A DNA stretch of 64,000 nucleotides from Myxococcota bacterium (lineage in GTDB: Bacteria > Myxococcota_A > UBA796 > CAJQPC01), in NCBI GenBank assembly GCA_036229005.1, contig JAZAMN010000031.1:192001-256000 (forward strand), read 5' to 3'. A program made the position numbers and the translations under genes. Shown piece by piece: positions 1 to 64,000 of the stretch. Each line of letters begins with the position of its first letter. Within the stretch, counting starts at the first letter, position 1. A model generated the notes under the pieces. It did not search any database and was not told the DNA's origin. It saw nothing but the letters and a program-made list of their open reading frames with translations.

Positions 1-269
1 ACGACCACGTCCTTGAACAGCGCCCGGCCCAGTTCGCGCCACTCGATGATCTGCCAGGGGAGCACCTCGTGCTGCACGCGGTACTGCCCGGAGCTGAGCT
101 GGCCCTGGACCTGGGCGCTCCACTCCGCGCAGAAGCCGCCCGAGTCCAGCCGGAACACCGGGCTCCCGGCCAGCTCACAGGCCATCGCGCACTGCTCCGC
201 GTCGCTCCCGAACACGTGCACCGCCTGGCTCTCCGGCAGTCGCCGGACCTGCTCGATGCGAGAGATCAT
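1..269 (-). CDS. Hypothetical protein, runs off the window edge (MISRIEQVRRLPESQAVHVFG...)
   Basis: Manually translated open frame with GC3-biased codons and an AAGGAGG SD upstream of the ATG at 269. Confidence 0.75.
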   Translation of the reverse strand, partial: MISRIEQVRRLPESQAVHVFGSDAEQCAMACELAGSPVFRLDSGGFCAEWSAQVQGQLSSGQYRVQHEVLPWQIIEWRELGRALFKDVV

Positions 270-290
270 CCCGTCCTCCTTGGCCGGGGG

Positions 291-312
291 AGTCTACCCG
301 CACAGGTAGACT
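291..312. promoter_or_regulatory. Inverted repeat AGTCTACC-N6-GGTAGACT, giving back-to-back TAGACT -10-like elements
   Basis: Perfect 8-bp inverted repeat in the 49-bp gap between divergent genes. Confidence 0.55.
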
Positions 313-318
313 GCGCGC

Positions 319-1011
319 ATGGACGTGATGATTCTCTGCGGCGGCTACGGCACGCGGATGGGCGCCGTGACCGGGCGCATCCCCAAGCCCATGGTCCCCG
401 TCGGCGGGCAGCCGCTGCTCTGGCACGTCATGCAGATCTACGCGCGCCAGGGCCACACCCGCTTCCTGCTCTGCGTGGGCCACCTGGGCGAGCGGATCCG
501 GGACTGGGCGCGGGCCCACGCCCCCAGCGACTGGGAGGTCGTGCTGGTCGACACCGGCGCCGACACCCCCACCGGAGGCCGCCTGCTGGCCGCGAGCGAA
601 CACCTGCGCGGCCCCCGCTGCATGGCCACCTACGGCGACGGCGTGGCCGACCTGGACCTGAGCGCGCTGCTGGCCTTCCACACCCGCCAGGGCACCCACG
701 CCACCCTGAGCGCGATGCACCCCCGCTCCCGCTTCGGGGTCGTGGAGCTGGCCGGCGGGAAGGTCCAGGCCTTTGACGAGAAGCCGCTGCTTCGCCAGCG
801 CGTGTCGGGGGGCTTCTTTGTCTTCGAGCGGGAGGCCTTCGCGCAGATGCGCGGAGACGAGGCCCTGGAGCTGGGGGCCCTCTCCCGCCTGGCGGCGCAG
901 GGGCAGCTCTCCGGCTACGAGCACGACGGCTTCTGGATGTCCGTGGACACCCCTCGGGATCTGCAGGCCCTCAACGCGAGCTGGGACCAAGGAGAGCGCC
1001 CGTGGCTGTGA
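319..1011 (+). CDS. rfbF: Glucose-1-phosphate cytidylyltransferase-like nucleotidyltransferase
   Basis: ILCGGYGTRM, PKPMV, VDTGADTPTGGRL, TYGDGVAD and HDGFWMSVDT motifs. Confidence 0.85.
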   Translation: MDVMILCGGYGTRMGAVTGRIPKPMVPVGGQPLLWHVMQIYARQGHTRFLLCVGHLGERIRDWARAHAPSDWEVVLVDTGADTPTGGRLLAASEHLRGPRCMATYGDGVADLDLSALLAFHTRQGTHATLSAMHPRSRFGVVELAGGKVQAFDEKPLLRQRVSGGFFVFEREAFAQMRGDEALELGALSRLAAQGQLSGYEHDGFWMSVDTPRDLQALNASWDQGERPWL

Positions 1012-1952
1012 CACTGGTGACCGGCGCCGCCGGGATTCTGGGCAGCGAATGCGTGCGCCTGCTGCTGGAGCGCTCCGGCCCCGACGACCGCGTGCTCGTG
1101 TTGGTGCGCGACCGGGATCCCCGCAGCCGCCTCTACGCGGAGGGGCTCATCGACCGCTGCATCGAGCTGCGCGCCGAGCTCTCCGACGCCGAGCGCATCC
1201 TGGCCGAATACCAGCCCGACGCCGTGCTCCACCTGGCCGCCCAGACCCAGGTCCCCACCGCCAACCACAGCCCCCTGAGCACCTTCGAGTCCAACGTCGC
1301 GGGCACCTGGCGCCTGCTGGAGGCCTGCCGCCTGGCCGCCCGCCCCCCCGCGCGCGTCCTGGTCGCCAGCTCCGACAAGGCCTACGGCGCCGGCCCCCTG
1401 CCCTACCGCGAAGACCAGCCCCTGGCCGCCACCGCGCCCTACGACGTCTCCAAGGCCGCGACCGACATGATCGCCCGCAGCTACGCCAGCCACTTTGGCA
1501 TGCCCGTCGTGGTGACCCGCTGCGCGAACCTCTACGGCCCCGGCGACCGCCACACCGAGCGCCTGGTCCCCCACTGCTGCGCGCGCCTGCTCCAGGGCCA
1601 GCCCCCCATCCTGCGCAGCACCGGCCGGATGACCCGCGAGTGGCTCTTTGTGGAGGATGCGGCCGAGGGGACCTTGGCGCTGCTGGACTCTGCGGCCCAC
1701 CTCTCGGGCCGGGCGTTCAACCTGGGGGGCGGAGAGACCGCCTCCGTCAGCGAGGTCACCCGAGCCCTGTGCGCGCTGGCCAGTGGGCCTCAGCCTGTCC
1801 TCGCCGATGCCGATCCGGTGGGTGAGATCCCGCACCAGGCCCTGGACACCCAGGCGGTGCAGGACGCAGTGGGCTGGCGGGCACGCACCCCTCTGACCCT
1901 GGGGCTGCAGAAGACCTGGGACTGGTGGAAGGCCCAGGCCACCAGGGCCTAA
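1002..1952 (+). CDS. NDP-sugar 4,6-dehydratase/epimerase (RfbG-like extended SDR)
   Basis: TGAAGILG, HLAAQ, SSDKAYG, YDVSK catalytic motif and NLYGPGD; overlaps the rfbF stop. Confidence 0.85.
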   Translation: MAVTLVTGAAGILGSECVRLLLERSGPDDRVLVLVRDRDPRSRLYAEGLIDRCIELRAELSDAERILAEYQPDAVLHLAAQTQVPTANHSPLSTFESNVAGTWRLLEACRLAARPPARVLVASSDKAYGAGPLPYREDQPLAATAPYDVSKAATDMIARSYASHFGMPVVVTRCANLYGPGDRHTERLVPHCCARLLQGQPPILRSTGRMTREWLFVEDAAEGTLALLDSAAHLSGRAFNLGGGETASVSEVTRALCALASGPQPVLADADPVGEIPHQALDTQAVQDAVGWRARTPLTLGLQKTWDWWKAQATRA

Positions 1953-2308
1953 TCGTACTCGTAGGGGGCGGCTTTCACGAGCTCGGCGAGCTTCTGGGGG
2001 TCCTGCAGGGCAGCGTGCAGCAGGACGGCGAGCGCCTGCAGGGCCTCCAGATCGCTGCCATAGGCCACGAACATCCCGGCCTCCGGGTCCATGCCCAGGC
2101 GGGACTCCAGCGCGGGGGACTGGGTGCGCATGGCGGCGAGCGCGACGTCGGCCCAGCCGTAGCCGTTGCCGTAGCGGCCGTTCTGCTCGAACACCGCGTC
2201 GGGCCCTCCGACCATGTGCTGATCGCTGAGCATCAGGCAGAAGTTGCCGGGCTTGTGGTCGTACTCAAAGAGCACAAAAGGGGCGTAGGCGCTGCGTTCT
2301 TCGTACAC
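1949..2308 (-). CDS. Imm51-like immunity protein
   Basis: FE..G..GNGY.W and (M/F)DPEAGMF.AY motifs recalled for Imm51; probable GTG start at 2308. Confidence 0.65.
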   Translation of the reverse strand: MYEERSAYAPFVLFEYDHKPGNFCLMLSDQHMVGGPDAVFEQNGRYGNGYGWADVALAAMRTQSPALESRLGMDPEAGMFVAYGSDLEALQALAVLLHAALQDPQKLAELVKAAPYEYD

Positions 2309-2370
2309 GGAGGCTCCTGTTGGAGGGGGACTGTACAACCCGCGGGGTTCGGGGGGCTTGCCCGCATTTT

Positions 2371-2405
2371 ATTTAGCCGCTAAACCATCTGTATAGGAGC
2401 TAAAC
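2371..2405. promoter_or_regulatory. Two candidate MarR operator boxes (ATTTAGCCGCTAAAC, GTATAGGAGCTAAAC)
   Basis: AT-rich palindromes 20 bp apart, over the promoter/RBS of an operon ending in marR. Confidence 0.55.
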
Positions 2406-2406
2406 A

Positions 2407-2952
2407 ATGCAGCACCAGACCTACCCCGTCTCGCGGATCGGCCGCCTGGACAACCGGCTTCGCCTCTGGCTCCACCCCCCGGAGCGCCTGTTCTCGGAGT
2501 GGGCCCGACCGGGCGCTCGCTGTGCAGACATCGGCTGTGGGGGTGGCTTTGTGAGCGTCGGTCTGGCGCGGCTGGTCGGCCCCAGCGGCCAGGTCACGGC
2601 CATCGATCTGCAGCCCGGGATGCTGGAGCGGACCGGCGCGCGCGCCCTGCTGGAGGGGGTCCGGGTGGAGACCCGAGCCTGCACCCGCGAGTCCCTGGTG
2701 CTGCCCCCGGAGCTCGATCTGGCGGTGCTCTTCTACGTGGCCCACGAGCTCTCGGACTGGGCGGTCGCGGTCCAACAGCTCCACGCCGCGCTCAAGGTCG
2801 GGGGGCACCTGTGGCTGGCGGAGCCCCCGCTGATCGTGGGTCGGACGGCGTGGGAGGAGACCGTGGAGACCGCCCTCGCCCAGGGCTTTGAGTGCGTCGC
2901 CCGCCCCGAGCTGACCTTCGCGCGCGCGGCGGTGCTGCGGAGGCTGCCATGA
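2407..2952 (+). CDS. Class I SAM-dependent methyltransferase
   Basis: ADIGCGGG motif I, AIDLQPGML, LKVGG. Confidence 0.85.
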   Translation: MQHQTYPVSRIGRLDNRLRLWLHPPERLFSEWARPGARCADIGCGGGFVSVGLARLVGPSGQVTAIDLQPGMLERTGARALLEGVRVETRACTRESLVLPPELDLAVLFYVAHELSDWAVAVQQLHAALKVGGHLWLAEPPLIVGRTAWEETVETALAQGFECVARPELTFARAAVLRRLP

Positions 2953-3902
2953 GGGTCTTCCTGACCGGCGCGACCGGCTTTCTGGGGGCGCACCTGCTCG
3001 CTGCACTGCGTCGACAGGGGCACGAGATCGTGGCCCTCACCCGCGGTCCCCAGGCCCCTCGACCGGGCGTTCAGTGGGTGGAGGGTTCGCTGGAGGAGAG
3101 CGGCTGGCACAGCGCCTTGAGTGGCTGCTCCCACCTGATCAACGCGGCGGCCTCCTACGCCTCCGCCCTGGACGGCAGCGCGAGCGAGGACACCCTGGAG
3201 CAGATCAACGTGCAGGCCCCCGTGGCTGTGTACCGGGCGGCTCTGGAGGCTGGGCTGGAGCGCTTCGTGCAGATCAGCTCGGCGGGCGTGCTCCCCCCCG
3301 AAGGCGGCCCGGAGGGGTCGGCCGCCGCGTCCGATCTGGCCCCCTACTTTGCATCCAAGGCCCGGGCGGAGAGCGCCCTCCAGGCGGCGGAGGACCCCCG
3401 GCTCCCACTGCTGCTCCTGCGCCCGTCCATGCTCCTTGGGCCGGGAGACCGGGGCCCAAGCCCCGCGGGCGAGTGGCTGCTCGGCTACCTGCGCGGCCAG
3501 CACCCCGTCGTCCCGCCCGCAAACCTGGTGGTCGCGGACGTGCGCGATGTCGCCGAGGCCTGCGCGCGCAGCCTGACCATCGAGCCCCCAGCCCCCTGCT
3601 ACCACCTGAGCGGCCACCACCTCCGCTTCGCCGCGCTCTGCGACCACCTGGAGGCCACGACCGGGATCCCAGCCCCAGCCAAGCGCCCGCCCTACTGGCT
3701 GGCCTGGACGCTGCTCAGCCTCCGCGGGTTGACCGGCTCTCAGCCCCTGAGCGCCGCGGATCTCCGGCGCATGCACCGCCTGACGCTCCCCGACACCACC
3801 CGCGCCCGGAGCGAGCTGGCCTGGTGCCCCCGCCCTTGGACCGAGTCCGTGGACGACGCGATACAGGGCCTGCGGGAGCACCATGGCGAGACCCGACACT
3901 GA
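2949..3902 (+). CDS. NAD-dependent epimerase/dehydratase (dihydroflavonol reductase-like SDR)
   Basis: MRVFLTGATGFLG, YFASK, LGPGD; ATGA overlap with the upstream gene. Confidence 0.85.
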   Translation: MRVFLTGATGFLGAHLLAALRRQGHEIVALTRGPQAPRPGVQWVEGSLEESGWHSALSGCSHLINAAASYASALDGSASEDTLEQINVQAPVAVYRAALEAGLERFVQISSAGVLPPEGGPEGSAAASDLAPYFASKARAESALQAAEDPRLPLLLLRPSMLLGPGDRGPSPAGEWLLGYLRGQHPVVPPANLVVADVRDVAEACARSLTIEPPAPCYHLSGHHLRFAALCDHLEATTGIPAPAKRPPYWLAWTLLSLRGLTGSQPLSAADLRRMHRLTLPDTTRARSELAWCPRPWTESVDDAIQGLREHHGETRH

Positions 3903-4347
3903 CCCGGAGCTGCTGCGCGCGCTGATGCTGCTCCAGGACCTCATCCTGGAGGGCGCGGAGATCGACGTCCGCCCGCGTCGCTTCGACACGCCCACCCCCC
4001 TGAGCCGCGCCGAGATCCACACCCTCTCCGAGATCGCCGACTGTCCGGGCCTGGGCACCAGCGAGCTCGCGGAGCGCCTGCGCGTCACCAAGGGGGCCAT
4101 CTCCCAGATGCTCAAGCGCCTGGAGCAGAAGGGGCTGCTGGAGCGAGAGGCCGTGGGGCGCCGGGTCTCTCTGGAGCCCACCGCTCTGGGCTGGAGGGCC
4201 CACCGCGCACACCAGGACTTCCATCTGCGCCAAGCCGAGGTGCTTGGGGCCCAATACAGCGACCCCGGCACCCTGCAGCGGGACCGCGAGGCCCTGGAGC
4301 GCCTGTTGGCGGGCGTTCGCGCCTTTGGAGCGCAGGATCAGTCCTGA
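3883..4347 (+). CDS. MarR-family transcriptional regulator
   Basis: SELAERLRVTKGAISQMLKRLEQKGLL winged HTH. Confidence 0.85.
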   Translation: MARPDTDPELLRALMLLQDLILEGAEIDVRPRRFDTPTPLSRAEIHTLSEIADCPGLGTSELAERLRVTKGAISQMLKRLEQKGLLEREAVGRRVSLEPTALGWRAHRAHQDFHLRQAEVLGAQYSDPGTLQRDREALERLLAGVRAFGAQDQS

Positions 4348-4736
4348 GGCGGCGGGCGCTGCACCTGGAAGATGCCCGCCCACGCTGGGAAGCCGCGCTC
4401 GAGCACGGCGATGTCGGGGCGGGGCTCGGCGGGATCCGGCCACATGCGCAGCTCCACCAGAGCGTCGCAGCCGCCGCAGCGCACCAGGCGCACGGCCTCT
4501 CCGGGGACCTCGAAGGCCATGCCCGCGCGCTGTCCACACACCGGGCAGGCGGGCGCGCGCACGGGCAGCCGCTTGCGGTAGAGCAGGTGACCGGGGCCCA
4601 GCACCATGGCGCAGGCCAGCGCGCCCGCCAGCAGCAGGGCGAAGGGGCCCGTGAGGGGCAGGCTCATCAGGCCCAGCAGGGCGCCCAGGGCCGCGAGGCC
4701 CCCCAGCAGCAGCAGATCACCGAATCCCAGGGACAC
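4338..4736 (-). CDS. Small membrane protein with a zinc-ribbon-like CxxC...CxxC
   Basis: Two hydrophobic helices, then CPVC and CGGC; GTG start with GGAGG SD. Confidence 0.6.
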   Translation of the reverse strand: MSLGFGDLLLLGGLAALGALLGLMSLPLTGPFALLLAGALACAMVLGPGHLLYRKRLPVRAPACPVCGQRAGMAFEVPGEAVRLVRCGGCDALVELRMWPDPAEPRPDIAVLERGFPAWAGIFQVQRPPPQD

Positions 4737-4793
4737 CGGCCCTCCAGTGCCCGGAGTGTAGTCCCCGCGCAGCGACCCAGGCATACTCAGGGC

Positions 4794-6203
4794 ATGAACG
4801 TGGTCCTGGTCAACCCCTCCATGGGCGCCTACTACCGCCACTCCAAGGTGAAGGCGGCCATCACCCTGTCCCCGCCCCTGAACCTGGGCTTGCTGGCCGG
4901 TGGGCTGCGGGCGCAGGGACACAGCGTGGCCCTCTGGGACCTGGAGGCCGAAGACCCCGCGGCGTCGGACCCCGCAGCGCTGCGCGCCCGCTTCGCCAAG
5001 GCCCGCCCCGACATGGTGGGCGTGAGCTTCCGCACCCCCCTGTTCCCCCAGGCCCGCGCCATCGCCCAGGCGGCGCGGGCGGCCTGCCCCAGCGCCCTGT
5101 TGGTCGCCGGCGGCGTGCACCCCACCACCCGCCCCGAGCAGACCCTGGCCCGCTCGGACTTTGACGTGCTGGTGCGCGGCGAGGGCGACACCGCAATCCT
5201 GGCCCTGGCCGACGGGGCCTCCTGGGAGGGCATCCCCGGCCTGAGCTGGCGCACCGGCCAGACCGCCGAGCAGCCCCTGACCCTGGCCATGGACGCGCTC
5301 CCCTACGGCGCCTGGGACCTGGTGGATCTGCGCCGCTACCAGAGCCCCTCGCTGGTCGCGCCGACCGTGCCCGTGGCCGACCTGGAGTTCTCCCGGGGCT
5401 GCCGCGCCCAGTGCGTGTACTGCACCAAGGGGGTGTTCGGCTCGGACTGGCGGCACAAGTCCCCCGAGCGCTTCGTCGACGAGCTCCTGCACGCCAAGGC
5501 CCACGGCTTCCGCGCCTTCAACCTGGTGGACGACAGCTTCACGACCATCACCTCGCGCGCCATCGCCACCTGCGAGGAGATGATGCGCCGCCAGGTGGAC
5601 CTGCCCTGGTCCCTGACCAACGGCATCCGCGTGGCCAACGTGAACGAGGAGTTCTTCCGGGTCTCCCGCGCCGCCGGCTGCCGCCTGCTGGCCTTTGGCT
5701 TCGAGAGCGGCTCAGACCGCGTGCTCAAGCGCATCAAGAAGGGGGCCACGGTGCGTCAGGCGAGGCGGGCTGTGGGGTGGGCGCGCAAGTACGGGTTCAC
5801 CATCCTGGGCTACTTCATGGTCGGGCTCCCCGGAGAGACCGCGGAGACCATCGAGGAGACCGCGGCGCTGGCCACCGAGCTGGACCTGGACTTCGCCAAG
5901 TTCAGCATCACGATGCCGCTGCCCGGCACCCCGCTGTGGGACGAGTGGGGCCGCTACATCGACATGGACACGGTGGACTTCTCCATCCACAGCAATGGAG
6001 CGCACCTGTACGAGCACCCAGACTTCTCCTGGCCGGAGCTGGAGGCCCACACCCAGCGGGCCTACCGCTCCTTCTACGGCCGACCCCGCTACGTGGCCCG
6101 CCGCACCCTGCGCGCCATCCGCAGCGGCGCGCTGATGTCCGAGCTGCGCTACACAGCCGGCATCGGTGCGGGGGGCATGATGGAGGCCTTCCAGCGCCGC
6201 TGA
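4794..6203 (+). CDS. Cobalamin-binding radical SAM protein
   Basis: GGVHPT and GEGD in the B12-binding domain, SRGCRAQCVYC (CxxxCxxC), GFESGS, FMVGLPGET, PLPGTPLW. Confidence 0.9.
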   Translation: MNVVLVNPSMGAYYRHSKVKAAITLSPPLNLGLLAGGLRAQGHSVALWDLEAEDPAASDPAALRARFAKARPDMVGVSFRTPLFPQARAIAQAARAACPSALLVAGGVHPTTRPEQTLARSDFDVLVRGEGDTAILALADGASWEGIPGLSWRTGQTAEQPLTLAMDALPYGAWDLVDLRRYQSPSLVAPTVPVADLEFSRGCRAQCVYCTKGVFGSDWRHKSPERFVDELLHAKAHGFRAFNLVDDSFTTITSRAIATCEEMMRRQVDLPWSLTNGIRVANVNEEFFRVSRAAGCRLLAFGFESGSDRVLKRIKKGATVRQARRAVGWARKYGFTILGYFMVGLPGETAETIEETAALATELDLDFAKFSITMPLPGTPLWDEWGRYIDMDTVDFSIHSNGAHLYEHPDFSWPELEAHTQRAYRSFYGRPRYVARRTLRAIRSGALMSELRYTAGIGAGGMMEAFQRR

Positions 6204-6209
6204 GCCCGC

Positions 6210-8045
6210 CTAGATCCCCTGGCCCAGGAAGAGGTTCACGGAGCCGGTCAGGCCCGAGTCGTCCGAGCCCTGGCAGCCCACGGCGACGTCCGCGTTGCCG
6301 TCCTGGTCCACGTCGCTGATCAGCGGCTTGTACCAGCCGCAGCCCCCGCGGGTGAAGCCGGTGAAGGTGGCGTCCGCCGAGCCGGCCTTGGAGTCGGCGC
6401 TCACGGGGCCGTAGAAGAGCACCACGCCGCCCGTGTTGTCGCCGTAGCTGGCCAGCAGATCGTCCTGCCCGTCGCCGTCGACATCGCCGAGCGTCGTGCT
6501 GACCCCGAAGTAGCGGTCGTCCGTCTGACCCTTGATCATCACGGAGGCGTCCCCGCTGTCCATGCTGCTGCTCCAGGCCCCGGAGCCGCCGGAGAACACG
6601 TAGACCGCGCCGCGGTCGTCCCCGGCCGAGGGCTCCCAACCCGGCGCGCCCACGACCAGGTCGGCGTAGCCGTCGCCGTCCAGATCCCCGATGGAGGGCG
6701 ACAGGCCCAGGCCGTCGCTGCCATCGACCTGGGTGTCGGCGTCCTCCAGCGCCATGCTGCCGCCGCCGGGGAGCTTGCCCAGGAAGAGGGAGAAGCCGTA
6801 CCAGTAGCTGTTGACCACCAGATCCAGGGTGCCGTCTCCGTCCAGGTCACCGCTGGCCACGCCATCGCGATGCCCGACCATGTCCGGCCCTTCCCCCGTG
6901 ATGGTCAGGTCCGCGTTGGAGGCCCGGGTGTCCATGGTCGGCATCTCGTGGAAGATGTAGACCGTGCTGTCGGAGTCCGAGCCGATGGCCAGGGACTCGA
7001 CGCCGGTCCCTCGCAGATCCCCCAGGGCGTAGACGCTGCTGCCGAAGCGGTCCTCCCCGCTGTAGTCCAGGATGACCGCGTCCGGGCTGCTGTCGAGCGC
7101 CCCGCCGCTCGCGTAGAGGCTGACGTAGGGGAACACCGCCGTGCCGTCGTAGGAGCCCACCGCCAGGGTGTCCCCCTTGCTGCCGGGGATCACCGCCAGC
7201 GAGGTGCCCAGGTGCATGTCCCCGTGGTCTCCCGTGGTGTCCCAGTCCGCGCGGCTGGCCCGGGTGCTGCTGCCCGGCCCGTCAAAGAGCGCGACCGCGC
7301 CGTCCCCATCTTCCGCCTCGGGGGCGCTCACGACCAGGGCCTCCCAGCCGCTGCCGTCGGTGTCCATGGCCACGATGCTGGAGCCGAACTCGTCCTCGGT
7401 CTCGTAGCCGTTGATCTGCAGATCGGGGGCGCTGAGCTTGTAGGTGCCGGAGAACAGGCACTCGGGCGCGTCCCCCGAGCAGTCGTTGTCCAGGCCGTCA
7501 TTGCAGACCTCGCTTGCGCCAGGGTTCACCTCTGCGCGGGTGTCGTCGCAGTCGCCGGATCTCAGAGCGGTGTCCCCCGGTGCCTCGCACGCCAGGATCC
7601 CATCCTCCCCAGAATCTCCAAATCCGTCGCGATCCAGATCCGGGTAGTGCAACTGGGCGGTGGAGGGGTCCAGAGAGTCGTCGGCGTCGTCGGCCTGGCC
7701 ATCGCAGTCGTTGTCCACCCCGCCGTCGCAGATCTCGGTCGCGCCGGGGTGGATCCAGGGGTCATCGGGCGCACAATCGCCGGCCTGGGAGACGGTGCCC
7801 GAGGGCTGGTCGCAGGCCATCAACAGGGTCGCGGGGTCCCCGTAGCCGTCGCCGTCGTCGTCGAAGTACCAGGGCAGCTCGTCGCAGGGATCGCCCGTGT
7901 CATCGGGATCCCCGCTGTCCTGGCCCGAGCCGGTGTCGTCGCCGCCCGAGCCCTCCAGCCCCTGGGTGTCGTCGGTGGAGGGGTCGCGGGTCTCGGTCTT
8001 CTTGCAGGCCAGCAGGCCCAGGACGCTGAACAGGAGAAGGGACAT
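6210..8045 (-). CDS. Lipoprotein with Cys-rich MopE-like repeats and an FG-GAP/integrin-like beta-propeller
   Basis: LLAC lipobox, DCDD..NPGA.E.C.DG.DNDC repeats, GDLDGDGYADLVVGAP. Confidence 0.85.
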   Translation of the reverse strand: MSLLLFSVLGLLACKKTETRDPSTDDTQGLEGSGGDDTGSGQDSGDPDDTGDPCDELPWYFDDDGDGYGDPATLLMACDQPSGTVSQAGDCAPDDPWIHPGATEICDGGVDNDCDGQADDADDSLDPSTAQLHYPDLDRDGFGDSGEDGILACEAPGDTALRSGDCDDTRAEVNPGASEVCNDGLDNDCSGDAPECLFSGTYKLSAPDLQINGYETEDEFGSSIVAMDTDGSGWEALVVSAPEAEDGDGAVALFDGPGSSTRASRADWDTTGDHGDMHLGTSLAVIPGSKGDTLAVGSYDGTAVFPYVSLYASGGALDSSPDAVILDYSGEDRFGSSVYALGDLRGTGVESLAIGSDSDSTVYIFHEMPTMDTRASNADLTITGEGPDMVGHRDGVASGDLDGDGTLDLVVNSYWYGFSLFLGKLPGGGSMALEDADTQVDGSDGLGLSPSIGDLDGDGYADLVVGAPGWEPSAGDDRGAVYVFSGGSGAWSSSMDSGDASVMIKGQTDDRYFGVSTTLGDVDGDGQDDLLASYGDNTGGVVLFYGPVSADSKAGSADATFTGFTRGGCGWYKPLISDVDQDGNADVAVGCQGSDDSGLTGSVNLFLGQGI

Positions 8046-8142
8046 TCGTAGCTCCAGGCTGGGGGCCACGGGTCCACGGCGGTCTTGGCCCCCCCCGGGA
8101 CCGCCACCGAGATCATACGAACCCGGCGGCGAATCGCCAGGG

Positions 8143-10113
8143 CTACATGTCGTCCTCGGCCACCACGACCAGGCCGTCTTCCGCGGTCAGGGTGATCTGG
8201 GTGTCCTTGAGCGGGATGAGCTGCACGCCGTAGTTCTGCTCGCCGTCGGTCTCCAGCGCCTTGCGCTTCCAGCCGATGCAGATCTCCGTGTCCCGCTTGC
8301 GCACGTGGGCCATCAGGTCCGCGAAGGTGCAGGTGACCGGGAGCTGGTCGAAGTAGAGCCACGCGGGCTTGACGTAGATCTCCGAGCCGTCCTCCTGGAA
8401 GAGGTCGTCGTAGACGCGCTGGATGTCGGGCTCGCTGCTGATCTGCGCGAACACCATCGACACCATGCGGTTGGAGATGATGAAGTCGTTGACGCCGGCT
8501 CGGGAGATCAGCTCCTGGTTCCGGGAGTCCAGCACCTCGGTGATGATCTTGGTGCTGACCTCGCGGCCCTCGGCCTGGGCCTGCTTGAGCAGGCTGCGCA
8601 GGTGCAGGAGCACGATGATGGTCTCGGAGTCCACCCGCTCGGGGGAGAGCTCCTCGGCCGGCTTCTGCGGCAGGATGATGACCGTGTTGAAGGAGAAGGG
8701 GTCGATGCTGGCCAGGTCCTCGGCGGAGAGCGGGTCCTTGGCGACGAGCTCACAGCCGGCGTTCTCCAGCTCCCCGTTGAGCTCCTCCAGGGCCTCGCTC
8801 ACGAACTCGGGCGCGTCGGGCAGCACCACGTGGACCTCGCTGCCCTCCAGCACGTACTCGCTGTACTCGCTGATCAGGATGGGGGCCTTGGGGGACCAGC
8901 CCAGCAGCAGCATGCGCTCCTTCTCCGGCTGGATCCGCTTGACCGGCATCTCCATGTCCTTGGGCTGGGCCACGGGCTGGGGACGGAAGTCGATGGTGCT
9001 GTCATCGTCGGCGACGATCAAGATCTCGTCGTCGTCCTGCATGACGTAGTCGGGGTCGGTGCGCAGCTCCAGGGAGCCGTCGGACTTGCGCACGCCGATG
9101 GGCACACCGTCGGGGAAGTGGAACTGCAGCGCGCCGAAGGTGATGCCCTTCCAGTCGTCGCCGTGGAAGTACATCTCGCAGCCCTCGAAGGAGAGCAGCT
9201 CGGCATAGACGACGGACAGGCCGCTGGTGCGGCTGGTCTGCACCATGATCTTGGCCAGGATGTCCTGGGCGTCGATCACGCTGACCCGCTCGGGGCTGAT
9301 GTTCTTGACCACGTCGCGGTTCCGGGGGTCGAAGACCTCGGCCACGATGTTGATGTCCGCGTCCTCGCCCACGTGGGCGACCAGGGCCAGCACGGTCTTG
9401 ATGACCAGGGCGTCGCTGGTGAGCTTGTCCTCGTTCGAGGCGGCCTCCCCGCAGGTGGCCAGGACGATGGCGGCCTCGGCGTGCTCAGCGGAGACCTTCT
9501 CCAGGCTGTTCAGGCTGGCCGTGGGGCCATGTCGCGTCACGCAGCGCAGGTTGCGGCGGTCGGTCCAGTTGTCCCGCAGGAACTCGTCCATCTCCTCCTT
9601 CTCCTGCTCGGAGAGGATGACGACGACGGGGTCCTTCTCGGACTCGTTGGCCTCCACCAGCTCGGCCAGGATCTCGGGCACGCGCGGCCCCCACCCGATG
9701 ATCAGGGTGTGGCCGGACTCCAGCACGCGGCTGTGGCCCTTCTTGAGGTTGTCGATGGCCTGGTCCAGCGCGGTGGTCAGGAAGGCGATCAGCGCGGAGA
9801 AGATGACCACTCCGGTCATGCCCGCGGCCATGGCGACCAGCTTGTAGGCCCCGAAGGTGTCGTTGTCCTGGGCCATGTTGCCGGGGTCGGTGAGCTGCAG
9901 CCAGGTGAACCACAGCCCCTGGAAGAAGCGGAAGCGGTCCTCGCCGTTGAACACCAGGTCCATCAGCCAGGCCACGAAGCGCAGCCCGCCGATGGCCAGG
10001 AAGGAGACCAGGAAGGCCACCGAGAGCGCGACGAACAGCGCCTTGGAGCCCTTGCCCAGGAAAGTGTCGACCTTGTAGCGGAGCTTCTCGCCGAAGCTGG
10101 GTTCCTGACTCAC
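8143..10113 (-). CDS. CASTOR/POLLUX(DMI1)-like cation channel with tandem RCK domains
   Basis: N-terminal TMs, pore motif LTDPGNMAQD, GHTLIIGW, GLSVVYAELLSFEGCEMYF, DLFQEDGSEIYVKP. Confidence 0.85.
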   Translation of the reverse strand: MSQEPSFGEKLRYKVDTFLGKGSKALFVALSVAFLVSFLAIGGLRFVAWLMDLVFNGEDRFRFFQGLWFTWLQLTDPGNMAQDNDTFGAYKLVAMAAGMTGVVIFSALIAFLTTALDQAIDNLKKGHSRVLESGHTLIIGWGPRVPEILAELVEANESEKDPVVVILSEQEKEEMDEFLRDNWTDRRNLRCVTRHGPTASLNSLEKVSAEHAEAAIVLATCGEAASNEDKLTSDALVIKTVLALVAHVGEDADINIVAEVFDPRNRDVVKNISPERVSVIDAQDILAKIMVQTSRTSGLSVVYAELLSFEGCEMYFHGDDWKGITFGALQFHFPDGVPIGVRKSDGSLELRTDPDYVMQDDDEILIVADDDSTIDFRPQPVAQPKDMEMPVKRIQPEKERMLLLGWSPKAPILISEYSEYVLEGSEVHVVLPDAPEFVSEALEELNGELENAGCELVAKDPLSAEDLASIDPFSFNTVIILPQKPAEELSPERVDSETIIVLLHLRSLLKQAQAEGREVSTKIITEVLDSRNQELISRAGVNDFIISNRMVSMVFAQISSEPDIQRVYDDLFQEDGSEIYVKPAWLYFDQLPVTCTFADLMAHVRKRDTEICIGWKRKALETDGEQNYGVQLIPLKDTQITLTAEDGLVVVAEDDM

Positions 10114-10185
10114 GGATTCTCCAGGTGGGGGCCTTCTCTACACCAGCATTCCCACCCCTGCCATCCGCGGCGTCCCCCCGATCTC

Positions 10186-11709
10186 CTACCAGAGGGAGCG
10201 GATCTCGCCCGCCTTTAGAGTCAGCGTCTGCACCGCCTGGCCCGGGAGCTGCACCTCCACCTGATCCCCCGCGTCCAAAGCGAGGTAAACCTCCTGCGCG
10301 CTGGACGAGAAGGAGTTGACCGGCGCCGCCCACTGGGTGCCCCGAGCGGAGCGCACCCGGGTCCCCGGCGGCACCTGCAGCGTGGCCCGCTCCCCGCAGC
10401 CATCCATGGACAGCCACGCCCGCAGGCGGATCTGCTCGGTGCCCACCCAGGACGCGGTCATCAGGTCCGGCAGGCCGTCGCGGTTCCAGTCGCCCGTGAC
10501 CAGCCCGCGGCCCGCCGCTTCGTCGTCGAAGCCCTCCATGGGCACCATCACGCCGTCCTGGTTCCACATCAGGGCGTCCGGCTGCGCCTGGCTCTCGTCC
10601 CAGCGCACGCCGTTGCTGTCCTCGACGTAGGTCTCGAACCAGAAGATCAGGGTGCCGAAGCGCACCGGCGCCTCCGGCCAGCCGTCCAGATCCAGGTCGA
10701 TCAGGGCGGTGCCCCAGCTCGTCTGGCGGTCCTCGCTGGGGGGGACCTCGGCCTTGAGGGCGGCGGTCGCGTCCACGAAGCTGCCGCCGAAGTTGGTGAG
10801 CAGGATGGGGCTGCCGATGTTGGTGACGTAGAGGTCGGGCTGCGCGTTGCCGTCGATGTCCCCGACCCCGATGCCCATGCCGTAGACCGAGAGGTCGGCG
10901 GTGCCGCCGGGGTCCCGGGAGAAGCGCCCGCTGCCGTCGTTGAGCAGCAGCAGGTTGGGGGTCACGTAGGCCCCGAAGTCGCGGCCCAGGTAGAGATCCA
11001 GGTCCCCGTCCCCCTCGGCGTCGAGCACCTGGGCCAGGAAGGTGAGGCCGATGGCGTCTTCCTCCGAGACGGCCTCGGCGTCGGCCACCAGCTCGCCGTT
11101 CTGGTTCTCGAAGTAGAGCGAGAGGATGCCCGGCTCGTTGCCGCTCAGGATGCGCTGCTCTTCGGGCCAGCTCCGGGAGCGGGACAGGAAGAGGTCCAGA
11201 TCCCCGTCCCCGTCGAAGTCCGCGAAGGTGAACCCGTGGCTCTGCTCCTCTTGAGTGCCGGGCAGCTCGGTCCAGGTGTAGCCCCCGGCGCCGTCAGGCC
11301 GGCCGACCAGATCCGAGGCGCCGTCCCAGCGGCCCACAAAGAGCTCGTCGGCGCCGTCTCCGTCCAGGTCCGCGGCCGCGATGGACACCGCCTGGGGGAT
11401 GACCAGCTCCCCGACCGTGAAGCCCCCTTCTCCGCCCATGAGCACGCGGATGTCGCGGTCCGGGTTGGCCGGCGCGATGTCCAGCCAGCCGTCCTGGTCG
11501 ATGTCGAGCACGGCCATGCCCGGCCCCGAGTAGTTGGGGTGGTCCAGGGGGTTGGGGGCGGCCACGCCGCTGTCGCCGTCGAGATCCGTGGCGGTCCAGC
11601 TCCGGGCCTCGTCCAGGCGACCGGCCGGACACTCCGGGGTCGACACCACCACGCTGTCTACAGGGGGGTCGTCCTTGCAGGCCAAGGCCAAGAGCAGAAG
11701 GCTCACCAT
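10186..11709 (-). CDS. CRTAC1/ASPIC-UnbV-like FG-GAP lipoprotein
   Basis: LALAC lipobox, repeated DxDGDGDLD, MGIGVGD, TSWGTALID, GRGLVTGD. Confidence 0.8.
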   Translation of the reverse strand: MVSLLLLALACKDDPPVDSVVVSTPECPAGRLDEARSWTATDLDGDSGVAAPNPLDHPNYSGPGMAVLDIDQDGWLDIAPANPDRDIRVLMGGEGGFTVGELVIPQAVSIAAADLDGDGADELFVGRWDGASDLVGRPDGAGGYTWTELPGTQEEQSHGFTFADFDGDGDLDLFLSRSRSWPEEQRILSGNEPGILSLYFENQNGELVADAEAVSEEDAIGLTFLAQVLDAEGDGDLDLYLGRDFGAYVTPNLLLLNDGSGRFSRDPGGTADLSVYGMGIGVGDIDGNAQPDLYVTNIGSPILLTNFGGSFVDATAALKAEVPPSEDRQTSWGTALIDLDLDGWPEAPVRFGTLIFWFETYVEDSNGVRWDESQAQPDALMWNQDGVMVPMEGFDDEAAGRGLVTGDWNRDGLPDLMTASWVGTEQIRLRAWLSMDGCGERATLQVPPGTRVRSARGTQWAAPVNSFSSSAQEVYLALDAGDQVEVQLPGQAVQTLTLKAGEIRSLW

Positions 11710-13220
11710 GTGGGCTCCAGTCGGCTGCCGCCGGCCACGTTGTCCTGGGTCCAGGTGCTGCCGTCGGGCCAGGTGACGGTCACGCTGACGGTGTCCTCGC
11801 TGGCGGGTCCCAGTCCAAGGAAGACCTGGGAGGCCGAGGTGCTCCAGGTTGAGGCCGGCAGCATCCAGCGGGTGCTGATCCTCTCCCCCTGGACCGCCTG
11901 GACCCGAGCCCCCACGGCGCTGGGGGGGAGGTCGACCAGCACGTGCTGGCACTCGGACTGGGTGTGCCAGGTCTGCACGTACCAGATGCCCGCGCTGACC
12001 AGGTCGGGGTCGCCGTCGCCGTCCAGATCCCCGACCAGCAGGTCCCGGCCCACGCGGTCGTCGGTGAAGCCGGCCTCGGGGGCCTCGACGAAGCCCTGGT
12101 CGGTGGCGAGCATGAAGAGATCCCGCTGGGCGGCGCCGTCCTGGAAGCTGGGGTCCAGATCTTCGGCGTCGCTGCCGTCGCTGCCGGGGGTGAGGGTGCC
12201 AAAGACCATCGCGACGTCATCGCGCCCGTCGCCGCTCAGGTCCACGAACTGGGTGCCCCAGCCGGCCAGGCGGTCCGCGCTGTTGGGGACGGAGGCGCCC
12301 GTAGCCGCGGTGATGTCGACGAAGGCGCCGGTGCCGGTCGCGGAGAAGAGCACGGGCCCGCCCAGGTTGGAGACGTAGAGCTCCGGCAGGCCGTCTCCGG
12401 TAGGGTCCCCGACCGCCACGCCCATGGCATACATGGCGCGGTCGCAGGCGCAGTCGGTGGCGTCGCTGAACTGCCCGCTGCCGTCGTTGAGCAGCAGGCG
12501 GTTGCGGCCGGTGTAGGGGCCGTAGTCGTTGGCGGTGTAGAGGTCGAGGTCGCCGTCCCCGTCCGCGTCCACCCACTGGGCCATGAAGGCGACGTCGTCG
12601 AGCACGTCGGCGGGGATGCGCGCGCTGACGTCCACCATGCTGCCGTCGCCCTGGTTCTCGTAGAGCCGCGAGCCGGTGCCCTGTCCCCCCTCCAGATCGG
12701 AAGGCTGAAGCGCCGTGTTGTAGGCGCTGGTGAACACGTCCAGGTCCCCGTCCCCGTCCATGTCGGCCACGGCGATGGAGAACTCCTCGGCCTCGCTGTC
12801 CCCGAACTCGATGGGCGTGCGACCGTCGGTGAACGCGATCATGTCGGGCGCATTGGGGATGGTCAGCAGCAGGTCGACCACGCCGTCCCCGTCCATGTCT
12901 CCGGTGGCCAGCCCGGTGGCCGGGGGCAGGGTCACGGGGGCCACGGTGAAGGCGCCGCTGCCGTCGTTGACGTAGAGCAGGCCCTCGCCCTCCATGGTGA
13001 CCAGGGCCAGGTCCAGGTCCCCGTCGCCGTCCAGGTCCTCCAGCGCGGCGCCGACGCTGCCGTGGGGAGAGAGGGAGGCGGGCTCGCGCACCGGCTCCAG
13101 GGACTGGGTGGGGGTCAGGGTGGGCGCGGCGCAGGCGGGCCACTGCACCACGGGGGCGCTGTCGCTGTCGGACGGGGTGTCCTTTGAGCAAGCGATCAGC
13201 AGGGCAAGCGCGGGGGTCAA
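11703..13220 (-). CDS. CRTAC1/ASPIC-UnbV-like FG-GAP lipoprotein, tandem paralog
   Basis: LIAC lipobox, DxDGDGDLD repeats, C-terminal AVGARV...FLGLG...VTWPDG. Confidence 0.8.
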   Translation of the reverse strand: MTPALALLIACSKDTPSDSDSAPVVQWPACAAPTLTPTQSLEPVREPASLSPHGSVGAALEDLDGDGDLDLALVTMEGEGLLYVNDGSGAFTVAPVTLPPATGLATGDMDGDGVVDLLLTIPNAPDMIAFTDGRTPIEFGDSEAEEFSIAVADMDGDGDLDVFTSAYNTALQPSDLEGGQGTGSRLYENQGDGSMVDVSARIPADVLDDVAFMAQWVDADGDGDLDLYTANDYGPYTGRNRLLLNDGSGQFSDATDCACDRAMYAMGVAVGDPTGDGLPELYVSNLGGPVLFSATGTGAFVDITAATGASVPNSADRLAGWGTQFVDLSGDGRDDVAMVFGTLTPGSDGSDAEDLDPSFQDGAAQRDLFMLATDQGFVEAPEAGFTDDRVGRDLLVGDLDGDGDPDLVSAGIWYVQTWHTQSECQHVLVDLPPSAVGARVQAVQGERISTRWMLPASTWSTSASQVFLGLGPASEDTVSVTVTWPDGSTWTQDNVAGGSRLEPTW

Positions 13221-13273
13221 GGGACGCCTCCAGGCCCCATTGTCCCGGGCCGGTCAGGGAGTGTCAACGCGAC

Positions 13274-13912
13274 TCAGAGGCCGCCTGCGGGCAGGTCCGC
13301 GTAGGGGTCTGCGGCCAGGCGCGCGGCGTAGTCCAGCAACAGGCGGTCCTGCTCGGGGGCCTGGTCCCGGAGGGCTCGAAGCTGCGCCTGGGTCTGGGGG
13401 CTGGGGTCCAGTCGGGAGAGCTCCAGCGCGGCCAGTGCGCCCAGCGGCCCCTCGAGTTGCGCCTCCATCAGGGCCCTCGCCTGCTCCGAAGGCAGGGTCC
13501 ACGACAGCACGATCAGCGCCTCGGCGGCCCCCGGTCCCCCCGCATCCAGCACCGGTCGGGCGATGGCCGCGCCCCGGTGCCCCTGGCGAATGCACAGCTC
13601 CACCGCGCTCAGGGAGATGCCGGGATCCCCGTCGCCCAGCCGCGCCGCGAGCGCTCGGTCCACCCGGTCGCTCTGGGGGCCCACGTCCGGCGTCAGCGCC
13701 TCTTCGACCTGCTTGTTGTCCAGGCCGGTCTCCATCGACAGCATGAACAGCAGCTCCCCCTCGCGGGGGTTGGGCAGCGCCTCGCTCAGGTCCTCCTGCA
13801 GAGGCGCAGGCTCCACGTGGGGGACGCGCTTGCTGGCCAGCCAATAGAGCGAGAGCAGCGCCCCACCCAGCAGCAGCAGAGGGCCGATGCGGCGGGGGTT
13901 CAGGGCATCCAT
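13274..13912 (-). CDS. Membrane-anchored helical hypothetical protein
   Basis: N-terminal TM, Leu/Ala-rich helices; overlaps the upstream stop. Confidence 0.6.
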   Translation of the reverse strand: MDALNPRRIGPLLLLGGALLSLYWLASKRVPHVEPAPLQEDLSEALPNPREGELLFMLSMETGLDNKQVEEALTPDVGPQSDRVDRALAARLGDGDPGISLSAVELCIRQGHRGAAIARPVLDAGGPGAAEALIVLSWTLPSEQARALMEAQLEGPLGALAALELSRLDPSPQTQAQLRALRDQAPEQDRLLLDYAARLAADPYADLPAGGL

Positions 13913-15579
13913 CGGGTCCAGGCCTCGCGGGGGTCGGCGTCAGCGGAGGGGATGGCATAGACCAGCAGGTGCTCGCCCGCATCCCAGGACTCGTAGGCGG
14001 TCTCACCAAAGGCCCCGGACAAGCTGGCCTCAAGCGCGGCCCGCTCATTGGGCGGGTAGGCGTCCGGTCGCCAGATCACCGCGGCGATCCCCAGCTCCGA
14101 GAGCATCTTCCGGAGCTGCTCCGGGTCCTCCCCCCGCAGGGCGCGGTCGTGGATGCTGGCGCTCAGGCGGGCCCGCGGGTCCACGTCGGGCGTGGTCTCC
14201 AGGCAGAGCGTGGTCAGGGGGCGCCCGTGGTGCCCGGCCCAGGCGCAGGTCAGGTCGACCAGGGTCAGCTCGTAGTCCACCGGGGGCCCCGCGACGGCCG
14301 GGAAGAGGTCCAGCACCGGGCCCGGGGGTGCGTGCTCGTAGGCGCTGGGGGGGCGCGCCGGGACGGGGGCCGTGCGCCAGGCGTTGCCCGTCAGCAGGAT
14401 GGCCTCGCCGAAGGGGGCGATGCACAGAGGCGCGAGCCACCCAGGGTGCACGTGGGTGGACAGCCGCGTGAGGACCAGCGACGCCACCACTCCGATCCCC
14501 ACCGAAGACAGCCAGAGCATCCGCGCCGGGAAGCGGTAGAGCTGCACGACCTCGGTGCGGGCCAGGGGCGCCATCAGCCAGGGCATGCCGGAGTTCAGGC
14601 TGGGGTCCATGCGCAGGGTCGGTCCCAGGGACAGCGCGACGCCCAGCAGGCCCAGAACCGCCCACTGCAGCCAGTCTCCGCGCGGCCTCAACACCAGGGG
14701 AGCCACCGCGAGCAGGGCCAGCAGCACCATGCCCAGGGGGGCGACCACGCCGTGGGGTTGGGCCTCGATCTGGGGGACCCAGCCGGCCAGGGTGGAGAGC
14801 TGCGTCGAGCCCTCCTCCAGCACCCGCGTCGGCGAGATTCCAGCGAAGGGGGAGGCTTGGTTGCGCATCCCACCGTCGTCCCCACCGCCTGAGAAGGCCA
14901 GGATGTACGCCACCCCCAGGGGCAGCGCGACCGCAGCCGAGGACACCTTGGCCCAGACCGGCCCCCGCCGCAGCAGCCCCAGCGCGACCATCAGCGTGGC
15001 GGCGATGCCCACGTAGGCCGTGGTCAGCAGGCACAGGAACCAGAACAGACCGGCCAGCGCGCCCTGCTGCCAGGTGCCCTGGGGCCCCGTGGCCTTCCAG
15101 CCGTAGAGCGCCAGCAGCGGCAGCCAGGGGTTGAGCAGCGCGTAGGTCTGGCCGTCCACGAAGGTCGCGGAGGCGATGCCCAGAAAGCCCATCGACAGGC
15201 CCGCCACCAGCGACCAGGGGAAGCGCGCACCCACCCCCTCGGCGCAGTGCTGACCGGCCAGCGCGGTGATCGGCGGCCCCAGCAGGACCACCGCGGAGAC
15301 GGCCCCCACCGGGTCCGGCTGCCCCGGCCACAGGCGCAGCAGCAGCAGGAACACCATCGAGTCCGCGCGCCCCAGATCCTGCCCCAGCGGCCAGCCCCCG
15401 AGCTCGGTCACCCCACGCAGCGGCAGGGCGTCCGAGATGCCCGCGAGCCAGATGCTGCCCCAGGTGTCGAAGCCGCTGACCACCACACCCGTCGGGTCTT
15501 GCGCCAGCGGCCAGCTCCAGGCCACCGACAGCAGGCTGTAGAGCAGCAGCGAGAGCGCGTAGCGGGCGGGGGCCTTCAC
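13900..15579 (-). CDS. Polytopic membrane protein, GT-C/YfhO-like
   Basis: About 10-12 hydrophobic segments, first-loop Asp (GFDTW), RFPARM, soluble C-terminal GPVLDLFP domain. Confidence 0.6.
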   Translation of the reverse strand: MKAPARYALSLLLYSLLSVAWSWPLAQDPTGVVVSGFDTWGSIWLAGISDALPLRGVTELGGWPLGQDLGRADSMVFLLLLRLWPGQPDPVGAVSAVVLLGPPITALAGQHCAEGVGARFPWSLVAGLSMGFLGIASATFVDGQTYALLNPWLPLLALYGWKATGPQGTWQQGALAGLFWFLCLLTTAYVGIAATLMVALGLLRRGPVWAKVSSAAVALPLGVAYILAFSGGGDDGGMRNQASPFAGISPTRVLEEGSTQLSTLAGWVPQIEAQPHGVVAPLGMVLLALLAVAPLVLRPRGDWLQWAVLGLLGVALSLGPTLRMDPSLNSGMPWLMAPLARTEVVQLYRFPARMLWLSSVGIGVVASLVLTRLSTHVHPGWLAPLCIAPFGEAILLTGNAWRTAPVPARPPSAYEHAPPGPVLDLFPAVAGPPVDYELTLVDLTCAWAGHHGRPLTTLCLETTPDVDPRARLSASIHDRALRGEDPEQLRKMLSELGIAAVIWRPDAYPPNERAALEASLSGAFGETAYESWDAGEHLLVYAIPSADADPREAWTRWMP

Positions 15580-16103
15580 GGGCGGGCCTGGGACGCCCGG
15601 CGGCGCGCCACGAGCACCACCCCCAGCACGTAGATCAGCGCCAGCGCGCCCCAGCCGTAGGCCGCGATCAGCGGGCGCCCGGTCTCGGAGGTCGGCAGCG
15701 CCCCCGTCCGCACCGCCGCGCTGCGCCGGAGCACGCCCCTTCCGCTGCCCGAGAGCGTCCAGCCGATGCGCAGGGTGTCGTCGATCTCCGTCTTCTCCAG
15801 GGCGTAGTAGCGCTCCTCGCCCTCCACAAAGAGCCGGATGCCGCGGTGCCGCAGGTAGGGGCCCTCATACCACCCCACCGCGATGCCGTCGCCGGCCACA
15901 TCGCCCTCCTGAGCGCCGTCATCGCGCAGCGGGATGCGCTTGTAGACGTCCCCCTCCTGGACCTGGACTTCGGCCTGCAGGCCGGGCTGATCGCTGGGCA
16001 GGCTGAGCTGGAAGAGCAGCCGCTGTGCGTGGGCCTGGGCGGGCAGCACCGCGCACAGCAGCGCCAGCGCCGCGAGCGTCCAGTGGTAGAGTCTGCGGCC
16101 CAT
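15576..16103 (-). CDS. Secreted choice-of-anchor-X-like protein with a C-terminal TM anchor
   Basis: Signal peptide ending AQAHA, LRDDGAQEGDVAGDG motif, C-terminal TM plus RRR. Confidence 0.6.
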   Translation of the reverse strand: MGRRLYHWTLAALALLCAVLPAQAHAQRLLFQLSLPSDQPGLQAEVQVQEGDVYKRIPLRDDGAQEGDVAGDGIAVGWYEGPYLRHRGIRLFVEGEERYYALEKTEIDDTLRIGWTLSGSGRGVLRRSAAVRTGALPTSETGRPLIAAYGWGALALIYVLGVVLVARRRASQARP

Positions 16104-16716
16104 GGCGCCCATCCATCCTCGCTCCAGCCTCCCGTGGCGGGCCCTGCTGGGGCTGGGGATCATCGGCCCTGCGCTGCTCCTGGGTCAAGGTCGCCCGGCC
16201 GCCGCGCAGGCACCAACCGCCGCCGCGCAGAGGCCCATCGAGGGGTCGCAGGCACAAGACAGCCCAGAGTCCCTGCCGCTCGGCCCAGCCGGCGATGTGC
16301 TGGCGATCGCCATCCTGGCCCCCTCCCCCCCCACCCTGAGCATCGGCGGGCAGCCCGTCCCCCTCGCAGACGACGGACAGGGGGTGGACGCGCAGGCCGG
16401 CGATGGCGTCTACAGCGGCAGCCTGAATCGCTGGCCCAGCAAGAACACCCAGGTGCGCCTGAGCCTGGGCGATCAGCTCGCCTTCCAGGACCAGGTCGCG
16501 TTCGCGCCAGCCAGTCCTCGCCTGCTCGCGATCCTCCGAGAGGGTGAGCCCGCAGCGCTGAGGTTCCTGGGTGAGCTGCCTGACCTCGATGCGGCCCAGC
16601 CCCCACCTCCCTCGGAGCCTCCCCCCTGGCTGTGGATCGGCCTGACGGGCCTGCTCGGGACCGCCGGTGGCCTCTGGCTGGGGCTCTCCCTCAAGGAGTC
16701 CCCGTGGCCGGCCTGA
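16102..16716 (+). CDS. Secreted choice-of-anchor-X-like protein with a C-terminal TM anchor
   Basis: LADDGQGVDAQAGDGVYSG motif, Pro-rich linker, C-terminal TM; start uncertain. Confidence 0.6.
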   Translation: MAPIHPRSSLPWRALLGLGIIGPALLLGQGRPAAAQAPTAAAQRPIEGSQAQDSPESLPLGPAGDVLAIAILAPSPPTLSIGGQPVPLADDGQGVDAQAGDGVYSGSLNRWPSKNTQVRLSLGDQLAFQDQVAFAPASPRLLAILREGEPAALRFLGELPDLDAAQPPPPSEPPPWLWIGLTGLLGTAGGLWLGLSLKESPWPA

Positions 16717-18146
16717 GCGCGCGCCTGCAGGACTACCAGCTCTGGATCCCGGCCGTGGCGATGCCTCTGCTGGTCTCCATCACGCCGCCCTTCTTGTCTC
16801 CGGACGGCGTCGAGGCCGTGAGCGCCGGCGCCTGCGCCCTGTCCCCGGGGATGGACTGCGCCGGCCTGGAGCTGTGGTTCTGGCCCCCCGCGTTCGGTCT
16901 GCTGGGCGGCGTGCTGGTCAACCTGGGTCTGGATCCCGGCGTCGCCGCGACCTGGCTGAGCCTGCTCTGCGGTGCGCTCGCGCTGATCCCGCTCTCCCGC
17001 CTGGCCCAGCGCCTGGGCGGCCCTCTGGCGGCGTGGACCGCGCCTCTGCTGCTGCTCTCCGTCCCCGATCTGCGCCTGCACCTGATGATGGGCGACGCCC
17101 GCCCGATGGCCCTGCTGGGCCTGCTCTGGGCCTGGGAGCTGGCCCTGGCGCGCAAGCTGCCCGTGCTGGTGGGGCTCATGGCGGGACTCAGTGTCCTCGC
17201 GCGCACCGAGATGCTCCTGCCCGTGGCGGCGCTGATGGCCTGGCTGGGGTGGTATGAGCGCCGCACTCTGCTGCGGGTCGCCCCCGCTCTGGCCCTGAGC
17301 CTGCTGCCCTACTGGATCGCCCTGTCCCTGGCCGCCGGACGCCCCACGATCAGCTCCCAGGGCTGGCAATCGCAGGTCTACCCCTGGCTCCAGTCCCTCC
17401 CCATGACCTGGCTGGAGCTCGATCTGGCCGCGGGCGCACGGGGGACCCCCTTCCGGGTGCTGCTCTCGGGCTCCCAAGCCGGTCCGGGGGGCGGGTCGGT
17501 GGGGCTGGATCTGGGCGTCCTGAGCCTCTCGATACAACGCACCACCACCGTGATGGTCCTCGCCCTGGCTGCACTGGGGATCCGCCAGCGAGGTGCGACT
17601 GTGGCCCTGCTGGCTCTGGGTCTCCCGGCCCTCGCGGTGACCGCCCTGCTCCCCCAGGCCCAGGACCTGCTGCTGCCCGCCAAGAACCTGCTGCCCTTTG
17701 GCTGGGTGCTGGCGGCGCTCGCGGCCTCGGGGCTCTCACGGATCGCCCACCTGTCCCGGGAGTGGGTCGCCTTGGCGGCGGCCTCCATCCTGCTGCTGCT
17801 CTCACTCCCCAGGGCCGTGGACGTGGCGGCTCCAGACGACAGCATCTTCTCCGAGGCGGTGCTCGCGGACCTGGAGCCCGGAAGCGCCGGCGTCGCGCTC
17901 TCCACCGCTCCCCTGGTCCTGCGGGCCGGCTGGGAGCGCCACCGGATCCCCAGCCCCTGGGCCGCCCGCGCCTGGCTGGAGGGCCCCGAGCGCGCCGACT
18001 ACCTGGTGCTCAGCACCCTGGACCAGCCCTTCGTCAGCCGCAGCCTGGCCGAGCTCCAGGCCCACGCCACCCTGGAGCCCGTGCTGATCCACCAAGGCGC
18101 GCTGGACACGCTCGTGGTCGTGCGCATCGTTGACGACTCGCGCTGA
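16704..18146 (+). CDS. Polytopic membrane protein, GT-C (PMT/ArnT-like) glycosyltransferase-like
   Basis: SPDG first-loop Asp, FWPP, GLSVLARTE, multiple TMs; start uncertain (16704 or 16761). Confidence 0.6.
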   Translation: MAGLSARLQDYQLWIPAVAMPLLVSITPPFLSPDGVEAVSAGACALSPGMDCAGLELWFWPPAFGLLGGVLVNLGLDPGVAATWLSLLCGALALIPLSRLAQRLGGPLAAWTAPLLLLSVPDLRLHLMMGDARPMALLGLLWAWELALARKLPVLVGLMAGLSVLARTEMLLPVAALMAWLGWYERRTLLRVAPALALSLLPYWIALSLAAGRPTISSQGWQSQVYPWLQSLPMTWLELDLAAGARGTPFRVLLSGSQAGPGGGSVGLDLGVLSLSIQRTTTVMVLALAALGIRQRGATVALLALGLPALAVTALLPQAQDLLLPAKNLLPFGWVLAALAASGLSRIAHLSREWVALAAASILLLLSLPRAVDVAAPDDSIFSEAVLADLEPGSAGVALSTAPLVLRAGWERHRIPSPWAARAWLEGPERADYLVLSTLDQPFVSRSLAELQAHATLEPVLIHQGALDTLVVVRIVDDSR

Positions 18147-18194
18147 CGCCAGCGCCAGAACGAAATAGGCGGCCCCACAGTTCAGGAGACAGCG

Positions 18195-19604
<1,410 letters not shown>

Positions 19605-19724
19605 GAACAGGGGGCTGAACAAGGGCCTTGGGTTGGGGCTCGCTGTGCCGAGATGTGGGATGGGAGACTCGTGCCAGGGACGCGGGTCGCTCACCCCGCT
19701 ACACTCCCCGCCCAAGGAGCTTGA

Positions 19725-21446
19725 TTGCTGAGCGCAGGCGCAAAGCTGGGCCGCTACAAGGTCATCCGGGCGATAGGCCGGGGGGCCATGGCGACCGTCT
19801 ACGCCGCGCAGCACGTCGAGCTGGGCTCCTTCCACGCCATCAAGGTCATGAACCTGACCTCGCCGCACCTGATCTCGCGGGTGCTGCAGGAAGGCCGCAT
19901 CCAGGCCGGGATGCGTCACCCCAACGTGGTCCCCGTCACCGACGTCCTCCGCATCGGCGGTGTGCCCGCGCTGGTGATGGACCTGGTGGATGGCCCCGGC
20001 CTGGACCTGTGGCTGGAGACCGAGACCCCCACGCTCCTGCAGGTCGACAGCCTGGCCCGGGATCTGCTCAGCGGGGTCGGCGCCGCCCACGGCCAGGACC
20101 GCATCCACCGGGATCTCAAGCCCGGCAACATCCTGCTGGAGGTCCAGGGCGACCGCGTCGTGGCCCGCGTGACGGACTTCGGGCTGGCCAAGGTCCTGGA
20201 CAGTGGCGGCATGGCCCGCTCGCACACGGGCGTGGTGATGGGCACCCCCGCCTTCATGGCCCCCGAGCAGTTCCGGGACTCCAAGGCCGTCGACAAGCGC
20301 GCAGACGTGTTCGCCCTGGGTGCGATGATCTACCAGCTCCTGGCCGGCAAGCCCCCCTTCAAGGCGCCGGACATCATCGCGCAGTTCCGCCGGATCGAAG
20401 AGCAGAATCACCTGCGCCTGGACGCCCTGCTCCCCCACCTCCCCCCGGAGATGACCGAGCCGGTACACGCGGCGCTCAGCTTCGATCCCGCGGACCGTCC
20501 GCCCGACGCGCGCGCCATGCTCGAGGCCTGGTGCGGAGACCGCAGCCTCCCCCCGGCAATCTGGCCCCTGGAGTCCCGACAGCGGGTCTACAAGCTCGCC
20601 GGCCGCAACGGCAACCAGAAGGCCGCCTTCGACCTGGACCCAGAGGCCGGGGTCCCCAACAGCCTCAGCGACCAGAGCGATCTGGTGGCCTTGGCCGAGG
20701 CCTCCCAGTGGCCCGTCGAGATGGGCGGTCCGCGCAGGACCCTCATCGCCCAGGAGGACGACTTCCCCCCCGGCGAGGGCCCAGAGCTGCCCGAGCCCCC
20801 TGCGCACCAGCCCAGCCTGCCCCCGCCCGGAAGCCCCAGCGACCGCAAGTGGGCCGTGGTCGGTGGGGTGCTCGCGATCCTCGCGCTGGGCGGCTTGGGG
20901 TTCTGGTGGATCCGGGACCCAGCCGTGGTCTCCGAGCCCGAGCAGTCTCAGGAGGAGGTGGTCATCGCAGCCTCCGAAACACCCGCCCCCACCTCGCCGG
21001 CACCAGAGAGTCCAGAGATCCTCGAAGACCCTCCCCCCAGTGAGGTGACCCGCAGCGTGACGGACACCCCCGAGCCCGCTCCCTCTGCGCCCTCCAGTGA
21101 ACCCGCTCCCCCGCCCCAGACCCCAAAGACACAGCCCCCAGAGGCCCAGACCCCAAAGGCACAGCCTGTCGTCGTCACCAAGCCCCAGGAGCCCGCCCCC
21201 ACGCCGGAGCCCGCCCCCAAGCCCAAGACCGCCCGGCTCAGCGTGAGCGGCGCACCAGCGGCGTACCTGGTGGGCGCCAATGGCCGCAAGCACGCCGTCC
21301 GGGGAGAGCTGCCTGCCGGCGACTACGCGCTGTTCGCCTACTTTGGGCAGGAGCAGGCGACCCAGGTGCTGGAGCTGAGCTTGAGCCCTGGCCAGGAGGC
21401 CTCGGTGAACTGCAACGCCATGATGCGGGTCTGTAGGGCCCAATAG
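19725..21446 (+). CDS. Transmembrane Hanks-type Ser/Thr protein kinase
   Basis: GRGAMA, AIK, HRDLKPGN, DFG, GTPAFMAPE, then a TM, a Pro-rich linker and a small Cys-containing C-terminal domain. Confidence 0.93.
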   Translation: MLSAGAKLGRYKVIRAIGRGAMATVYAAQHVELGSFHAIKVMNLTSPHLISRVLQEGRIQAGMRHPNVVPVTDVLRIGGVPALVMDLVDGPGLDLWLETETPTLLQVDSLARDLLSGVGAAHGQDRIHRDLKPGNILLEVQGDRVVARVTDFGLAKVLDSGGMARSHTGVVMGTPAFMAPEQFRDSKAVDKRADVFALGAMIYQLLAGKPPFKAPDIIAQFRRIEEQNHLRLDALLPHLPPEMTEPVHAALSFDPADRPPDARAMLEAWCGDRSLPPAIWPLESRQRVYKLAGRNGNQKAAFDLDPEAGVPNSLSDQSDLVALAEASQWPVEMGGPRRTLIAQEDDFPPGEGPELPEPPAHQPSLPPPGSPSDRKWAVVGGVLAILALGGLGFWWIRDPAVVSEPEQSQEEVVIAASETPAPTSPAPESPEILEDPPPSEVTRSVTDTPEPAPSAPSSEPAPPPQTPKTQPPEAQTPKAQPVVVTKPQEPAPTPEPAPKPKTARLSVSGAPAAYLVGANGRKHAVRGELPAGDYALFAYFGQEQATQVLELSLSPGQEASVNCNAMMRVCRAQ

Positions 21447-21473
21447 GCCCAGTGCCCAGGGGTCCAGCGGCCC

Positions 21474-23507
21474 TCAGCGCAGGGTCTGGCCCTCGATGAT
21501 CGCGACCAGCCCGGCGTCGCTGCGGGCTCCCGGGGCCCCCAGCGCCAGATCGGCCAGGTGCATGGGGTCCAGCGCGTCGTCCCAGCCAAGCTGGCCCTCG
21601 GCGAATGCGCTCCCCGTTGCATCATCGCTGCCCGTGAACTGGAAGGCTGCGTCGCCCTGGTCGTAGCTGCCCGCCGGCAGGCCGCCGTGGAAGAGCAGGA
21701 CCTCGGAGGTATCCGGCGCGCCCAGCATCAGCTCCTCGGCGCCGTCACCGTCGCGGTCCTGGAGGAAGAGCAGGGCCGCACCGGTGCCGGACTTGGCCCG
21801 CCCCGAGATCTGCACCTCCGCGTCGGCGGGGGCCATCACCGTGTCCAGGCGGCTGGTGAACACCAGGACCAGCCCCTTGCTGGCCCCGCCGTCGTCCGGG
21901 ATGCCGACCGCCAGATCCTCCCGCCCGTCGCCGTCCCAGTCCCCGGCCGCGAGCGCCCCGATCTCGCCGTCAAAGCCGGAGATAAGGTACGCGTCCGTGT
22001 CCTGGATGGTCCCGGTCCAGGGGTCCGTGAGCAGCAGCGCGTGGGTGCTGCCGTCGGTCGCGGTCATCGCGAGCTCGTCGACGCCGTCCCCGTCGGAGTC
22101 CACGCCCAGGATTGCGGCGCCGACCTCGTCCGCCCAGCTCCCTGCCGCGATCTCCAGGCTGCCCTTGGCGTCCGCGGCGGTCTTGTCCCCGCCGCTGACC
22201 CCGAACAGGAACACGCTGCCCTCTCCCGCCCCCGCGCTGGTGTCCGAGCCCATCAGCCAGAGCTGGGCCTTGCCGGCGTCGATCCAGGCGGCCGCGCTGC
22301 CAAAGCCGCTGGTCGCCCCGGTGTAGGAGGCCTGGATGCCCCCACCTGCCAGGCTCTGGCCGCCGCCCATCCGGTAGATCGCGCCCTCATCGGGGGCGCA
22401 CACCGCCAGCTCGTGGTCCCCGTCCTGATCCGCATCCGCGGAGACCAGACAGGCGCCAAAGCTGCTCGGGCCCGCGATGCGCGCCTCGCTCAGGCTGCCC
22501 GCGCTGGTGATGGGCGCGGCCACCTCGTAGAGCAGGCCCGCAGCCGGGGCCCCGACGGCGAGCTCCAGGGAGCCGTCCCCATCAAAGTCACCGACCGCGA
22601 GGCTCTGTCCAGCCCCCTGGCTCTCCGCCAGGGGCTTGAAGCTGTACGGCGCGTCGGCGCGGCTGGTGGTGCAGCTGTTGGTCACGCCATCGCAGTTGTC
22701 GTCCCAGGACGTGTCGCAGGCCTCAAGCATGCCCGGGTGCACGTAGACGTCGGTCTCGTCGCAGTCGTACTCGGTGTCCAGGGCGCCCACCGGGGCCTCG
22801 CAGGCCAGGATGGGCTCTCCCCCGGCGTAGCGGTCGCCGTCGCTGTCCAGGTAGAAGTCCACCAGGCTCTCGGCGTCCAGGCTGCCGTCGGCCTCGTCCT
22901 CCAGGCCATCACAGTCCTCGTCCCCGCCCCCGCAGACCTCGACGCCATCGGGGTTGGTCAGAGGGTCGCTGTCGTCGCAGTCCCCGGCGGTGACCACGTA
23001 GCCGTCGGGCACCACACAGCTCCCCTCGACCACCGTCTCGGTGTCCACGCCGAAGCCGTCGCCGTCCATGTCCCGGTAGAAGGTGGTGTCGGTGAACTCG
23101 GGGTCGTCGTCGTCGATGCCGCCGTCGCAGTCGTCGTCGACGCCGTTGCATATCTCCAGGGCACCGGGGTTCACGGCGCCATCGGTGTCATCGCAGTCCC
23201 CGGACTCGCTCACGCGGCCGATGGCCTCCTCCGCGCACATGATCTTGCCGGTCTCCGGGTTGCCGTAGCCGTCGCCGTCGCTGTCCAGGTAGAACGCGGG
23301 GCCCTCAATCAGGTCGTCCTCGCCGCCGCTGCAGTCGTCGTCGATGCCGTTGCAGACCTCGATGGCTCCGGGGTGCACCGCGGCGTCGGAGTCATCACAG
23401 TCCGTCCCCCCCCACTGGACCGACGCGTAGCCGTCCCCGTCCAGGTCCCGCCGCGAGGCAGCGTCACCGGGGGTGATGAACACGCAGGCCAGCAGCAGGA
23501 CTACCAC
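21474..23507 (-). CDS. Lipoprotein with MopE-like Cys-rich repeats and an FG-GAP propeller
   Basis: GTG start overlapping the upstream stop gives MVVLLLAC; DCDDSDAAVHPGAIEVCNGIDDDC repeats; GDFDGDG...VGAP. Confidence 0.8.
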   Translation of the reverse strand: MVVLLLACVFITPGDAASRRDLDGDGYASVQWGGTDCDDSDAAVHPGAIEVCNGIDDDCSGGEDDLIEGPAFYLDSDGDGYGNPETGKIMCAEEAIGRVSESGDCDDTDGAVNPGALEICNGVDDDCDGGIDDDDPEFTDTTFYRDMDGDGFGVDTETVVEGSCVVPDGYVVTAGDCDDSDPLTNPDGVEVCGGGDEDCDGLEDEADGSLDAESLVDFYLDSDGDRYAGGEPILACEAPVGALDTEYDCDETDVYVHPGMLEACDTSWDDNCDGVTNSCTTSRADAPYSFKPLAESQGAGQSLAVGDFDGDGSLELAVGAPAAGLLYEVAAPITSAGSLSEARIAGPSSFGACLVSADADQDGDHELAVCAPDEGAIYRMGGGQSLAGGGIQASYTGATSGFGSAAAWIDAGKAQLWLMGSDTSAGAGEGSVFLFGVSGGDKTAADAKGSLEIAAGSWADEVGAAILGVDSDGDGVDELAMTATDGSTHALLLTDPWTGTIQDTDAYLISGFDGEIGALAAGDWDGDGREDLAVGIPDDGGASKGLVLVFTSRLDTVMAPADAEVQISGRAKSGTGAALLFLQDRDGDGAEELMLGAPDTSEVLLFHGGLPAGSYDQGDAAFQFTGSDDATGSAFAEGQLGWDDALDPMHLADLALGAPGARSDAGLVAIIEGQTLR

Positions 23508-24334
23508 TCGGCCACCACCAGTGAGGTCCCCACCAGCCCCACCGTCGCCACGCTCAAACCAGCGGCGCCGAAGGCCCAGCGGTTGGTGAGCTGCTCCTGC
23601 GCCCGCAGCTCGCTCTCGCCCCAGGAGGGCTGATCCGCCTCCCAGATCTGGCGGTTCCGGGCGGCGACCGTCCAGCTCACCCCGGCCAGCGCCGCGGTCA
23701 CCCCCGCGCTCCCCAGCCACAGCGCCGGACGGCGGAACACAGGCGAAGGGCTGAGCGCAGGCGGCGGGTTCAAGCCGGTCTCCCCCGTGGCCACCGCGAC
23801 CGGGGCCGGGTAGGCCGGGAGCGCCTGGGAGGGCAGCAGGTAGTCCGTGCGGTAGACCTCGCCAGAAGCGAGCTGGAGCTGCGCGACAGTGGGGCGATCC
23901 AAGGAGCGCTCCCGCTGGATCCGGCCGTCCAGGAGCAGGGTCCCGTCCGCGGGCGGCAGCGGCTCGGAGGCCCCCTGTACGGGCTGTGCCTGATAGAGCT
24001 CGTGGAGATCGTGGCCCGCCGGGACAAGGCCTTGGGGCAGAGTGGGCTGCCCCGCGGATCGGGCCGCCGCGAAGTCCGCCTGGGCCGCAGCCTCATCCCC
24101 CTGGGCGTAGTGGTAGAGCCCCATGATCTGGTGGACCTCGGCCGCCACCCCAGGGGCCAGCGGGGCCCCTATGCAGGGCAGCATCGCCTGAACATCCCGG
24201 ACGCCCGCCTCGAATGCGGCAGAGTCCAGGTCCGAGAAGGCCTGCTGGGCGTCCTCCAGGCGCAGCTCCAGCGCCTCAGGAGTGGTCTCCTGGGGGCAGG
24301 TCGGGGAGGCTGCGATGAGCAGGGACGGGAGCAT
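23501..24334 (-). CDS. Secreted/outer-membrane hypothetical protein with a TPR-like N-terminus
   Basis: Short hydrophobic N-terminus, helical repeat, two C-terminal hydrophobic segments, terminal Trp. Confidence 0.65.
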   Translation of the reverse strand: MLPSLLIAASPTCPQETTPEALELRLEDAQQAFSDLDSAAFEAGVRDVQAMLPCIGAPLAPGVAAEVHQIMGLYHYAQGDEAAAQADFAAARSAGQPTLPQGLVPAGHDLHELYQAQPVQGASEPLPPADGTLLLDGRIQRERSLDRPTVAQLQLASGEVYRTDYLLPSQALPAYPAPVAVATGETGLNPPPALSPSPVFRRPALWLGSAGVTAALAGVSWTVAARNRQIWEADQPSWGESELRAQEQLTNRWAFGAAGLSVATVGLVGTSLVVAEW

Positions 24335-24428
24335 GGACGGAGCGTGTCAGGGTTGGGTCAGCCCCGATCATATCGTCACCCGAGCCGCCACCCCTGAGAG
24401 TGCGAGGGCAGTGACAGCCCGCCAGGAG

Positions 24429-25373
24429 TCACTCGACCCGCCCGCAGGTGCTGGGCAGCGCCGACAAGTCCCCGTCGAAGGGGGAGGACTCGCCGAACTG
24501 GTGCCCGTTGATCCAGTCGATGACCGACGCCCACTCGGGCTGGGTGATGGTGTGCCCCTGATCGTGATCACAGCGGACCGTCAGGTGTCCGTCGGCGGCC
24601 AGCTCCTGCTCCAGCACGTCGGTCCCCGCGTCAAAGTCCACCAGCGCAAAGCTCGGGCTGGGCCAGGCGTCGTTCTCCCCGCCCGCCCACAGCAGCGCCG
24701 GCATCTGCCAGGCCGGGGTCTCGTAGGCCGCCACGGTCGCATCGCTCAGCAGCGCCACGTCAAAGTTCGCGCCCCCTGACATCTCCACGAACGTGGACAG
24801 GCTGTCCCCGCGCTGACTGGCCACAATGGTCGTGAACAGCGCCCCACCGGAGAACCCCACCGCGCTCAGCCGCGTCATGTCCGGCGCGTGGGCCTGGTGC
24901 ACGCAGCTCCGCAGGTCGTCGAACAGCACCAGATCCGCGTCCGAGGTGCCCTCCACGTCCCACAGGAAGAAGGTCGTGTTGAACTCGGTGCGCGTCATCG
25001 ACTCCGGCAGCAGGATGATCGCGTCGTAGGCGTCCGCGACCGACTGCAGGTCCAGCGCCGAGGCCATGTACTCGGTGGGCTCGGGCGTCTCGCTCTCCCC
25101 CATCAGCCCGTGGAAGAAGAACACCACCTGCGACTCCGCGCTCACCCCCGCCGGGATGAGGGCCGTCACCGTGCGCTCCTGTCCCGAGGAGGAGAAGGTC
25201 GTGGTGCCGCTGGCCGAGAGATCCGGGCAGGCCCCATCGCTCGGCTCCGTCAGCTCGGCCAGGCCCTGGGGCCACACCGCCTCGGACTGCGTATCCGCCG
25301 TGTCATCCGCACCACTCTGGGTATCGTCGAGGTCAACCTGGGCGCCGGTGCAAGCGAACATCAACAGCAGCAT
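24429..25373 (-). CDS. Alpha/beta-hydrolase lipoprotein (PHB depolymerase/esterase-like)
   Basis: MLLLMFAC, FFFHG, GFSGGA nucleophile elbow, HDQGH. Confidence 0.8.
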   Translation of the reverse strand: MLLLMFACTGAQVDLDDTQSGADDTADTQSEAVWPQGLAELTEPSDGACPDLSASGTTTFSSSGQERTVTALIPAGVSAESQVVFFFHGLMGESETPEPTEYMASALDLQSVADAYDAIILLPESMTRTEFNTTFFLWDVEGTSDADLVLFDDLRSCVHQAHAPDMTRLSAVGFSGGALFTTIVASQRGDSLSTFVEMSGGANFDVALLSDATVAAYETPAWQMPALLWAGGENDAWPSPSFALVDFDAGTDVLEQELAADGHLTVRCDHDQGHTITQPEWASVIDWINGHQFGESSPFDGDLSALPSTCGRVE

Positions 25374-25420
25374 GGGGCTCTCCGTCTGGAGCGCACACGC
25401 TACTTGATGCGGCCGGCCTG

Positions 25421-26386
25421 TCAACGGGGAGGCAGCGACTCCCACTCCTGCAGGCGCATGTCCACCGCCTCCAGCTTCTCCGGCCAGTGCTCCCCCAGCC
25501 CCGCCTCGACGTAGCGCGCCCGGGCCTCGCGCAGCAGCACCAGGGCCTGCTCGGTGTCGCCCTCGGCGGCGGTCAGCTCGGCCAGGTCCTCCAGGGGGTA
25601 GCCCACCCACTCGGCGTTCTGGGGCGTAGGCTCGGCCAGGTAGCGGTCCTGAGCGCGCTCCAGCACGGCCTCCAGGTGAGTGCGCGCTGCCGGCTCCCCC
25701 ACGAGGCGCTCCGCGTGGGCCACAGCCCAGTCCGCGATCAGCAGTCCCAGGGGGTCCTCCAGCTCCGCGCGGTGGTCCCGGGCGATCCGGTAGGCCGTCA
25801 GCGCCTGGTCGGGATCCCCGGCCTCTTCGTGCGCGGCGCCCAGGTTGTTGTAGAGCACCGCGAGCCAGGCCACCGAGCCCGCCGCCTCCGCCGCCGCGAT
25901 GCCCTTCTCGGCCCAGTCGATCTGCTGCTCTCCGGGCGCCACGATGGCCGCGTGGTGCGCCATGTCGATGGCCCGCAGGGGCAGCTCCCGCTCCAGCGCG
26001 TAGACGTAGGCCTCCGAGAAGGTCTGCAGGGCCTGCTCCGGCTCCCCCGCCTCCCGCTGGTAGATGCCCAGCACTCCCTGGGTGCGCGTCCAGCCCAGAG
26101 GCTCGCTCTCGCTGGCCAGGGCCAAGGCCTGATCCAGGTAGGGCTGACCGGCCTCCAGGCCCCCGGCGGTCAGGGAGTGGCAGCGAGCCGTCTGGGCCAG
26201 CGCCTCCACCTTGACCTGGTCGGGGAGGTCTTCGTCCGCCACGAGGGCCTCGTACTGCACCAACGCGCCCGAGTAGTCCCGGGACGAGAAGGTCTCATCG
26301 GCGCTGGCGAGGCGCTCCTGGGGCGTGGGGGGGACCGGGATGATCAGACCCGGGCGGGTCGCGCAGGCGAGCAGGGTGAACAGCAT
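25421..26386 (-). CDS. TPR-repeat lipoprotein
   Basis: MLFTLLAC; TPR-like LYNNLGAAHEEAGDPDQALTAY. Confidence 0.75.
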   Translation of the reverse strand: MLFTLLACATRPGLIIPVPPTPQERLASADETFSSRDYSGALVQYEALVADEDLPDQVKVEALAQTARCHSLTAGGLEAGQPYLDQALALASESEPLGWTRTQGVLGIYQREAGEPEQALQTFSEAYVYALERELPLRAIDMAHHAAIVAPGEQQIDWAEKGIAAAEAAGSVAWLAVLYNNLGAAHEEAGDPDQALTAYRIARDHRAELEDPLGLLIADWAVAHAERLVGEPAARTHLEAVLERAQDRYLAEPTPQNAEWVGYPLEDLAELTAAEGDTEQALVLLREARARYVEAGLGEHWPEKLEAVDMRLQEWESLPPR

Positions 26387-26407
26387 GCCCCTGCCCTATC
26401 GCGTCGC

Positions 26408-27829
26408 TCAGCCCTCCGTCAGGCGCCTGGGCTGTGCCAGGGCAGCCAAGGCGGCGTGGTGCCCCCCGAGGCCGTGAACCCCGCCGCCGGGCGGCGTGCT
26501 GGCGGAGCACAGGAACACGTCGGGGTTGGGCGTGGTCCAGGGCGCGAAACGGGCCACCGGCCGGGTGAAGAGCTGGTCCAGGGTGTTGGCCCCGCCGTTG
26601 ATGTCCCCGCCCACGTAGTTGGGGTTGTAGGCCTCGAAGTCCGCGTTGTTCATGCAGTGCTGCGCCCGGACGCAGTCCCGGAAGCCGGGCGCGTGGGCCT
26701 CGATGGCGGCCGTGATGACCTCGCTTTGGTCCCGGGTGCTCCCGTTTGGGGTGTGCACATAGGCCCAGGCGATGTGCCCCCCCTCTGGCGCCCTCCCCGG
26801 ATCGAACTGCGTAGGCTGCGTCAGGAGCACAAAGGGCCGCTCGGGGTGCTCTCCCCGCCACACGGCCGCCTCGCTCGCGCTCAGGGCCTCCAGATCGCCC
26901 CCAAGGTGCACCGTCCCGCAGCGAGAGAGCCGCGCGTCCGTCCAGGGGATGGGGCTGCTCAGCGCGTAGTCCACCTTGAACACCCCGGGCCCCCGCTTGA
27001 AGCGGCTGAGCGCCCGCAGGTAGCCGCTGGGGAGCGCGTCCCGGGCGATGCTGGCGAGCGCTCGGGGGCTCGTGTTGAAGAACACCTGCCGCGCCTGCAC
27101 CTGCCCGATGTGGGTGATCTCGCTGTTGAGCTCGATGCGCCCGCCCAGCGACTCCAGGTAGCTGGCCATGGCCGCTGTGATGGCCCCCGCGCCCCCTCTG
27201 GGCATGGGAAAGGACACCGCGTGCGCGGCCAGGTGGAGCATGAGGCCGATGGCCGCCGAGGGGGGTTGGCTCAACGGCAGACAACTGTGGCACGCGTGCC
27301 CTGCAAAGAGGGCTCGAGCCCGCCGCGAGGAGAACAGCAGCCCCGCCAGGGTCGTGCTCGGCAGCAGCGCCCGCATCCCGAAGCGCGCCATCAGCACCGG
27401 CGAATCCGGGATGCCCAGGGGCGCGGTCCCGTCCTGCAGCAGCTCGGCGTAGCGCTCCACGAAGGGTTCCAACGCGCGGACGTAGCCGGGATCGCAGACC
27501 TCTTGGGCGGTGGCGTGCAGGTCGTGGTGCTGGATGATCGCGCGCTCACCTGGGTCCAGGGCGTGCCCCACCGGGTGCTCGGGGCGGATCCACTCCAGGC
27601 CGTGCTCACGCAGCGGCAGCGTGTTGAAGAAGGCCCCCGCCGCGGCCATGGGGTGGGCCGCCGAGCACACGTCGTGCAGGTAGCCGGGCAGGGTCAGCTC
27701 GGCGCTGCGCGCGCTCCCGCCCACCGAGTCCGAGCGCTCATGGACCACCACGCTGCGGCCGGCCCGCGCCAGGGTGATGGCGGCGGCCAGCCCGTTGGGC
27801 CCGGACCCGATGACGGCGGCGTCGAACAT
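26408..27829 (-). CDS. NAD(P)/FAD-dependent oxidoreductase, phytoene dehydrogenase-like
   Basis: IGSGPNGLAAA, HDVCSAAHP, NPNYVGGDI, CSASTPPGGGVHG. Confidence 0.9.
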   Translation of the reverse strand: MFDAAVIGSGPNGLAAAITLARAGRSVVVHERSDSVGGSARSAELTLPGYLHDVCSAAHPMAAAGAFFNTLPLREHGLEWIRPEHPVGHALDPGERAIIQHHDLHATAQEVCDPGYVRALEPFVERYAELLQDGTAPLGIPDSPVLMARFGMRALLPSTTLAGLLFSSRRARALFAGHACHSCLPLSQPPSAAIGLMLHLAAHAVSFPMPRGGAGAITAAMASYLESLGGRIELNSEITHIGQVQARQVFFNTSPRALASIARDALPSGYLRALSRFKRGPGVFKVDYALSSPIPWTDARLSRCGTVHLGGDLEALSASEAAVWRGEHPERPFVLLTQPTQFDPGRAPEGGHIAWAYVHTPNGSTRDQSEVITAAIEAHAPGFRDCVRAQHCMNNADFEAYNPNYVGGDINGGANTLDQLFTRPVARFAPWTTPNPDVFLCSASTPPGGGVHGLGGHHAALAALAQPRRLTEG

Positions 27830-27865
27830 GCCCGCCCCCTAACCCCGCGCCGGATAGAGGAGCCC

Positions 27866-27976
27866 ATGGGCACCGTCTACATCTTCCTGGTCGCCGGACT
27901 CCTGGCCGCCTCGGCCATCGTGGTCGCTGGGGTCGTGCTGGTCGTGCGCACCCACGATGAGGACCAGGACGACTGA
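27866..27976 (+). CDS. 36-aa single-TM small protein
   Basis: GAGGAG SD, GC3-biased codons, one TM and an acidic tail HDEDQDD. Confidence 0.55.
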   Translation: MGTVYIFLVAGLLAASAIVVAGVVLVVRTHDEDQDD

Positions 27977-28039
27977 CTGGGATCAGAGTCCTGGGCCCAG
28001 CTCCATCCGCCAGAGGGTGTCGGCGGCGACCCAGTTGAG

Positions 28040-29290
28040 CTAGGCTTGGGTGTCGTCGTGGGAGATTGCGGCGCGGCTGCGAAGGAACACATCTGCTTCT
28101 TTGAGTTCAACGACAATGGGCTCCAGCTCTACCCCGGCCAATACCGACGCATTGTGCACAATGAGCGCGTCCCCAGTGGGCGGAATCTGAAGGACGAGGC
28201 CCGCACCGAAGGGGCTGCATTGCAGATCACCTCCGGTTTCGCTGAGCCGCACCTCGCTGTCTCCCCTGGTCAGGAATGTCCCGCTGCTTGTAGTCCAGGC
28301 GATCGTGTCCTCAAGCAGGCAGAGCGAATCCGGAGCTCCTGAGAGAGGAACCTCTTGGGATGGCGTCTCACCGTGGAGGATCTCCGACTCGGTGTGGATT
28401 GACACCACATTCCCTTCTGCTACCCCGAGGTGGGGGTTGCGTCCGTCGAAGAGCCCCACTCCCCCAACGCCTGCGCGGCCGGTCACTGGTATCCCCTCGG
28501 GTCCCAAGTCGGGGTCGAGGCAGACCACATGGTCAAGATGCCCGCAGAGGGTCTCTCCCACTACATAGACCGGCCCCTCCTTCATGTTCGCGTCGCACGC
28601 CCATTCGGTTGGATTCAGCAGTCCCACTCCATCAGCGTCAAAGAGACACATCCCTTCCCCCTCACGCTTCCCGAAGGCGACAACCTCATCCGCTGCCACT
28701 AGTTCGACCAACATCGCAAAGTGCTCCGGGAAGGCCTCGACCCTCATTGTGAGGTCCGTCCCAACAAGCCGATAGGCGGCGTGCTCCACCACCAGAAGTT
28801 CACCAAGCCCCTCCCCCCACGCAATCCCCTGAACTGGATCAGTAGGCACTGTGGCAGCCTCGGAGAGCGGGTCCCAACAAGAGCCAGCCGAGCCATCACA
28901 GTCATCGTCCAGCCCATTCCCGCAGACCTCCTCCTGCCCGGGCCTGACCTGCGGCCTTGAATCGTCACAGTCCCCTCCCTGATCCGTGTAGCCATCAGGC
29001 TCACTGCAGGCCCCCAGGGTCTCCGAGTCGTCCCCAAAGCCGTCACTGTCACCGTCCAGGAACCAGATCGGAGCATCGGGCACGCCCTCGTCAACCACCC
29101 CGTCGCAGTCGTTGTCCAGACCGTCGCAGAGCTCCTCGAAGCCAGCCCCTACCAAGGGGTCGCTGTCATCGCAGTCCTGCCCCTCATAGAGCGCTGCAGC
29201 CTGTCCATCGTCGTCCCCATCCTGCGCGTCCAAGAGCAGCGACCGGTACTCGGCCGGAGTGGTCAGGCAGGCCACCAGAAAGAAAAGCAT
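28040..29290 (-). CDS. Lipoprotein with MopE-like repeats and a divergent C-terminal domain
   Basis: MLFFLVAC with GGAGGAGG SD, two Cys-rich repeats, more AT-rich 3' part. Confidence 0.75.
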   Translation of the reverse strand: MLFFLVACLTTPAEYRSLLLDAQDGDDDGQAAALYEGQDCDDSDPLVGAGFEELCDGLDNDCDGVVDEGVPDAPIWFLDGDSDGFGDDSETLGACSEPDGYTDQGGDCDDSRPQVRPGQEEVCGNGLDDDCDGSAGSCWDPLSEAATVPTDPVQGIAWGEGLGELLVVEHAAYRLVGTDLTMRVEAFPEHFAMLVELVAADEVVAFGKREGEGMCLFDADGVGLLNPTEWACDANMKEGPVYVVGETLCGHLDHVVCLDPDLGPEGIPVTGRAGVGGVGLFDGRNPHLGVAEGNVVSIHTESEILHGETPSQEVPLSGAPDSLCLLEDTIAWTTSSGTFLTRGDSEVRLSETGGDLQCSPFGAGLVLQIPPTGDALIVHNASVLAGVELEPIVVELKEADVFLRSRAAISHDDTQA

Positions 29291-29411
29291 CGCGTCCTCC
29301 TCCCAGAGCCTACCGCAAGCCGTCCGTCAGAGGGATGTCAGGACATGGGTCGCATTCTGCGAGCACAGCCGACATAATGACCGCCCGACACCTCTCTGCC
29401 TTGGAGGCCCC

Positions 29412-31736
29412 ATGCGCTTGTCACTCCTGCTCGCCCTTGCCGCGACGCTCACCGCCTGCAACAAGGACCCGGATCTGGACGAGGACGGCTTCCCCGCCTC
29501 CGTGGACTGCGACGATGAGGACGCCTCCATCCACCCCGACGCGGAAGAGGTCTGCGACGGCATCGACAACAACTGCGATGCCATCACCGACGTCGACGCC
29601 ACGGACGTGGTCACCTGGTACGGCGACTCCGACGGCGACGGCTTCGGCGGCGACGCCATCACCCTCGAGGCCTGCGAGGCCCCCACCGGCTTCCTGGCCG
29701 ACAACAGCGACTGCGACGACAACGACGCCTCCGTGAGCCCTGACGGCTTGGAGATCTGCGACGGCGTCGACAACGACTGCGACGGTCTCACCGACGCCGA
29801 CGACGACAGCGTCGACCTGAGCACCGCGACCGACTGGTACCCCGACGGGGACGGCGACGGCTACGGCGTGGACACTGACGCGGTCCAGTCCTGCAGCGCC
29901 CCCGACAGCTCCTACGTCCTGGAGGGCGGCGACTGCGACGACAGCGACGCAGCCCTGAGCCCCGCCACGGTCTGGTACGCCGACCTGGACAGCGACGGCT
30001 TCGGCGCCACCAACTTCACGACCGTCCAGTGCGAGCAGCCCGACGAGTACGCTGCCGCGTCCGGTGACTGTGACGACTTCAACCCCAACATCAACCCGGA
30101 CGCCCAGGAGGTGTGCGACGGCGGCACCGACAACGACTGCGATGGGTTGACTGACGACGCCGACGATAGCCTCGACCTCACCACCCGGACCTTCTGGTAC
30201 GCCGACACCGACAGCGACGGATACGGCGACAGCGAGGCCACCGGGGCCGAGTACTGCACGGGCCCCAGCGGCACCGCCGACAACAACGAGGACTGCGACG
30301 ACACCCTCGGTGAGGTCAGCCCCGCAGAGACCGAGGTCTGCAACGACGGACTGGATAACGACTGCAGTGGGGATGCCCCTGAGTGTGGTCTGGGCGCCCT
30401 GCTGGCGCGCTCGGACGCCGACGTCGAGTTCTCCGGGACCAACTCGTCCGACTACCTGGGTTACTACTCCGTCGAGCTCAAGGACGTGAACGGCGACGGC
30501 TACGACGACCTGATCACGGGTGCCTACGGCGACGACAGCAACGCCTCCGCGGCGGGCGCGGCCTACGTGTTCTACGGCCCCCTGACCACGGACACCAGCG
30601 CCAGCTCAGCCGACTGGAGCGTCTACGGGTCCAACAGCTCCGACTACCTGGGCCGCCGCGTCAGCAGCGCCGGCGACCTGGACGGGGACGGCTACGACGA
30701 GATCATCGTGGGCGCCTACGGCTCCGATCAGAACGCCAGCAGCGGCGGCTCAGCCTACCTCTACTACGGCGGCGCCACAGCCATCAGCACGACTGTGGGC
30801 GCGAGCTTCCACGGCGAGAACTCCTACGACTACCTCGGCCATGACGTCGCCGGGATGGGAGACCTGGACGGGGATGGCTACGACGACTTCGGCGTAGGCG
30901 GCTACGGCATCGACGAGGCCTCCTCCACCGGCGGCGGCGCCTACCTCTACTTCGGCGTTCCCTCCGGCACGGTGGAGCTCGACAGCGCCGACTACGTCGT
31001 GTACGGCAGCGACGGCGACTACGTCGGCTACGTGAACGGCATGGCGAGCGGCGACTTCGACGGAGACGGCTCCGACGACGCAGTCTTTGGCGGCTACTAC
31101 GGCCTCGCCGACTACGGCAGCGTCGCCGTGATGTACGGCCCCCTCTCCGCCGGCACCACCACCTACACCAACAGCGCCGACGCCCAGTTCAGCGGCAGCG
31201 GCACCTACGACTATTTCGGCCGCTTCGCCCGCGCTGACGACCTCGACGGCGACGGCTACGACGACCTGGTGACCGGAGAGTACTACGGCGCCAACTCGTC
31301 GGGAAGCTCCACTGGAATGGCCTACGCCTTCTTCGGCAGCGCCTCCGGCTGGAGCTCCGCACAGTCCGCGAGCGGCGCGGACGTGACCTTTGAGGGTGAC
31401 GTCGCCTACGACTACTTCGGGCGCTCCTTCACGCTGGCCGACATCAACGGCGATGACGACGTGGACGTCGCGGTCGGCGCTGGTGGGAACGACAACGTCG
31501 CGAGCTCCTCCGGCGCGGTCTACGTCTTCAACGGCCCCTTCACCTCCGGGATGACCCTCGCGGCCGGCACCGCCGACCACACCATCCAGGGCGATTCCAG
31601 CTCCGACTACTGCGGCTACGAGGCCACGGGCGCCGGCGATGCGAACGCCGACGGCACCCCCGATCTGGTCGTGTCCTGCTACGGCGCCAACAGCTTCGCG
31701 GGCAGCCTGAACATCTTCTTCGGCGGCGGGCTCTGA
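29412..31736 (+). CDS. Lipoprotein with MopE-like repeats and an FG-GAP propeller (tandem copy A)
   Basis: LTAC lipobox, DCDD..HPDAEEVCDGIDNNC repeats, GDLDGDGYDEIIVGAY. Confidence 0.88.
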   Translation: MRLSLLLALAATLTACNKDPDLDEDGFPASVDCDDEDASIHPDAEEVCDGIDNNCDAITDVDATDVVTWYGDSDGDGFGGDAITLEACEAPTGFLADNSDCDDNDASVSPDGLEICDGVDNDCDGLTDADDDSVDLSTATDWYPDGDGDGYGVDTDAVQSCSAPDSSYVLEGGDCDDSDAALSPATVWYADLDSDGFGATNFTTVQCEQPDEYAAASGDCDDFNPNINPDAQEVCDGGTDNDCDGLTDDADDSLDLTTRTFWYADTDSDGYGDSEATGAEYCTGPSGTADNNEDCDDTLGEVSPAETEVCNDGLDNDCSGDAPECGLGALLARSDADVEFSGTNSSDYLGYYSVELKDVNGDGYDDLITGAYGDDSNASAAGAAYVFYGPLTTDTSASSADWSVYGSNSSDYLGRRVSSAGDLDGDGYDEIIVGAYGSDQNASSGGSAYLYYGGATAISTTVGASFHGENSYDYLGHDVAGMGDLDGDGYDDFGVGGYGIDEASSTGGGAYLYFGVPSGTVELDSADYVVYGSDGDYVGYVNGMASGDFDGDGSDDAVFGGYYGLADYGSVAVMYGPLSAGTTTYTNSADAQFSGSGTYDYFGRFARADDLDGDGYDDLVTGEYYGANSSGSSTGMAYAFFGSASGWSSAQSASGADVTFEGDVAYDYFGRSFTLADINGDDDVDVAVGAGGNDNVASSSGAVYVFNGPFTSGMTLAAGTADHTIQGDSSSDYCGYEATGAGDANADGTPDLVVSCYGANSFAGSLNIFFGGGL

Positions 31737-31781
31737 CCCGTCTCCCCGCCTCCAAGAACCTTCGCCCTCTCCGGAGCGACC

Positions 31782-34094
<2,313 letters not shown>

Positions 34095-34112
34095 GCTTCG
34101 GCCTCCGCCCAC

Positions 34113-34138
34113 TGAGCCCGCCCCACCCGGCGGGCTCA
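34113..34138. terminator. 10-bp GC hairpin TGAGCCCGCC-N6-GGCGGGCTCA
   Basis: Perfect stem after the copy B stop; no clear U-tract. Confidence 0.5.
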
Positions 34139-34186
34139 CCTGCTTCAGGAGATCCCCCCTCAAGCCCGCACCACCGGCAGCCGAAT

Positions 34187-34214
34187 CGGCATATACTCAT
34201 ACCCGTATATGCTG
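34187..34214. promoter_or_regulatory. Candidate SahR-type operator GCATATAC-N8-GTATATGC
   Basis: AT-rich inverted repeat overlapping the regulator's start codon. Confidence 0.6.
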
Positions 34215-35122
34215 ACTCTCGAAGACACCACCGCCCGCTGCCGCGCTCTGGCCGACTCCACCCGGGTCCGGCTCATGGCGCTGGTCCGCGCCCACACGCT
34301 CTCGGTCTCCGAGATCGCCCACGTGACCCAGCTCCCCCAGCCTCGGGTGAGCTCGCACCTCAAGGTGCTGCGGGAGGCTGGGCTGGTCGTTCCTCGCCGG
34401 GTGGGCGGGTCTGCTTTCTACCAGCCAACAGAAGGATGCGAGGTGGTGAGGGCCGTCCTCAAGGCCGCCCAGGATCCCCTCCTCTCCCAAGACCGAGCCC
34501 GCGCGATCGAGGTGGTCCAGGCCCGCCGCTCGTCCCGAGGCTGGGGAGACGGCGTGGCCGGTCGCATGGCACGCTCCTATTCCCCCGGGCGCACCTGGGA
34601 GTCCCTGGCCCGCGGTCTGGCGGTGCTCGCGAACCCCGGTCGGGTCCTGGACGTCGCCAGCGGGGACGGCGCGGTGGCCGAGATCCTGGCCCCCCTCTCG
34701 CGCGAGGTCGTCTGCCTGGACGCCAACCCCCGCGTGGTGGACCTGGGCCGCGAGCGCATGGGGCACGTCAAGAACCTGCGCTTCGTGCTCGGGGACATGC
34801 ACGAGCTCCCCTTCCCCGACGCCAGCTTCGACACCGTCCTGCTGATGGGCGCGCTCCCCCACACCGCTCAGCCCCGCGAAGCCCTGTCGGAGGCGGCGAG
34901 GGTGCTGGCCCCCGGCGGTCGACTGGCGGTCTCCACCCTCCGAACCCACGCCCACCGCAGCACCGCGCAGGAGTACGACCACCTGAGCGAGGGCATGGAG
35001 AGCAGCGAGCTGGCGGAGATCCTGGAGTCCCTGGACCTCCACCTGCGCTTCTGTGAGCAGACCAGCCGCGAGCGACGCGCCCCCCATTTCGAGGTCATCA
35101 CGGCCGCAGCGGAGAAGCCCCT

Positions 35123-35126
<4 letters not shown>
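34209..35126 (+). CDS. ArsR HTH-methyltransferase fusion regulator (SahR-type)
   Basis: ALADSTRVRL..QPRVSSHLKVLREAGLV ArsR HTH plus a VLDVASGDG SAM-binding domain; coupled to metH. Confidence 0.85.
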
Positions 35127-38761
<3,635 letters not shown>

Positions 38762-38854
38762 CAGGGGATTGACGCGCGGTGTACGGCATCTGTCGGCGCC
38801 GCTTGCGACCCCTGGCTCCAGCCGGGACAATGCGGCCACCAGCTCGGAGCCTCC

Positions 38855-39400
38855 ATGACCATCCTGCTCGCCCTCTCCCTCGTCGCCTGCAACAGCAGCG
38901 GCGCCGTCACTCTGGACGACAACAGCCTCACCAACAGCGATGACACCGGGAGCGGCGACGACACCGGCAACGGCGGAGACGACACCGGCAACGGCGGCGA
39001 CGACACCGGCGAGGTCCAGGTCGAGGAGCCCATCGTCTACAGCGGCCGCATCTGGGGGAACGTGCCCGACTGGGACGACTACACCTACTGCGAGGGCGAG
39101 ATCGAGCTCAGCGTGGACCCCGACGGGCAGTTCAGCGCCGAGACCCGCTGCGAGGGCGACTGGGTCGAGCACGACGTCCGCCTGGAGGGCAGAGTCGACG
39201 ACGAGGAGATCAGCGGCGTGGGCACCGTGGTGCTCGAGGGCCGCGAGGGCGAGACCTACGAAGAGGACGGCGAGCTGGAGGGCGACGCCGACGAGGAGGA
39301 GTTCGAGGGCGAGTTCGTGATCGAGGTCCGCATGGGCGGCGGTCCCGGCGGCAGCCGCGAGACCGAGGTCGAGTTCTTCGTCGAGCTCCAGGCCCAGTGA
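38855..39400 (+). CDS. Highly acidic lipoprotein with DDTG repeats
   Basis: LVAC lipobox, DDTG x4, Glu-rich beta domain. Confidence 0.7.
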   Translation: MTILLALSLVACNSSGAVTLDDNSLTNSDDTGSGDDTGNGGDDTGNGGDDTGEVQVEEPIVYSGRIWGNVPDWDDYTYCEGEIELSVDPDGQFSAETRCEGDWVEHDVRLEGRVDDEEISGVGTVVLEGREGETYEEDGELEGDADEEEFEGEFVIEVRMGGGPGGSRETEVEFFVELQAQ

Positions 39401-40782
39401 GCCTGCTGCTGCTCCTGGCCGCCTGCGGCACCCCCGCCGACACCGGAACCTGGGTCGCTCCCGGGTGCGGCGACGGCGTCGTGGATGCCTCCGAGCAGTG
39501 TGACGCGGGCAGCGACAACTCCGACACCACGCCCGACGCCTGCCGAACGGACTGCTCCCTGCCCACCTGCGGGGACGGCGTGGTCGACGCGGACGAGGGC
39601 TGCGAGGACGGCAACACCTGGGGCGCCGACGGCTGCAGCCCGAGCTGCCAGATCGAGGCCCTGCCCGGCGAGTCCGAGCCCAACGACCTGGACAGCCCCG
39701 AGACCTGGGACAGCGCCCGCATCGGCGCCCTCTCCGACGCCAACGACCGCGACTGCTTCGCCGTGGACTCCCTCCAGGACAGCTACCTGAGCGCCCAGGC
39801 CCTGGGACCGGACGGCCTCTGCCCCGAGCTCGTGCTGGAGCTCTACAGCCCCGAGGGCGCCCGCCTGGCCGTCGCCTCCCCCGGTGAGGGCCAGTCGCAG
39901 GAGGCCTGCACGCACCTCGACCCCACCCACGAGCCCGGCGCCCGCTTCCTGCAGGAGGGTGTCTGGACGGTGTGCGTGGCCCCCTGGAGGGAGCAGATCG
40001 TCTCCTCCTACCAGCTCGAGATCCAGCAGGGGGAGGACTCCTGCGCGCTGAAGCTCGATTGGCCCACCGCCGACGACATCGATCAGGACGGACTGATCGG
40101 AGCCTGCGACCCAGACGAGGACGGGGACGGGATCCTCGACACCGACGACAACTGCCCCGAGATCCCCAACAGCGGCGACCCCGCCCCTCTGTTCGTGGAC
40201 AGCAGCGGCTTCATCACCGACTGGCTGGTCCTGGGGCCGCTGGAGCTGGGCGCGAGCACCGACACCTGCCTGCCCACCGGGGACGCGCTCTCGCCAAGCG
40301 ACAGTCAGTCCCGACCTGAGCTGGGGCAGGCGGAGCTGGACCGCATCTGGACCTACCGGGGCGTGGGGTCCACGCTGGACTTCACGCGGCATCTGGGCGA
40401 GATCCCGGCCCCGCCGCGCGAGGCCTATGCCTTTGTCTGGATCAAGAGCGACAGCTCCCACCAGAAGACCCTGTCGGTGGGCGCGGACGACGGCGTTGTG
40501 GCCTGGTTCAACGGAAACCAGGTGCTGAGCGTGAGCACCTGTCAGGGCACCAATGCGGACCAGTTCCAGGCGACCGTGCAGTTCTACGGCGGCTGGAACA
40601 GCCTGCTCTTCAAGGTCTACGACCAGGGCGGCGGCTGGGGGCTCAACGCGCGCTTTCTGGATGAAGGCAGCCCGTCGACCGACCTGGAGCTCAGCTTCGC
40701 CCCCACCACCTGGGCCCCCGACCAGAGCGACCAGGACGGCGACGGCATCGGCGACGTCTGCGACGACACCCCCCAGGGCTGA
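39397..40782 (+). CDS. Lipoprotein with DUF4215-like Cys repeats, a PPC-like domain, TSP3-like repeats and a PA14-like insert
   Basis: LAAC, CGDGVVD.E.CD, ESEPND, DNCP..PN, GADDGVVAWFNG, GWNSLLFKV. Confidence 0.75.
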   Translation: MSLLLLLAACGTPADTGTWVAPGCGDGVVDASEQCDAGSDNSDTTPDACRTDCSLPTCGDGVVDADEGCEDGNTWGADGCSPSCQIEALPGESEPNDLDSPETWDSARIGALSDANDRDCFAVDSLQDSYLSAQALGPDGLCPELVLELYSPEGARLAVASPGEGQSQEACTHLDPTHEPGARFLQEGVWTVCVAPWREQIVSSYQLEIQQGEDSCALKLDWPTADDIDQDGLIGACDPDEDGDGILDTDDNCPEIPNSGDPAPLFVDSSGFITDWLVLGPLELGASTDTCLPTGDALSPSDSQSRPELGQAELDRIWTYRGVGSTLDFTRHLGEIPAPPREAYAFVWIKSDSSHQKTLSVGADDGVVAWFNGNQVLSVSTCQGTNADQFQATVQFYGGWNSLLFKVYDQGGGWGLNARFLDEGSPSTDLELSFAPTTWAPDQSDQDGDGIGDVCDDTPQG

Positions 40783-40830
40783 GCCCCGCGCGTGACCTCT
40801 GCGGCCCTCGTGGTTAAGCCTTGGGAGCGC

Positions 40831-40907
40831 GCCCCCGTAGCTCAGCTGGATAGAGCAACCGCCTCCTAAGCGGTAGGCCACAGGTTCGAATCCTGTCGGG
40901 GGTGCCA
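40831..40907 (+). tRNA. tRNA-Arg (anticodon CCT)
   Basis: Cloverleaf with GCCCCCG/CGGGGGT acceptor, ACCGC-CTCCTAA-GCGGT anticodon arm, TTCGAAT loop and encoded CCA. Confidence 0.96.
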
Positions 40908-40999
40908 CTTCCCTGGCCCTGGCCCGGTCGGTCCCTCGGGGACCCGGCCCCCTCCCGCGACCCCGGCCTCGAGAAGCCCTTCTCGCCCCCGGAGTCCCC

Positions 41000-42292
41000 A
41001 TGGCCCTCTCAATCCTGCTCGTAGTGGTCGCCTTGGCGCTGGCCGCTGCGCTGGCCTTCCACCCCCGCCTGCGCGGCTCCGAGGCCTGGCAGGCCACCGT
41101 GGTCCCCCTGGCCTCCATCATGGGCAGCGGCTTCCTGGTCAGCGCACCCCTGCTGGGCCAGGCGGTGGGTCGCTGGGCCATGCCGTCCATGGCCGCCCTG
41201 CTCGCCGTCGCCTTCGCCCTGGGCCACGTCATCCGCTTCAACATCCAGTACGCCGAGCCCCGCGAGGCCAAGGCCTCCCCCCGCCGAGCGGGCGACCACC
41301 GCCTCCAGCACGCCCACGGCGCCACCAGCGACGCCCACCGCGACGCCGCCCCGCACGCCGCGAACACCGTCGAGCGCATCAGTCACCTCGGCCTCGCGCT
41401 CGCCTACGTCGTGACCATCGCCTACTACCTCAAGCTGCTCGCCGCCTTCGCCCTCTCCCAGATCGGCGTGGAGGCCGCCTGGGCCGCCCCCGCTCTGGCC
41501 AGCGGCATCCTGGCCGGCCTGACCCTCACCGGGCTCGCCTTCGGGCTGGGGCTGCTGGAGAAACTGGACCGCTACGCCATCGCCCTGAACTTCGGCGTGA
41601 TCGCCGCCATCCTGCTGGGCCTGCTCGTCTACAACGGGCGCCTGCTGGCCGCCGGACAGTGGGCCCTGCCTCCCCAGGTCCAGATCGACGCCCCCACCCA
41701 GACCCTCCGGGTGCTCATGGGCCTGCTGATCGTGGTCCAGGGCTTCGAGACCTCGCGCTTCCTGGGCTCCGAGCACAGCGCCGCCCTGCGGGTGCGCTCC
41801 ATGCGGTGGGCCCAGCTCCTCTCCAGCGCCATCTACGTGCTCTTCCTCGGTCTCATCACCGCGCTCTTCCAGGGCGGCGGGTCCCAGGACGCCGACGTCA
41901 CCGCGGTCATCGCCCTGCTCAAGCCCGTGGCCCCCGTGCTGCCCCTGCTCGTGCTGGTCGCCGCCATCTTCAGCCAGTTCAGCGCCGCCGTCGCCGACGA
42001 CTCCGGAAACGTCGGCCTGGTCCGCTCCATGCTGGGCCCCAAGGTCCCGAGCTGGGTCCCCTACCTGCTCATCGGTGGGCTCGCCGCCGGCATCATCTGG
42101 GGCACCGACCCCGTCCAGGTCATCGCCTGGGCCTCCCGCGCATTCGCGGCGTTCTACGCCCTTCAGTGCGTGGTCGCCGTGCTCACGGTCGCGCGCGTCC
42201 AGGTCTCCCGCCCGCGCCTCCGTCAGGTCGCCTACAGCGTCCTCGGGGTCGTCTCGCTGGCCGTCGCGGTGTTCGGTGTGCCGGCGGGCTGA
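41000..42292 (+). CDS. APC-superfamily-like membrane transporter
   Basis: About 12 TMs, ASIMGSGFL, VQGFETSR, FSQFSAAVAD. Confidence 0.7.
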   Translation: MALSILLVVVALALAAALAFHPRLRGSEAWQATVVPLASIMGSGFLVSAPLLGQAVGRWAMPSMAALLAVAFALGHVIRFNIQYAEPREAKASPRRAGDHRLQHAHGATSDAHRDAAPHAANTVERISHLGLALAYVVTIAYYLKLLAAFALSQIGVEAAWAAPALASGILAGLTLTGLAFGLGLLEKLDRYAIALNFGVIAAILLGLLVYNGRLLAAGQWALPPQVQIDAPTQTLRVLMGLLIVVQGFETSRFLGSEHSAALRVRSMRWAQLLSSAIYVLFLGLITALFQGGGSQDADVTAVIALLKPVAPVLPLLVLVAAIFSQFSAAVADDSGNVGLVRSMLGPKVPSWVPYLLIGGLAAGIIWGTDPVQVIAWASRAFAAFYALQCVVAVLTVARVQVSRPRLRQVAYSVLGVVSLAVAVFGVPAG

Positions 42293-42325
42293 GTGGTAGC
42301 CTGCGAGCTCTCTGACGAGGTCCCC

Positions 42326-43864
42326 ATGCCCCTCTGGCTCGCCCTGTTCGCCTGCAATGGCGGCGCCCCCGACCCCAGCGACGACACCCAGCCGGTCACC
42401 GATGACAGCGGCGTCACCGACGACAGCGGCGACACCGGACAGGTGCACGGGGCGGTCACCCTGGTGCTCAGCGCCCCCGCCCTGCTGCGCCTCGATGTCG
42501 CCGGGCAGGCCTCCGCGGAGCTCGCCTGCGCGGTGTTCGTGGACGGCGCCCGCACGGCCGACACCCCCACCCTGAGCGTGAGCGGAAACGGCAGCCTGGA
42601 CGGCAACCTGCTCAGCGTCAGCGAGAGCGGCCAGAGCGTCCTGGAGTGCAGCTTCGGCGGCGAGCAGGTCAGCGCCACCGTCGTCACCTCGGGCACTTGG
42701 GTGGACAGTAGCTGGTCGGAGCTCGCCCAGACCTACGCCTCCTCCCTGGACGCCATGGTCCAGCTCAGCGAGGCCCAGTCCCAGGGCGACGAGACCTGGA
42801 GCGCCGCCCTGGAGACCCTGCGCGCAGACCTCGCCCGCATGGAGGCCCAGGCCACCTACAACGACCCCGTGATCTGGAACATCCCCGGCGGCTACCCCGA
42901 CGCCAGCACCGTGGAGTCCGCCGGCTACCCCGCCTCCGAGGACGACGCGGCGGCGATGGCCCAGCTCACTGCGTTGAACACCGCCCTGGATGCCTACGTG
43001 CTCGCCATCGAGGGGCTGGACCTGGACACCGAAGGCGAGGACACCCTGGCCGACGTCGAGCGCGCGCTGGACGACCTGGACGCCGCCGTCGCCGCCTCCC
43101 TGGAGCTGCAGGTCTCCGTCTCCGGCGGTCTGGCCCTGCGCGAGGCCATGAGCGCCCACCTCAACGAGCACCTGCTCCCCGCGATGATGGCCGGCCCCCG
43201 CAAGATCGTCGAGGCCACCAACCCCGGCGTCGCGCCGCCCCCCTTCGCCCTGACCAGCATGCTCGGCCTTAGCAGCATGCTCGGTGTGCGCGGCAAGCTC
43301 ATCGAGAGCTGGTACGGCCCCGCGATCGACTGGATCGCCGGCGCCGTGGACACCCTGGCCAAGGTCAAGCTCATCGACGCGGTGTGGGCCCCCAGCGCCA
43401 CCGGCCCGGAGATCTGGAGCGTCAACTTCGGCAACTACGCCATCTACGAGGGCAACGCGCTCACCATCAACGGCGAGGGCTTCGCCGACCAGGCCGACCT
43501 CAACCAGATCCTCTTCGTCCAGCAGGGCTTCGTCACCGAGGCCCTGGGGCTCTTCGGTGACTGCAAGGACGCCTGGGAGGCCAGCACCGGCGAGTCCGTC
43601 GACTACTTCGACGCGGTCGACAAGATCGACGGCTGCGTGGACAGCCTCGTGGGCGCGCTCACCGACGACCCCAAGGCCAGCATGGGCACCGGCAGCATGG
43701 GCGACGGGCAGGAGTACCTGGGGCTCTACGGCGACCAGTACTTCTCCGTCGGCGTGCCCCCCGTGACCTACTCCGGCGACTGGGTGGACCTGGTCGTGAT
43801 GATCCCCGTGAACCTGGCCACCGGCGAGCGCGGCGAGAGCCACGGAGTGCTGCTGTACCCCTGA
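42326..43864 (+). CDS. Acidic hypothetical lipoprotein
   Basis: MPLWLALFAC, DDSG linker, beta/helical/beta organisation. Confidence 0.7.
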   Translation: MPLWLALFACNGGAPDPSDDTQPVTDDSGVTDDSGDTGQVHGAVTLVLSAPALLRLDVAGQASAELACAVFVDGARTADTPTLSVSGNGSLDGNLLSVSESGQSVLECSFGGEQVSATVVTSGTWVDSSWSELAQTYASSLDAMVQLSEAQSQGDETWSAALETLRADLARMEAQATYNDPVIWNIPGGYPDASTVESAGYPASEDDAAAMAQLTALNTALDAYVLAIEGLDLDTEGEDTLADVERALDDLDAAVAASLELQVSVSGGLALREAMSAHLNEHLLPAMMAGPRKIVEATNPGVAPPPFALTSMLGLSSMLGVRGKLIESWYGPAIDWIAGAVDTLAKVKLIDAVWAPSATGPEIWSVNFGNYAIYEGNALTINGEGFADQADLNQILFVQQGFVTEALGLFGDCKDAWEASTGESVDYFDAVDKIDGCVDSLVGALTDDPKASMGTGSMGDGQEYLGLYGDQYFSVGVPPVTYSGDWVDLVVMIPVNLATGERGESHGVLLYP

Positions 43865-43903
43865 GTGATGGGCGCCAGGGTGATGAGCCCCTGAGTGATG
43901 GGC
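43859..43903. repeat. 15-bp tandem repeat x3 (CCCTGAGTGATGGGC / GCCAGGGTGATGAGC / CCCTGAGTGATGGGC)
   Basis: Read directly; includes the upstream stop codon. Confidence 0.75.
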
Positions 43904-43942
43904 AGGGCCCCAAAGCGACCCGCGGTCAGCTAAGCTCCCGCC

Positions 43943-46207
43943 ATGCTCAGCCCAAGCTCCCTGATCCTCCTTCTGTCCAACCTTCTCGGCTGCCGCGTGG
44001 ACGCCGAGGACACCCCGCAGACGGTCTCCGACGCCTTCAAGGTGCGCGGCTCCGTCGAGCAGATCCACGTGTGGGCGGCCGAGCCCGACACGGAGATCGA
44101 GCTGGTGGATTCCAGCGGGGAGCTCGTGGCCTCCGGGACCACCGACTACCAGGGCAGCCTGATCCTGCGGGAGCTGGAGCCGGGGGTGGACTTCACGGTG
44201 CGCCTGGCGGACGACCCCAGCGAGCTCACCGACATGCTGGAGATCCTGGACTTCGAGGACTCCGTCCCGCCCCAGTCCTTCTACGAAGAGCAGATCCTGG
44301 AGCCCGGCAACGGCTACATCACCATGCGCGATGGCACCCAGCTCGCCTACTACATCTACCTGCCCGGCCCCATCGACGAGGGCCCCTACCCCACCCTGGT
44401 CAACTACTCCGGGTACACCCCCAGCGAGCCCGGCGCGTCGCTGGGAGAGGCCGTCGAGCCCTACTGCGACCTCTACCCCATCCTGTGCGACGCCCCCTCC
44501 TTCCCCACCGGCATCATCGGCGGGCTGATGGGCTACGCGGTGGTCGGCGTGAACATGCGCGGCACGGGCTGCTCCGGGGGCGCCTACGACTACTTCGAGC
44601 CCCTGCAGATCACCGACGGCTACGACATCATCGAGGCCGTCGCCGCCCAACAGTGGGTCAAGCACAACCACGTGGGCATGGCCGGCCTGAGCTTCCCCGG
44701 CATCTCCCAGCTCTTCGTCGCCCAGGCCCAGCCCCCCAGCCTGGCCGCCATCACGCCCTTCTCCGTGATCGGCGACACCATGTCCTCCACCCTCATCCCC
44801 GGCGGCATCTTCAACGAGGGCTTCGCCGAGGAGTGGTACGACGCGGTGCTCTCCAAGGCCGCCCCCTACGGCCACGACTACATCCAAGAGGTCGTGGACG
44901 CCGGCGACAGCGTCTGCGAGGAGAACCAGCTCCTCCACTCCCAGATGCTCAACCGCATCGACCTCGCCAAGGAGCACCCCTTCTACGACGACGAGCTCGC
45001 CAAGCCCATCGATCCCAGCGCCTTCGCCGACCAGATCCAGGTGCCCATCTACCTGGCCGGCCAGTGGCAGGACGAGCAGACCGGCCCGCACTTCCCCGCG
45101 CTGTTCACCAAGCTCGAGAACACCCCGGTCAAGCGCTTCACCGTCACCAACGGCGTGCACATCGACGGCTTCTCCCCCCAGAACCTGGTGGAGTGGAAGA
45201 CCTTCCTGGACCTCTACGTCTCCCAGGAGATACCGGAGATCCCCAAGGCCTTCGACATCTTCGCCCCCCTGTTCATGGAGGCCGTCTACGGCACCGAGCT
45301 GAGCATGCCGGACGGCCGCTTCGACGACTACGCCACCTACGGCGAGGCCCTGGCCGCCTACGAGGCCGAGGGCGAGCTGCGGGTCATCTTCGACTCCGGC
45401 GCCCCCGAGGGCGTGGCGCCCGGAGCCCCCGAGGGCACCTGGGAGATGCGCTTTGAGAGCTGGCCGCCCCCCCAAGCCGTCGCCGAGCGCTGGTACCTGC
45501 AGCCGGACGGCACGCTGTTGTCCTCGCCTGCGGCCGAGAGCGGTGGCAGCTCGAGCTGGGAGCACGATGCCCAAGCCGGTGAGCGCATCAGCCTCGCGAG
45601 CGGCTCCGTCGATCCTCTCCAGCCCAACTGGGACTGGCAGGCCCCCCAGGAGGGCATGGCGCTCTCCTTCCTCACGCCGCCTCTGGAGGAGGACCTGGTC
45701 GTGGTCGGCCACGGCAGCGTCGACCTCTACCTGATGACCGAGCAGACCGACGCCGACATCGAGGTCTCCATCACCGAGGTCACCCCCGACGGCGACGAGA
45801 TCCTGGTCCAGCACGGCTGGCTGCGCGCCTCCCACCGCGCCCTCCGCGAGGACGCCACCGAGACCCGCCCCGTCAAGACCCACCGCCAAGAGGACATCGC
45901 GCCCCTCACCCCCGGCGAATGGACCCTGGTGCGCGTCGAGGTCATGCCCTTCTCCCACGCCTTCCGCGCCGGCTCCCAGCTCCGCCTGAGCATCGACACT
46001 CCCGGCGACAACATGGCCCGCTGGCGCTTCGATCTCCTGGACCTCCCTGAAGGCACCCTCAACCACGTCGCCCACGACGCGGCGTACCCTTCCAGCCTGG
46101 TGCTCTCGGTGATCCCCGACATCGTCATCCCCACCGAGCTCCCCGACTGCGCGGATCTGCGCGGTCAGCCCTGCCGCGAATACGCCCCCATCCAGAACCT
46201 GGAGTAG
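43943..46207 (+). CDS. CocE/NonD-family serine hydrolase, probable lipoprotein
   Basis: MRDGTQLA, NMRGTGCSGG, DGYDIIE, GLSFPG, HGWLRASHR, HAFRAGSQLRL. Confidence 0.88.
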   Translation: MLSPSSLILLLSNLLGCRVDAEDTPQTVSDAFKVRGSVEQIHVWAAEPDTEIELVDSSGELVASGTTDYQGSLILRELEPGVDFTVRLADDPSELTDMLEILDFEDSVPPQSFYEEQILEPGNGYITMRDGTQLAYYIYLPGPIDEGPYPTLVNYSGYTPSEPGASLGEAVEPYCDLYPILCDAPSFPTGIIGGLMGYAVVGVNMRGTGCSGGAYDYFEPLQITDGYDIIEAVAAQQWVKHNHVGMAGLSFPGISQLFVAQAQPPSLAAITPFSVIGDTMSSTLIPGGIFNEGFAEEWYDAVLSKAAPYGHDYIQEVVDAGDSVCEENQLLHSQMLNRIDLAKEHPFYDDELAKPIDPSAFADQIQVPIYLAGQWQDEQTGPHFPALFTKLENTPVKRFTVTNGVHIDGFSPQNLVEWKTFLDLYVSQEIPEIPKAFDIFAPLFMEAVYGTELSMPDGRFDDYATYGEALAAYEAEGELRVIFDSGAPEGVAPGAPEGTWEMRFESWPPPQAVAERWYLQPDGTLLSSPAAESGGSSSWEHDAQAGERISLASGSVDPLQPNWDWQAPQEGMALSFLTPPLEEDLVVVGHGSVDLYLMTEQTDADIEVSITEVTPDGDEILVQHGWLRASHRALREDATETRPVKTHRQEDIAPLTPGEWTLVRVEVMPFSHAFRAGSQLRLSIDTPGDNMARWRFDLLDLPEGTLNHVAHDAAYPSSLVLSVIPDIVIPTELPDCADLRGQPCREYAPIQNLE

Positions 46208-46210
46208 CCC

Positions 46211-48148
46211 TTGTCCGAGCGCCCCATCGTCTTTGTCCTGGGGGCTCCGCGCAGCGGCACCACCCTGCTGCGCGTGATGCTCGCCGGCCACCCCCTGCTC
46301 TTCGCGCCCCCCGAGATGGTCCTGGGATCCTTCGAGACCATGGCCCAGCGCTCCGCCATGTTGGAGCAGCGCTTCTGGGACAAGGGGGGCCTGCGGCGCG
46401 CTCTGATGGAGCTGCGTGGGCTCACCGTCCAGGACGCCAAGGCCGCCGTCGCATCCCTGGAGGATCGCTCCACCGTCGAGGTCTACTCGATGCTCCAGCA
46501 GGAGCTGGGTGAGCGCATCCTGGTCGACAAGGACCCCCGCCTCTCGGTGCCCGACGGCTCGCTGGAGCGCCTGCAGAAGGCCTTCCCCAACGCCCGCTAC
46601 GTCTGGATCGTGCGCAACCCCGCGTCCGTCACCCGCAGCCTCCAGAACATGCCCATGGCCGAGGTCATGCTCCAGGGCTTCGCCGCCGAGCCCGACCAGA
46701 TCTGGGAGGTCTGCAACCGCCGCATCGGCGACTTCCTGGCCGGCGTCCCTCAGGACCGCTGGGCCCGCATCCAGTACGAGGACCTGGTGCTCGACCCCGA
46801 GCCCTCCCTGCGCCGGGCCGCCGCCGCCATGGGCGTGGACTACGACGACGCCATGTCCCGCCCCTACGAAGGCGACGACCGCATGCGCACCGGCCCCAAG
46901 GGCGCCCGCGCCATCGGCGATCCCAACATGGCCGGCCGCGGAAAGCTGGATCCCAGCCTGACCACCAAGTGGCTGGAGGGCTTCGACCACCGCAAGGCCT
47001 CGGCCGGCACCAAGGAGCTGGCGCTCTCCTACGGCTACGACCTGGAGAGCATCCCCCTGCCCAAGGTCACGCGGATCGATCAGGCCCTCACGGCTCTGTG
47101 GTCCACCGCCCAGGGCCTCTTCTCCCAGCTCGACCTGGCTCAGGATCTGGACGCCGTCGAGGGCAGGCGTTTCTTGACCCGCATGGTCGGCGCGTCCCTG
47201 GAGCAGATGACCGAGCAGGTGGACCCCGACCACCCCATCTTCCACCACGCCGAGGGCCCCACTCGGAAGATGTTCGCGGACAACCCGGACACCGACTACC
47301 ACCGGGCCGTCATCCGCACCGGCCAGGGGCAGGTCTACCGCATCACCGGCCGCGTGCCGCCCGGCAGCACCTACGTCGGCATGCTCCTGTACCGGCGCGG
47401 GGGGCGCATCGGGAACCGCCTGGTCGACCAGGGCCTGGGGCTGGACGCCGAAGGCCGCTTCACGGTCCTCGTCTGCACCGAGCAGCCCACAGAGGCTGGG
47501 ACCTGGCTGCAGGCTGATGGCGATGAGATCGCGGTGTTCGTGCGCCAGTACTTCCTCTCCCGAGAGGAGGAGGCCCCCGTGGAGCTGCAGATCGAGCGCC
47601 TCGGAGCCCCCGCGCCCCAGCCCCTGAGCGTGGAGACCTACGCCAAGGGCGTGGAGCGCGCCGAGCGCATGCTCAAGGCCGTGTTCGAGCGCACCCTGCA
47701 GGCCAACAAGATGGTCGCGGGCATGGCGCTCAACCGCTTCATCCAGATCCCCGGCGAGAGCCTCTTCCCGACCCCCGACAACACCTACCAGGTGTGCTGG
47801 TACCGCTTCGGACAGGACCAGGTCATGCTCGTGCGCGGCAAGCTCCCGACGGCCCGCTACTTCAACCTCTCCCTCTGCAACGCGTGGATGGAGAGCCTGG
47901 ACTACCAGCGGCACACCGTCGCGCTCAACGCCCGCCAGCTCCTCTGTGCACCCGATGGCACCTTCGAGGTCTGCCTGGCCCACCGCGACCCCGGCCACCC
48001 CAACTGGCTGGACACCACCGGGCACCACGCCGGCTACCTGCTCTCGCGCAGCCTGCTGCTGGACGGCGCGGCGCCCGAGTTCGAGATCCAGGTGATGTAC
48101 GAGAAGGAGTGGGCCGAGGAGAAGGCCCGCCGGCAAGGGCAGGGCTGA
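46211..48148 (+). CDS. Sulfotransferase fused to a DUF1214-like region
   Basis: PRSGTTLLRVMLAGHP 5'-PSB loop, VRNP..V..S; C-terminal DNPDTDY, WMESLDY, AHRDPGHPNWLDTTGH. Confidence 0.8.
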   Translation: MSERPIVFVLGAPRSGTTLLRVMLAGHPLLFAPPEMVLGSFETMAQRSAMLEQRFWDKGGLRRALMELRGLTVQDAKAAVASLEDRSTVEVYSMLQQELGERILVDKDPRLSVPDGSLERLQKAFPNARYVWIVRNPASVTRSLQNMPMAEVMLQGFAAEPDQIWEVCNRRIGDFLAGVPQDRWARIQYEDLVLDPEPSLRRAAAAMGVDYDDAMSRPYEGDDRMRTGPKGARAIGDPNMAGRGKLDPSLTTKWLEGFDHRKASAGTKELALSYGYDLESIPLPKVTRIDQALTALWSTAQGLFSQLDLAQDLDAVEGRRFLTRMVGASLEQMTEQVDPDHPIFHHAEGPTRKMFADNPDTDYHRAVIRTGQGQVYRITGRVPPGSTYVGMLLYRRGGRIGNRLVDQGLGLDAEGRFTVLVCTEQPTEAGTWLQADGDEIAVFVRQYFLSREEEAPVELQIERLGAPAPQPLSVETYAKGVERAERMLKAVFERTLQANKMVAGMALNRFIQIPGESLFPTPDNTYQVCWYRFGQDQVMLVRGKLPTARYFNLSLCNAWMESLDYQRHTVALNARQLLCAPDGTFEVCLAHRDPGHPNWLDTTGHHAGYLLSRSLLLDGAAPEFEIQVMYEKEWAEEKARRQGQG

Positions 48149-48265
48149 GGGGGGATTCCGCTCCTGCAAGACGCCCCCGCTGAGTCGTGGGGGCTGCCTG
48201 TAATGCGCTGAAACGATGCGCCGAAGGCACATGCAGTACGGTGGCCGGCTGACGAGGAGGGGCCC

Positions 48266-51200
48266 GTGTCCCAAGAGCCACCTGCTGGAGCCCCCATCTC
48301 GGGAGAGCCCCCCAAATCGGACCCTGAGAAGAGGGAAGCGCCTGCCGGGGCAGCGCCAGCGCAGCCCCAGCCCACCCCGCCTGAGCCCACCCCGCCCGAG
48401 CCCACCCCGCCCAAAGCGTCGCCGCCCGAGCAGGCCAAGCCAAGTCCTCTTCCAGCTCCAGAGGTGAAGCCACTCTCCCTGCCCCGGACGATCAAGGGAA
48501 AGTGGAAGCGGGACCTGCGACTTGGTGGAGAGCTGGTCGGAAAGGGAGAGGTGAAGCTCACGGCATCCGGGATCTCGGTCAGAGGCCGGCGGAGCTCTCC
48601 CTTCCGGACGGCCATCTGGGGCGCGTTCTGGCTGTCCTGGTGGTTCTCCTTCTTAGCCAGCGGACTGGCGGGGCTGATGACCGTCATCGGAATCGCGAAC
48701 CGAAGCCAGTCCCTCGAGGTGGCCCTGACCGGGGCCACCTGCATCTTCCCAGTCATCCTGATCGGTGGTCTCTTTGCCCGCTGGCTCGCGCGCCGGCTCC
48801 TGGAACCCCCCGTACGTTGGACCGTCCCCTGGGGAGACGTGACCCACCTCGCAGCCGGCAACAAGGACCTTGACCTCAAGGTGCTCGTCGGTGGAAACAC
48901 CTGGATCGGGCGGCTCTCCCCTCGTCGAAGTGCCTATGTCAGCCAGACACTCGCAGGCATCCGAGCGGGCGCTGTCCCCCAAGGTCAACACGCCCGGGGC
49001 TGGCATCGCCCCGCGCTCATCGACAAGCTCCTGCTCGTCGGTGTCCTCGCCGGACTGGGCGCTGGAGCGTGGAAGATCGAGCCCGAGCTGCGGCGCTACC
49101 TGCAGACGGCCGACGAGGCCCGCAGTGGCCCCCTCGCTGGCATCCCCGATCCAGTCTCAGATGGAGAGCTGCTCCCATTCCAGGCAAGCTGTCCGGCCCG
49201 GAGTGGGCAGGACCAGGTGCACAACCGAAGGGCAGGGAGCACCCTGGTCATCGACGCGAAGGGGCTCCAGGGGAACCTGCTGCACCTGCGCTGGCAGGCT
49301 GGCAGCAAGCGGATCCAGTTGGTCGAGTCAACGCCAGCGCGCTCCACCCAGCTCGCTGGATTCTTCACCAGTGAAGGGCAACTGGCCATCACTCTGCATG
49401 TCCCCTCGAACAACACGGACGCGGTCAAAGCCCTCGTCGCTCGCGGTGATCTGGAGGATGTACGCACCGCTTGGTGCGCCGGCCTGGTCACCTCGTACGA
49501 CATCACCCAGACCCTGCGGGAACAGGGCCGGGTCGAAGCGACAAGGCAAGGCGACGACCTGAACATCCAGGTCAGCGGCGTGGGCCCCCAGACCCACGCG
49601 CTGCTGGTGACCCGCTGGCTCCCCAGCTCCGGCCCCGACGATTTCCAGGCCTGCGCGCTCCCTATCGAGGGCCAGACCCTGGGACTGTTGAAGGCCTACC
49701 CCGAGCGGGACCTCAAGGGCTTCTTCGACGACCCAAAGGAGCGCGCGCGGGTCTACCTGGTTGAAGTCGCCAAGGCCCCTCCAACCAGCGCCATGGTCGA
49801 GGGAGGCAAGCTGCAGCCTTGCGCAGTGCCACACTCCTTGCAGCTCAGCGGGGCCGCCACGGCGTGGACGGCAACCCCCGAGGTCCTCGGCTCCAACACT
49901 GTCCGAGAGCGCGCGCGCCAAGCAGCCAACACGCCACCGATGGTGCCCATGACCACCAGCACCACGGACCTCGTGGATGCAATCAGCGGTAGATATGCCC
50001 AAGTCTCCGAGGAGCTCCGAGCGGTGCACCTGAGCCCCTCCCAGCAGCTCGAGCTCAACCGAGGCTTCCTCGACGCGGTTCCCTGGAACCCTGTGCTGGA
50101 GAGCGCCTCATTCTCCCGGAGCCTCCCCCACCTCGAGGTCCTCCGACAGCGCCTGAGCGGCAAGGACCCCAGCGGGGAGATGGGCGAGCTCTTCCTCCTG
50201 GGCTTTGCGGAGGCCTTCCTGGCCAACGTCCCTCTTCAACCCCGGGACTACGCGGCCCGGGTAGAGGTCGGCGAGGCCTGGATGAAGGTCCGGGCAGGCA
50301 CACTGTGGACCCTCAATGGCCGCAGGGTTCGGGTTCCTGACGCCAAGACCGCAGCCATCTACCAGTTGGTCGGGAGGTACGTCCTGGTCGACGTCGCCCG
50401 GCATCTGGAGCGGGACATCAGCGCAGAGGGGAGTGGCGAGGTCCCTCGGGAATACCGGGCCCTTGCGACCCGGCTGGAGGCACACAAGATCCGGATCGAC
50501 CCCAAGAAGTCCACCTCCACAAAGGCGGTCGAGGCTTGGCTCAAGGGGGACTTCGAGTACCTGGCCAACCGCGCGCTCAAGAAGGCCGGCGAGGGGCTGT
50601 CAGACCAACAAGCCAGCGTCTCTGCCGCTTGGCAGGCCTCCTACGAGATCAAGGGGACCGGGGGAGACCGCGAGCGGCGCTACGCTTCCCTTGTTCGCAA
50701 CGGTCGACAGATCGGATGGGTCGCCCAGTTCACGGGGCGAGGGAATCGGCTTCACTACATCCCTGCGGCCCAGGTCCCTCCCCGGAAGGATGCCCTCACC
50801 CGACACACCGGGAGCCCGCTGCTGCTCGCGACCGCAGGCAGCTACGTCACTGCGGACGGAGTCACCTCCGGGCTCTCGGTCGTTCAGGGACAGGTCCAGA
50901 ACTACCTGATCAGCCACCAGATGGACGGGCTCGTGATCTTGCACCCCAGCAAGGGGCTGACCCTCTTGGACATGGAGGTGGGGGGCAAACTCCCCGGAAC
51001 CCAGGAGACGATCCAGCCGCTGCGCTCGCTCGCTGACCTCCAGGTGCTCCTCTCCTGGTTGGAGAAGGAGCGCGCCTCCGCCTTTCAGACCCACCTGCTC
51101 GTCGCACAGGGCGGGTTCACCATCGACGAAGCCACGGCAGCACCGGACCTTCGGGAGAGGCGGCTGTTGGTCGAAGCCAGCTACAAGCAGTCCCCGCTGT

Positions 51201-51442
51201 ACGCGATCGTCGACCTGCCGAGCTCGCCCGCAGTGACCCTCTTCGAGGCAACCATCATCGCCAAGAAGGCGCTCGAGACCCCCGAGGCCAGGGGCGGCCC
51301 GGGCTGGACGGTCTCCGGGATCGCCAACCTGGACGTCGGCAGCTTCGACATCCTGGAGGCATGGGACCAGCGAGGGCGGAACGTACGCTCGGGCCGCGTG
51401 CCCCTGGAGAACGCACACAACCTCCTGGTGGTGTCCCAATGA
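48266..51442 (+). CDS. 1058-aa membrane protein with a C-terminal divergent phosphodiester-glycosidase-like domain
   Basis: GAGGAGG SD, Pro-rich N-terminus, 3 TMs, C-terminal MDGLVI..FQTHLL..RERR..ANLDVGS. Confidence 0.7.
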   Translation: MSQEPPAGAPISGEPPKSDPEKREAPAGAAPAQPQPTPPEPTPPEPTPPKASPPEQAKPSPLPAPEVKPLSLPRTIKGKWKRDLRLGGELVGKGEVKLTASGISVRGRRSSPFRTAIWGAFWLSWWFSFLASGLAGLMTVIGIANRSQSLEVALTGATCIFPVILIGGLFARWLARRLLEPPVRWTVPWGDVTHLAAGNKDLDLKVLVGGNTWIGRLSPRRSAYVSQTLAGIRAGAVPQGQHARGWHRPALIDKLLLVGVLAGLGAGAWKIEPELRRYLQTADEARSGPLAGIPDPVSDGELLPFQASCPARSGQDQVHNRRAGSTLVIDAKGLQGNLLHLRWQAGSKRIQLVESTPARSTQLAGFFTSEGQLAITLHVPSNNTDAVKALVARGDLEDVRTAWCAGLVTSYDITQTLREQGRVEATRQGDDLNIQVSGVGPQTHALLVTRWLPSSGPDDFQACALPIEGQTLGLLKAYPERDLKGFFDDPKERARVYLVEVAKAPPTSAMVEGGKLQPCAVPHSLQLSGAATAWTATPEVLGSNTVRERARQAANTPPMVPMTTSTTDLVDAISGRYAQVSEELRAVHLSPSQQLELNRGFLDAVPWNPVLESASFSRSLPHLEVLRQRLSGKDPSGEMGELFLLGFAEAFLANVPLQPRDYAARVEVGEAWMKVRAGTLWTLNGRRVRVPDAKTAAIYQLVGRYVLVDVARHLERDISAEGSGEVPREYRALATRLEAHKIRIDPKKSTSTKAVEAWLKGDFEYLANRALKKAGEGLSDQQASVSAAWQASYEIKGTGGDRERRYASLVRNGRQIGWVAQFTGRGNRLHYIPAAQVPPRKDALTRHTGSPLLLATAGSYVTADGVTSGLSVVQGQVQNYLISHQMDGLVILHPSKGLTLLDMEVGGKLPGTQETIQPLRSLADLQVLLSWLEKERASAFQTHLLVAQGGFTIDEATAAPDLRERRLLVEASYKQSPLYAIVDLPSSPAVTLFEATIIAKKALETPEARGGPGWTVSGIANLDVGSFDILEAWDQRGRNVRSGRVPLENAHNLLVVSQ

Positions 51443-52275
51443 CGCTCCTCTCGATCTGGCTCTCCTGTGCGAGCAGTCCGACGGCGCCCCCGCCTGCCCA
51501 AGAGACCAACACGCTCGCCCCGCCGCACCTGCAGGCACCACAAGTCACCAGCACGAACCTTCTCGCAGAGGGGCCCGAACTGGTCTTTTGGGAGGTCGCG
51601 TGGAACACATCGAGCGACCGCGGCGTCGCCTGGGTGATCGAGCTCCCGCGAGCAGTCTCCCTCGACCTCGCCCACTCGGCTGGCGTCGCGCACCTCGAAG
51701 ACGCGCTCGACCTGACGAGCACGAGGGCTGCCATCAACGGCGGCTTCTACCAGGACAACGCAGCGATGGGGCTTGTTCGCCGTGAGGGAGAGACCTTCAC
51801 ACCGCTCTCCCCGCGAGGCGGCAGCGGCGTGCTCTTCCAGGGCCCAACCCCAGCATTGATCACCCATAGGGACGCCTGGTCAGGCCATGGCAGGATCGCG
51901 CTCCAGTCCATCGACCGACTGGTGGACGGCCACTCGAACCTCGTGACGGGGCGCCCGGGAGCTCCCCGAGCGGCTCGCTCCGCCGTCGCCGTCCATCAGG
52001 ACAGCGTCAGGTTCGTTCTCGTCGCCTCCGAGTCCAGCATCCAACAGCGGGAGAACGGCGTCCAACTGCACCAGACCGGCGGCTTCGGCATGACCCTGTG
52101 GGAGTTCGGCGAGTTCCTGGTTGCCCAGGGAGCCACCCAGGCCCTGAACCTGGACGGTGGCATCTCCTCGGGCCTCTGGGTGCAGACTGGCGCCGACGAC
52201 GGCTTCCTGGTCCGAAGCCAGTCCGGCTCCATCAACGCTCTGACGACCCGGAGTCGTGCCAGCCCCCAGCCTTAG
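51439..52275 (+). CDS. Phosphodiester glycosidase (NAGPA-like) family protein
   Basis: AAINGGFY, ARSAVA, GMTLWEF, ALNLDGGISS; ATGA overlap. Confidence 0.8.
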   Translation: MTLLSIWLSCASSPTAPPPAQETNTLAPPHLQAPQVTSTNLLAEGPELVFWEVAWNTSSDRGVAWVIELPRAVSLDLAHSAGVAHLEDALDLTSTRAAINGGFYQDNAAMGLVRREGETFTPLSPRGGSGVLFQGPTPALITHRDAWSGHGRIALQSIDRLVDGHSNLVTGRPGAPRAARSAVAVHQDSVRFVLVASESSIQQRENGVQLHQTGGFGMTLWEFGEFLVAQGATQALNLDGGISSGLWVQTGADDGFLVRSQSGSINALTTRSRASPQP

Positions 52276-52418
52276 CGCGCTTCCGTCGTCAACCCCCGCC
52301 GCCGGCCAATGCGAGGCCGCGATCCCAGCCAACCCGCCACCTCGCGCGCGTTGACACCACCCCCGTTCCACAGCTACCTTCCTGCCCGATCCACCGCCTT
52401 CCCAAGCCCGGAAGCCCC

Positions 52419-53573
52419 ATGCGCGCCCTTCACGTCCTCCCCATCTTCGGCTTCGGCCTCGCCGCGCTCTTTGCCACCGGCTGCGGCTGCCGGAACACCG
52501 AGCCCGTCGAGCTCGTCGAGCCCACCCCCGAGGATCCCCACGACATCGGGCAGTACCTGTCCATGGGCGTCTACGACGGCCAGCCCGCGGCGGCCTACTA
52601 CGACCGCACCAAGGGCGGCCTGACCTTCGCGATCGGCACCCTGGACGGCGACACGGTCCGCTGGGAGGAGGAGCGCATCGACGGCTTCGTCGACTCCGAG
52701 GGCCTGGATGTGGGCGACCGCGGCAAGTACACCTCGATGCTGGTGGACGGCACGGACGTCTGGATCTCCTACTACGACGCGACCAACGGGAACCTGTTCT
52801 ACGCCCGCCGCGCCGACAAGGATGACTGGGAGAGCGGCTTCGCCGACTCCGGTGGCGGCTCCACGCCCCACGGTGGGCGCTTCTCCTCGCTGGCCATGGG
52901 CGCCGACGGCTACCCGGCCGTGGCCCACTACGACGTGAACAAGGGGCAGCTCCGCCTGGCCCGCTGGAACGGCAACGGCTGGTCCGGCTCCGTGCTCGAC
53001 GAGGGAGAGGACTTCATCCCCGGCGAGGGCGACACCGCCCTGGAAGAGGTCGACGCCGACGTGGGCAAGTACGCCCGCCTCGAGGTGGTCGATGGCACCG
53101 AGTACATCGCGTACTACGACGCCGCCAACGGCGACCTCAAGCTGGCCACCGGCAGCGGCAGCGACTTCAGCGTGGAGACCGTGGCCTCGGAGGGCAACGT
53201 GGGCTCCTGGCCCTCCATCATGGTAAAGGGCGGCGAGGTCCTGATCGCCTACCAGGACATGACCAACTGGGATCTCGTGCTGACCCGCGGCACGCCCGGC
53301 GGCCCCTGGACCACCGAGGTGATCGACGACGGCGAGTTCCGCGGCGCCGACACCGAGATCTTCGAGAACGGATCCTACCCGGGCATCCTCTACTTTGACG
53401 GGTCGGACAACAACATGATGCTCGCGACCTACGACGGCTCGCAGTGGGCCACCCAGGTGCTCGCCGACGAAGGCGGCCTGGGCTTCCACAACGAGACCAT
53501 CGTGATCGGTGGCACCCGCTACGCAGGCTGCTACGACTACACCCGCCGGACCATCCACTTCCAGTCCCTGTAG
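52419..53573 (+). CDS. Beta-propeller lipoprotein
   Basis: ATGC lipobox; repeated G.Y.S....I(A/S)YYD...G.L blades. Confidence 0.75.
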   Translation: MRALHVLPIFGFGLAALFATGCGCRNTEPVELVEPTPEDPHDIGQYLSMGVYDGQPAAAYYDRTKGGLTFAIGTLDGDTVRWEEERIDGFVDSEGLDVGDRGKYTSMLVDGTDVWISYYDATNGNLFYARRADKDDWESGFADSGGGSTPHGGRFSSLAMGADGYPAVAHYDVNKGQLRLARWNGNGWSGSVLDEGEDFIPGEGDTALEEVDADVGKYARLEVVDGTEYIAYYDAANGDLKLATGSGSDFSVETVASEGNVGSWPSIMVKGGEVLIAYQDMTNWDLVLTRGTPGGPWTTEVIDDGEFRGADTEIFENGSYPGILYFDGSDNNMMLATYDGSQWATQVLADEGGLGFHNETIVIGGTRYAGCYDYTRRTIHFQSL

Positions 53574-53591
53574 TCGCCCCGGGAGCTCCCC

Positions 53592-54656
53592 TTGATGCTG
53601 CTCGCCCTGGTCTCCGCCTCCTGGGCGGGCACGCTGACAGTACACATGCTCGACGTCGGGCAAGGGGACGCGATCCTGATGGAGACCCCCGCGGGGGACA
53701 CCATCCTCATCGACGCCGGGCCCAAGAAGGCCAAGGTCTACCAGCAGCTCAAGACCCTCGGGGTGGATGAGCTGGACCTGGTGTTCGCCTCCCACGCCCA
53801 CGCCGACCACATCGGCGGCATGCAGGACGTGGTCGAGAACCTGCGCGTGCGCGAGTACATCGACTCGGGGATGCCGCACACCACCCAGGGCTACGCGAAC
53901 CTGATGCGGGCGGTGGCGGACGAGAACATCCCCGCCCGCCGCGCGATGGAGGGCGAGGTCATCGAGCTGGATGACGGGATCCGCATCCACGTGCTCTGGC
54001 CGGGTCAGAGCTACCTGCGCGGCACACGCTCGGACCTGAACAGCAACTCTGTGGTGCTACGGGTGGAGCATGGTCAGGACTGCATCTTGCTGATGGGCGA
54101 CGCCGAGGAGCCGACGGAGCACAAGCTGAACCAGCAGGGGCTGGGCCCCTGTGGCGTGCTCAAGGTGGCCCACCACGGCTCGGACCACAGCACCTCGCCG
54201 GCATTCCTGCGTTCTGTGCAGCCGGAGATCGCCCTGATCTCGGCCGGTGTGGACAACCGCTATGGCCACCCCGGTGAGTCCACCCTCCTGAACCTGCAGC
54301 GCGCAGAGGCAGCCATCTACCGCACCGACTTCTGGGGCACGGTCACCCTGGAGTCCAGCGGCAAGGGCGTGGAGGTCGTGGACGGGCGCCCCTGGTGGGA
54401 GCCCGGAGGCGCAGCGGTCAAGGAGACGGTGGCGCCGATCGCCCTCCACGACACAGGCCCGGCCCCCCTGCCCAAGCCGGCTCCCGCACCTGAGCCGGCC
54501 CCTGCCCCCGAGGCCCCCCCCGCTGTCGCCCCCGCCGCCCTGTCCGGCGTGCGGAACGTGGACCAGCGGGCCCAGGATGATTCCCCCCAGCCCCAGGGTT
54601 GGTGGGCCCGACGCCGACAGCGCCGCCAAGAGCGACGCAAGGAGAGCTCCCGATGA
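53592..54656 (+). CDS. ComEC/Rec2-type metallo-beta-lactamase-fold nuclease, stand-alone
   Basis: LDVGQGDA, SHAHADHIGG, NSNSVV, GDAE, KVAHHGS, NRYGHP. Confidence 0.88.
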   Translation: MMLLALVSASWAGTLTVHMLDVGQGDAILMETPAGDTILIDAGPKKAKVYQQLKTLGVDELDLVFASHAHADHIGGMQDVVENLRVREYIDSGMPHTTQGYANLMRAVADENIPARRAMEGEVIELDDGIRIHVLWPGQSYLRGTRSDLNSNSVVLRVEHGQDCILLMGDAEEPTEHKLNQQGLGPCGVLKVAHHGSDHSTSPAFLRSVQPEIALISAGVDNRYGHPGESTLLNLQRAEAAIYRTDFWGTVTLESSGKGVEVVDGRPWWEPGGAAVKETVAPIALHDTGPAPLPKPAPAPEPAPAPEAPPAVAPAALSGVRNVDQRAQDDSPQPQGWWARRRQRRQERRKESSR

Positions 54657-55198
54657 AGCGCCTGATTCCCCTTTTGGCCCTGCTCTTGACCCTGCTCGTG
54701 CCCGGCGTGGGCTGGGCGGGGGTGAACGTGAACACCGCGACAGCCTCTGAGCTGGAGAGCCTCCCGGGCATCGGCCCCAGCAAGGCCGCCGCGATCGTGG
54801 AGTACCGCAGCGCCAACGGCGCCTTCAAGGACCTCTCCGCGCTCGACGCCGTCCCGGGCATCGGGCCCAGCACCCTGCAGAACATCGCGCCGCACGTGGA
54901 GTTCGGTGAGGGCGGCGCGGCTCCGGCTGCGGATCAGGCACAGGTGACCTCGTCGGCGCCCAGCAGTGCAGAGACGCCCGCAGCACCCGCATCCCAGAGC
55001 GGTGCAGGCATCAACATCAACGCCGCGAGCGCCGCTCAGCTCCAGTCCCTCCCCGGGATCGGCGCCGCCAAGGCCCAGGCCATCGTCGACGACCGCAACG
55101 CGAACGGCCCCTTCGCCTCCTGCCAGGACCTGACCCGCGTGAGCGGCATCGGCCAGGCCACCGTGGCCAACATGGGCAGCGACTGTCGCGCCGAGTAG
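54653..55198 (+). CDS. comEA: ComEA-like DNA-binding protein with two HhH domains
   Basis: Signal peptide, then VNVNTA..LPGIGPSKAAAIVEYR and ININAA..LPGIGAAKAQAI. Confidence 0.85.
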   Translation: MKRLIPLLALLLTLLVPGVGWAGVNVNTATASELESLPGIGPSKAAAIVEYRSANGAFKDLSALDAVPGIGPSTLQNIAPHVEFGEGGAAPAADQAQVTSSAPSSAETPAAPASQSGAGININAASAAQLQSLPGIGAAKAQAIVDDRNANGPFASCQDLTRVSGIGQATVANMGSDCRAE

Positions 55199-55214
55199 AC
55201 CGCGGCGCCCAGGC

Positions 55215-55964
55215 TCAGCTCAAGCGCTTGAGGGCCTGGGCGACGATGTCGGAGGCCTTCCCGGCTCTGGCCGGTGACCCGGTGACCGGTGCTGAGGCCC
55301 CGTCCCGGGGGAAGAGGTTGCGGTGCTTGGCCTGGAGGGGGGCCACGCGCTCAGCGGGGAGCGGGACCGGACCGCCGAGCTGCCGGGCGACCAGGGAGAT
55401 GCGGGCCAGGTGCTCGACCAGCTCCATCCGCAGAAAGCAGGTCTCCAGGTCAGGCCCCACCGTGAGCACGCCGTGGTTGGCGAGCAGCAGCGCGTCGGCC
55501 TCCTGGAGTGCGTGGTCGATCTGGGCGTCCAGGTCGGGTTCGCCGGGCATCCCGAAGGGCACCAGGGGGATGCGGGAGCCCAGGGACACCACGGGCTCGG
55601 CCATGAAGGGCGGCGGGAGCTCCTGCTGACAGACCGCGAAGCCGGTGGCGGTGGGCGGGTGCGCGTGCAGGACCGCTCCAATGTCGGGCCGGGAGCGGTA
55701 GGCGGCCAGGTGCAGCTTGAGCTCGGAGAAGGCCTTACGGGTGCCCTGGATCAGGCTGCCGTCGTCGTCGCTGACAACGATCAGCATCTCGGGGACCACG
55801 GCGCCCTTGGAGACCGCGGTGGGCGTGGAGAGGAGCTGGCCCTCGGCGTAGCGGACGCTGAGGTTGCCGTCGTGGTTGGCGACCCAGCCGCGGGCGTGGA
55901 CCAGGTTGCTGTAGTGGACGAGGTCGGCGCGGAGGCCTTCCTGCGGTGTCGCATGAGTTCGCAT
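55215..55964 (-). CDS. Class II aldolase/adducin-family protein
   Basis: DGNLSVR, TPT, SELKLHL, LHAHPP, LLANHG. Confidence 0.88.
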   Translation of the reverse strand: MRTHATPQEGLRADLVHYSNLVHARGWVANHDGNLSVRYAEGQLLSTPTAVSKGAVVPEMLIVVSDDDGSLIQGTRKAFSELKLHLAAYRSRPDIGAVLHAHPPTATGFAVCQQELPPPFMAEPVVSLGSRIPLVPFGMPGEPDLDAQIDHALQEADALLLANHGVLTVGPDLETCFLRMELVEHLARISLVARQLGGPVPLPAERVAPLQAKHRNLFPRDGASAPVTGSPARAGKASDIVAQALKRLS

Positions 55965-56039
55965 GTCGGCCAGCCTACCCCAGCGCAGGCCCTGCTGTGA
56001 GAGGATAGGCGCCGAACAACCACTCACCGGAGGGGAGCG

Positions 56040-56783
56040 TTGAGCAAGTTCCTCAAGGCCCTGGCCAAGATGAAGCTCGTCGAGCTGGATGAGCAGGAGC
56101 TGGAGACCCCCAGCAGCCACGATGGCGACCAGGACATCGACAAGATCCTGGCCGAGACCCGCGCCATGATGGGTGAGACGGAGACCCCCGCTGTGGAGGA
56201 GGAGGCTGCGCCCGATCCGGAGCCGGTCGCCCCACCCCCCCAGGTCTCGGTGCCGGCAGAGATCCAGGAAGGTCGTGCCTTCGAGGACATCTACGCAGAG
56301 GCGGGCGTGCCCGAGTCCCCCTACCCCGCCGAGCAGATGCTCAAGCTGCTGGACGGGCTCAAGGCCATGGGGCCGCGTGAGCGCAAGATGGCCGTGATGG
56401 CCATGGACGCGGCGGATGACCGGTGGACCATCGCCGACCCGGTCCTGGACGCCCAGCGCAAGATCGACAGCCTGCGCTCTGAGTCCGCGCGGCTGGACGC
56501 CTTCGCCGAGAAGGCCGAGGCGGAGGCCCAGGCCGGTCTGCAGGCCCAGGAGGACTACAAGTCCGAGGCCACCCAGACCATCCGCAAGCAGATCAGCGAG
56601 CTGGAGGCCCTGCTGGAGGAGGAGCTGCGCAAGGTGGCCGAGGAGAAGGCGTCCATCCACCTGAAGCTGGAGTCCACCCGCGGCGCGGTGACCCGCGAGA
56701 AGGCCCGCTTCGAGGCCGAAATGGATAGTCTCTTCACGCTCTCCCAGACCTTCGGAACCGACAACGAAACGGAGGCCAACTGA
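56040..56783 (+). CDS. Cytoplasmic acidic coiled-coil protein, first gene of the ABC/OmpA operon
   Basis: TTG start with GGAGGGG SD; long heptad-rich C-terminal half; abuts the next gene. Confidence 0.75.
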   Translation: MSKFLKALAKMKLVELDEQELETPSSHDGDQDIDKILAETRAMMGETETPAVEEEAAPDPEPVAPPPQVSVPAEIQEGRAFEDIYAEAGVPESPYPAEQMLKLLDGLKAMGPRERKMAVMAMDAADDRWTIADPVLDAQRKIDSLRSESARLDAFAEKAEAEAQAGLQAQEDYKSEATQTIRKQISELEALLEEELRKVAEEKASIHLKLESTRGAVTREKARFEAEMDSLFTLSQTFGTDNETEAN

Positions 56784-58433
56784 ATGGCCAAGCTGACCCC
56801 CCTCGCGAAGGGCCTCATCGCCGTGACCATCCTCTCCCTGACCGCGGCCGCCGCCTGGCAGCTCGGCGTGAAGGACATGGTCCAGGGCGACCCCGGGTCC
56901 GACCCCGGAACCAGCGGCCCGGTCTTTGGTGACAAAGAGAACAAGAACGCAGCGCTGGGCTCCAAGGACAACCCCCTCAAGGTGTCCATCGTGTCCTTCC
57001 ACGGCTACGCGCCCGCGCTGGTGGCCAATGGCGGCAGCCTCGTGACCCAGCCGGGCTCGCTCATGGAGCAGAACGGCACCCACGTCGAGCTCGTGATCCA
57101 GGACGACATCCCCACCCTGGCGACCATCTTCTCCTCCGACACCGCCCACTGCGCCTGGCGCACCAGCGACTTCTGGGCCCAGGAGCACCCCAACCTGCGG
57201 GGCAACGAGCTGGACGCCAAGGCCATCATGGTCGTGGACAACACCCAGGGCGCCGACGCCATCATCGCCAAGGACAGCAACATCCAGTCCATCGAGGACC
57301 TGGCGGACAAGAAGATCGCGCTGCTGCAGTACACCCCCAGCGACGGCATGGTGATCGACGCCATCGACAACTCGGCGATGTCGGCCCGCAAGAAGAACTC
57401 CGTGGACCTGGTCTACATCAACGCCGAGGAGGGCACCGCCGGCGTGCGCGCGGCCTTCGAGAGCGGCCAGGTGGACGCCGCGGCCCTCTGGGATCCGGAC
57501 CTGTCCCTGGCGGTCCAGGCGGTCCCTGGCGCCCACGTCATCTACTCGACCAAGACGGCGACCAACCTGATCTACGACGTGATCGTGTGCGACACGCGCT
57601 ACCTGGACGACCCCAACAACGCCCAGGCCTTCCAGGGCTTCGTGGGCGGCTGGATGGCCGGCGTGGAGGCCGCGGAGAAGGACCCCGAGGCCGCCGTGGA
57701 CGCCCTGATCCAGAACGAGGAGTTCTTTGAGTTGCTCGCCAAGGATGAGGGCCGCGGCTTCATCCGGGGGCTCTTCGACAACCTGGTCTGGACCGGGGTC
57801 GAGGACAACGCCCGCATCCTGGGCATGGTGGGCGGCACCAACCACTACGAGCGCGTCTACAAGCGCTTCGACATGATCTACCGGAAGGCCGGGGCCCTCG
57901 CGAACCCCAACGCGCCGGTCATCAACCCCAGCGACTCCTTCGACTACCGCTTCATCCAGTCCCTGGTGGACGCCGACGCCGCCGCGCAGGCCGCCGCCAA
58001 GAAGCCCGAGTTCGTGTTCACCGAGACCGAGCGCGACGTGGCCGTCAAGAAGGAGGCCCAGCTCACCAAGCCCATCACGGTGAACTTCACCACGGGCAGC
58101 GCCGAGCTGAGCAAGCGGGCCATGCAGACCATCGACGACGAGATGGTCCCCCTGATCGAGAACAACGGCTCGGCCTACTTCCAGGTCAGCGGGAACACCG
58201 ACAGCACCGGCTCCCGCGCCACCAACATGAAGCTCTCCAAGCAACGCGCCCAGGCCGTGACCGACTACCTGGTCACCCAGTGGGAGTTCAAGCCCGAGCG
58301 CTTCATCGTGGTGGGCAACGGCCCGGACTTCCCCATCTGCCCCGAGAAGGACTGGCAGGCCGAGGGCTACGCGGATCTGGACGCCTGCCGGGCGGACAAC
58401 CGCACCACCCGACTGGCCGTCCACGCGCGCTGA
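56784..58433 (+). CDS. SsuA/NMT1-like ABC substrate-binding protein fused to an OmpA-like peptidoglycan-binding domain
   Basis: N-terminal TM, DNTQGADAII, GQVDAAALWDP; C-terminal GNTDSTGSRATNMKLSKQRAQAV...NR. Confidence 0.85.
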   Translation: MAKLTPLAKGLIAVTILSLTAAAAWQLGVKDMVQGDPGSDPGTSGPVFGDKENKNAALGSKDNPLKVSIVSFHGYAPALVANGGSLVTQPGSLMEQNGTHVELVIQDDIPTLATIFSSDTAHCAWRTSDFWAQEHPNLRGNELDAKAIMVVDNTQGADAIIAKDSNIQSIEDLADKKIALLQYTPSDGMVIDAIDNSAMSARKKNSVDLVYINAEEGTAGVRAAFESGQVDAAALWDPDLSLAVQAVPGAHVIYSTKTATNLIYDVIVCDTRYLDDPNNAQAFQGFVGGWMAGVEAAEKDPEAAVDALIQNEEFFELLAKDEGRGFIRGLFDNLVWTGVEDNARILGMVGGTNHYERVYKRFDMIYRKAGALANPNAPVINPSDSFDYRFIQSLVDADAAAQAAAKKPEFVFTETERDVAVKKEAQLTKPITVNFTTGSAELSKRAMQTIDDEMVPLIENNGSAYFQVSGNTDSTGSRATNMKLSKQRAQAVTDYLVTQWEFKPERFIVVGNGPDFPICPEKDWQAEGYADLDACRADNRTTRLAVHAR

Positions 58434-58436
58434 CAC

Positions 58437-59228
58437 ATGTGGAATCCCTACAAAGAGGTGCCCGCCTCCAAGCGGCGGGTGCTCGGCCTGGTCTCGGTGG
58501 CCACCATCCTGGTCATCTGGTCCCTGCTCACCGGCCTCTCGGTGGTGGGCAAGGCCAAGCTGCCCGCCCCCTGGGAGGTCGCGCAGGCCTTCGTGCAGCT
58601 GGCGTGGGACGCGGACAAGGGTGAGTCGCTGCTGATGACGGCGACCATCGCTTCGCTCTCGCGTGTCCTCGTCGCGGGGATGGCGGTGTGCGCGGTGGGG
58701 ATTCCAGTCGGGGTGCTGATGGGTGCAGCCCCCAAGGTGAACGCGGCCCTCTCGCCCCTCGTCGACCCCTTCCGCTCTGCACCCATTGTGGCCATCCAGC
58801 CCGTGCTGGTGATGTGGTTCGGGATCTACGAGCTCTCCAAGATCACCTTCCTCTTCCTGGGGGCAGTGGTCTACCTGATCCCCATGGTCCGGGACGCCGT
58901 CCAGGCGGTGCCCAGCACCTACTACATCTCGGCCCGGGACCTGGGCGCCTCACCCTGGGAGGCCGTGCGCCACGCCGTGCTCCCCATGGCCATGCCCCGC
59001 GTCGCCGACGGTGTGATCGTGAGCATCTCGGTCATGTGGACCTACATCACCGTGGCCGAGTACGTGAACGCCGAGAAGGGCCTGGGACAGCTCATCCAGA
59101 ACGCCAAGCGCTTCTCCGCCATGGATCAGGTCTTCGTCGGCATCATCGTCATCATCGCGCTGGCGCTGCTGACCTACACCGGCATGAGCTGGCTCAAGAA
59201 CAAGCTCTACCCCTGGGAGGTCGCGTGA
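58437..59228 (+). CDS. ABC permease (SsuC/TauC-like)
   Basis: Six TMs, ARDLGAS EAA-like loop, WTYITVAE..GLG. Confidence 0.9.
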   Translation: MWNPYKEVPASKRRVLGLVSVATILVIWSLLTGLSVVGKAKLPAPWEVAQAFVQLAWDADKGESLLMTATIASLSRVLVAGMAVCAVGIPVGVLMGAAPKVNAALSPLVDPFRSAPIVAIQPVLVMWFGIYELSKITFLFLGAVVYLIPMVRDAVQAVPSTYYISARDLGASPWEAVRHAVLPMAMPRVADGVIVSISVMWTYITVAEYVNAEKGLGQLIQNAKRFSAMDQVFVGIIVIIALALLTYTGMSWLKNKLYPWEVA

Positions 59229-60046
59229 GCGTCTCCATCGAACTCCAGGACATCGGCCAGAGCTACCCCGCCCCCCAAGAGGGTGAGCCGGACGTGGTCG
59301 TGCTGGACGGGATCAACCTCAAGCTGGAGCCCGGCATCAACATGCTGCTGGGGCCCTCGGGCTGCGGCAAGTCCACCGTGCTCAAGCTCATGGGCGGGGT
59401 GCGCCCCTACAACGTGGTGAGCCCCACCAAGGGCAGCGTGCTGATCGACGGCGAGCCCTGCGAGGGCCCCCACGACGACGCGGTCATGGTCTTCCAGCGC
59501 TACGCCAACCGCCCCGACCTGAGCGTGCGGGAGAACGTCGCGCTGCCCTTCCGCTTTGCCCTGTGGAAGGCCAAGGTCCCCAAGGCCGAGCAGGACAAGC
59601 GCGTCGACGACATGCTCGAGGCCGTGGGCCTGGCGGACAAGGCCGCGCTGATGCCCAGCCAGCTCTCCGGCGGACAGAACCAGCGGGTCGCGTTGGCCCG
59701 GGCCCTGGTGCTCCAGCCCCGCATCCTGCTGATGGACGAGCCCTTCGGCGCCCTGGACGCCCAGACGCGCGAGGAGATGCAGGCCCTGCTGATCGAGCTG
59801 ATCGCCAAGCAGCCCTGCCTGGTCGTGTTCGTCACCCACGACGTCACCGAGGCCCTGCTGCTCGGCGACCGCGTGCTGGTGCTCTCCACCCGCCCGGCCA
59901 GCATCGCCGACGACTTCCGCATCGCCGAGAGCAAGCCCCGCTCCCAGGCCTGGCGCCGCTCCACCGAGGCCACCAGGATGGAAGAGCGCGTCCTCAAGCA
60001 GCTCCACCAGGCCGGCGCAGGCGGTCAGGTGCGCGTGACCCTCTAG
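59225..60046 (+). CDS. ABC ATPase (SsuB/TauB-like)
   Basis: GPSGCGKST, LSGGQNQR, LLMDEPFGALD, VTHD. Confidence 0.93.
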   Translation: MSVSIELQDIGQSYPAPQEGEPDVVVLDGINLKLEPGINMLLGPSGCGKSTVLKLMGGVRPYNVVSPTKGSVLIDGEPCEGPHDDAVMVFQRYANRPDLSVRENVALPFRFALWKAKVPKAEQDKRVDDMLEAVGLADKAALMPSQLSGGQNQRVALARALVLQPRILLMDEPFGALDAQTREEMQALLIELIAKQPCLVVFVTHDVTEALLLGDRVLVLSTRPASIADDFRIAESKPRSQAWRRSTEATRMEERVLKQLHQAGAGGQVRVTL

Positions 60047-60064
60047 CCAGCGAGCAGACCGACC

Positions 60065-60937
60065 TTGGCCGACAAGCCGCATATCTGGGAAGAAGAAGGC
60101 AGCGCGGAGATCTCCTACCTCAAGGAGATGATCACCAGCCAGGCCTCCATCGGCAGCGTCCTCGGGGCTCTGTCCGTGGGGGCTCTGCTGTCCATCCCCC
60201 TGGGCCTGGGCGTAGGCGCGATCCCCATCCTGCTGGCCCTCTCCGGCAACGCCATCGCCGCGCTGTTCGTGCCCAGCTCCCCCGTGTTCCGGGCCAAGGT
60301 CAACCGCCGCAAGCGCAACCAGCGCCGCGAGGCCGCCCGCGAGCACCTGCAGACCCAGATCAACCAGCGGGTCAAGCCGGACGACCCCAACTGGGCCACC
60401 TACCACCGCATGCAGGAGCGCCTGGACAGCCTCACGGCCATGGCGACCAACCGGGACACCGCGCTCACCGAGACCATGGTGCAGCGGCTGAACGACTCCA
60501 CCGTCGACTTCCTGGGCCTGTGGCTGGCCTGGCTCACCATGCGGGAGCGCTGGGAGAGCGTGGACGAGCGCACCCTCAAGCGCCGCATCCGCCAGATCGA
60601 GATGGAGCTGGAGAAGGGCGAGACCTCGGGCGTGGACACCCACCACCTGCGCAAGGCCAAGGCCGACCTGCAGGGCGTGTTGGATCGCCGCCAGTCCCTG
60701 TGGAGCCGCGCCACCTCTGTGGAGGCCGCGATGCTGGCCATGGCCGACACCTTCGAGGAGGTCTACCAGCGCGTGATGGCCAACCCCAACGCCAAGGAGG
60801 TCGGCGCCGAGCTGAACGCCGCCGTGGAGCGGATGCGGGTGGAGGAGCAGTTGGATCTCGCAGTGGATCGGGAGCTGTCCGACATGCTCGACCCCAAGAA
60901 ACGGGCCGCTGCCCGCGCACGCCAATCCTTGCGCTGA
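60065..60937 (+). CDS. Membrane-anchored coiled-coil protein, last gene of the ABC/OmpA operon
   Basis: N-terminal hydrophobic hairpin followed by long amphipathic helices. Confidence 0.75.
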   Translation: MADKPHIWEEEGSAEISYLKEMITSQASIGSVLGALSVGALLSIPLGLGVGAIPILLALSGNAIAALFVPSSPVFRAKVNRRKRNQRREAAREHLQTQINQRVKPDDPNWATYHRMQERLDSLTAMATNRDTALTETMVQRLNDSTVDFLGLWLAWLTMRERWESVDERTLKRRIRQIEMELEKGETSGVDTHHLRKAKADLQGVLDRRQSLWSRATSVEAAMLAMADTFEEVYQRVMANPNAKEVGAELNAAVERMRVEEQLDLAVDRELSDMLDPKKRAAARARQSLR

Positions 60938-60994
60938 TGCCCCAAGCGAGGTCACCCGCAGCCTGATCCCTCGCGTGCTTTCCAGCCTTTGCTC

Positions 60995-61023
60995 TTGACA
61001 TGCCAACAGGGCCGGAGCATTGT
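60995..61023 (+). promoter_or_regulatory. Sigma70-type promoter TTGACA-N17-CATTGT, 6 nt before the ATG at 61030
   Basis: Consensus -35 with a 17-bp spacer; no SD in the 6 nt before the ATG. Confidence 0.6.
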
Positions 61024-61029
61024 TCGGAC

Positions 61030-61881
61030 ATGCGCATGTCCCTGTCCAGCTTCAACCGCCGGCCCGCCAAGCCCCAGAAGACCCTGGAGTGGGGCGACAA
61101 GGCCGCCACGGTCATCGCGGTCGCCGCCCAGAAGGGTGGCGTGGGCAAGACCACCACCGCCATCAGCCTGGCCGCCGCCTGGGCCCGCTTCTCGGGCCTC
61201 AAGGTGCTGCTCGTGGACCTGGACCCCCAGGCCAACTGCGCCGTCGCCCTGCGGGATGGCGTGGCGTTTGGCGGCGGCTCCCTGGCGGAGATCCTCAGCG
61301 AGGGCCGCGGCACCGAGGTCGGCGAGATCTCCGTCCCCTCCGGCGTGCCCAACCTGGACATCCTGCCGCCCGACCCCGATCTGCAGTCCGTCGAGGCCCG
61401 CTTGGCGTCCAAGATCGGCCGGGAGTTCGCCCTGCGCACCGCGCTGGAGCGCACCCGCAGCCACTACGACCTGATCGTCCTGGACTGCCCCCCGCACCTG
61501 GGCCCCCTCACCCTCAACGGGCTGGCCGCGGCGGATCACGTCGTGGTCCCCTGCACTCCCGATGCCCTCGCCGTCGCCGGGGTTCAAGGGGTGCTCACGG
61601 CCATCGAGGAGGTCCGCGGTCAGCTCAACCCCAACCTGGCGCTGGCCGGCGTCCTCCTCACCCGCGTCGACAAGCGCAACAGCCGCACCACGGGGCTTGC
61701 CCTGGAGCTGGTTGAAGAGGCCTTCGGAGACCTGCTGGTGGAGCAGAGAGTGGACATCCACGCCTCCCTGGCCGCGGCCCAGATCGCCGGTCGCGATATC
61801 TTCGCCCACGACCCCAACGGCCGCAGCGCCCGTCAGTACCAGGACCTGGCCAGCGAGCTGCTGGAGCGCCTGGAGGATTAG
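61030..61881 (+). CDS. ParA/Soj-family ATPase
   Basis: QKGGVGKTT deviant Walker A, DLDPQAN, LDCPPHLG. Confidence 0.92.
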   Translation: MRMSLSSFNRRPAKPQKTLEWGDKAATVIAVAAQKGGVGKTTTAISLAAAWARFSGLKVLLVDLDPQANCAVALRDGVAFGGGSLAEILSEGRGTEVGEISVPSGVPNLDILPPDPDLQSVEARLASKIGREFALRTALERTRSHYDLIVLDCPPHLGPLTLNGLAAADHVVVPCTPDALAVAGVQGVLTAIEEVRGQLNPNLALAGVLLTRVDKRNSRTTGLALELVEEAFGDLLVEQRVDIHASLAAAQIAGRDIFAHDPNGRSARQYQDLASELLERLED

Positions 61882-61908
61882 GGCGGGGCGGCCTCAGCCA
61901 GAGGCCCC

Positions 61909-62742
61909 ATGATCACCCTCGCCGACCTCCAGAGCGCCCACGACTTCTCCTCCTCCCAAGCCGCCGTCGAGCAGGCGGTCGGCCAGGGCATGCGCAGCCG
62001 CAGCGCCCTGCTGCAGTTCGTCGGCCGCTACACGAGCTGGAACGGCTTCTTCGGCAGCGGCGTGGCCACCCTGGCCGGCAAGATCGGGCGTTCGCGCCGC
62101 ATCTTCACCGACCCCGCGGAACCGATCCACGCCCTGGCGGACCGCAGCGTGCTGGTCGGCAGCTTCTTCTTCGACGCCGCCCGGGACGAGTTCGACGACT
62201 CCTCGACCGAGCACCGGGACACCCACCGCTGCCTGGCCCAGGCCTTCGTGGCGGGCATCGCCCGAAGCATGCACAAGCGGGACCCCGCCGAGCTCAACAG
62301 CCTGCTCGCCGACCCCGTCTGGCTGCTGCCCCTCCAGCACCGCGTGGCCCAAGGCTACGGCGCGACCAGCCCCGATGACGCCCCGCACATCTTCCGGTCC
62401 ATGGGCTACCACCTGGGCTCCGAGGTGCTCGCCGACCAGGAGTTCTCCCTGATCGACAACGCCCTGCGGCACAGCGATCCCGAGCTGGTCGAGGAGATGG
62501 AGTCCGGCACCTACAACATCGGCGGGCGGGAGCACGCCTGCTACCACTGGCTGGGCATCCACAGCGGGCACGGCGGGGGCGTGGAGCACGACCACTTCGA
62601 GTGGGCCGTGCAGGGGGTGCAGCGCGCGTTCGACTACACCCCCACCGAGCAGCACGCCGCCCTGCGGCAGCAGGTGCTGCTGGGCTTCGGGGACTTCGCC
62701 CGGGACCACGCCGAGTTCTTCGCCATGGTCGTCCGGGACTGA
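61909..62742 (+). CDS. Heme-oxygenase-like (HDO/iron-containing redox) fold protein
   Basis: DEF...THR, GSE...DQEF, WLGIH...VEHDH Glu/His pattern in a helical protein. Confidence 0.55.
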   Translation: MITLADLQSAHDFSSSQAAVEQAVGQGMRSRSALLQFVGRYTSWNGFFGSGVATLAGKIGRSRRIFTDPAEPIHALADRSVLVGSFFFDAARDEFDDSSTEHRDTHRCLAQAFVAGIARSMHKRDPAELNSLLADPVWLLPLQHRVAQGYGATSPDDAPHIFRSMGYHLGSEVLADQEFSLIDNALRHSDPELVEEMESGTYNIGGREHACYHWLGIHSGHGGGVEHDHFEWAVQGVQRAFDYTPTEQHAALRQQVLLGFGDFARDHAEFFAMVVRD

Positions 62743-62746
62743 GCGC

Positions 62747-63172
62747 CTACCAGGTGCCCGTGCTGGGCATCGACTTCCAGGGCTCCTGCAGGGGCAGGGC
62801 CTCGCCCGCCTGCAGCAGCTCGATGGACTGACCGTCCGGGGACTTCACGAAGGCCATGCGGCCATCCCGGGGCGGCCGCAGGATGGTCACGCCGCCGGCC
62901 TGCAGGCGCTCGCACGACGCGTAGATGTCGTCCACGGCGAAGGCCAGGTGCCCAAAGTAGCGCCCCGTGGTGTAGGGCTCCTGTTGATCCCAGTTCCAGG
63001 TCAGCTCGATGGTGGCGCTGTCCTCGGCGTGGCCGCTCTCCAGGAAGACCAGGGAGTAGCGGCCCTGCTCGTAGTCGCTGCGCCGCTTGACCCGGAGGCC
63101 GAGCAGGTCGACGAAGAAGTGCAGGGAGGCGTCCAGGTCGCGGACGCGGATCATCGTGTGCAGGAAACGCAT
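62747..63172 (-). CDS. gloA: Lactoylglutathione lyase (glyoxalase I)
   Basis: FLHTMIRVRDL, IELTWNWD, FGHLAF, RPPRDGRMAFVKSPDG..IEL. Confidence 0.9.
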   Translation of the reverse strand: MRFLHTMIRVRDLDASLHFFVDLLGLRVKRRSDYEQGRYSLVFLESGHAEDSATIELTWNWDQQEPYTTGRYFGHLAFAVDDIYASCERLQAGGVTILRPPRDGRMAFVKSPDGQSIELLQAGEALPLQEPWKSMPSTGTW

Positions 63173-63259
63173 GGGCTGCTCCGTAGGAAATCCCGGCCCG
63201 TGGCGAAGACCAGGGAACCACCGGGGGGTATCCTGGTGTCCCAGGAAGGGGAGAGTTGC

Positions 63260-64000
63260 ATGAAGCTGTTGATCCTGATGTCCGTGAGCGCCAGCGCAAA
63301 GGACTGGACCACCCTTCCACCCGGCACCGCATCCCCCCGCGTGCTGCTCCGTGAGGCCCAGAAGGCCCACCCGCCCCAGGAAGGCGAGGACGAGGACGAG
63401 GCCATGGAGGGCCGCGACTACGTCCACATCCTCTACGAAGGCAGCTACGTCGAGTTTGACGACCAGGGCCGCCAGACCCTCACCTTCCACCGCGTCTACG
63501 AGCTGGCCTCTCAGGACGCCGTGGCCTCCTGGGGCCGCACCGAGGCCGGCTGGTCCCCCTGGTTCCAGGACCGCCCCCAGATCAACGCGCGGGTGATCGC
63601 CCCCAACGGGAAGGTCTTCACCCTGGACCCCGAGACCCTCACCGAGGCCGGCGCGCAGACCGGCGACCTGCTCCTCTACACCGAAGACAAGCTCATCGAG
63701 GGCCCCCTCCCCGGCGTGGACCGTGGGGCCGTGGTCGAGGAGTGGATCACCTGGACCGAGCACCGGCCCTTCATGGAGTCCGGGGTCATGGGGCGCACCT
63801 ACCTCAGCTCCCAGCTCCCCATCGACAAGGTGCGGCTCACCCTGAGCGCCCCCGAAGACCAGGCCTTCAACTGGAAGCCCGAGCTGCTGGAGGGCGTCGA
63901 GGTCATCGAGCGCCGCGACGGCACCCTGGAGTTCGTGTTCGAGGACGTCGAGCCCTACGAGGACTACGAGCCCGGACAGCCCCTGGACCAACCGCTGGCG
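63260..64000 (+). CDS. DUF3857/transglutaminase-associated secreted protein, runs off the window edge
   Basis: Manual translation MKLLILMSVSASA...HRVYEL...WSPWFQDRPQINARVIAPNG...LPGVDRGAVVEE. Confidence 0.7.
   Translation, partial: MKLLILMSVSASAKDWTTLPPGTASPRVLLREAQKAHPPQEGEDEDEAMEGRDYVHILYEGSYVEFDDQGRQTLTFHRVYELASQDAVASWGRTEAGWSPWFQDRPQINARVIAPNGKVFTLDPETLTEAGAQTGDLLLYTEDKLIEGPLPGVDRGAVVEEWITWTEHRPFMESGVMGRTYLSSQLPIDKVRLTLSAPEDQAFNWKPELLEGVEVIERRDGTLEFVFEDVEPYEDYEPGQPLDQPLA

Follow-up and report, generated by a model that had tools for sequence, protein, structure and literature searches.

Very short, mostly uncharged lipoprotein-like leaders throughout the genome of an uncultured marine myxobacterium

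Short-leader genes in the window and their starts

The window (the whole 64,000-nt stretch analysed) carries ten genes for lipoprotein-like proteins with a lipobox cysteine at residues 8–12, along with genes with intermediate and normal leaders (genes are named below by the position of their start codon):

6210..8045, minus strand: uncharged intermediate leader, Cys 14, MopE and FG-GAP; absent from the list in the initial annotation
10186..11709, minus strand: lipoprotein-like, Cys 11 (Cys 10 from a GTG at 11706), FG-GAP repeats
11703..13220, minus strand: lipoprotein-like, Cys 11, FG-GAP and ASPIC/UnbV; TTG start with GGAGG
21474..23507, minus strand: lipoprotein-like, Cys 8, MopE metal-binding motifs and FG-GAP repeats; 18 further Cys (even)
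24429..25373, minus strand: lipoprotein-like, Cys 8; Shine–Dalgarno (SD) GGAG at -10
25421..26386, minus strand: TPR lipoprotein-like, Cys 8; an in-frame TAG pins the start and belongs to a putative -10 box at -12; mRNA predicted to be leaderless
28040..29290, minus strand: lipoprotein-like with MopE motifs, Cys 8; preceded by SD GGAGGAGG, the upstream in-frame stop lying 12 codons away
29412..34094, plus strand: internal control, two lipoproteins with MopE and FG-GAP whose leaders are normal and basic (Cys 16 and Cys 17)
38855..39400, plus strand: lipoprotein-like, Cys 12, with an acidic linker of low complexity; no family
39397..40782, plus strand: lipoprotein-like, Cys 10, myxobacterial Cys-rich repeat (TIGR02232), TSP3; GTGA overlap with the upstream stop
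42326..43864, plus strand: lipoprotein-like, Cys 10, no family; SD GAGG
51439..52275, plus strand: lipoprotein-like, Cys 10, with a phosphodiester glycosidase domain (NAGPA); stop and start overlap as ATGA, and another possible ATG lies 26 codons upstream
52419..53573, plus strand: internal control, normal basic leader, Cys 22
53592..54656, plus strand: metallo-beta-lactamase-fold protein, uncharged SPase I-type leader of 11–12 residues

All ten short-leader proteins begin as the initial annotation had written them, none with Lys or Arg ahead of the Cys (10/10), and the normal leaders that it had named (29412, Cys 16; 31782, Cys 17; 52419, Cys 22) were equally borne out. Its further claim of short non-lipoprotein leaders stood at 53592, where the leader ends in AxA; that at 63260 is short but not uncharged, having Lys2. 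The genes at 29412 and 31782, with their normal leaders, encode the same architecture as 21474..23507. The product of 24429..25373 showed weak, below-cut-off similarity to an extracellular PHA depolymerase catalytic domain, and the ESM Atlas returned TPR and nothing further for the protein starting at 26386.

For five genes (26386, 29290, 39397, 13220 and 38855) there is no ATG, GTG or TTG between the start and the upstream in-frame stop. The other five have in-frame start codons upstream, which lie inside the preceding gene for 23507 (71 codons back), 25373 (17, 24 and 79), 11709 (81) and 51439 (26), while the one 11 codons upstream of 42326 would add an acidic, non-signal extension. An SD or a 4-nt stop/start overlap marks the short start in four of these five genes, although at 51439 a longer, basic leader could still begin upstream, and the start at 11709 may lie one codon later, with a GTGA overlap and Cys 10. 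The stop/start overlaps described earlier are classical at 39397 and 51439; that at 23507 exists but spans 7 nt rather than 4 nt. The SD reported before 29290 is present, and the in-frame TAG four codons ahead of 26386 is real; its TA most plausibly belongs to a -10 box at -12, as part of the promoter of a putative leaderless transcript.

Genome-wide extent and support for the short starts

Genome-wide tabulation of the Cys position revealed that the trait is spread through the whole genome, far above chance. The lipobox Cys lies at residues 6–13 in 634 of 840 lipoprotein-like genes, with a mode at Cys 8–10 (leaders of 7–9 residues), compared with a chance level of 10.65 (maximum 17) when the N-termini were shuffled 20 times and of ~7.6 when internal Met residues served as controls. 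These 634 genes represent ~12%, or about one in eight, of 5331 genes obtained with a home-made caller that overlooked at least one of the ten window genes (29290); short leaders are 57% Leu and are carried by about three quarters of the predicted lipoproteins. The filter used for detection required the five residues ahead of the lipobox to be uncharged and Ala, Gly or Ser at -1, so that the count of 8/634 short leaders with Lys or Arg is partly built in. Without the filter, Lys or Arg occurs in 27 of the 574 genes whose start is supported and whose [AGS]C lies at 8–12, and at the free residues 2–4 of leaders with Cys 11–13 it occurs in 5/161, compared with 31% of all genes.

The short leaders thus lack both the positively charged n-region and the length of ~15–26 residues of canonical Sec/SPase II signals, and PROSITE PS51257 asks for Cys at 15–35. 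Lipoprotein signals are described as averaging 16–26 residues with a positively charged n-region (PMC8689077), and the signal sequences of E. coli K-12 as having a minimum of 15–16 residues (PMC5963308). A search for the twin-arginine motif of Tat/SPase II signals found none in the short leaders, which are without Arg; TatC is encoded in the genome.

Such leaders could in principle be an annotation artefact, the real starts lying upstream at unusual codons and giving leaders of normal length. Upstream in-frame start codons do exist in half of the ten window genes and in some of the 634, and a few database entries for CpoB are evidently truncated calls. Against this, 376 genes have Cys at 13 or less even when counted from the first ATG, GTG or TTG after the upstream in-frame stop, and 121 of them have no more than 14 codons between that stop and the Cys. 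In the 376-gene set, GGAG/GAGG is most frequent at -12 to -9 relative to the short start, and TANNNT is found at -12 in 45/376 compared with 2/5258 internal start-codon controls; overall, an SD, a -10 box or an overlap accompanies 540 of the 634 short-leader genes. The 15-residue uncharged SPase I-type leader of BamA begins directly after an in-frame stop, and the start of CpoB overlaps the pal stop. Starts further upstream, which the initial annotation had named as the outcome that would overturn its claim, are already refuted for the pinned gene set, barring mRNA editing or frameshift, and an artefact behind the trait as a whole is extremely improbable.

Lipobox, cargo and orthologues of the short-leader proteins

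The lipobox of the short leaders is that of a Sec/SPase II signal and matches the one carried by normal lipoproteins of this genome, with Leu at -3 in 406/634 compared with 110/182 and Ala at -1 in 500/634 compared with 130/182. As in canonical signals of the E. coli Lpp type, a hydrophobic stretch ends in [LV][ASTVI][GAS]C and an acidic disordered tether follows the Cys, the cargo is extracytoplasmic in type, and Lgt, LspA, Lnt and LolA are encoded; the difference lies in a modal length of 7–9 residues and the absence of an n-region. SPase I-type leaders were detected crudely, by a regular expression that stops at the first AxA and favours short leaders, and 165 of the 363 candidates end at residues 10–14, 150 of the 165 without Lys or Arg. 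They share the hydrophobic core and AxA cleavage site of canonical Sec/SPase I signals and differ, at this crude level of detection, in being ~11 residues long (mode) and mostly uncharged. Because SPase I-type leaders are shortened too, the change likely lies in Sec targeting and not in lipidation.

The cargo looks extracytoplasmic, comprising CXXCH proteins, an ABC binding protein, CpoB and proteins with paired cysteines. A soluble mature domain of extracytoplasmic type follows the disordered tether, and no later transmembrane segment was found in 623 of the 634 proteins. Short leaders occur in 35 of 83 CXXCH proteins, and a Pfam search with 130 of the 634 proteins produced 57 matches, among them five cytochrome c/peroxidase proteins, SBP_bac_5, an OmpA C-domain and an S41 peptidase. 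The number of mature cysteines is even in 430/519 short-leader proteins compared with 567/967 cytoplasmic-like proteins (P = 2.6e-22) and 112/145 normal lipoproteins (P = 0.15), making the +1 Cys the odd one out. Export is likely, given the known biology of c-type cytochromes, disulfide pairing, CpoB and the ABC binding protein.

Several core envelope proteins keep normal leaders (PilP, Cys 16; a Pal-like protein, Cys 18; LolA), so the short ones may be less efficient or differently routed. PilP was accordingly rejected as an example of a short-leader core lipoprotein in this genome; among 30 loci read, its leader is shortened and uncharged (Cys 13–15) in genomes G007, G029 and G025. Other candidate controls were unusable: the leader of BamD is SPase I-like here, ApbE carries a signal anchor, and a search with PF04390 gave no match for LptE in the genome (94% complete).

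The best test of the short leaders is provided by orthologues of CpoB/YbgF adjoining pal, which have a common mature start and most of which begin in overlap with the pal stop. The Cys lies at 8–9 in genomes G000, G001, G011 and G007, at 11 in G160, at 14–15 in G024 and G150, and at 17–23, with Lys or Arg, in G238, G006, G013, G005, G012, G019, G030 and G253. Among 109 database homologues, Lys or Arg precedes the Cys in 0/54 with Cys at 11 or less compared with 39/45 with Cys at 14 or more. A near-full-length normal-leader lipoprotein paralogue was found for 41 of the 634 short-leader proteins, and one tandem pair with 71% identity has Cys 10 and Cys 15. The sequences themselves show a graded loss of the n-region among orthologues and paralogues.

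The proteins might instead be exported without lipidation. The Cys would then be there by chance or form a disulfide, and SPase I would remove the leader unless it is retained; the odd mature Cys count in 89/519 would allow pairing with the +1 Cys. The same odd proportion is seen in normal lipoproteins (33/145), however, the lipobox statistics are identical, and the Cys is kept in 106 of the 109 CpoB homologues, where it falls in one alignment column with the lipobox Cys of leaders of the canonical type, which makes this reading very unlikely.

Export machinery and meaning of the trait

SecYE, SecA, SecDF, YidC, Ffh/FtsY, LolA, Lnt (assigned by motif only), Lgt and LspA are all encoded with recognisable catalytic motifs. 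Inspection of the components singled out by the initial annotation gave four Lgt, two LspA and a single SecY and YidC; SecA is single as well. The initial annotation had proposed a non-canonical export or lipidation route, for instance an Lgt or LspA paralogue, or YidC alone, specialised for short leaders. The multiple Lgt and LspA copies would suit such a route, as would the divergence of some (two of the three Lgt copies scored passed the TIGR00544 cut-off; the third fell below) and the coexistence of normal and short leaders. On the other hand, 2–7 Lgt copies occur in all 61 class genomes sampled, with up to 7 in trait-free orders, and Lgt expansion was rejected as the cause, being class-wide and not tracking the trait. 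Tandem lspA1-lspA2 genes with lgt are also reported for Myxococcus xanthus (PMC8689077); the two lspA genes share an operon with lgt in both organisms, the difference being a gene for a 495-aa membrane protein between them in this genome. Leader length is moreover a continuum inside one orthologue family, and SecY, SecA and YidC have no second copy. With canonical machinery complete, lipobox ordinary and SPase I leaders short too, a dedicated route is unneeded and appears improbable; the evidence points to the canonical route, probably with relaxed signal requirements.

The substrate could also be exported and diacylglyceryl-modified by Lgt with its leader left uncut by LspA as an extra hydrophobic anchor. 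LspA may be unable to position a leader of only seven residues, and both enzymes read the lipobox, so that their recognition is inseparable here. Both LspA genes are intact, however, the short SPase I-type leaders keep AxA at a matching distance, suggesting that cleavage is still selected, and part of the cargo (an OmpA C-domain, MtrC-like multihaem and FG-GAP adhesin-like proteins) is of kinds that should depend on Lol transport or on a place at the cell surface; we regard an uncut leader as unlikely. The active site of Lgt is placed in its periplasmic half, and the enzyme is described as indifferent to the N-terminal part of its substrate (PMC4728403). It is probable that the short-leader products are true lipoproteins that leave the cytoplasm through Sec, with Lgt as the likely lipidating enzyme and LspA as the likely peptidase. 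That a half-length leader is sufficient for export, as the initial annotation had supposed, is well supported by the orthologue series, the periplasm-only cargo and the paired cysteines.

Such a leader would correspond to a normal signal peptide stripped of the basic n-region and of roughly half the h-region, leaving 6–12 Leu-rich, nearly always uncharged residues that end in a standard lipobox, and ordinary machinery would carry out export and lipid anchoring, possibly aided by a loosened export channel. It might also keep its formyl group. Loss of peptide deformylase was rejected, as a motif scan gave none and a family search found two; with two deformylases and a small residue 2 in 198/634 short leaders, formyl retention is a guess. 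SRP is described as blocking deformylation (PMC5454389).

The short leaders are confined to one order and patchy inside it; the pattern is at background in 257 genomes sampled outside the order. The pore-ring residue Ile187 of SecY is replaced by Ala or Ser in 30/30 order genomes aligned and is Ile in 20/20 others of the class, other ring positions being unchanged. According to PMC2171872 and PMC3164448, I187 belongs to the ring, and prl mutations are located in the ring, the plug and the lateral gate; the change is a non-conservative substitution in the ring, and the prlA sites named there (69, 191, 278, 282 and 408) do not include 187. As with E. coli prlA and yeast sec61 prl, a pore-ring substitution may go together with the predicted export of very short signals; unlike prlA, the change is natural and fixed order-wide. 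Order members share it whether their short-leader counts are high or at background (1–3 per Mb), so the trait is not tracked by it, and Thr, Ser, Ala or Val stands at 187 in 18 of the 79 named outside records listed, including unrelated Proteobacteria. Alignment of 20 SecA sequences (12 from the order, 8 outside) gave nine order-versus-outside differences, none interpretable as an adaptation, and the acidic insertion of the E. coli SecA preprotein domain is missing in both groups alike.

We tentatively suggest, as a reading that is possible but on balance doubtful, that one uncultured myxobacterial order has rewritten its signal code, a naturally prl-like SecY taking formylated, uncharged, non-membrane-spanning leaders of 7 residues, with hundreds of proteins, ordinary enzymes included, placed at the surface by approximately Met-Leu5-Ala-Cys. 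A survey of literature on short or uncharged bacterial signals, thin for subscription journals and older mutagenesis work, found no report of the trait.

A basic n-region and a minimum of ~15 residues are treated as general for bacteria, and ~12% of the genes here depart from this. Rule-based lipoprotein predictors ask for Cys at 15 or beyond and an early Lys or Arg, and would miss most of the surface proteome of this lineage. The natural series of 7-to-22-residue leaders on the same mature protein offers reagents for n-region and h-region function, for the depth to which Lgt and LspA read their substrates, and for the stability of a prl-like translocon as an evolutionary state. If true, the rewritten code would show how short Sec signals and Lgt/LspA substrates can really be, and would provide a minimal portable lipidation tag.

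Short leaders in the window and their start sites

Re-reading of the window, which lies in a genome of 6.4 Mb (70% G+C, 94% complete), gave all ten short leaders listed in the initial annotation in identical form (genes starting at 11709, 13220, 23507, 25373, 26386, 29290, 38855, 39397, 42326 and 51439). The possibility that the true starts lie further upstream is largely closed for five of these, for which the stretch from the preceding in-frame stop to the start contains no other ATG, GTG or TTG; the other five do have upstream starts, but these lie inside the preceding gene or yield an acidic extension, and in four of the five the short start has an SD sequence or a 4-nt overlap. A longer basic leader is plausible at 51439 alone, from a start 26 codons upstream and 82 nt inside the previous gene. 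The protein from 23507 has a MopE and FG-GAP architecture in common with two normal-leader genes:

29412-31736, MopE and FG-GAP lipoprotein with a normal leader, tandem near-duplicate of the next
31782-34094, MopE and FG-GAP lipoprotein with a normal leader, tandem near-duplicate of the previous

Besides this pair, the window holds at least five further lipoprotein genes containing MopE or FG-GAP, and a CASTOR/POLLUX-like ion channel gene (8143-10113, minus strand) sits immediately downstream of a pair of FG-GAP lipoprotein genes.

Genome-wide census, composition and cargo

A self-trained hexamer model called 5331 complete genes, with starts chosen by coding score and DNA signals only and protein sequence unused. 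The genome-wide tabulation of first cysteines, proposed as a check on the ten leaders, revealed an unfiltered [AGS]C peak at residues 8-10 (153, 154 and 190 genes) with a lower shoulder at 14-22, the background beyond residue 26 being 12-22 per position. With a hydrophobicity filter, 840 genes were lipoprotein-like (634 with Cys at 6-13, 95 at 14-17 and 111 at 18-36); 634 is a lower bound because the gene caller missed 29290, and compares with chance levels of 10.65 (mean; maximum 17 in 20 rounds) from shuffled first 40 residues and about 7.6 from internal Met positions. Counted from the earliest start codon that follows the upstream stop, 376 genes still have the Cys at or before residue 13; in 121 the upstream in-frame stop and the Cys are at most 14 codons apart, which leaves no room for a normal leader with any start codon. 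GGAG/GAGG peaks at -12 to -9 of the 376 starts, and TANNNT stands at exactly -12 in 45 of them (2/5258 internal controls). By a loose rule, 596 of the 5331 genes (~11%) have a -10-like box, TAG[AG][CA]T after G-rich bases, 12-13 nt before the start codon; a -35 consensus was not found at these genes genome-wide, and they likely represent leaderless mRNAs, with 26386 (minus strand) as the window example. Such a box occurs near the start in 97/634 short-leader and 8/182 normal-leader genes.

Among start-supported genes, unfiltered, Lys/Arg precedes the Cys in 27/574 with [AGS]C at 8-12 versus 137/159 at 17-20. At residues 2-4, which the filter leaves free and which were counted separately, Lys/Arg occurs in 5/161 genes with Cys at 11-13, 26/70 at 14-16, 53/68 at 17-19 and 39/56 at 20-24. 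Relative to all genes (1634/5331), the first value indicates avoidance beyond simple absence; to judge from these counts, leaders below about 15-16 residues avoid basic residues, and the change to basic leaders comes at that length. Leu makes up 57% of short leaders and 40% of the corresponding part of long ones.

The short leaders likely represent the same kind of signal as normal lipoprotein signals. Lipobox statistics match between the two classes in this genome, and 41 of the 634 genes have a near-full-length normal-leader paralogue, some as tandem pairs with 71% and 64% identity. CpoB/YbgF is the product of the gene that follows pal (score just below the TIGR02795 cut-off; close homologues carry the source name YbgF). 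Among 30 loci from the class, the start of this gene often overlaps the pal stop, and most of the mature proteins open with a shared Cys-led motif. The Cys lies at 8-9 in the source genome (G000) and genomes G001, G011 and G007, at 11 in G160, at 14-15 in G024 and G150, and at 17-23, with Lys/Arg, in G238, G006, G013, G005, G012, G019, G030, G253 and G022; of the other loci, three had the wrong Cys picked, one has no Cys and the rest have more than one possible start. A Cys is present in 106/109 database homologues, whose starts are predictions, with Lys/Arg in 0/54 leaders with Cys at or before 11 versus 39/45 at 14 or later.

Shortening extends to SPase I-type leaders. An AxA search, crude and biased short since the first AxA was taken, gave 363 candidates with a mode of 11 residues; 165 end at 10-14, 150 of these without Lys/Arg. 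The BamA leader has 15 uncharged residues and starts directly after an in-frame stop, and normal leaders are kept by some core proteins (PilP, a Pal-like protein and LolA). The best BamD match (G000:C7:59545-60351, L007) has an SPase I-like leader and no clear lipobox; LptE was not found with PF04390 in this 94% complete genome.

The cargo looks extracytoplasmic. A later TM segment is absent from 623 of the 634 proteins and, as in normal lipoproteins, an acidic tether follows the Cys. Mature proteins with an even number of Cys make up 430/519 of the short-leader set, in line with normal lipoproteins (112/145) and unlike cytoplasmic-like proteins (567/967). Covalent haem attachment takes place outside the cytoplasm, and 35 of the genome's 83 CXXCH proteins carry a short leader. 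A Pfam search of 130 of the 634, from the 20 densest regions, gave matches for 57 and none for 73; the matches include five cytochrome c or peroxidase proteins, a family 5 solute-binding protein, an OmpA C-domain, an S41 peptidase, sulfatases, glycosidases, FG-GAP, MopE and Ig-like domains. For thirteen of the 634, a homologue of near-full length exists among cytoplasmic-like proteins; some of these are mis-called starts and others enzymes that appear to have gained the leader. A glycosidase-like protein, MsrA and a probable multicopper protein (G000:C24:154779, C59:15727 and C39:32823) carry the short lipobox leader although their closest paralogues in the genome have none, which suggests that enzymes acquire it easily. 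Two short-leader lipoprotein-like proteins on one contig (G000:C47, L196:8789-9982 and 10030-11217) contain Flagellin_N helical domains.

Distribution and relation to known signals

The short-leader trait is real and limited to the order. The lineage looks Myxococcota-like, to judge from the source names of CpoB homologues and from a myxobacterial Cys-rich repeat. The source genome has 56 matches to the pattern Met-five hydrophobic-Ala-Cys, and three genomes from the genus have 44-90. Across 300 genomes of the phylum, five or more matches (up to 90) were present in 14 of 43 within the order, and more than four in none of 257 outside. A looser pattern (Cys 7-11) gave 7-191 matches in the order versus 4-64 in other orders of the class. 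Within the order its density spans 1.2-27.7 per Mb; on a SecY tree made quickly with FastTree, which has several open forks, three families score high and others low, suggesting that shortening may have arisen repeatedly. One record inside the order's clade, titled 'uncultured Enterobacterales bacterium' (L046; SecY 71% identical to that of the source genome), is probably mislabelled.

The short leaders would work like Sec/SPase II signals but depart from that family in two stated features, the basic n-region and the length, given as 16-26 on average (PMC8689077), 15-30 typically (PMC12190922) and at least 15-16 residues in E. coli K-12 (PMC5963308); the stated features also draw on the SignalP 6 labelling rules (PMC9287161; general background in PMC8082313). 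The trait is absent from the literature found by a targeted search, whose coverage left out most subscription journals.

Export machinery and a proposed mechanism

SecY, SecE, SecA, SecD, SecF, YidC, Ffh, FtsY, LolA, TatC and Lnt are each encoded once. Lgt is encoded by four genes and LspA by two; there are also two deformylases and five S26 peptidase genes. Both lspA genes share one operon with an lgt (G000:C8:68311-71829; L005, L006, L001), in the order lspA, a 495-aa multi-pass membrane protein, lspA and lgt; M. xanthus shares the tandem lspA-lgt operon (PMC8689077). Each of 61 class genomes sampled has 2-7 Lgt-family genes, often in tandem pairs and highest outside the order, which is unusual in itself.

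Residue numbers for SecY follow E. coli SecY, to which the region around TM5 was aligned without gaps. Within the order (matches in 33/35 genomes, three left out and 30 aligned), position 187 holds Ala (18 genomes) or Ser (12); it is Ile in 20/20 genomes from other orders of the class and, among 79 named outside records (one further named locus gave no sequence), Ile in 61, Thr in 11, Ser in 4, Ala in 2 and Val in 1. Position 192 is Thr/Ser/Val/Ala in 30/30 order genomes versus Phe/Met/Leu outside. PMC2171872 places I187 in the isoleucine ring and gives 69, 191, 278, 282 and 408 as known prlA mutation sites; ring, gate and plug hold most prl mutations (PMC3164448). The equivalents of the four inner ring residues named in PMC8612361 are unchanged. 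Given the 1.2-27.7 per Mb spread, the SecY change fits the boundary of the order, not the degree of the trait. Comparison of SecA between order and outside sequences gave no interpretable difference.

Lgt is described with its catalytic residues in the periplasmic half of a cavity ~20 A deep, the substrate part N-terminal to the lipobox not being specifically read (PMC4728403), and the LspA aspartates lie within the membrane, consistent with short lipoprotein h-regions (PMC9360617). From this geometry we infer, with good support, that after the chain has passed through SecY a leader made up of four to six hydrophobic residues and a lipobox can sit in the outer leaflet. Too short to also reach the cytoplasm, it would bury its N-terminus, and burial would act against Lys/Arg and for retention of the formyl group. 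Two hypotheses extend this. Very hydrophobic signals are routed to SRP (PMC5963308) and SRP binding blocks deformylation (PMC5454389); short leaders would keep their formyl group. A looser pore ring in SecY would reduce the signal strength required for channel opening. Since shortening is common to SPase I- and lipoprotein-type leaders, it points at their common step, and the altered step may be targeting to, and opening of, Sec.
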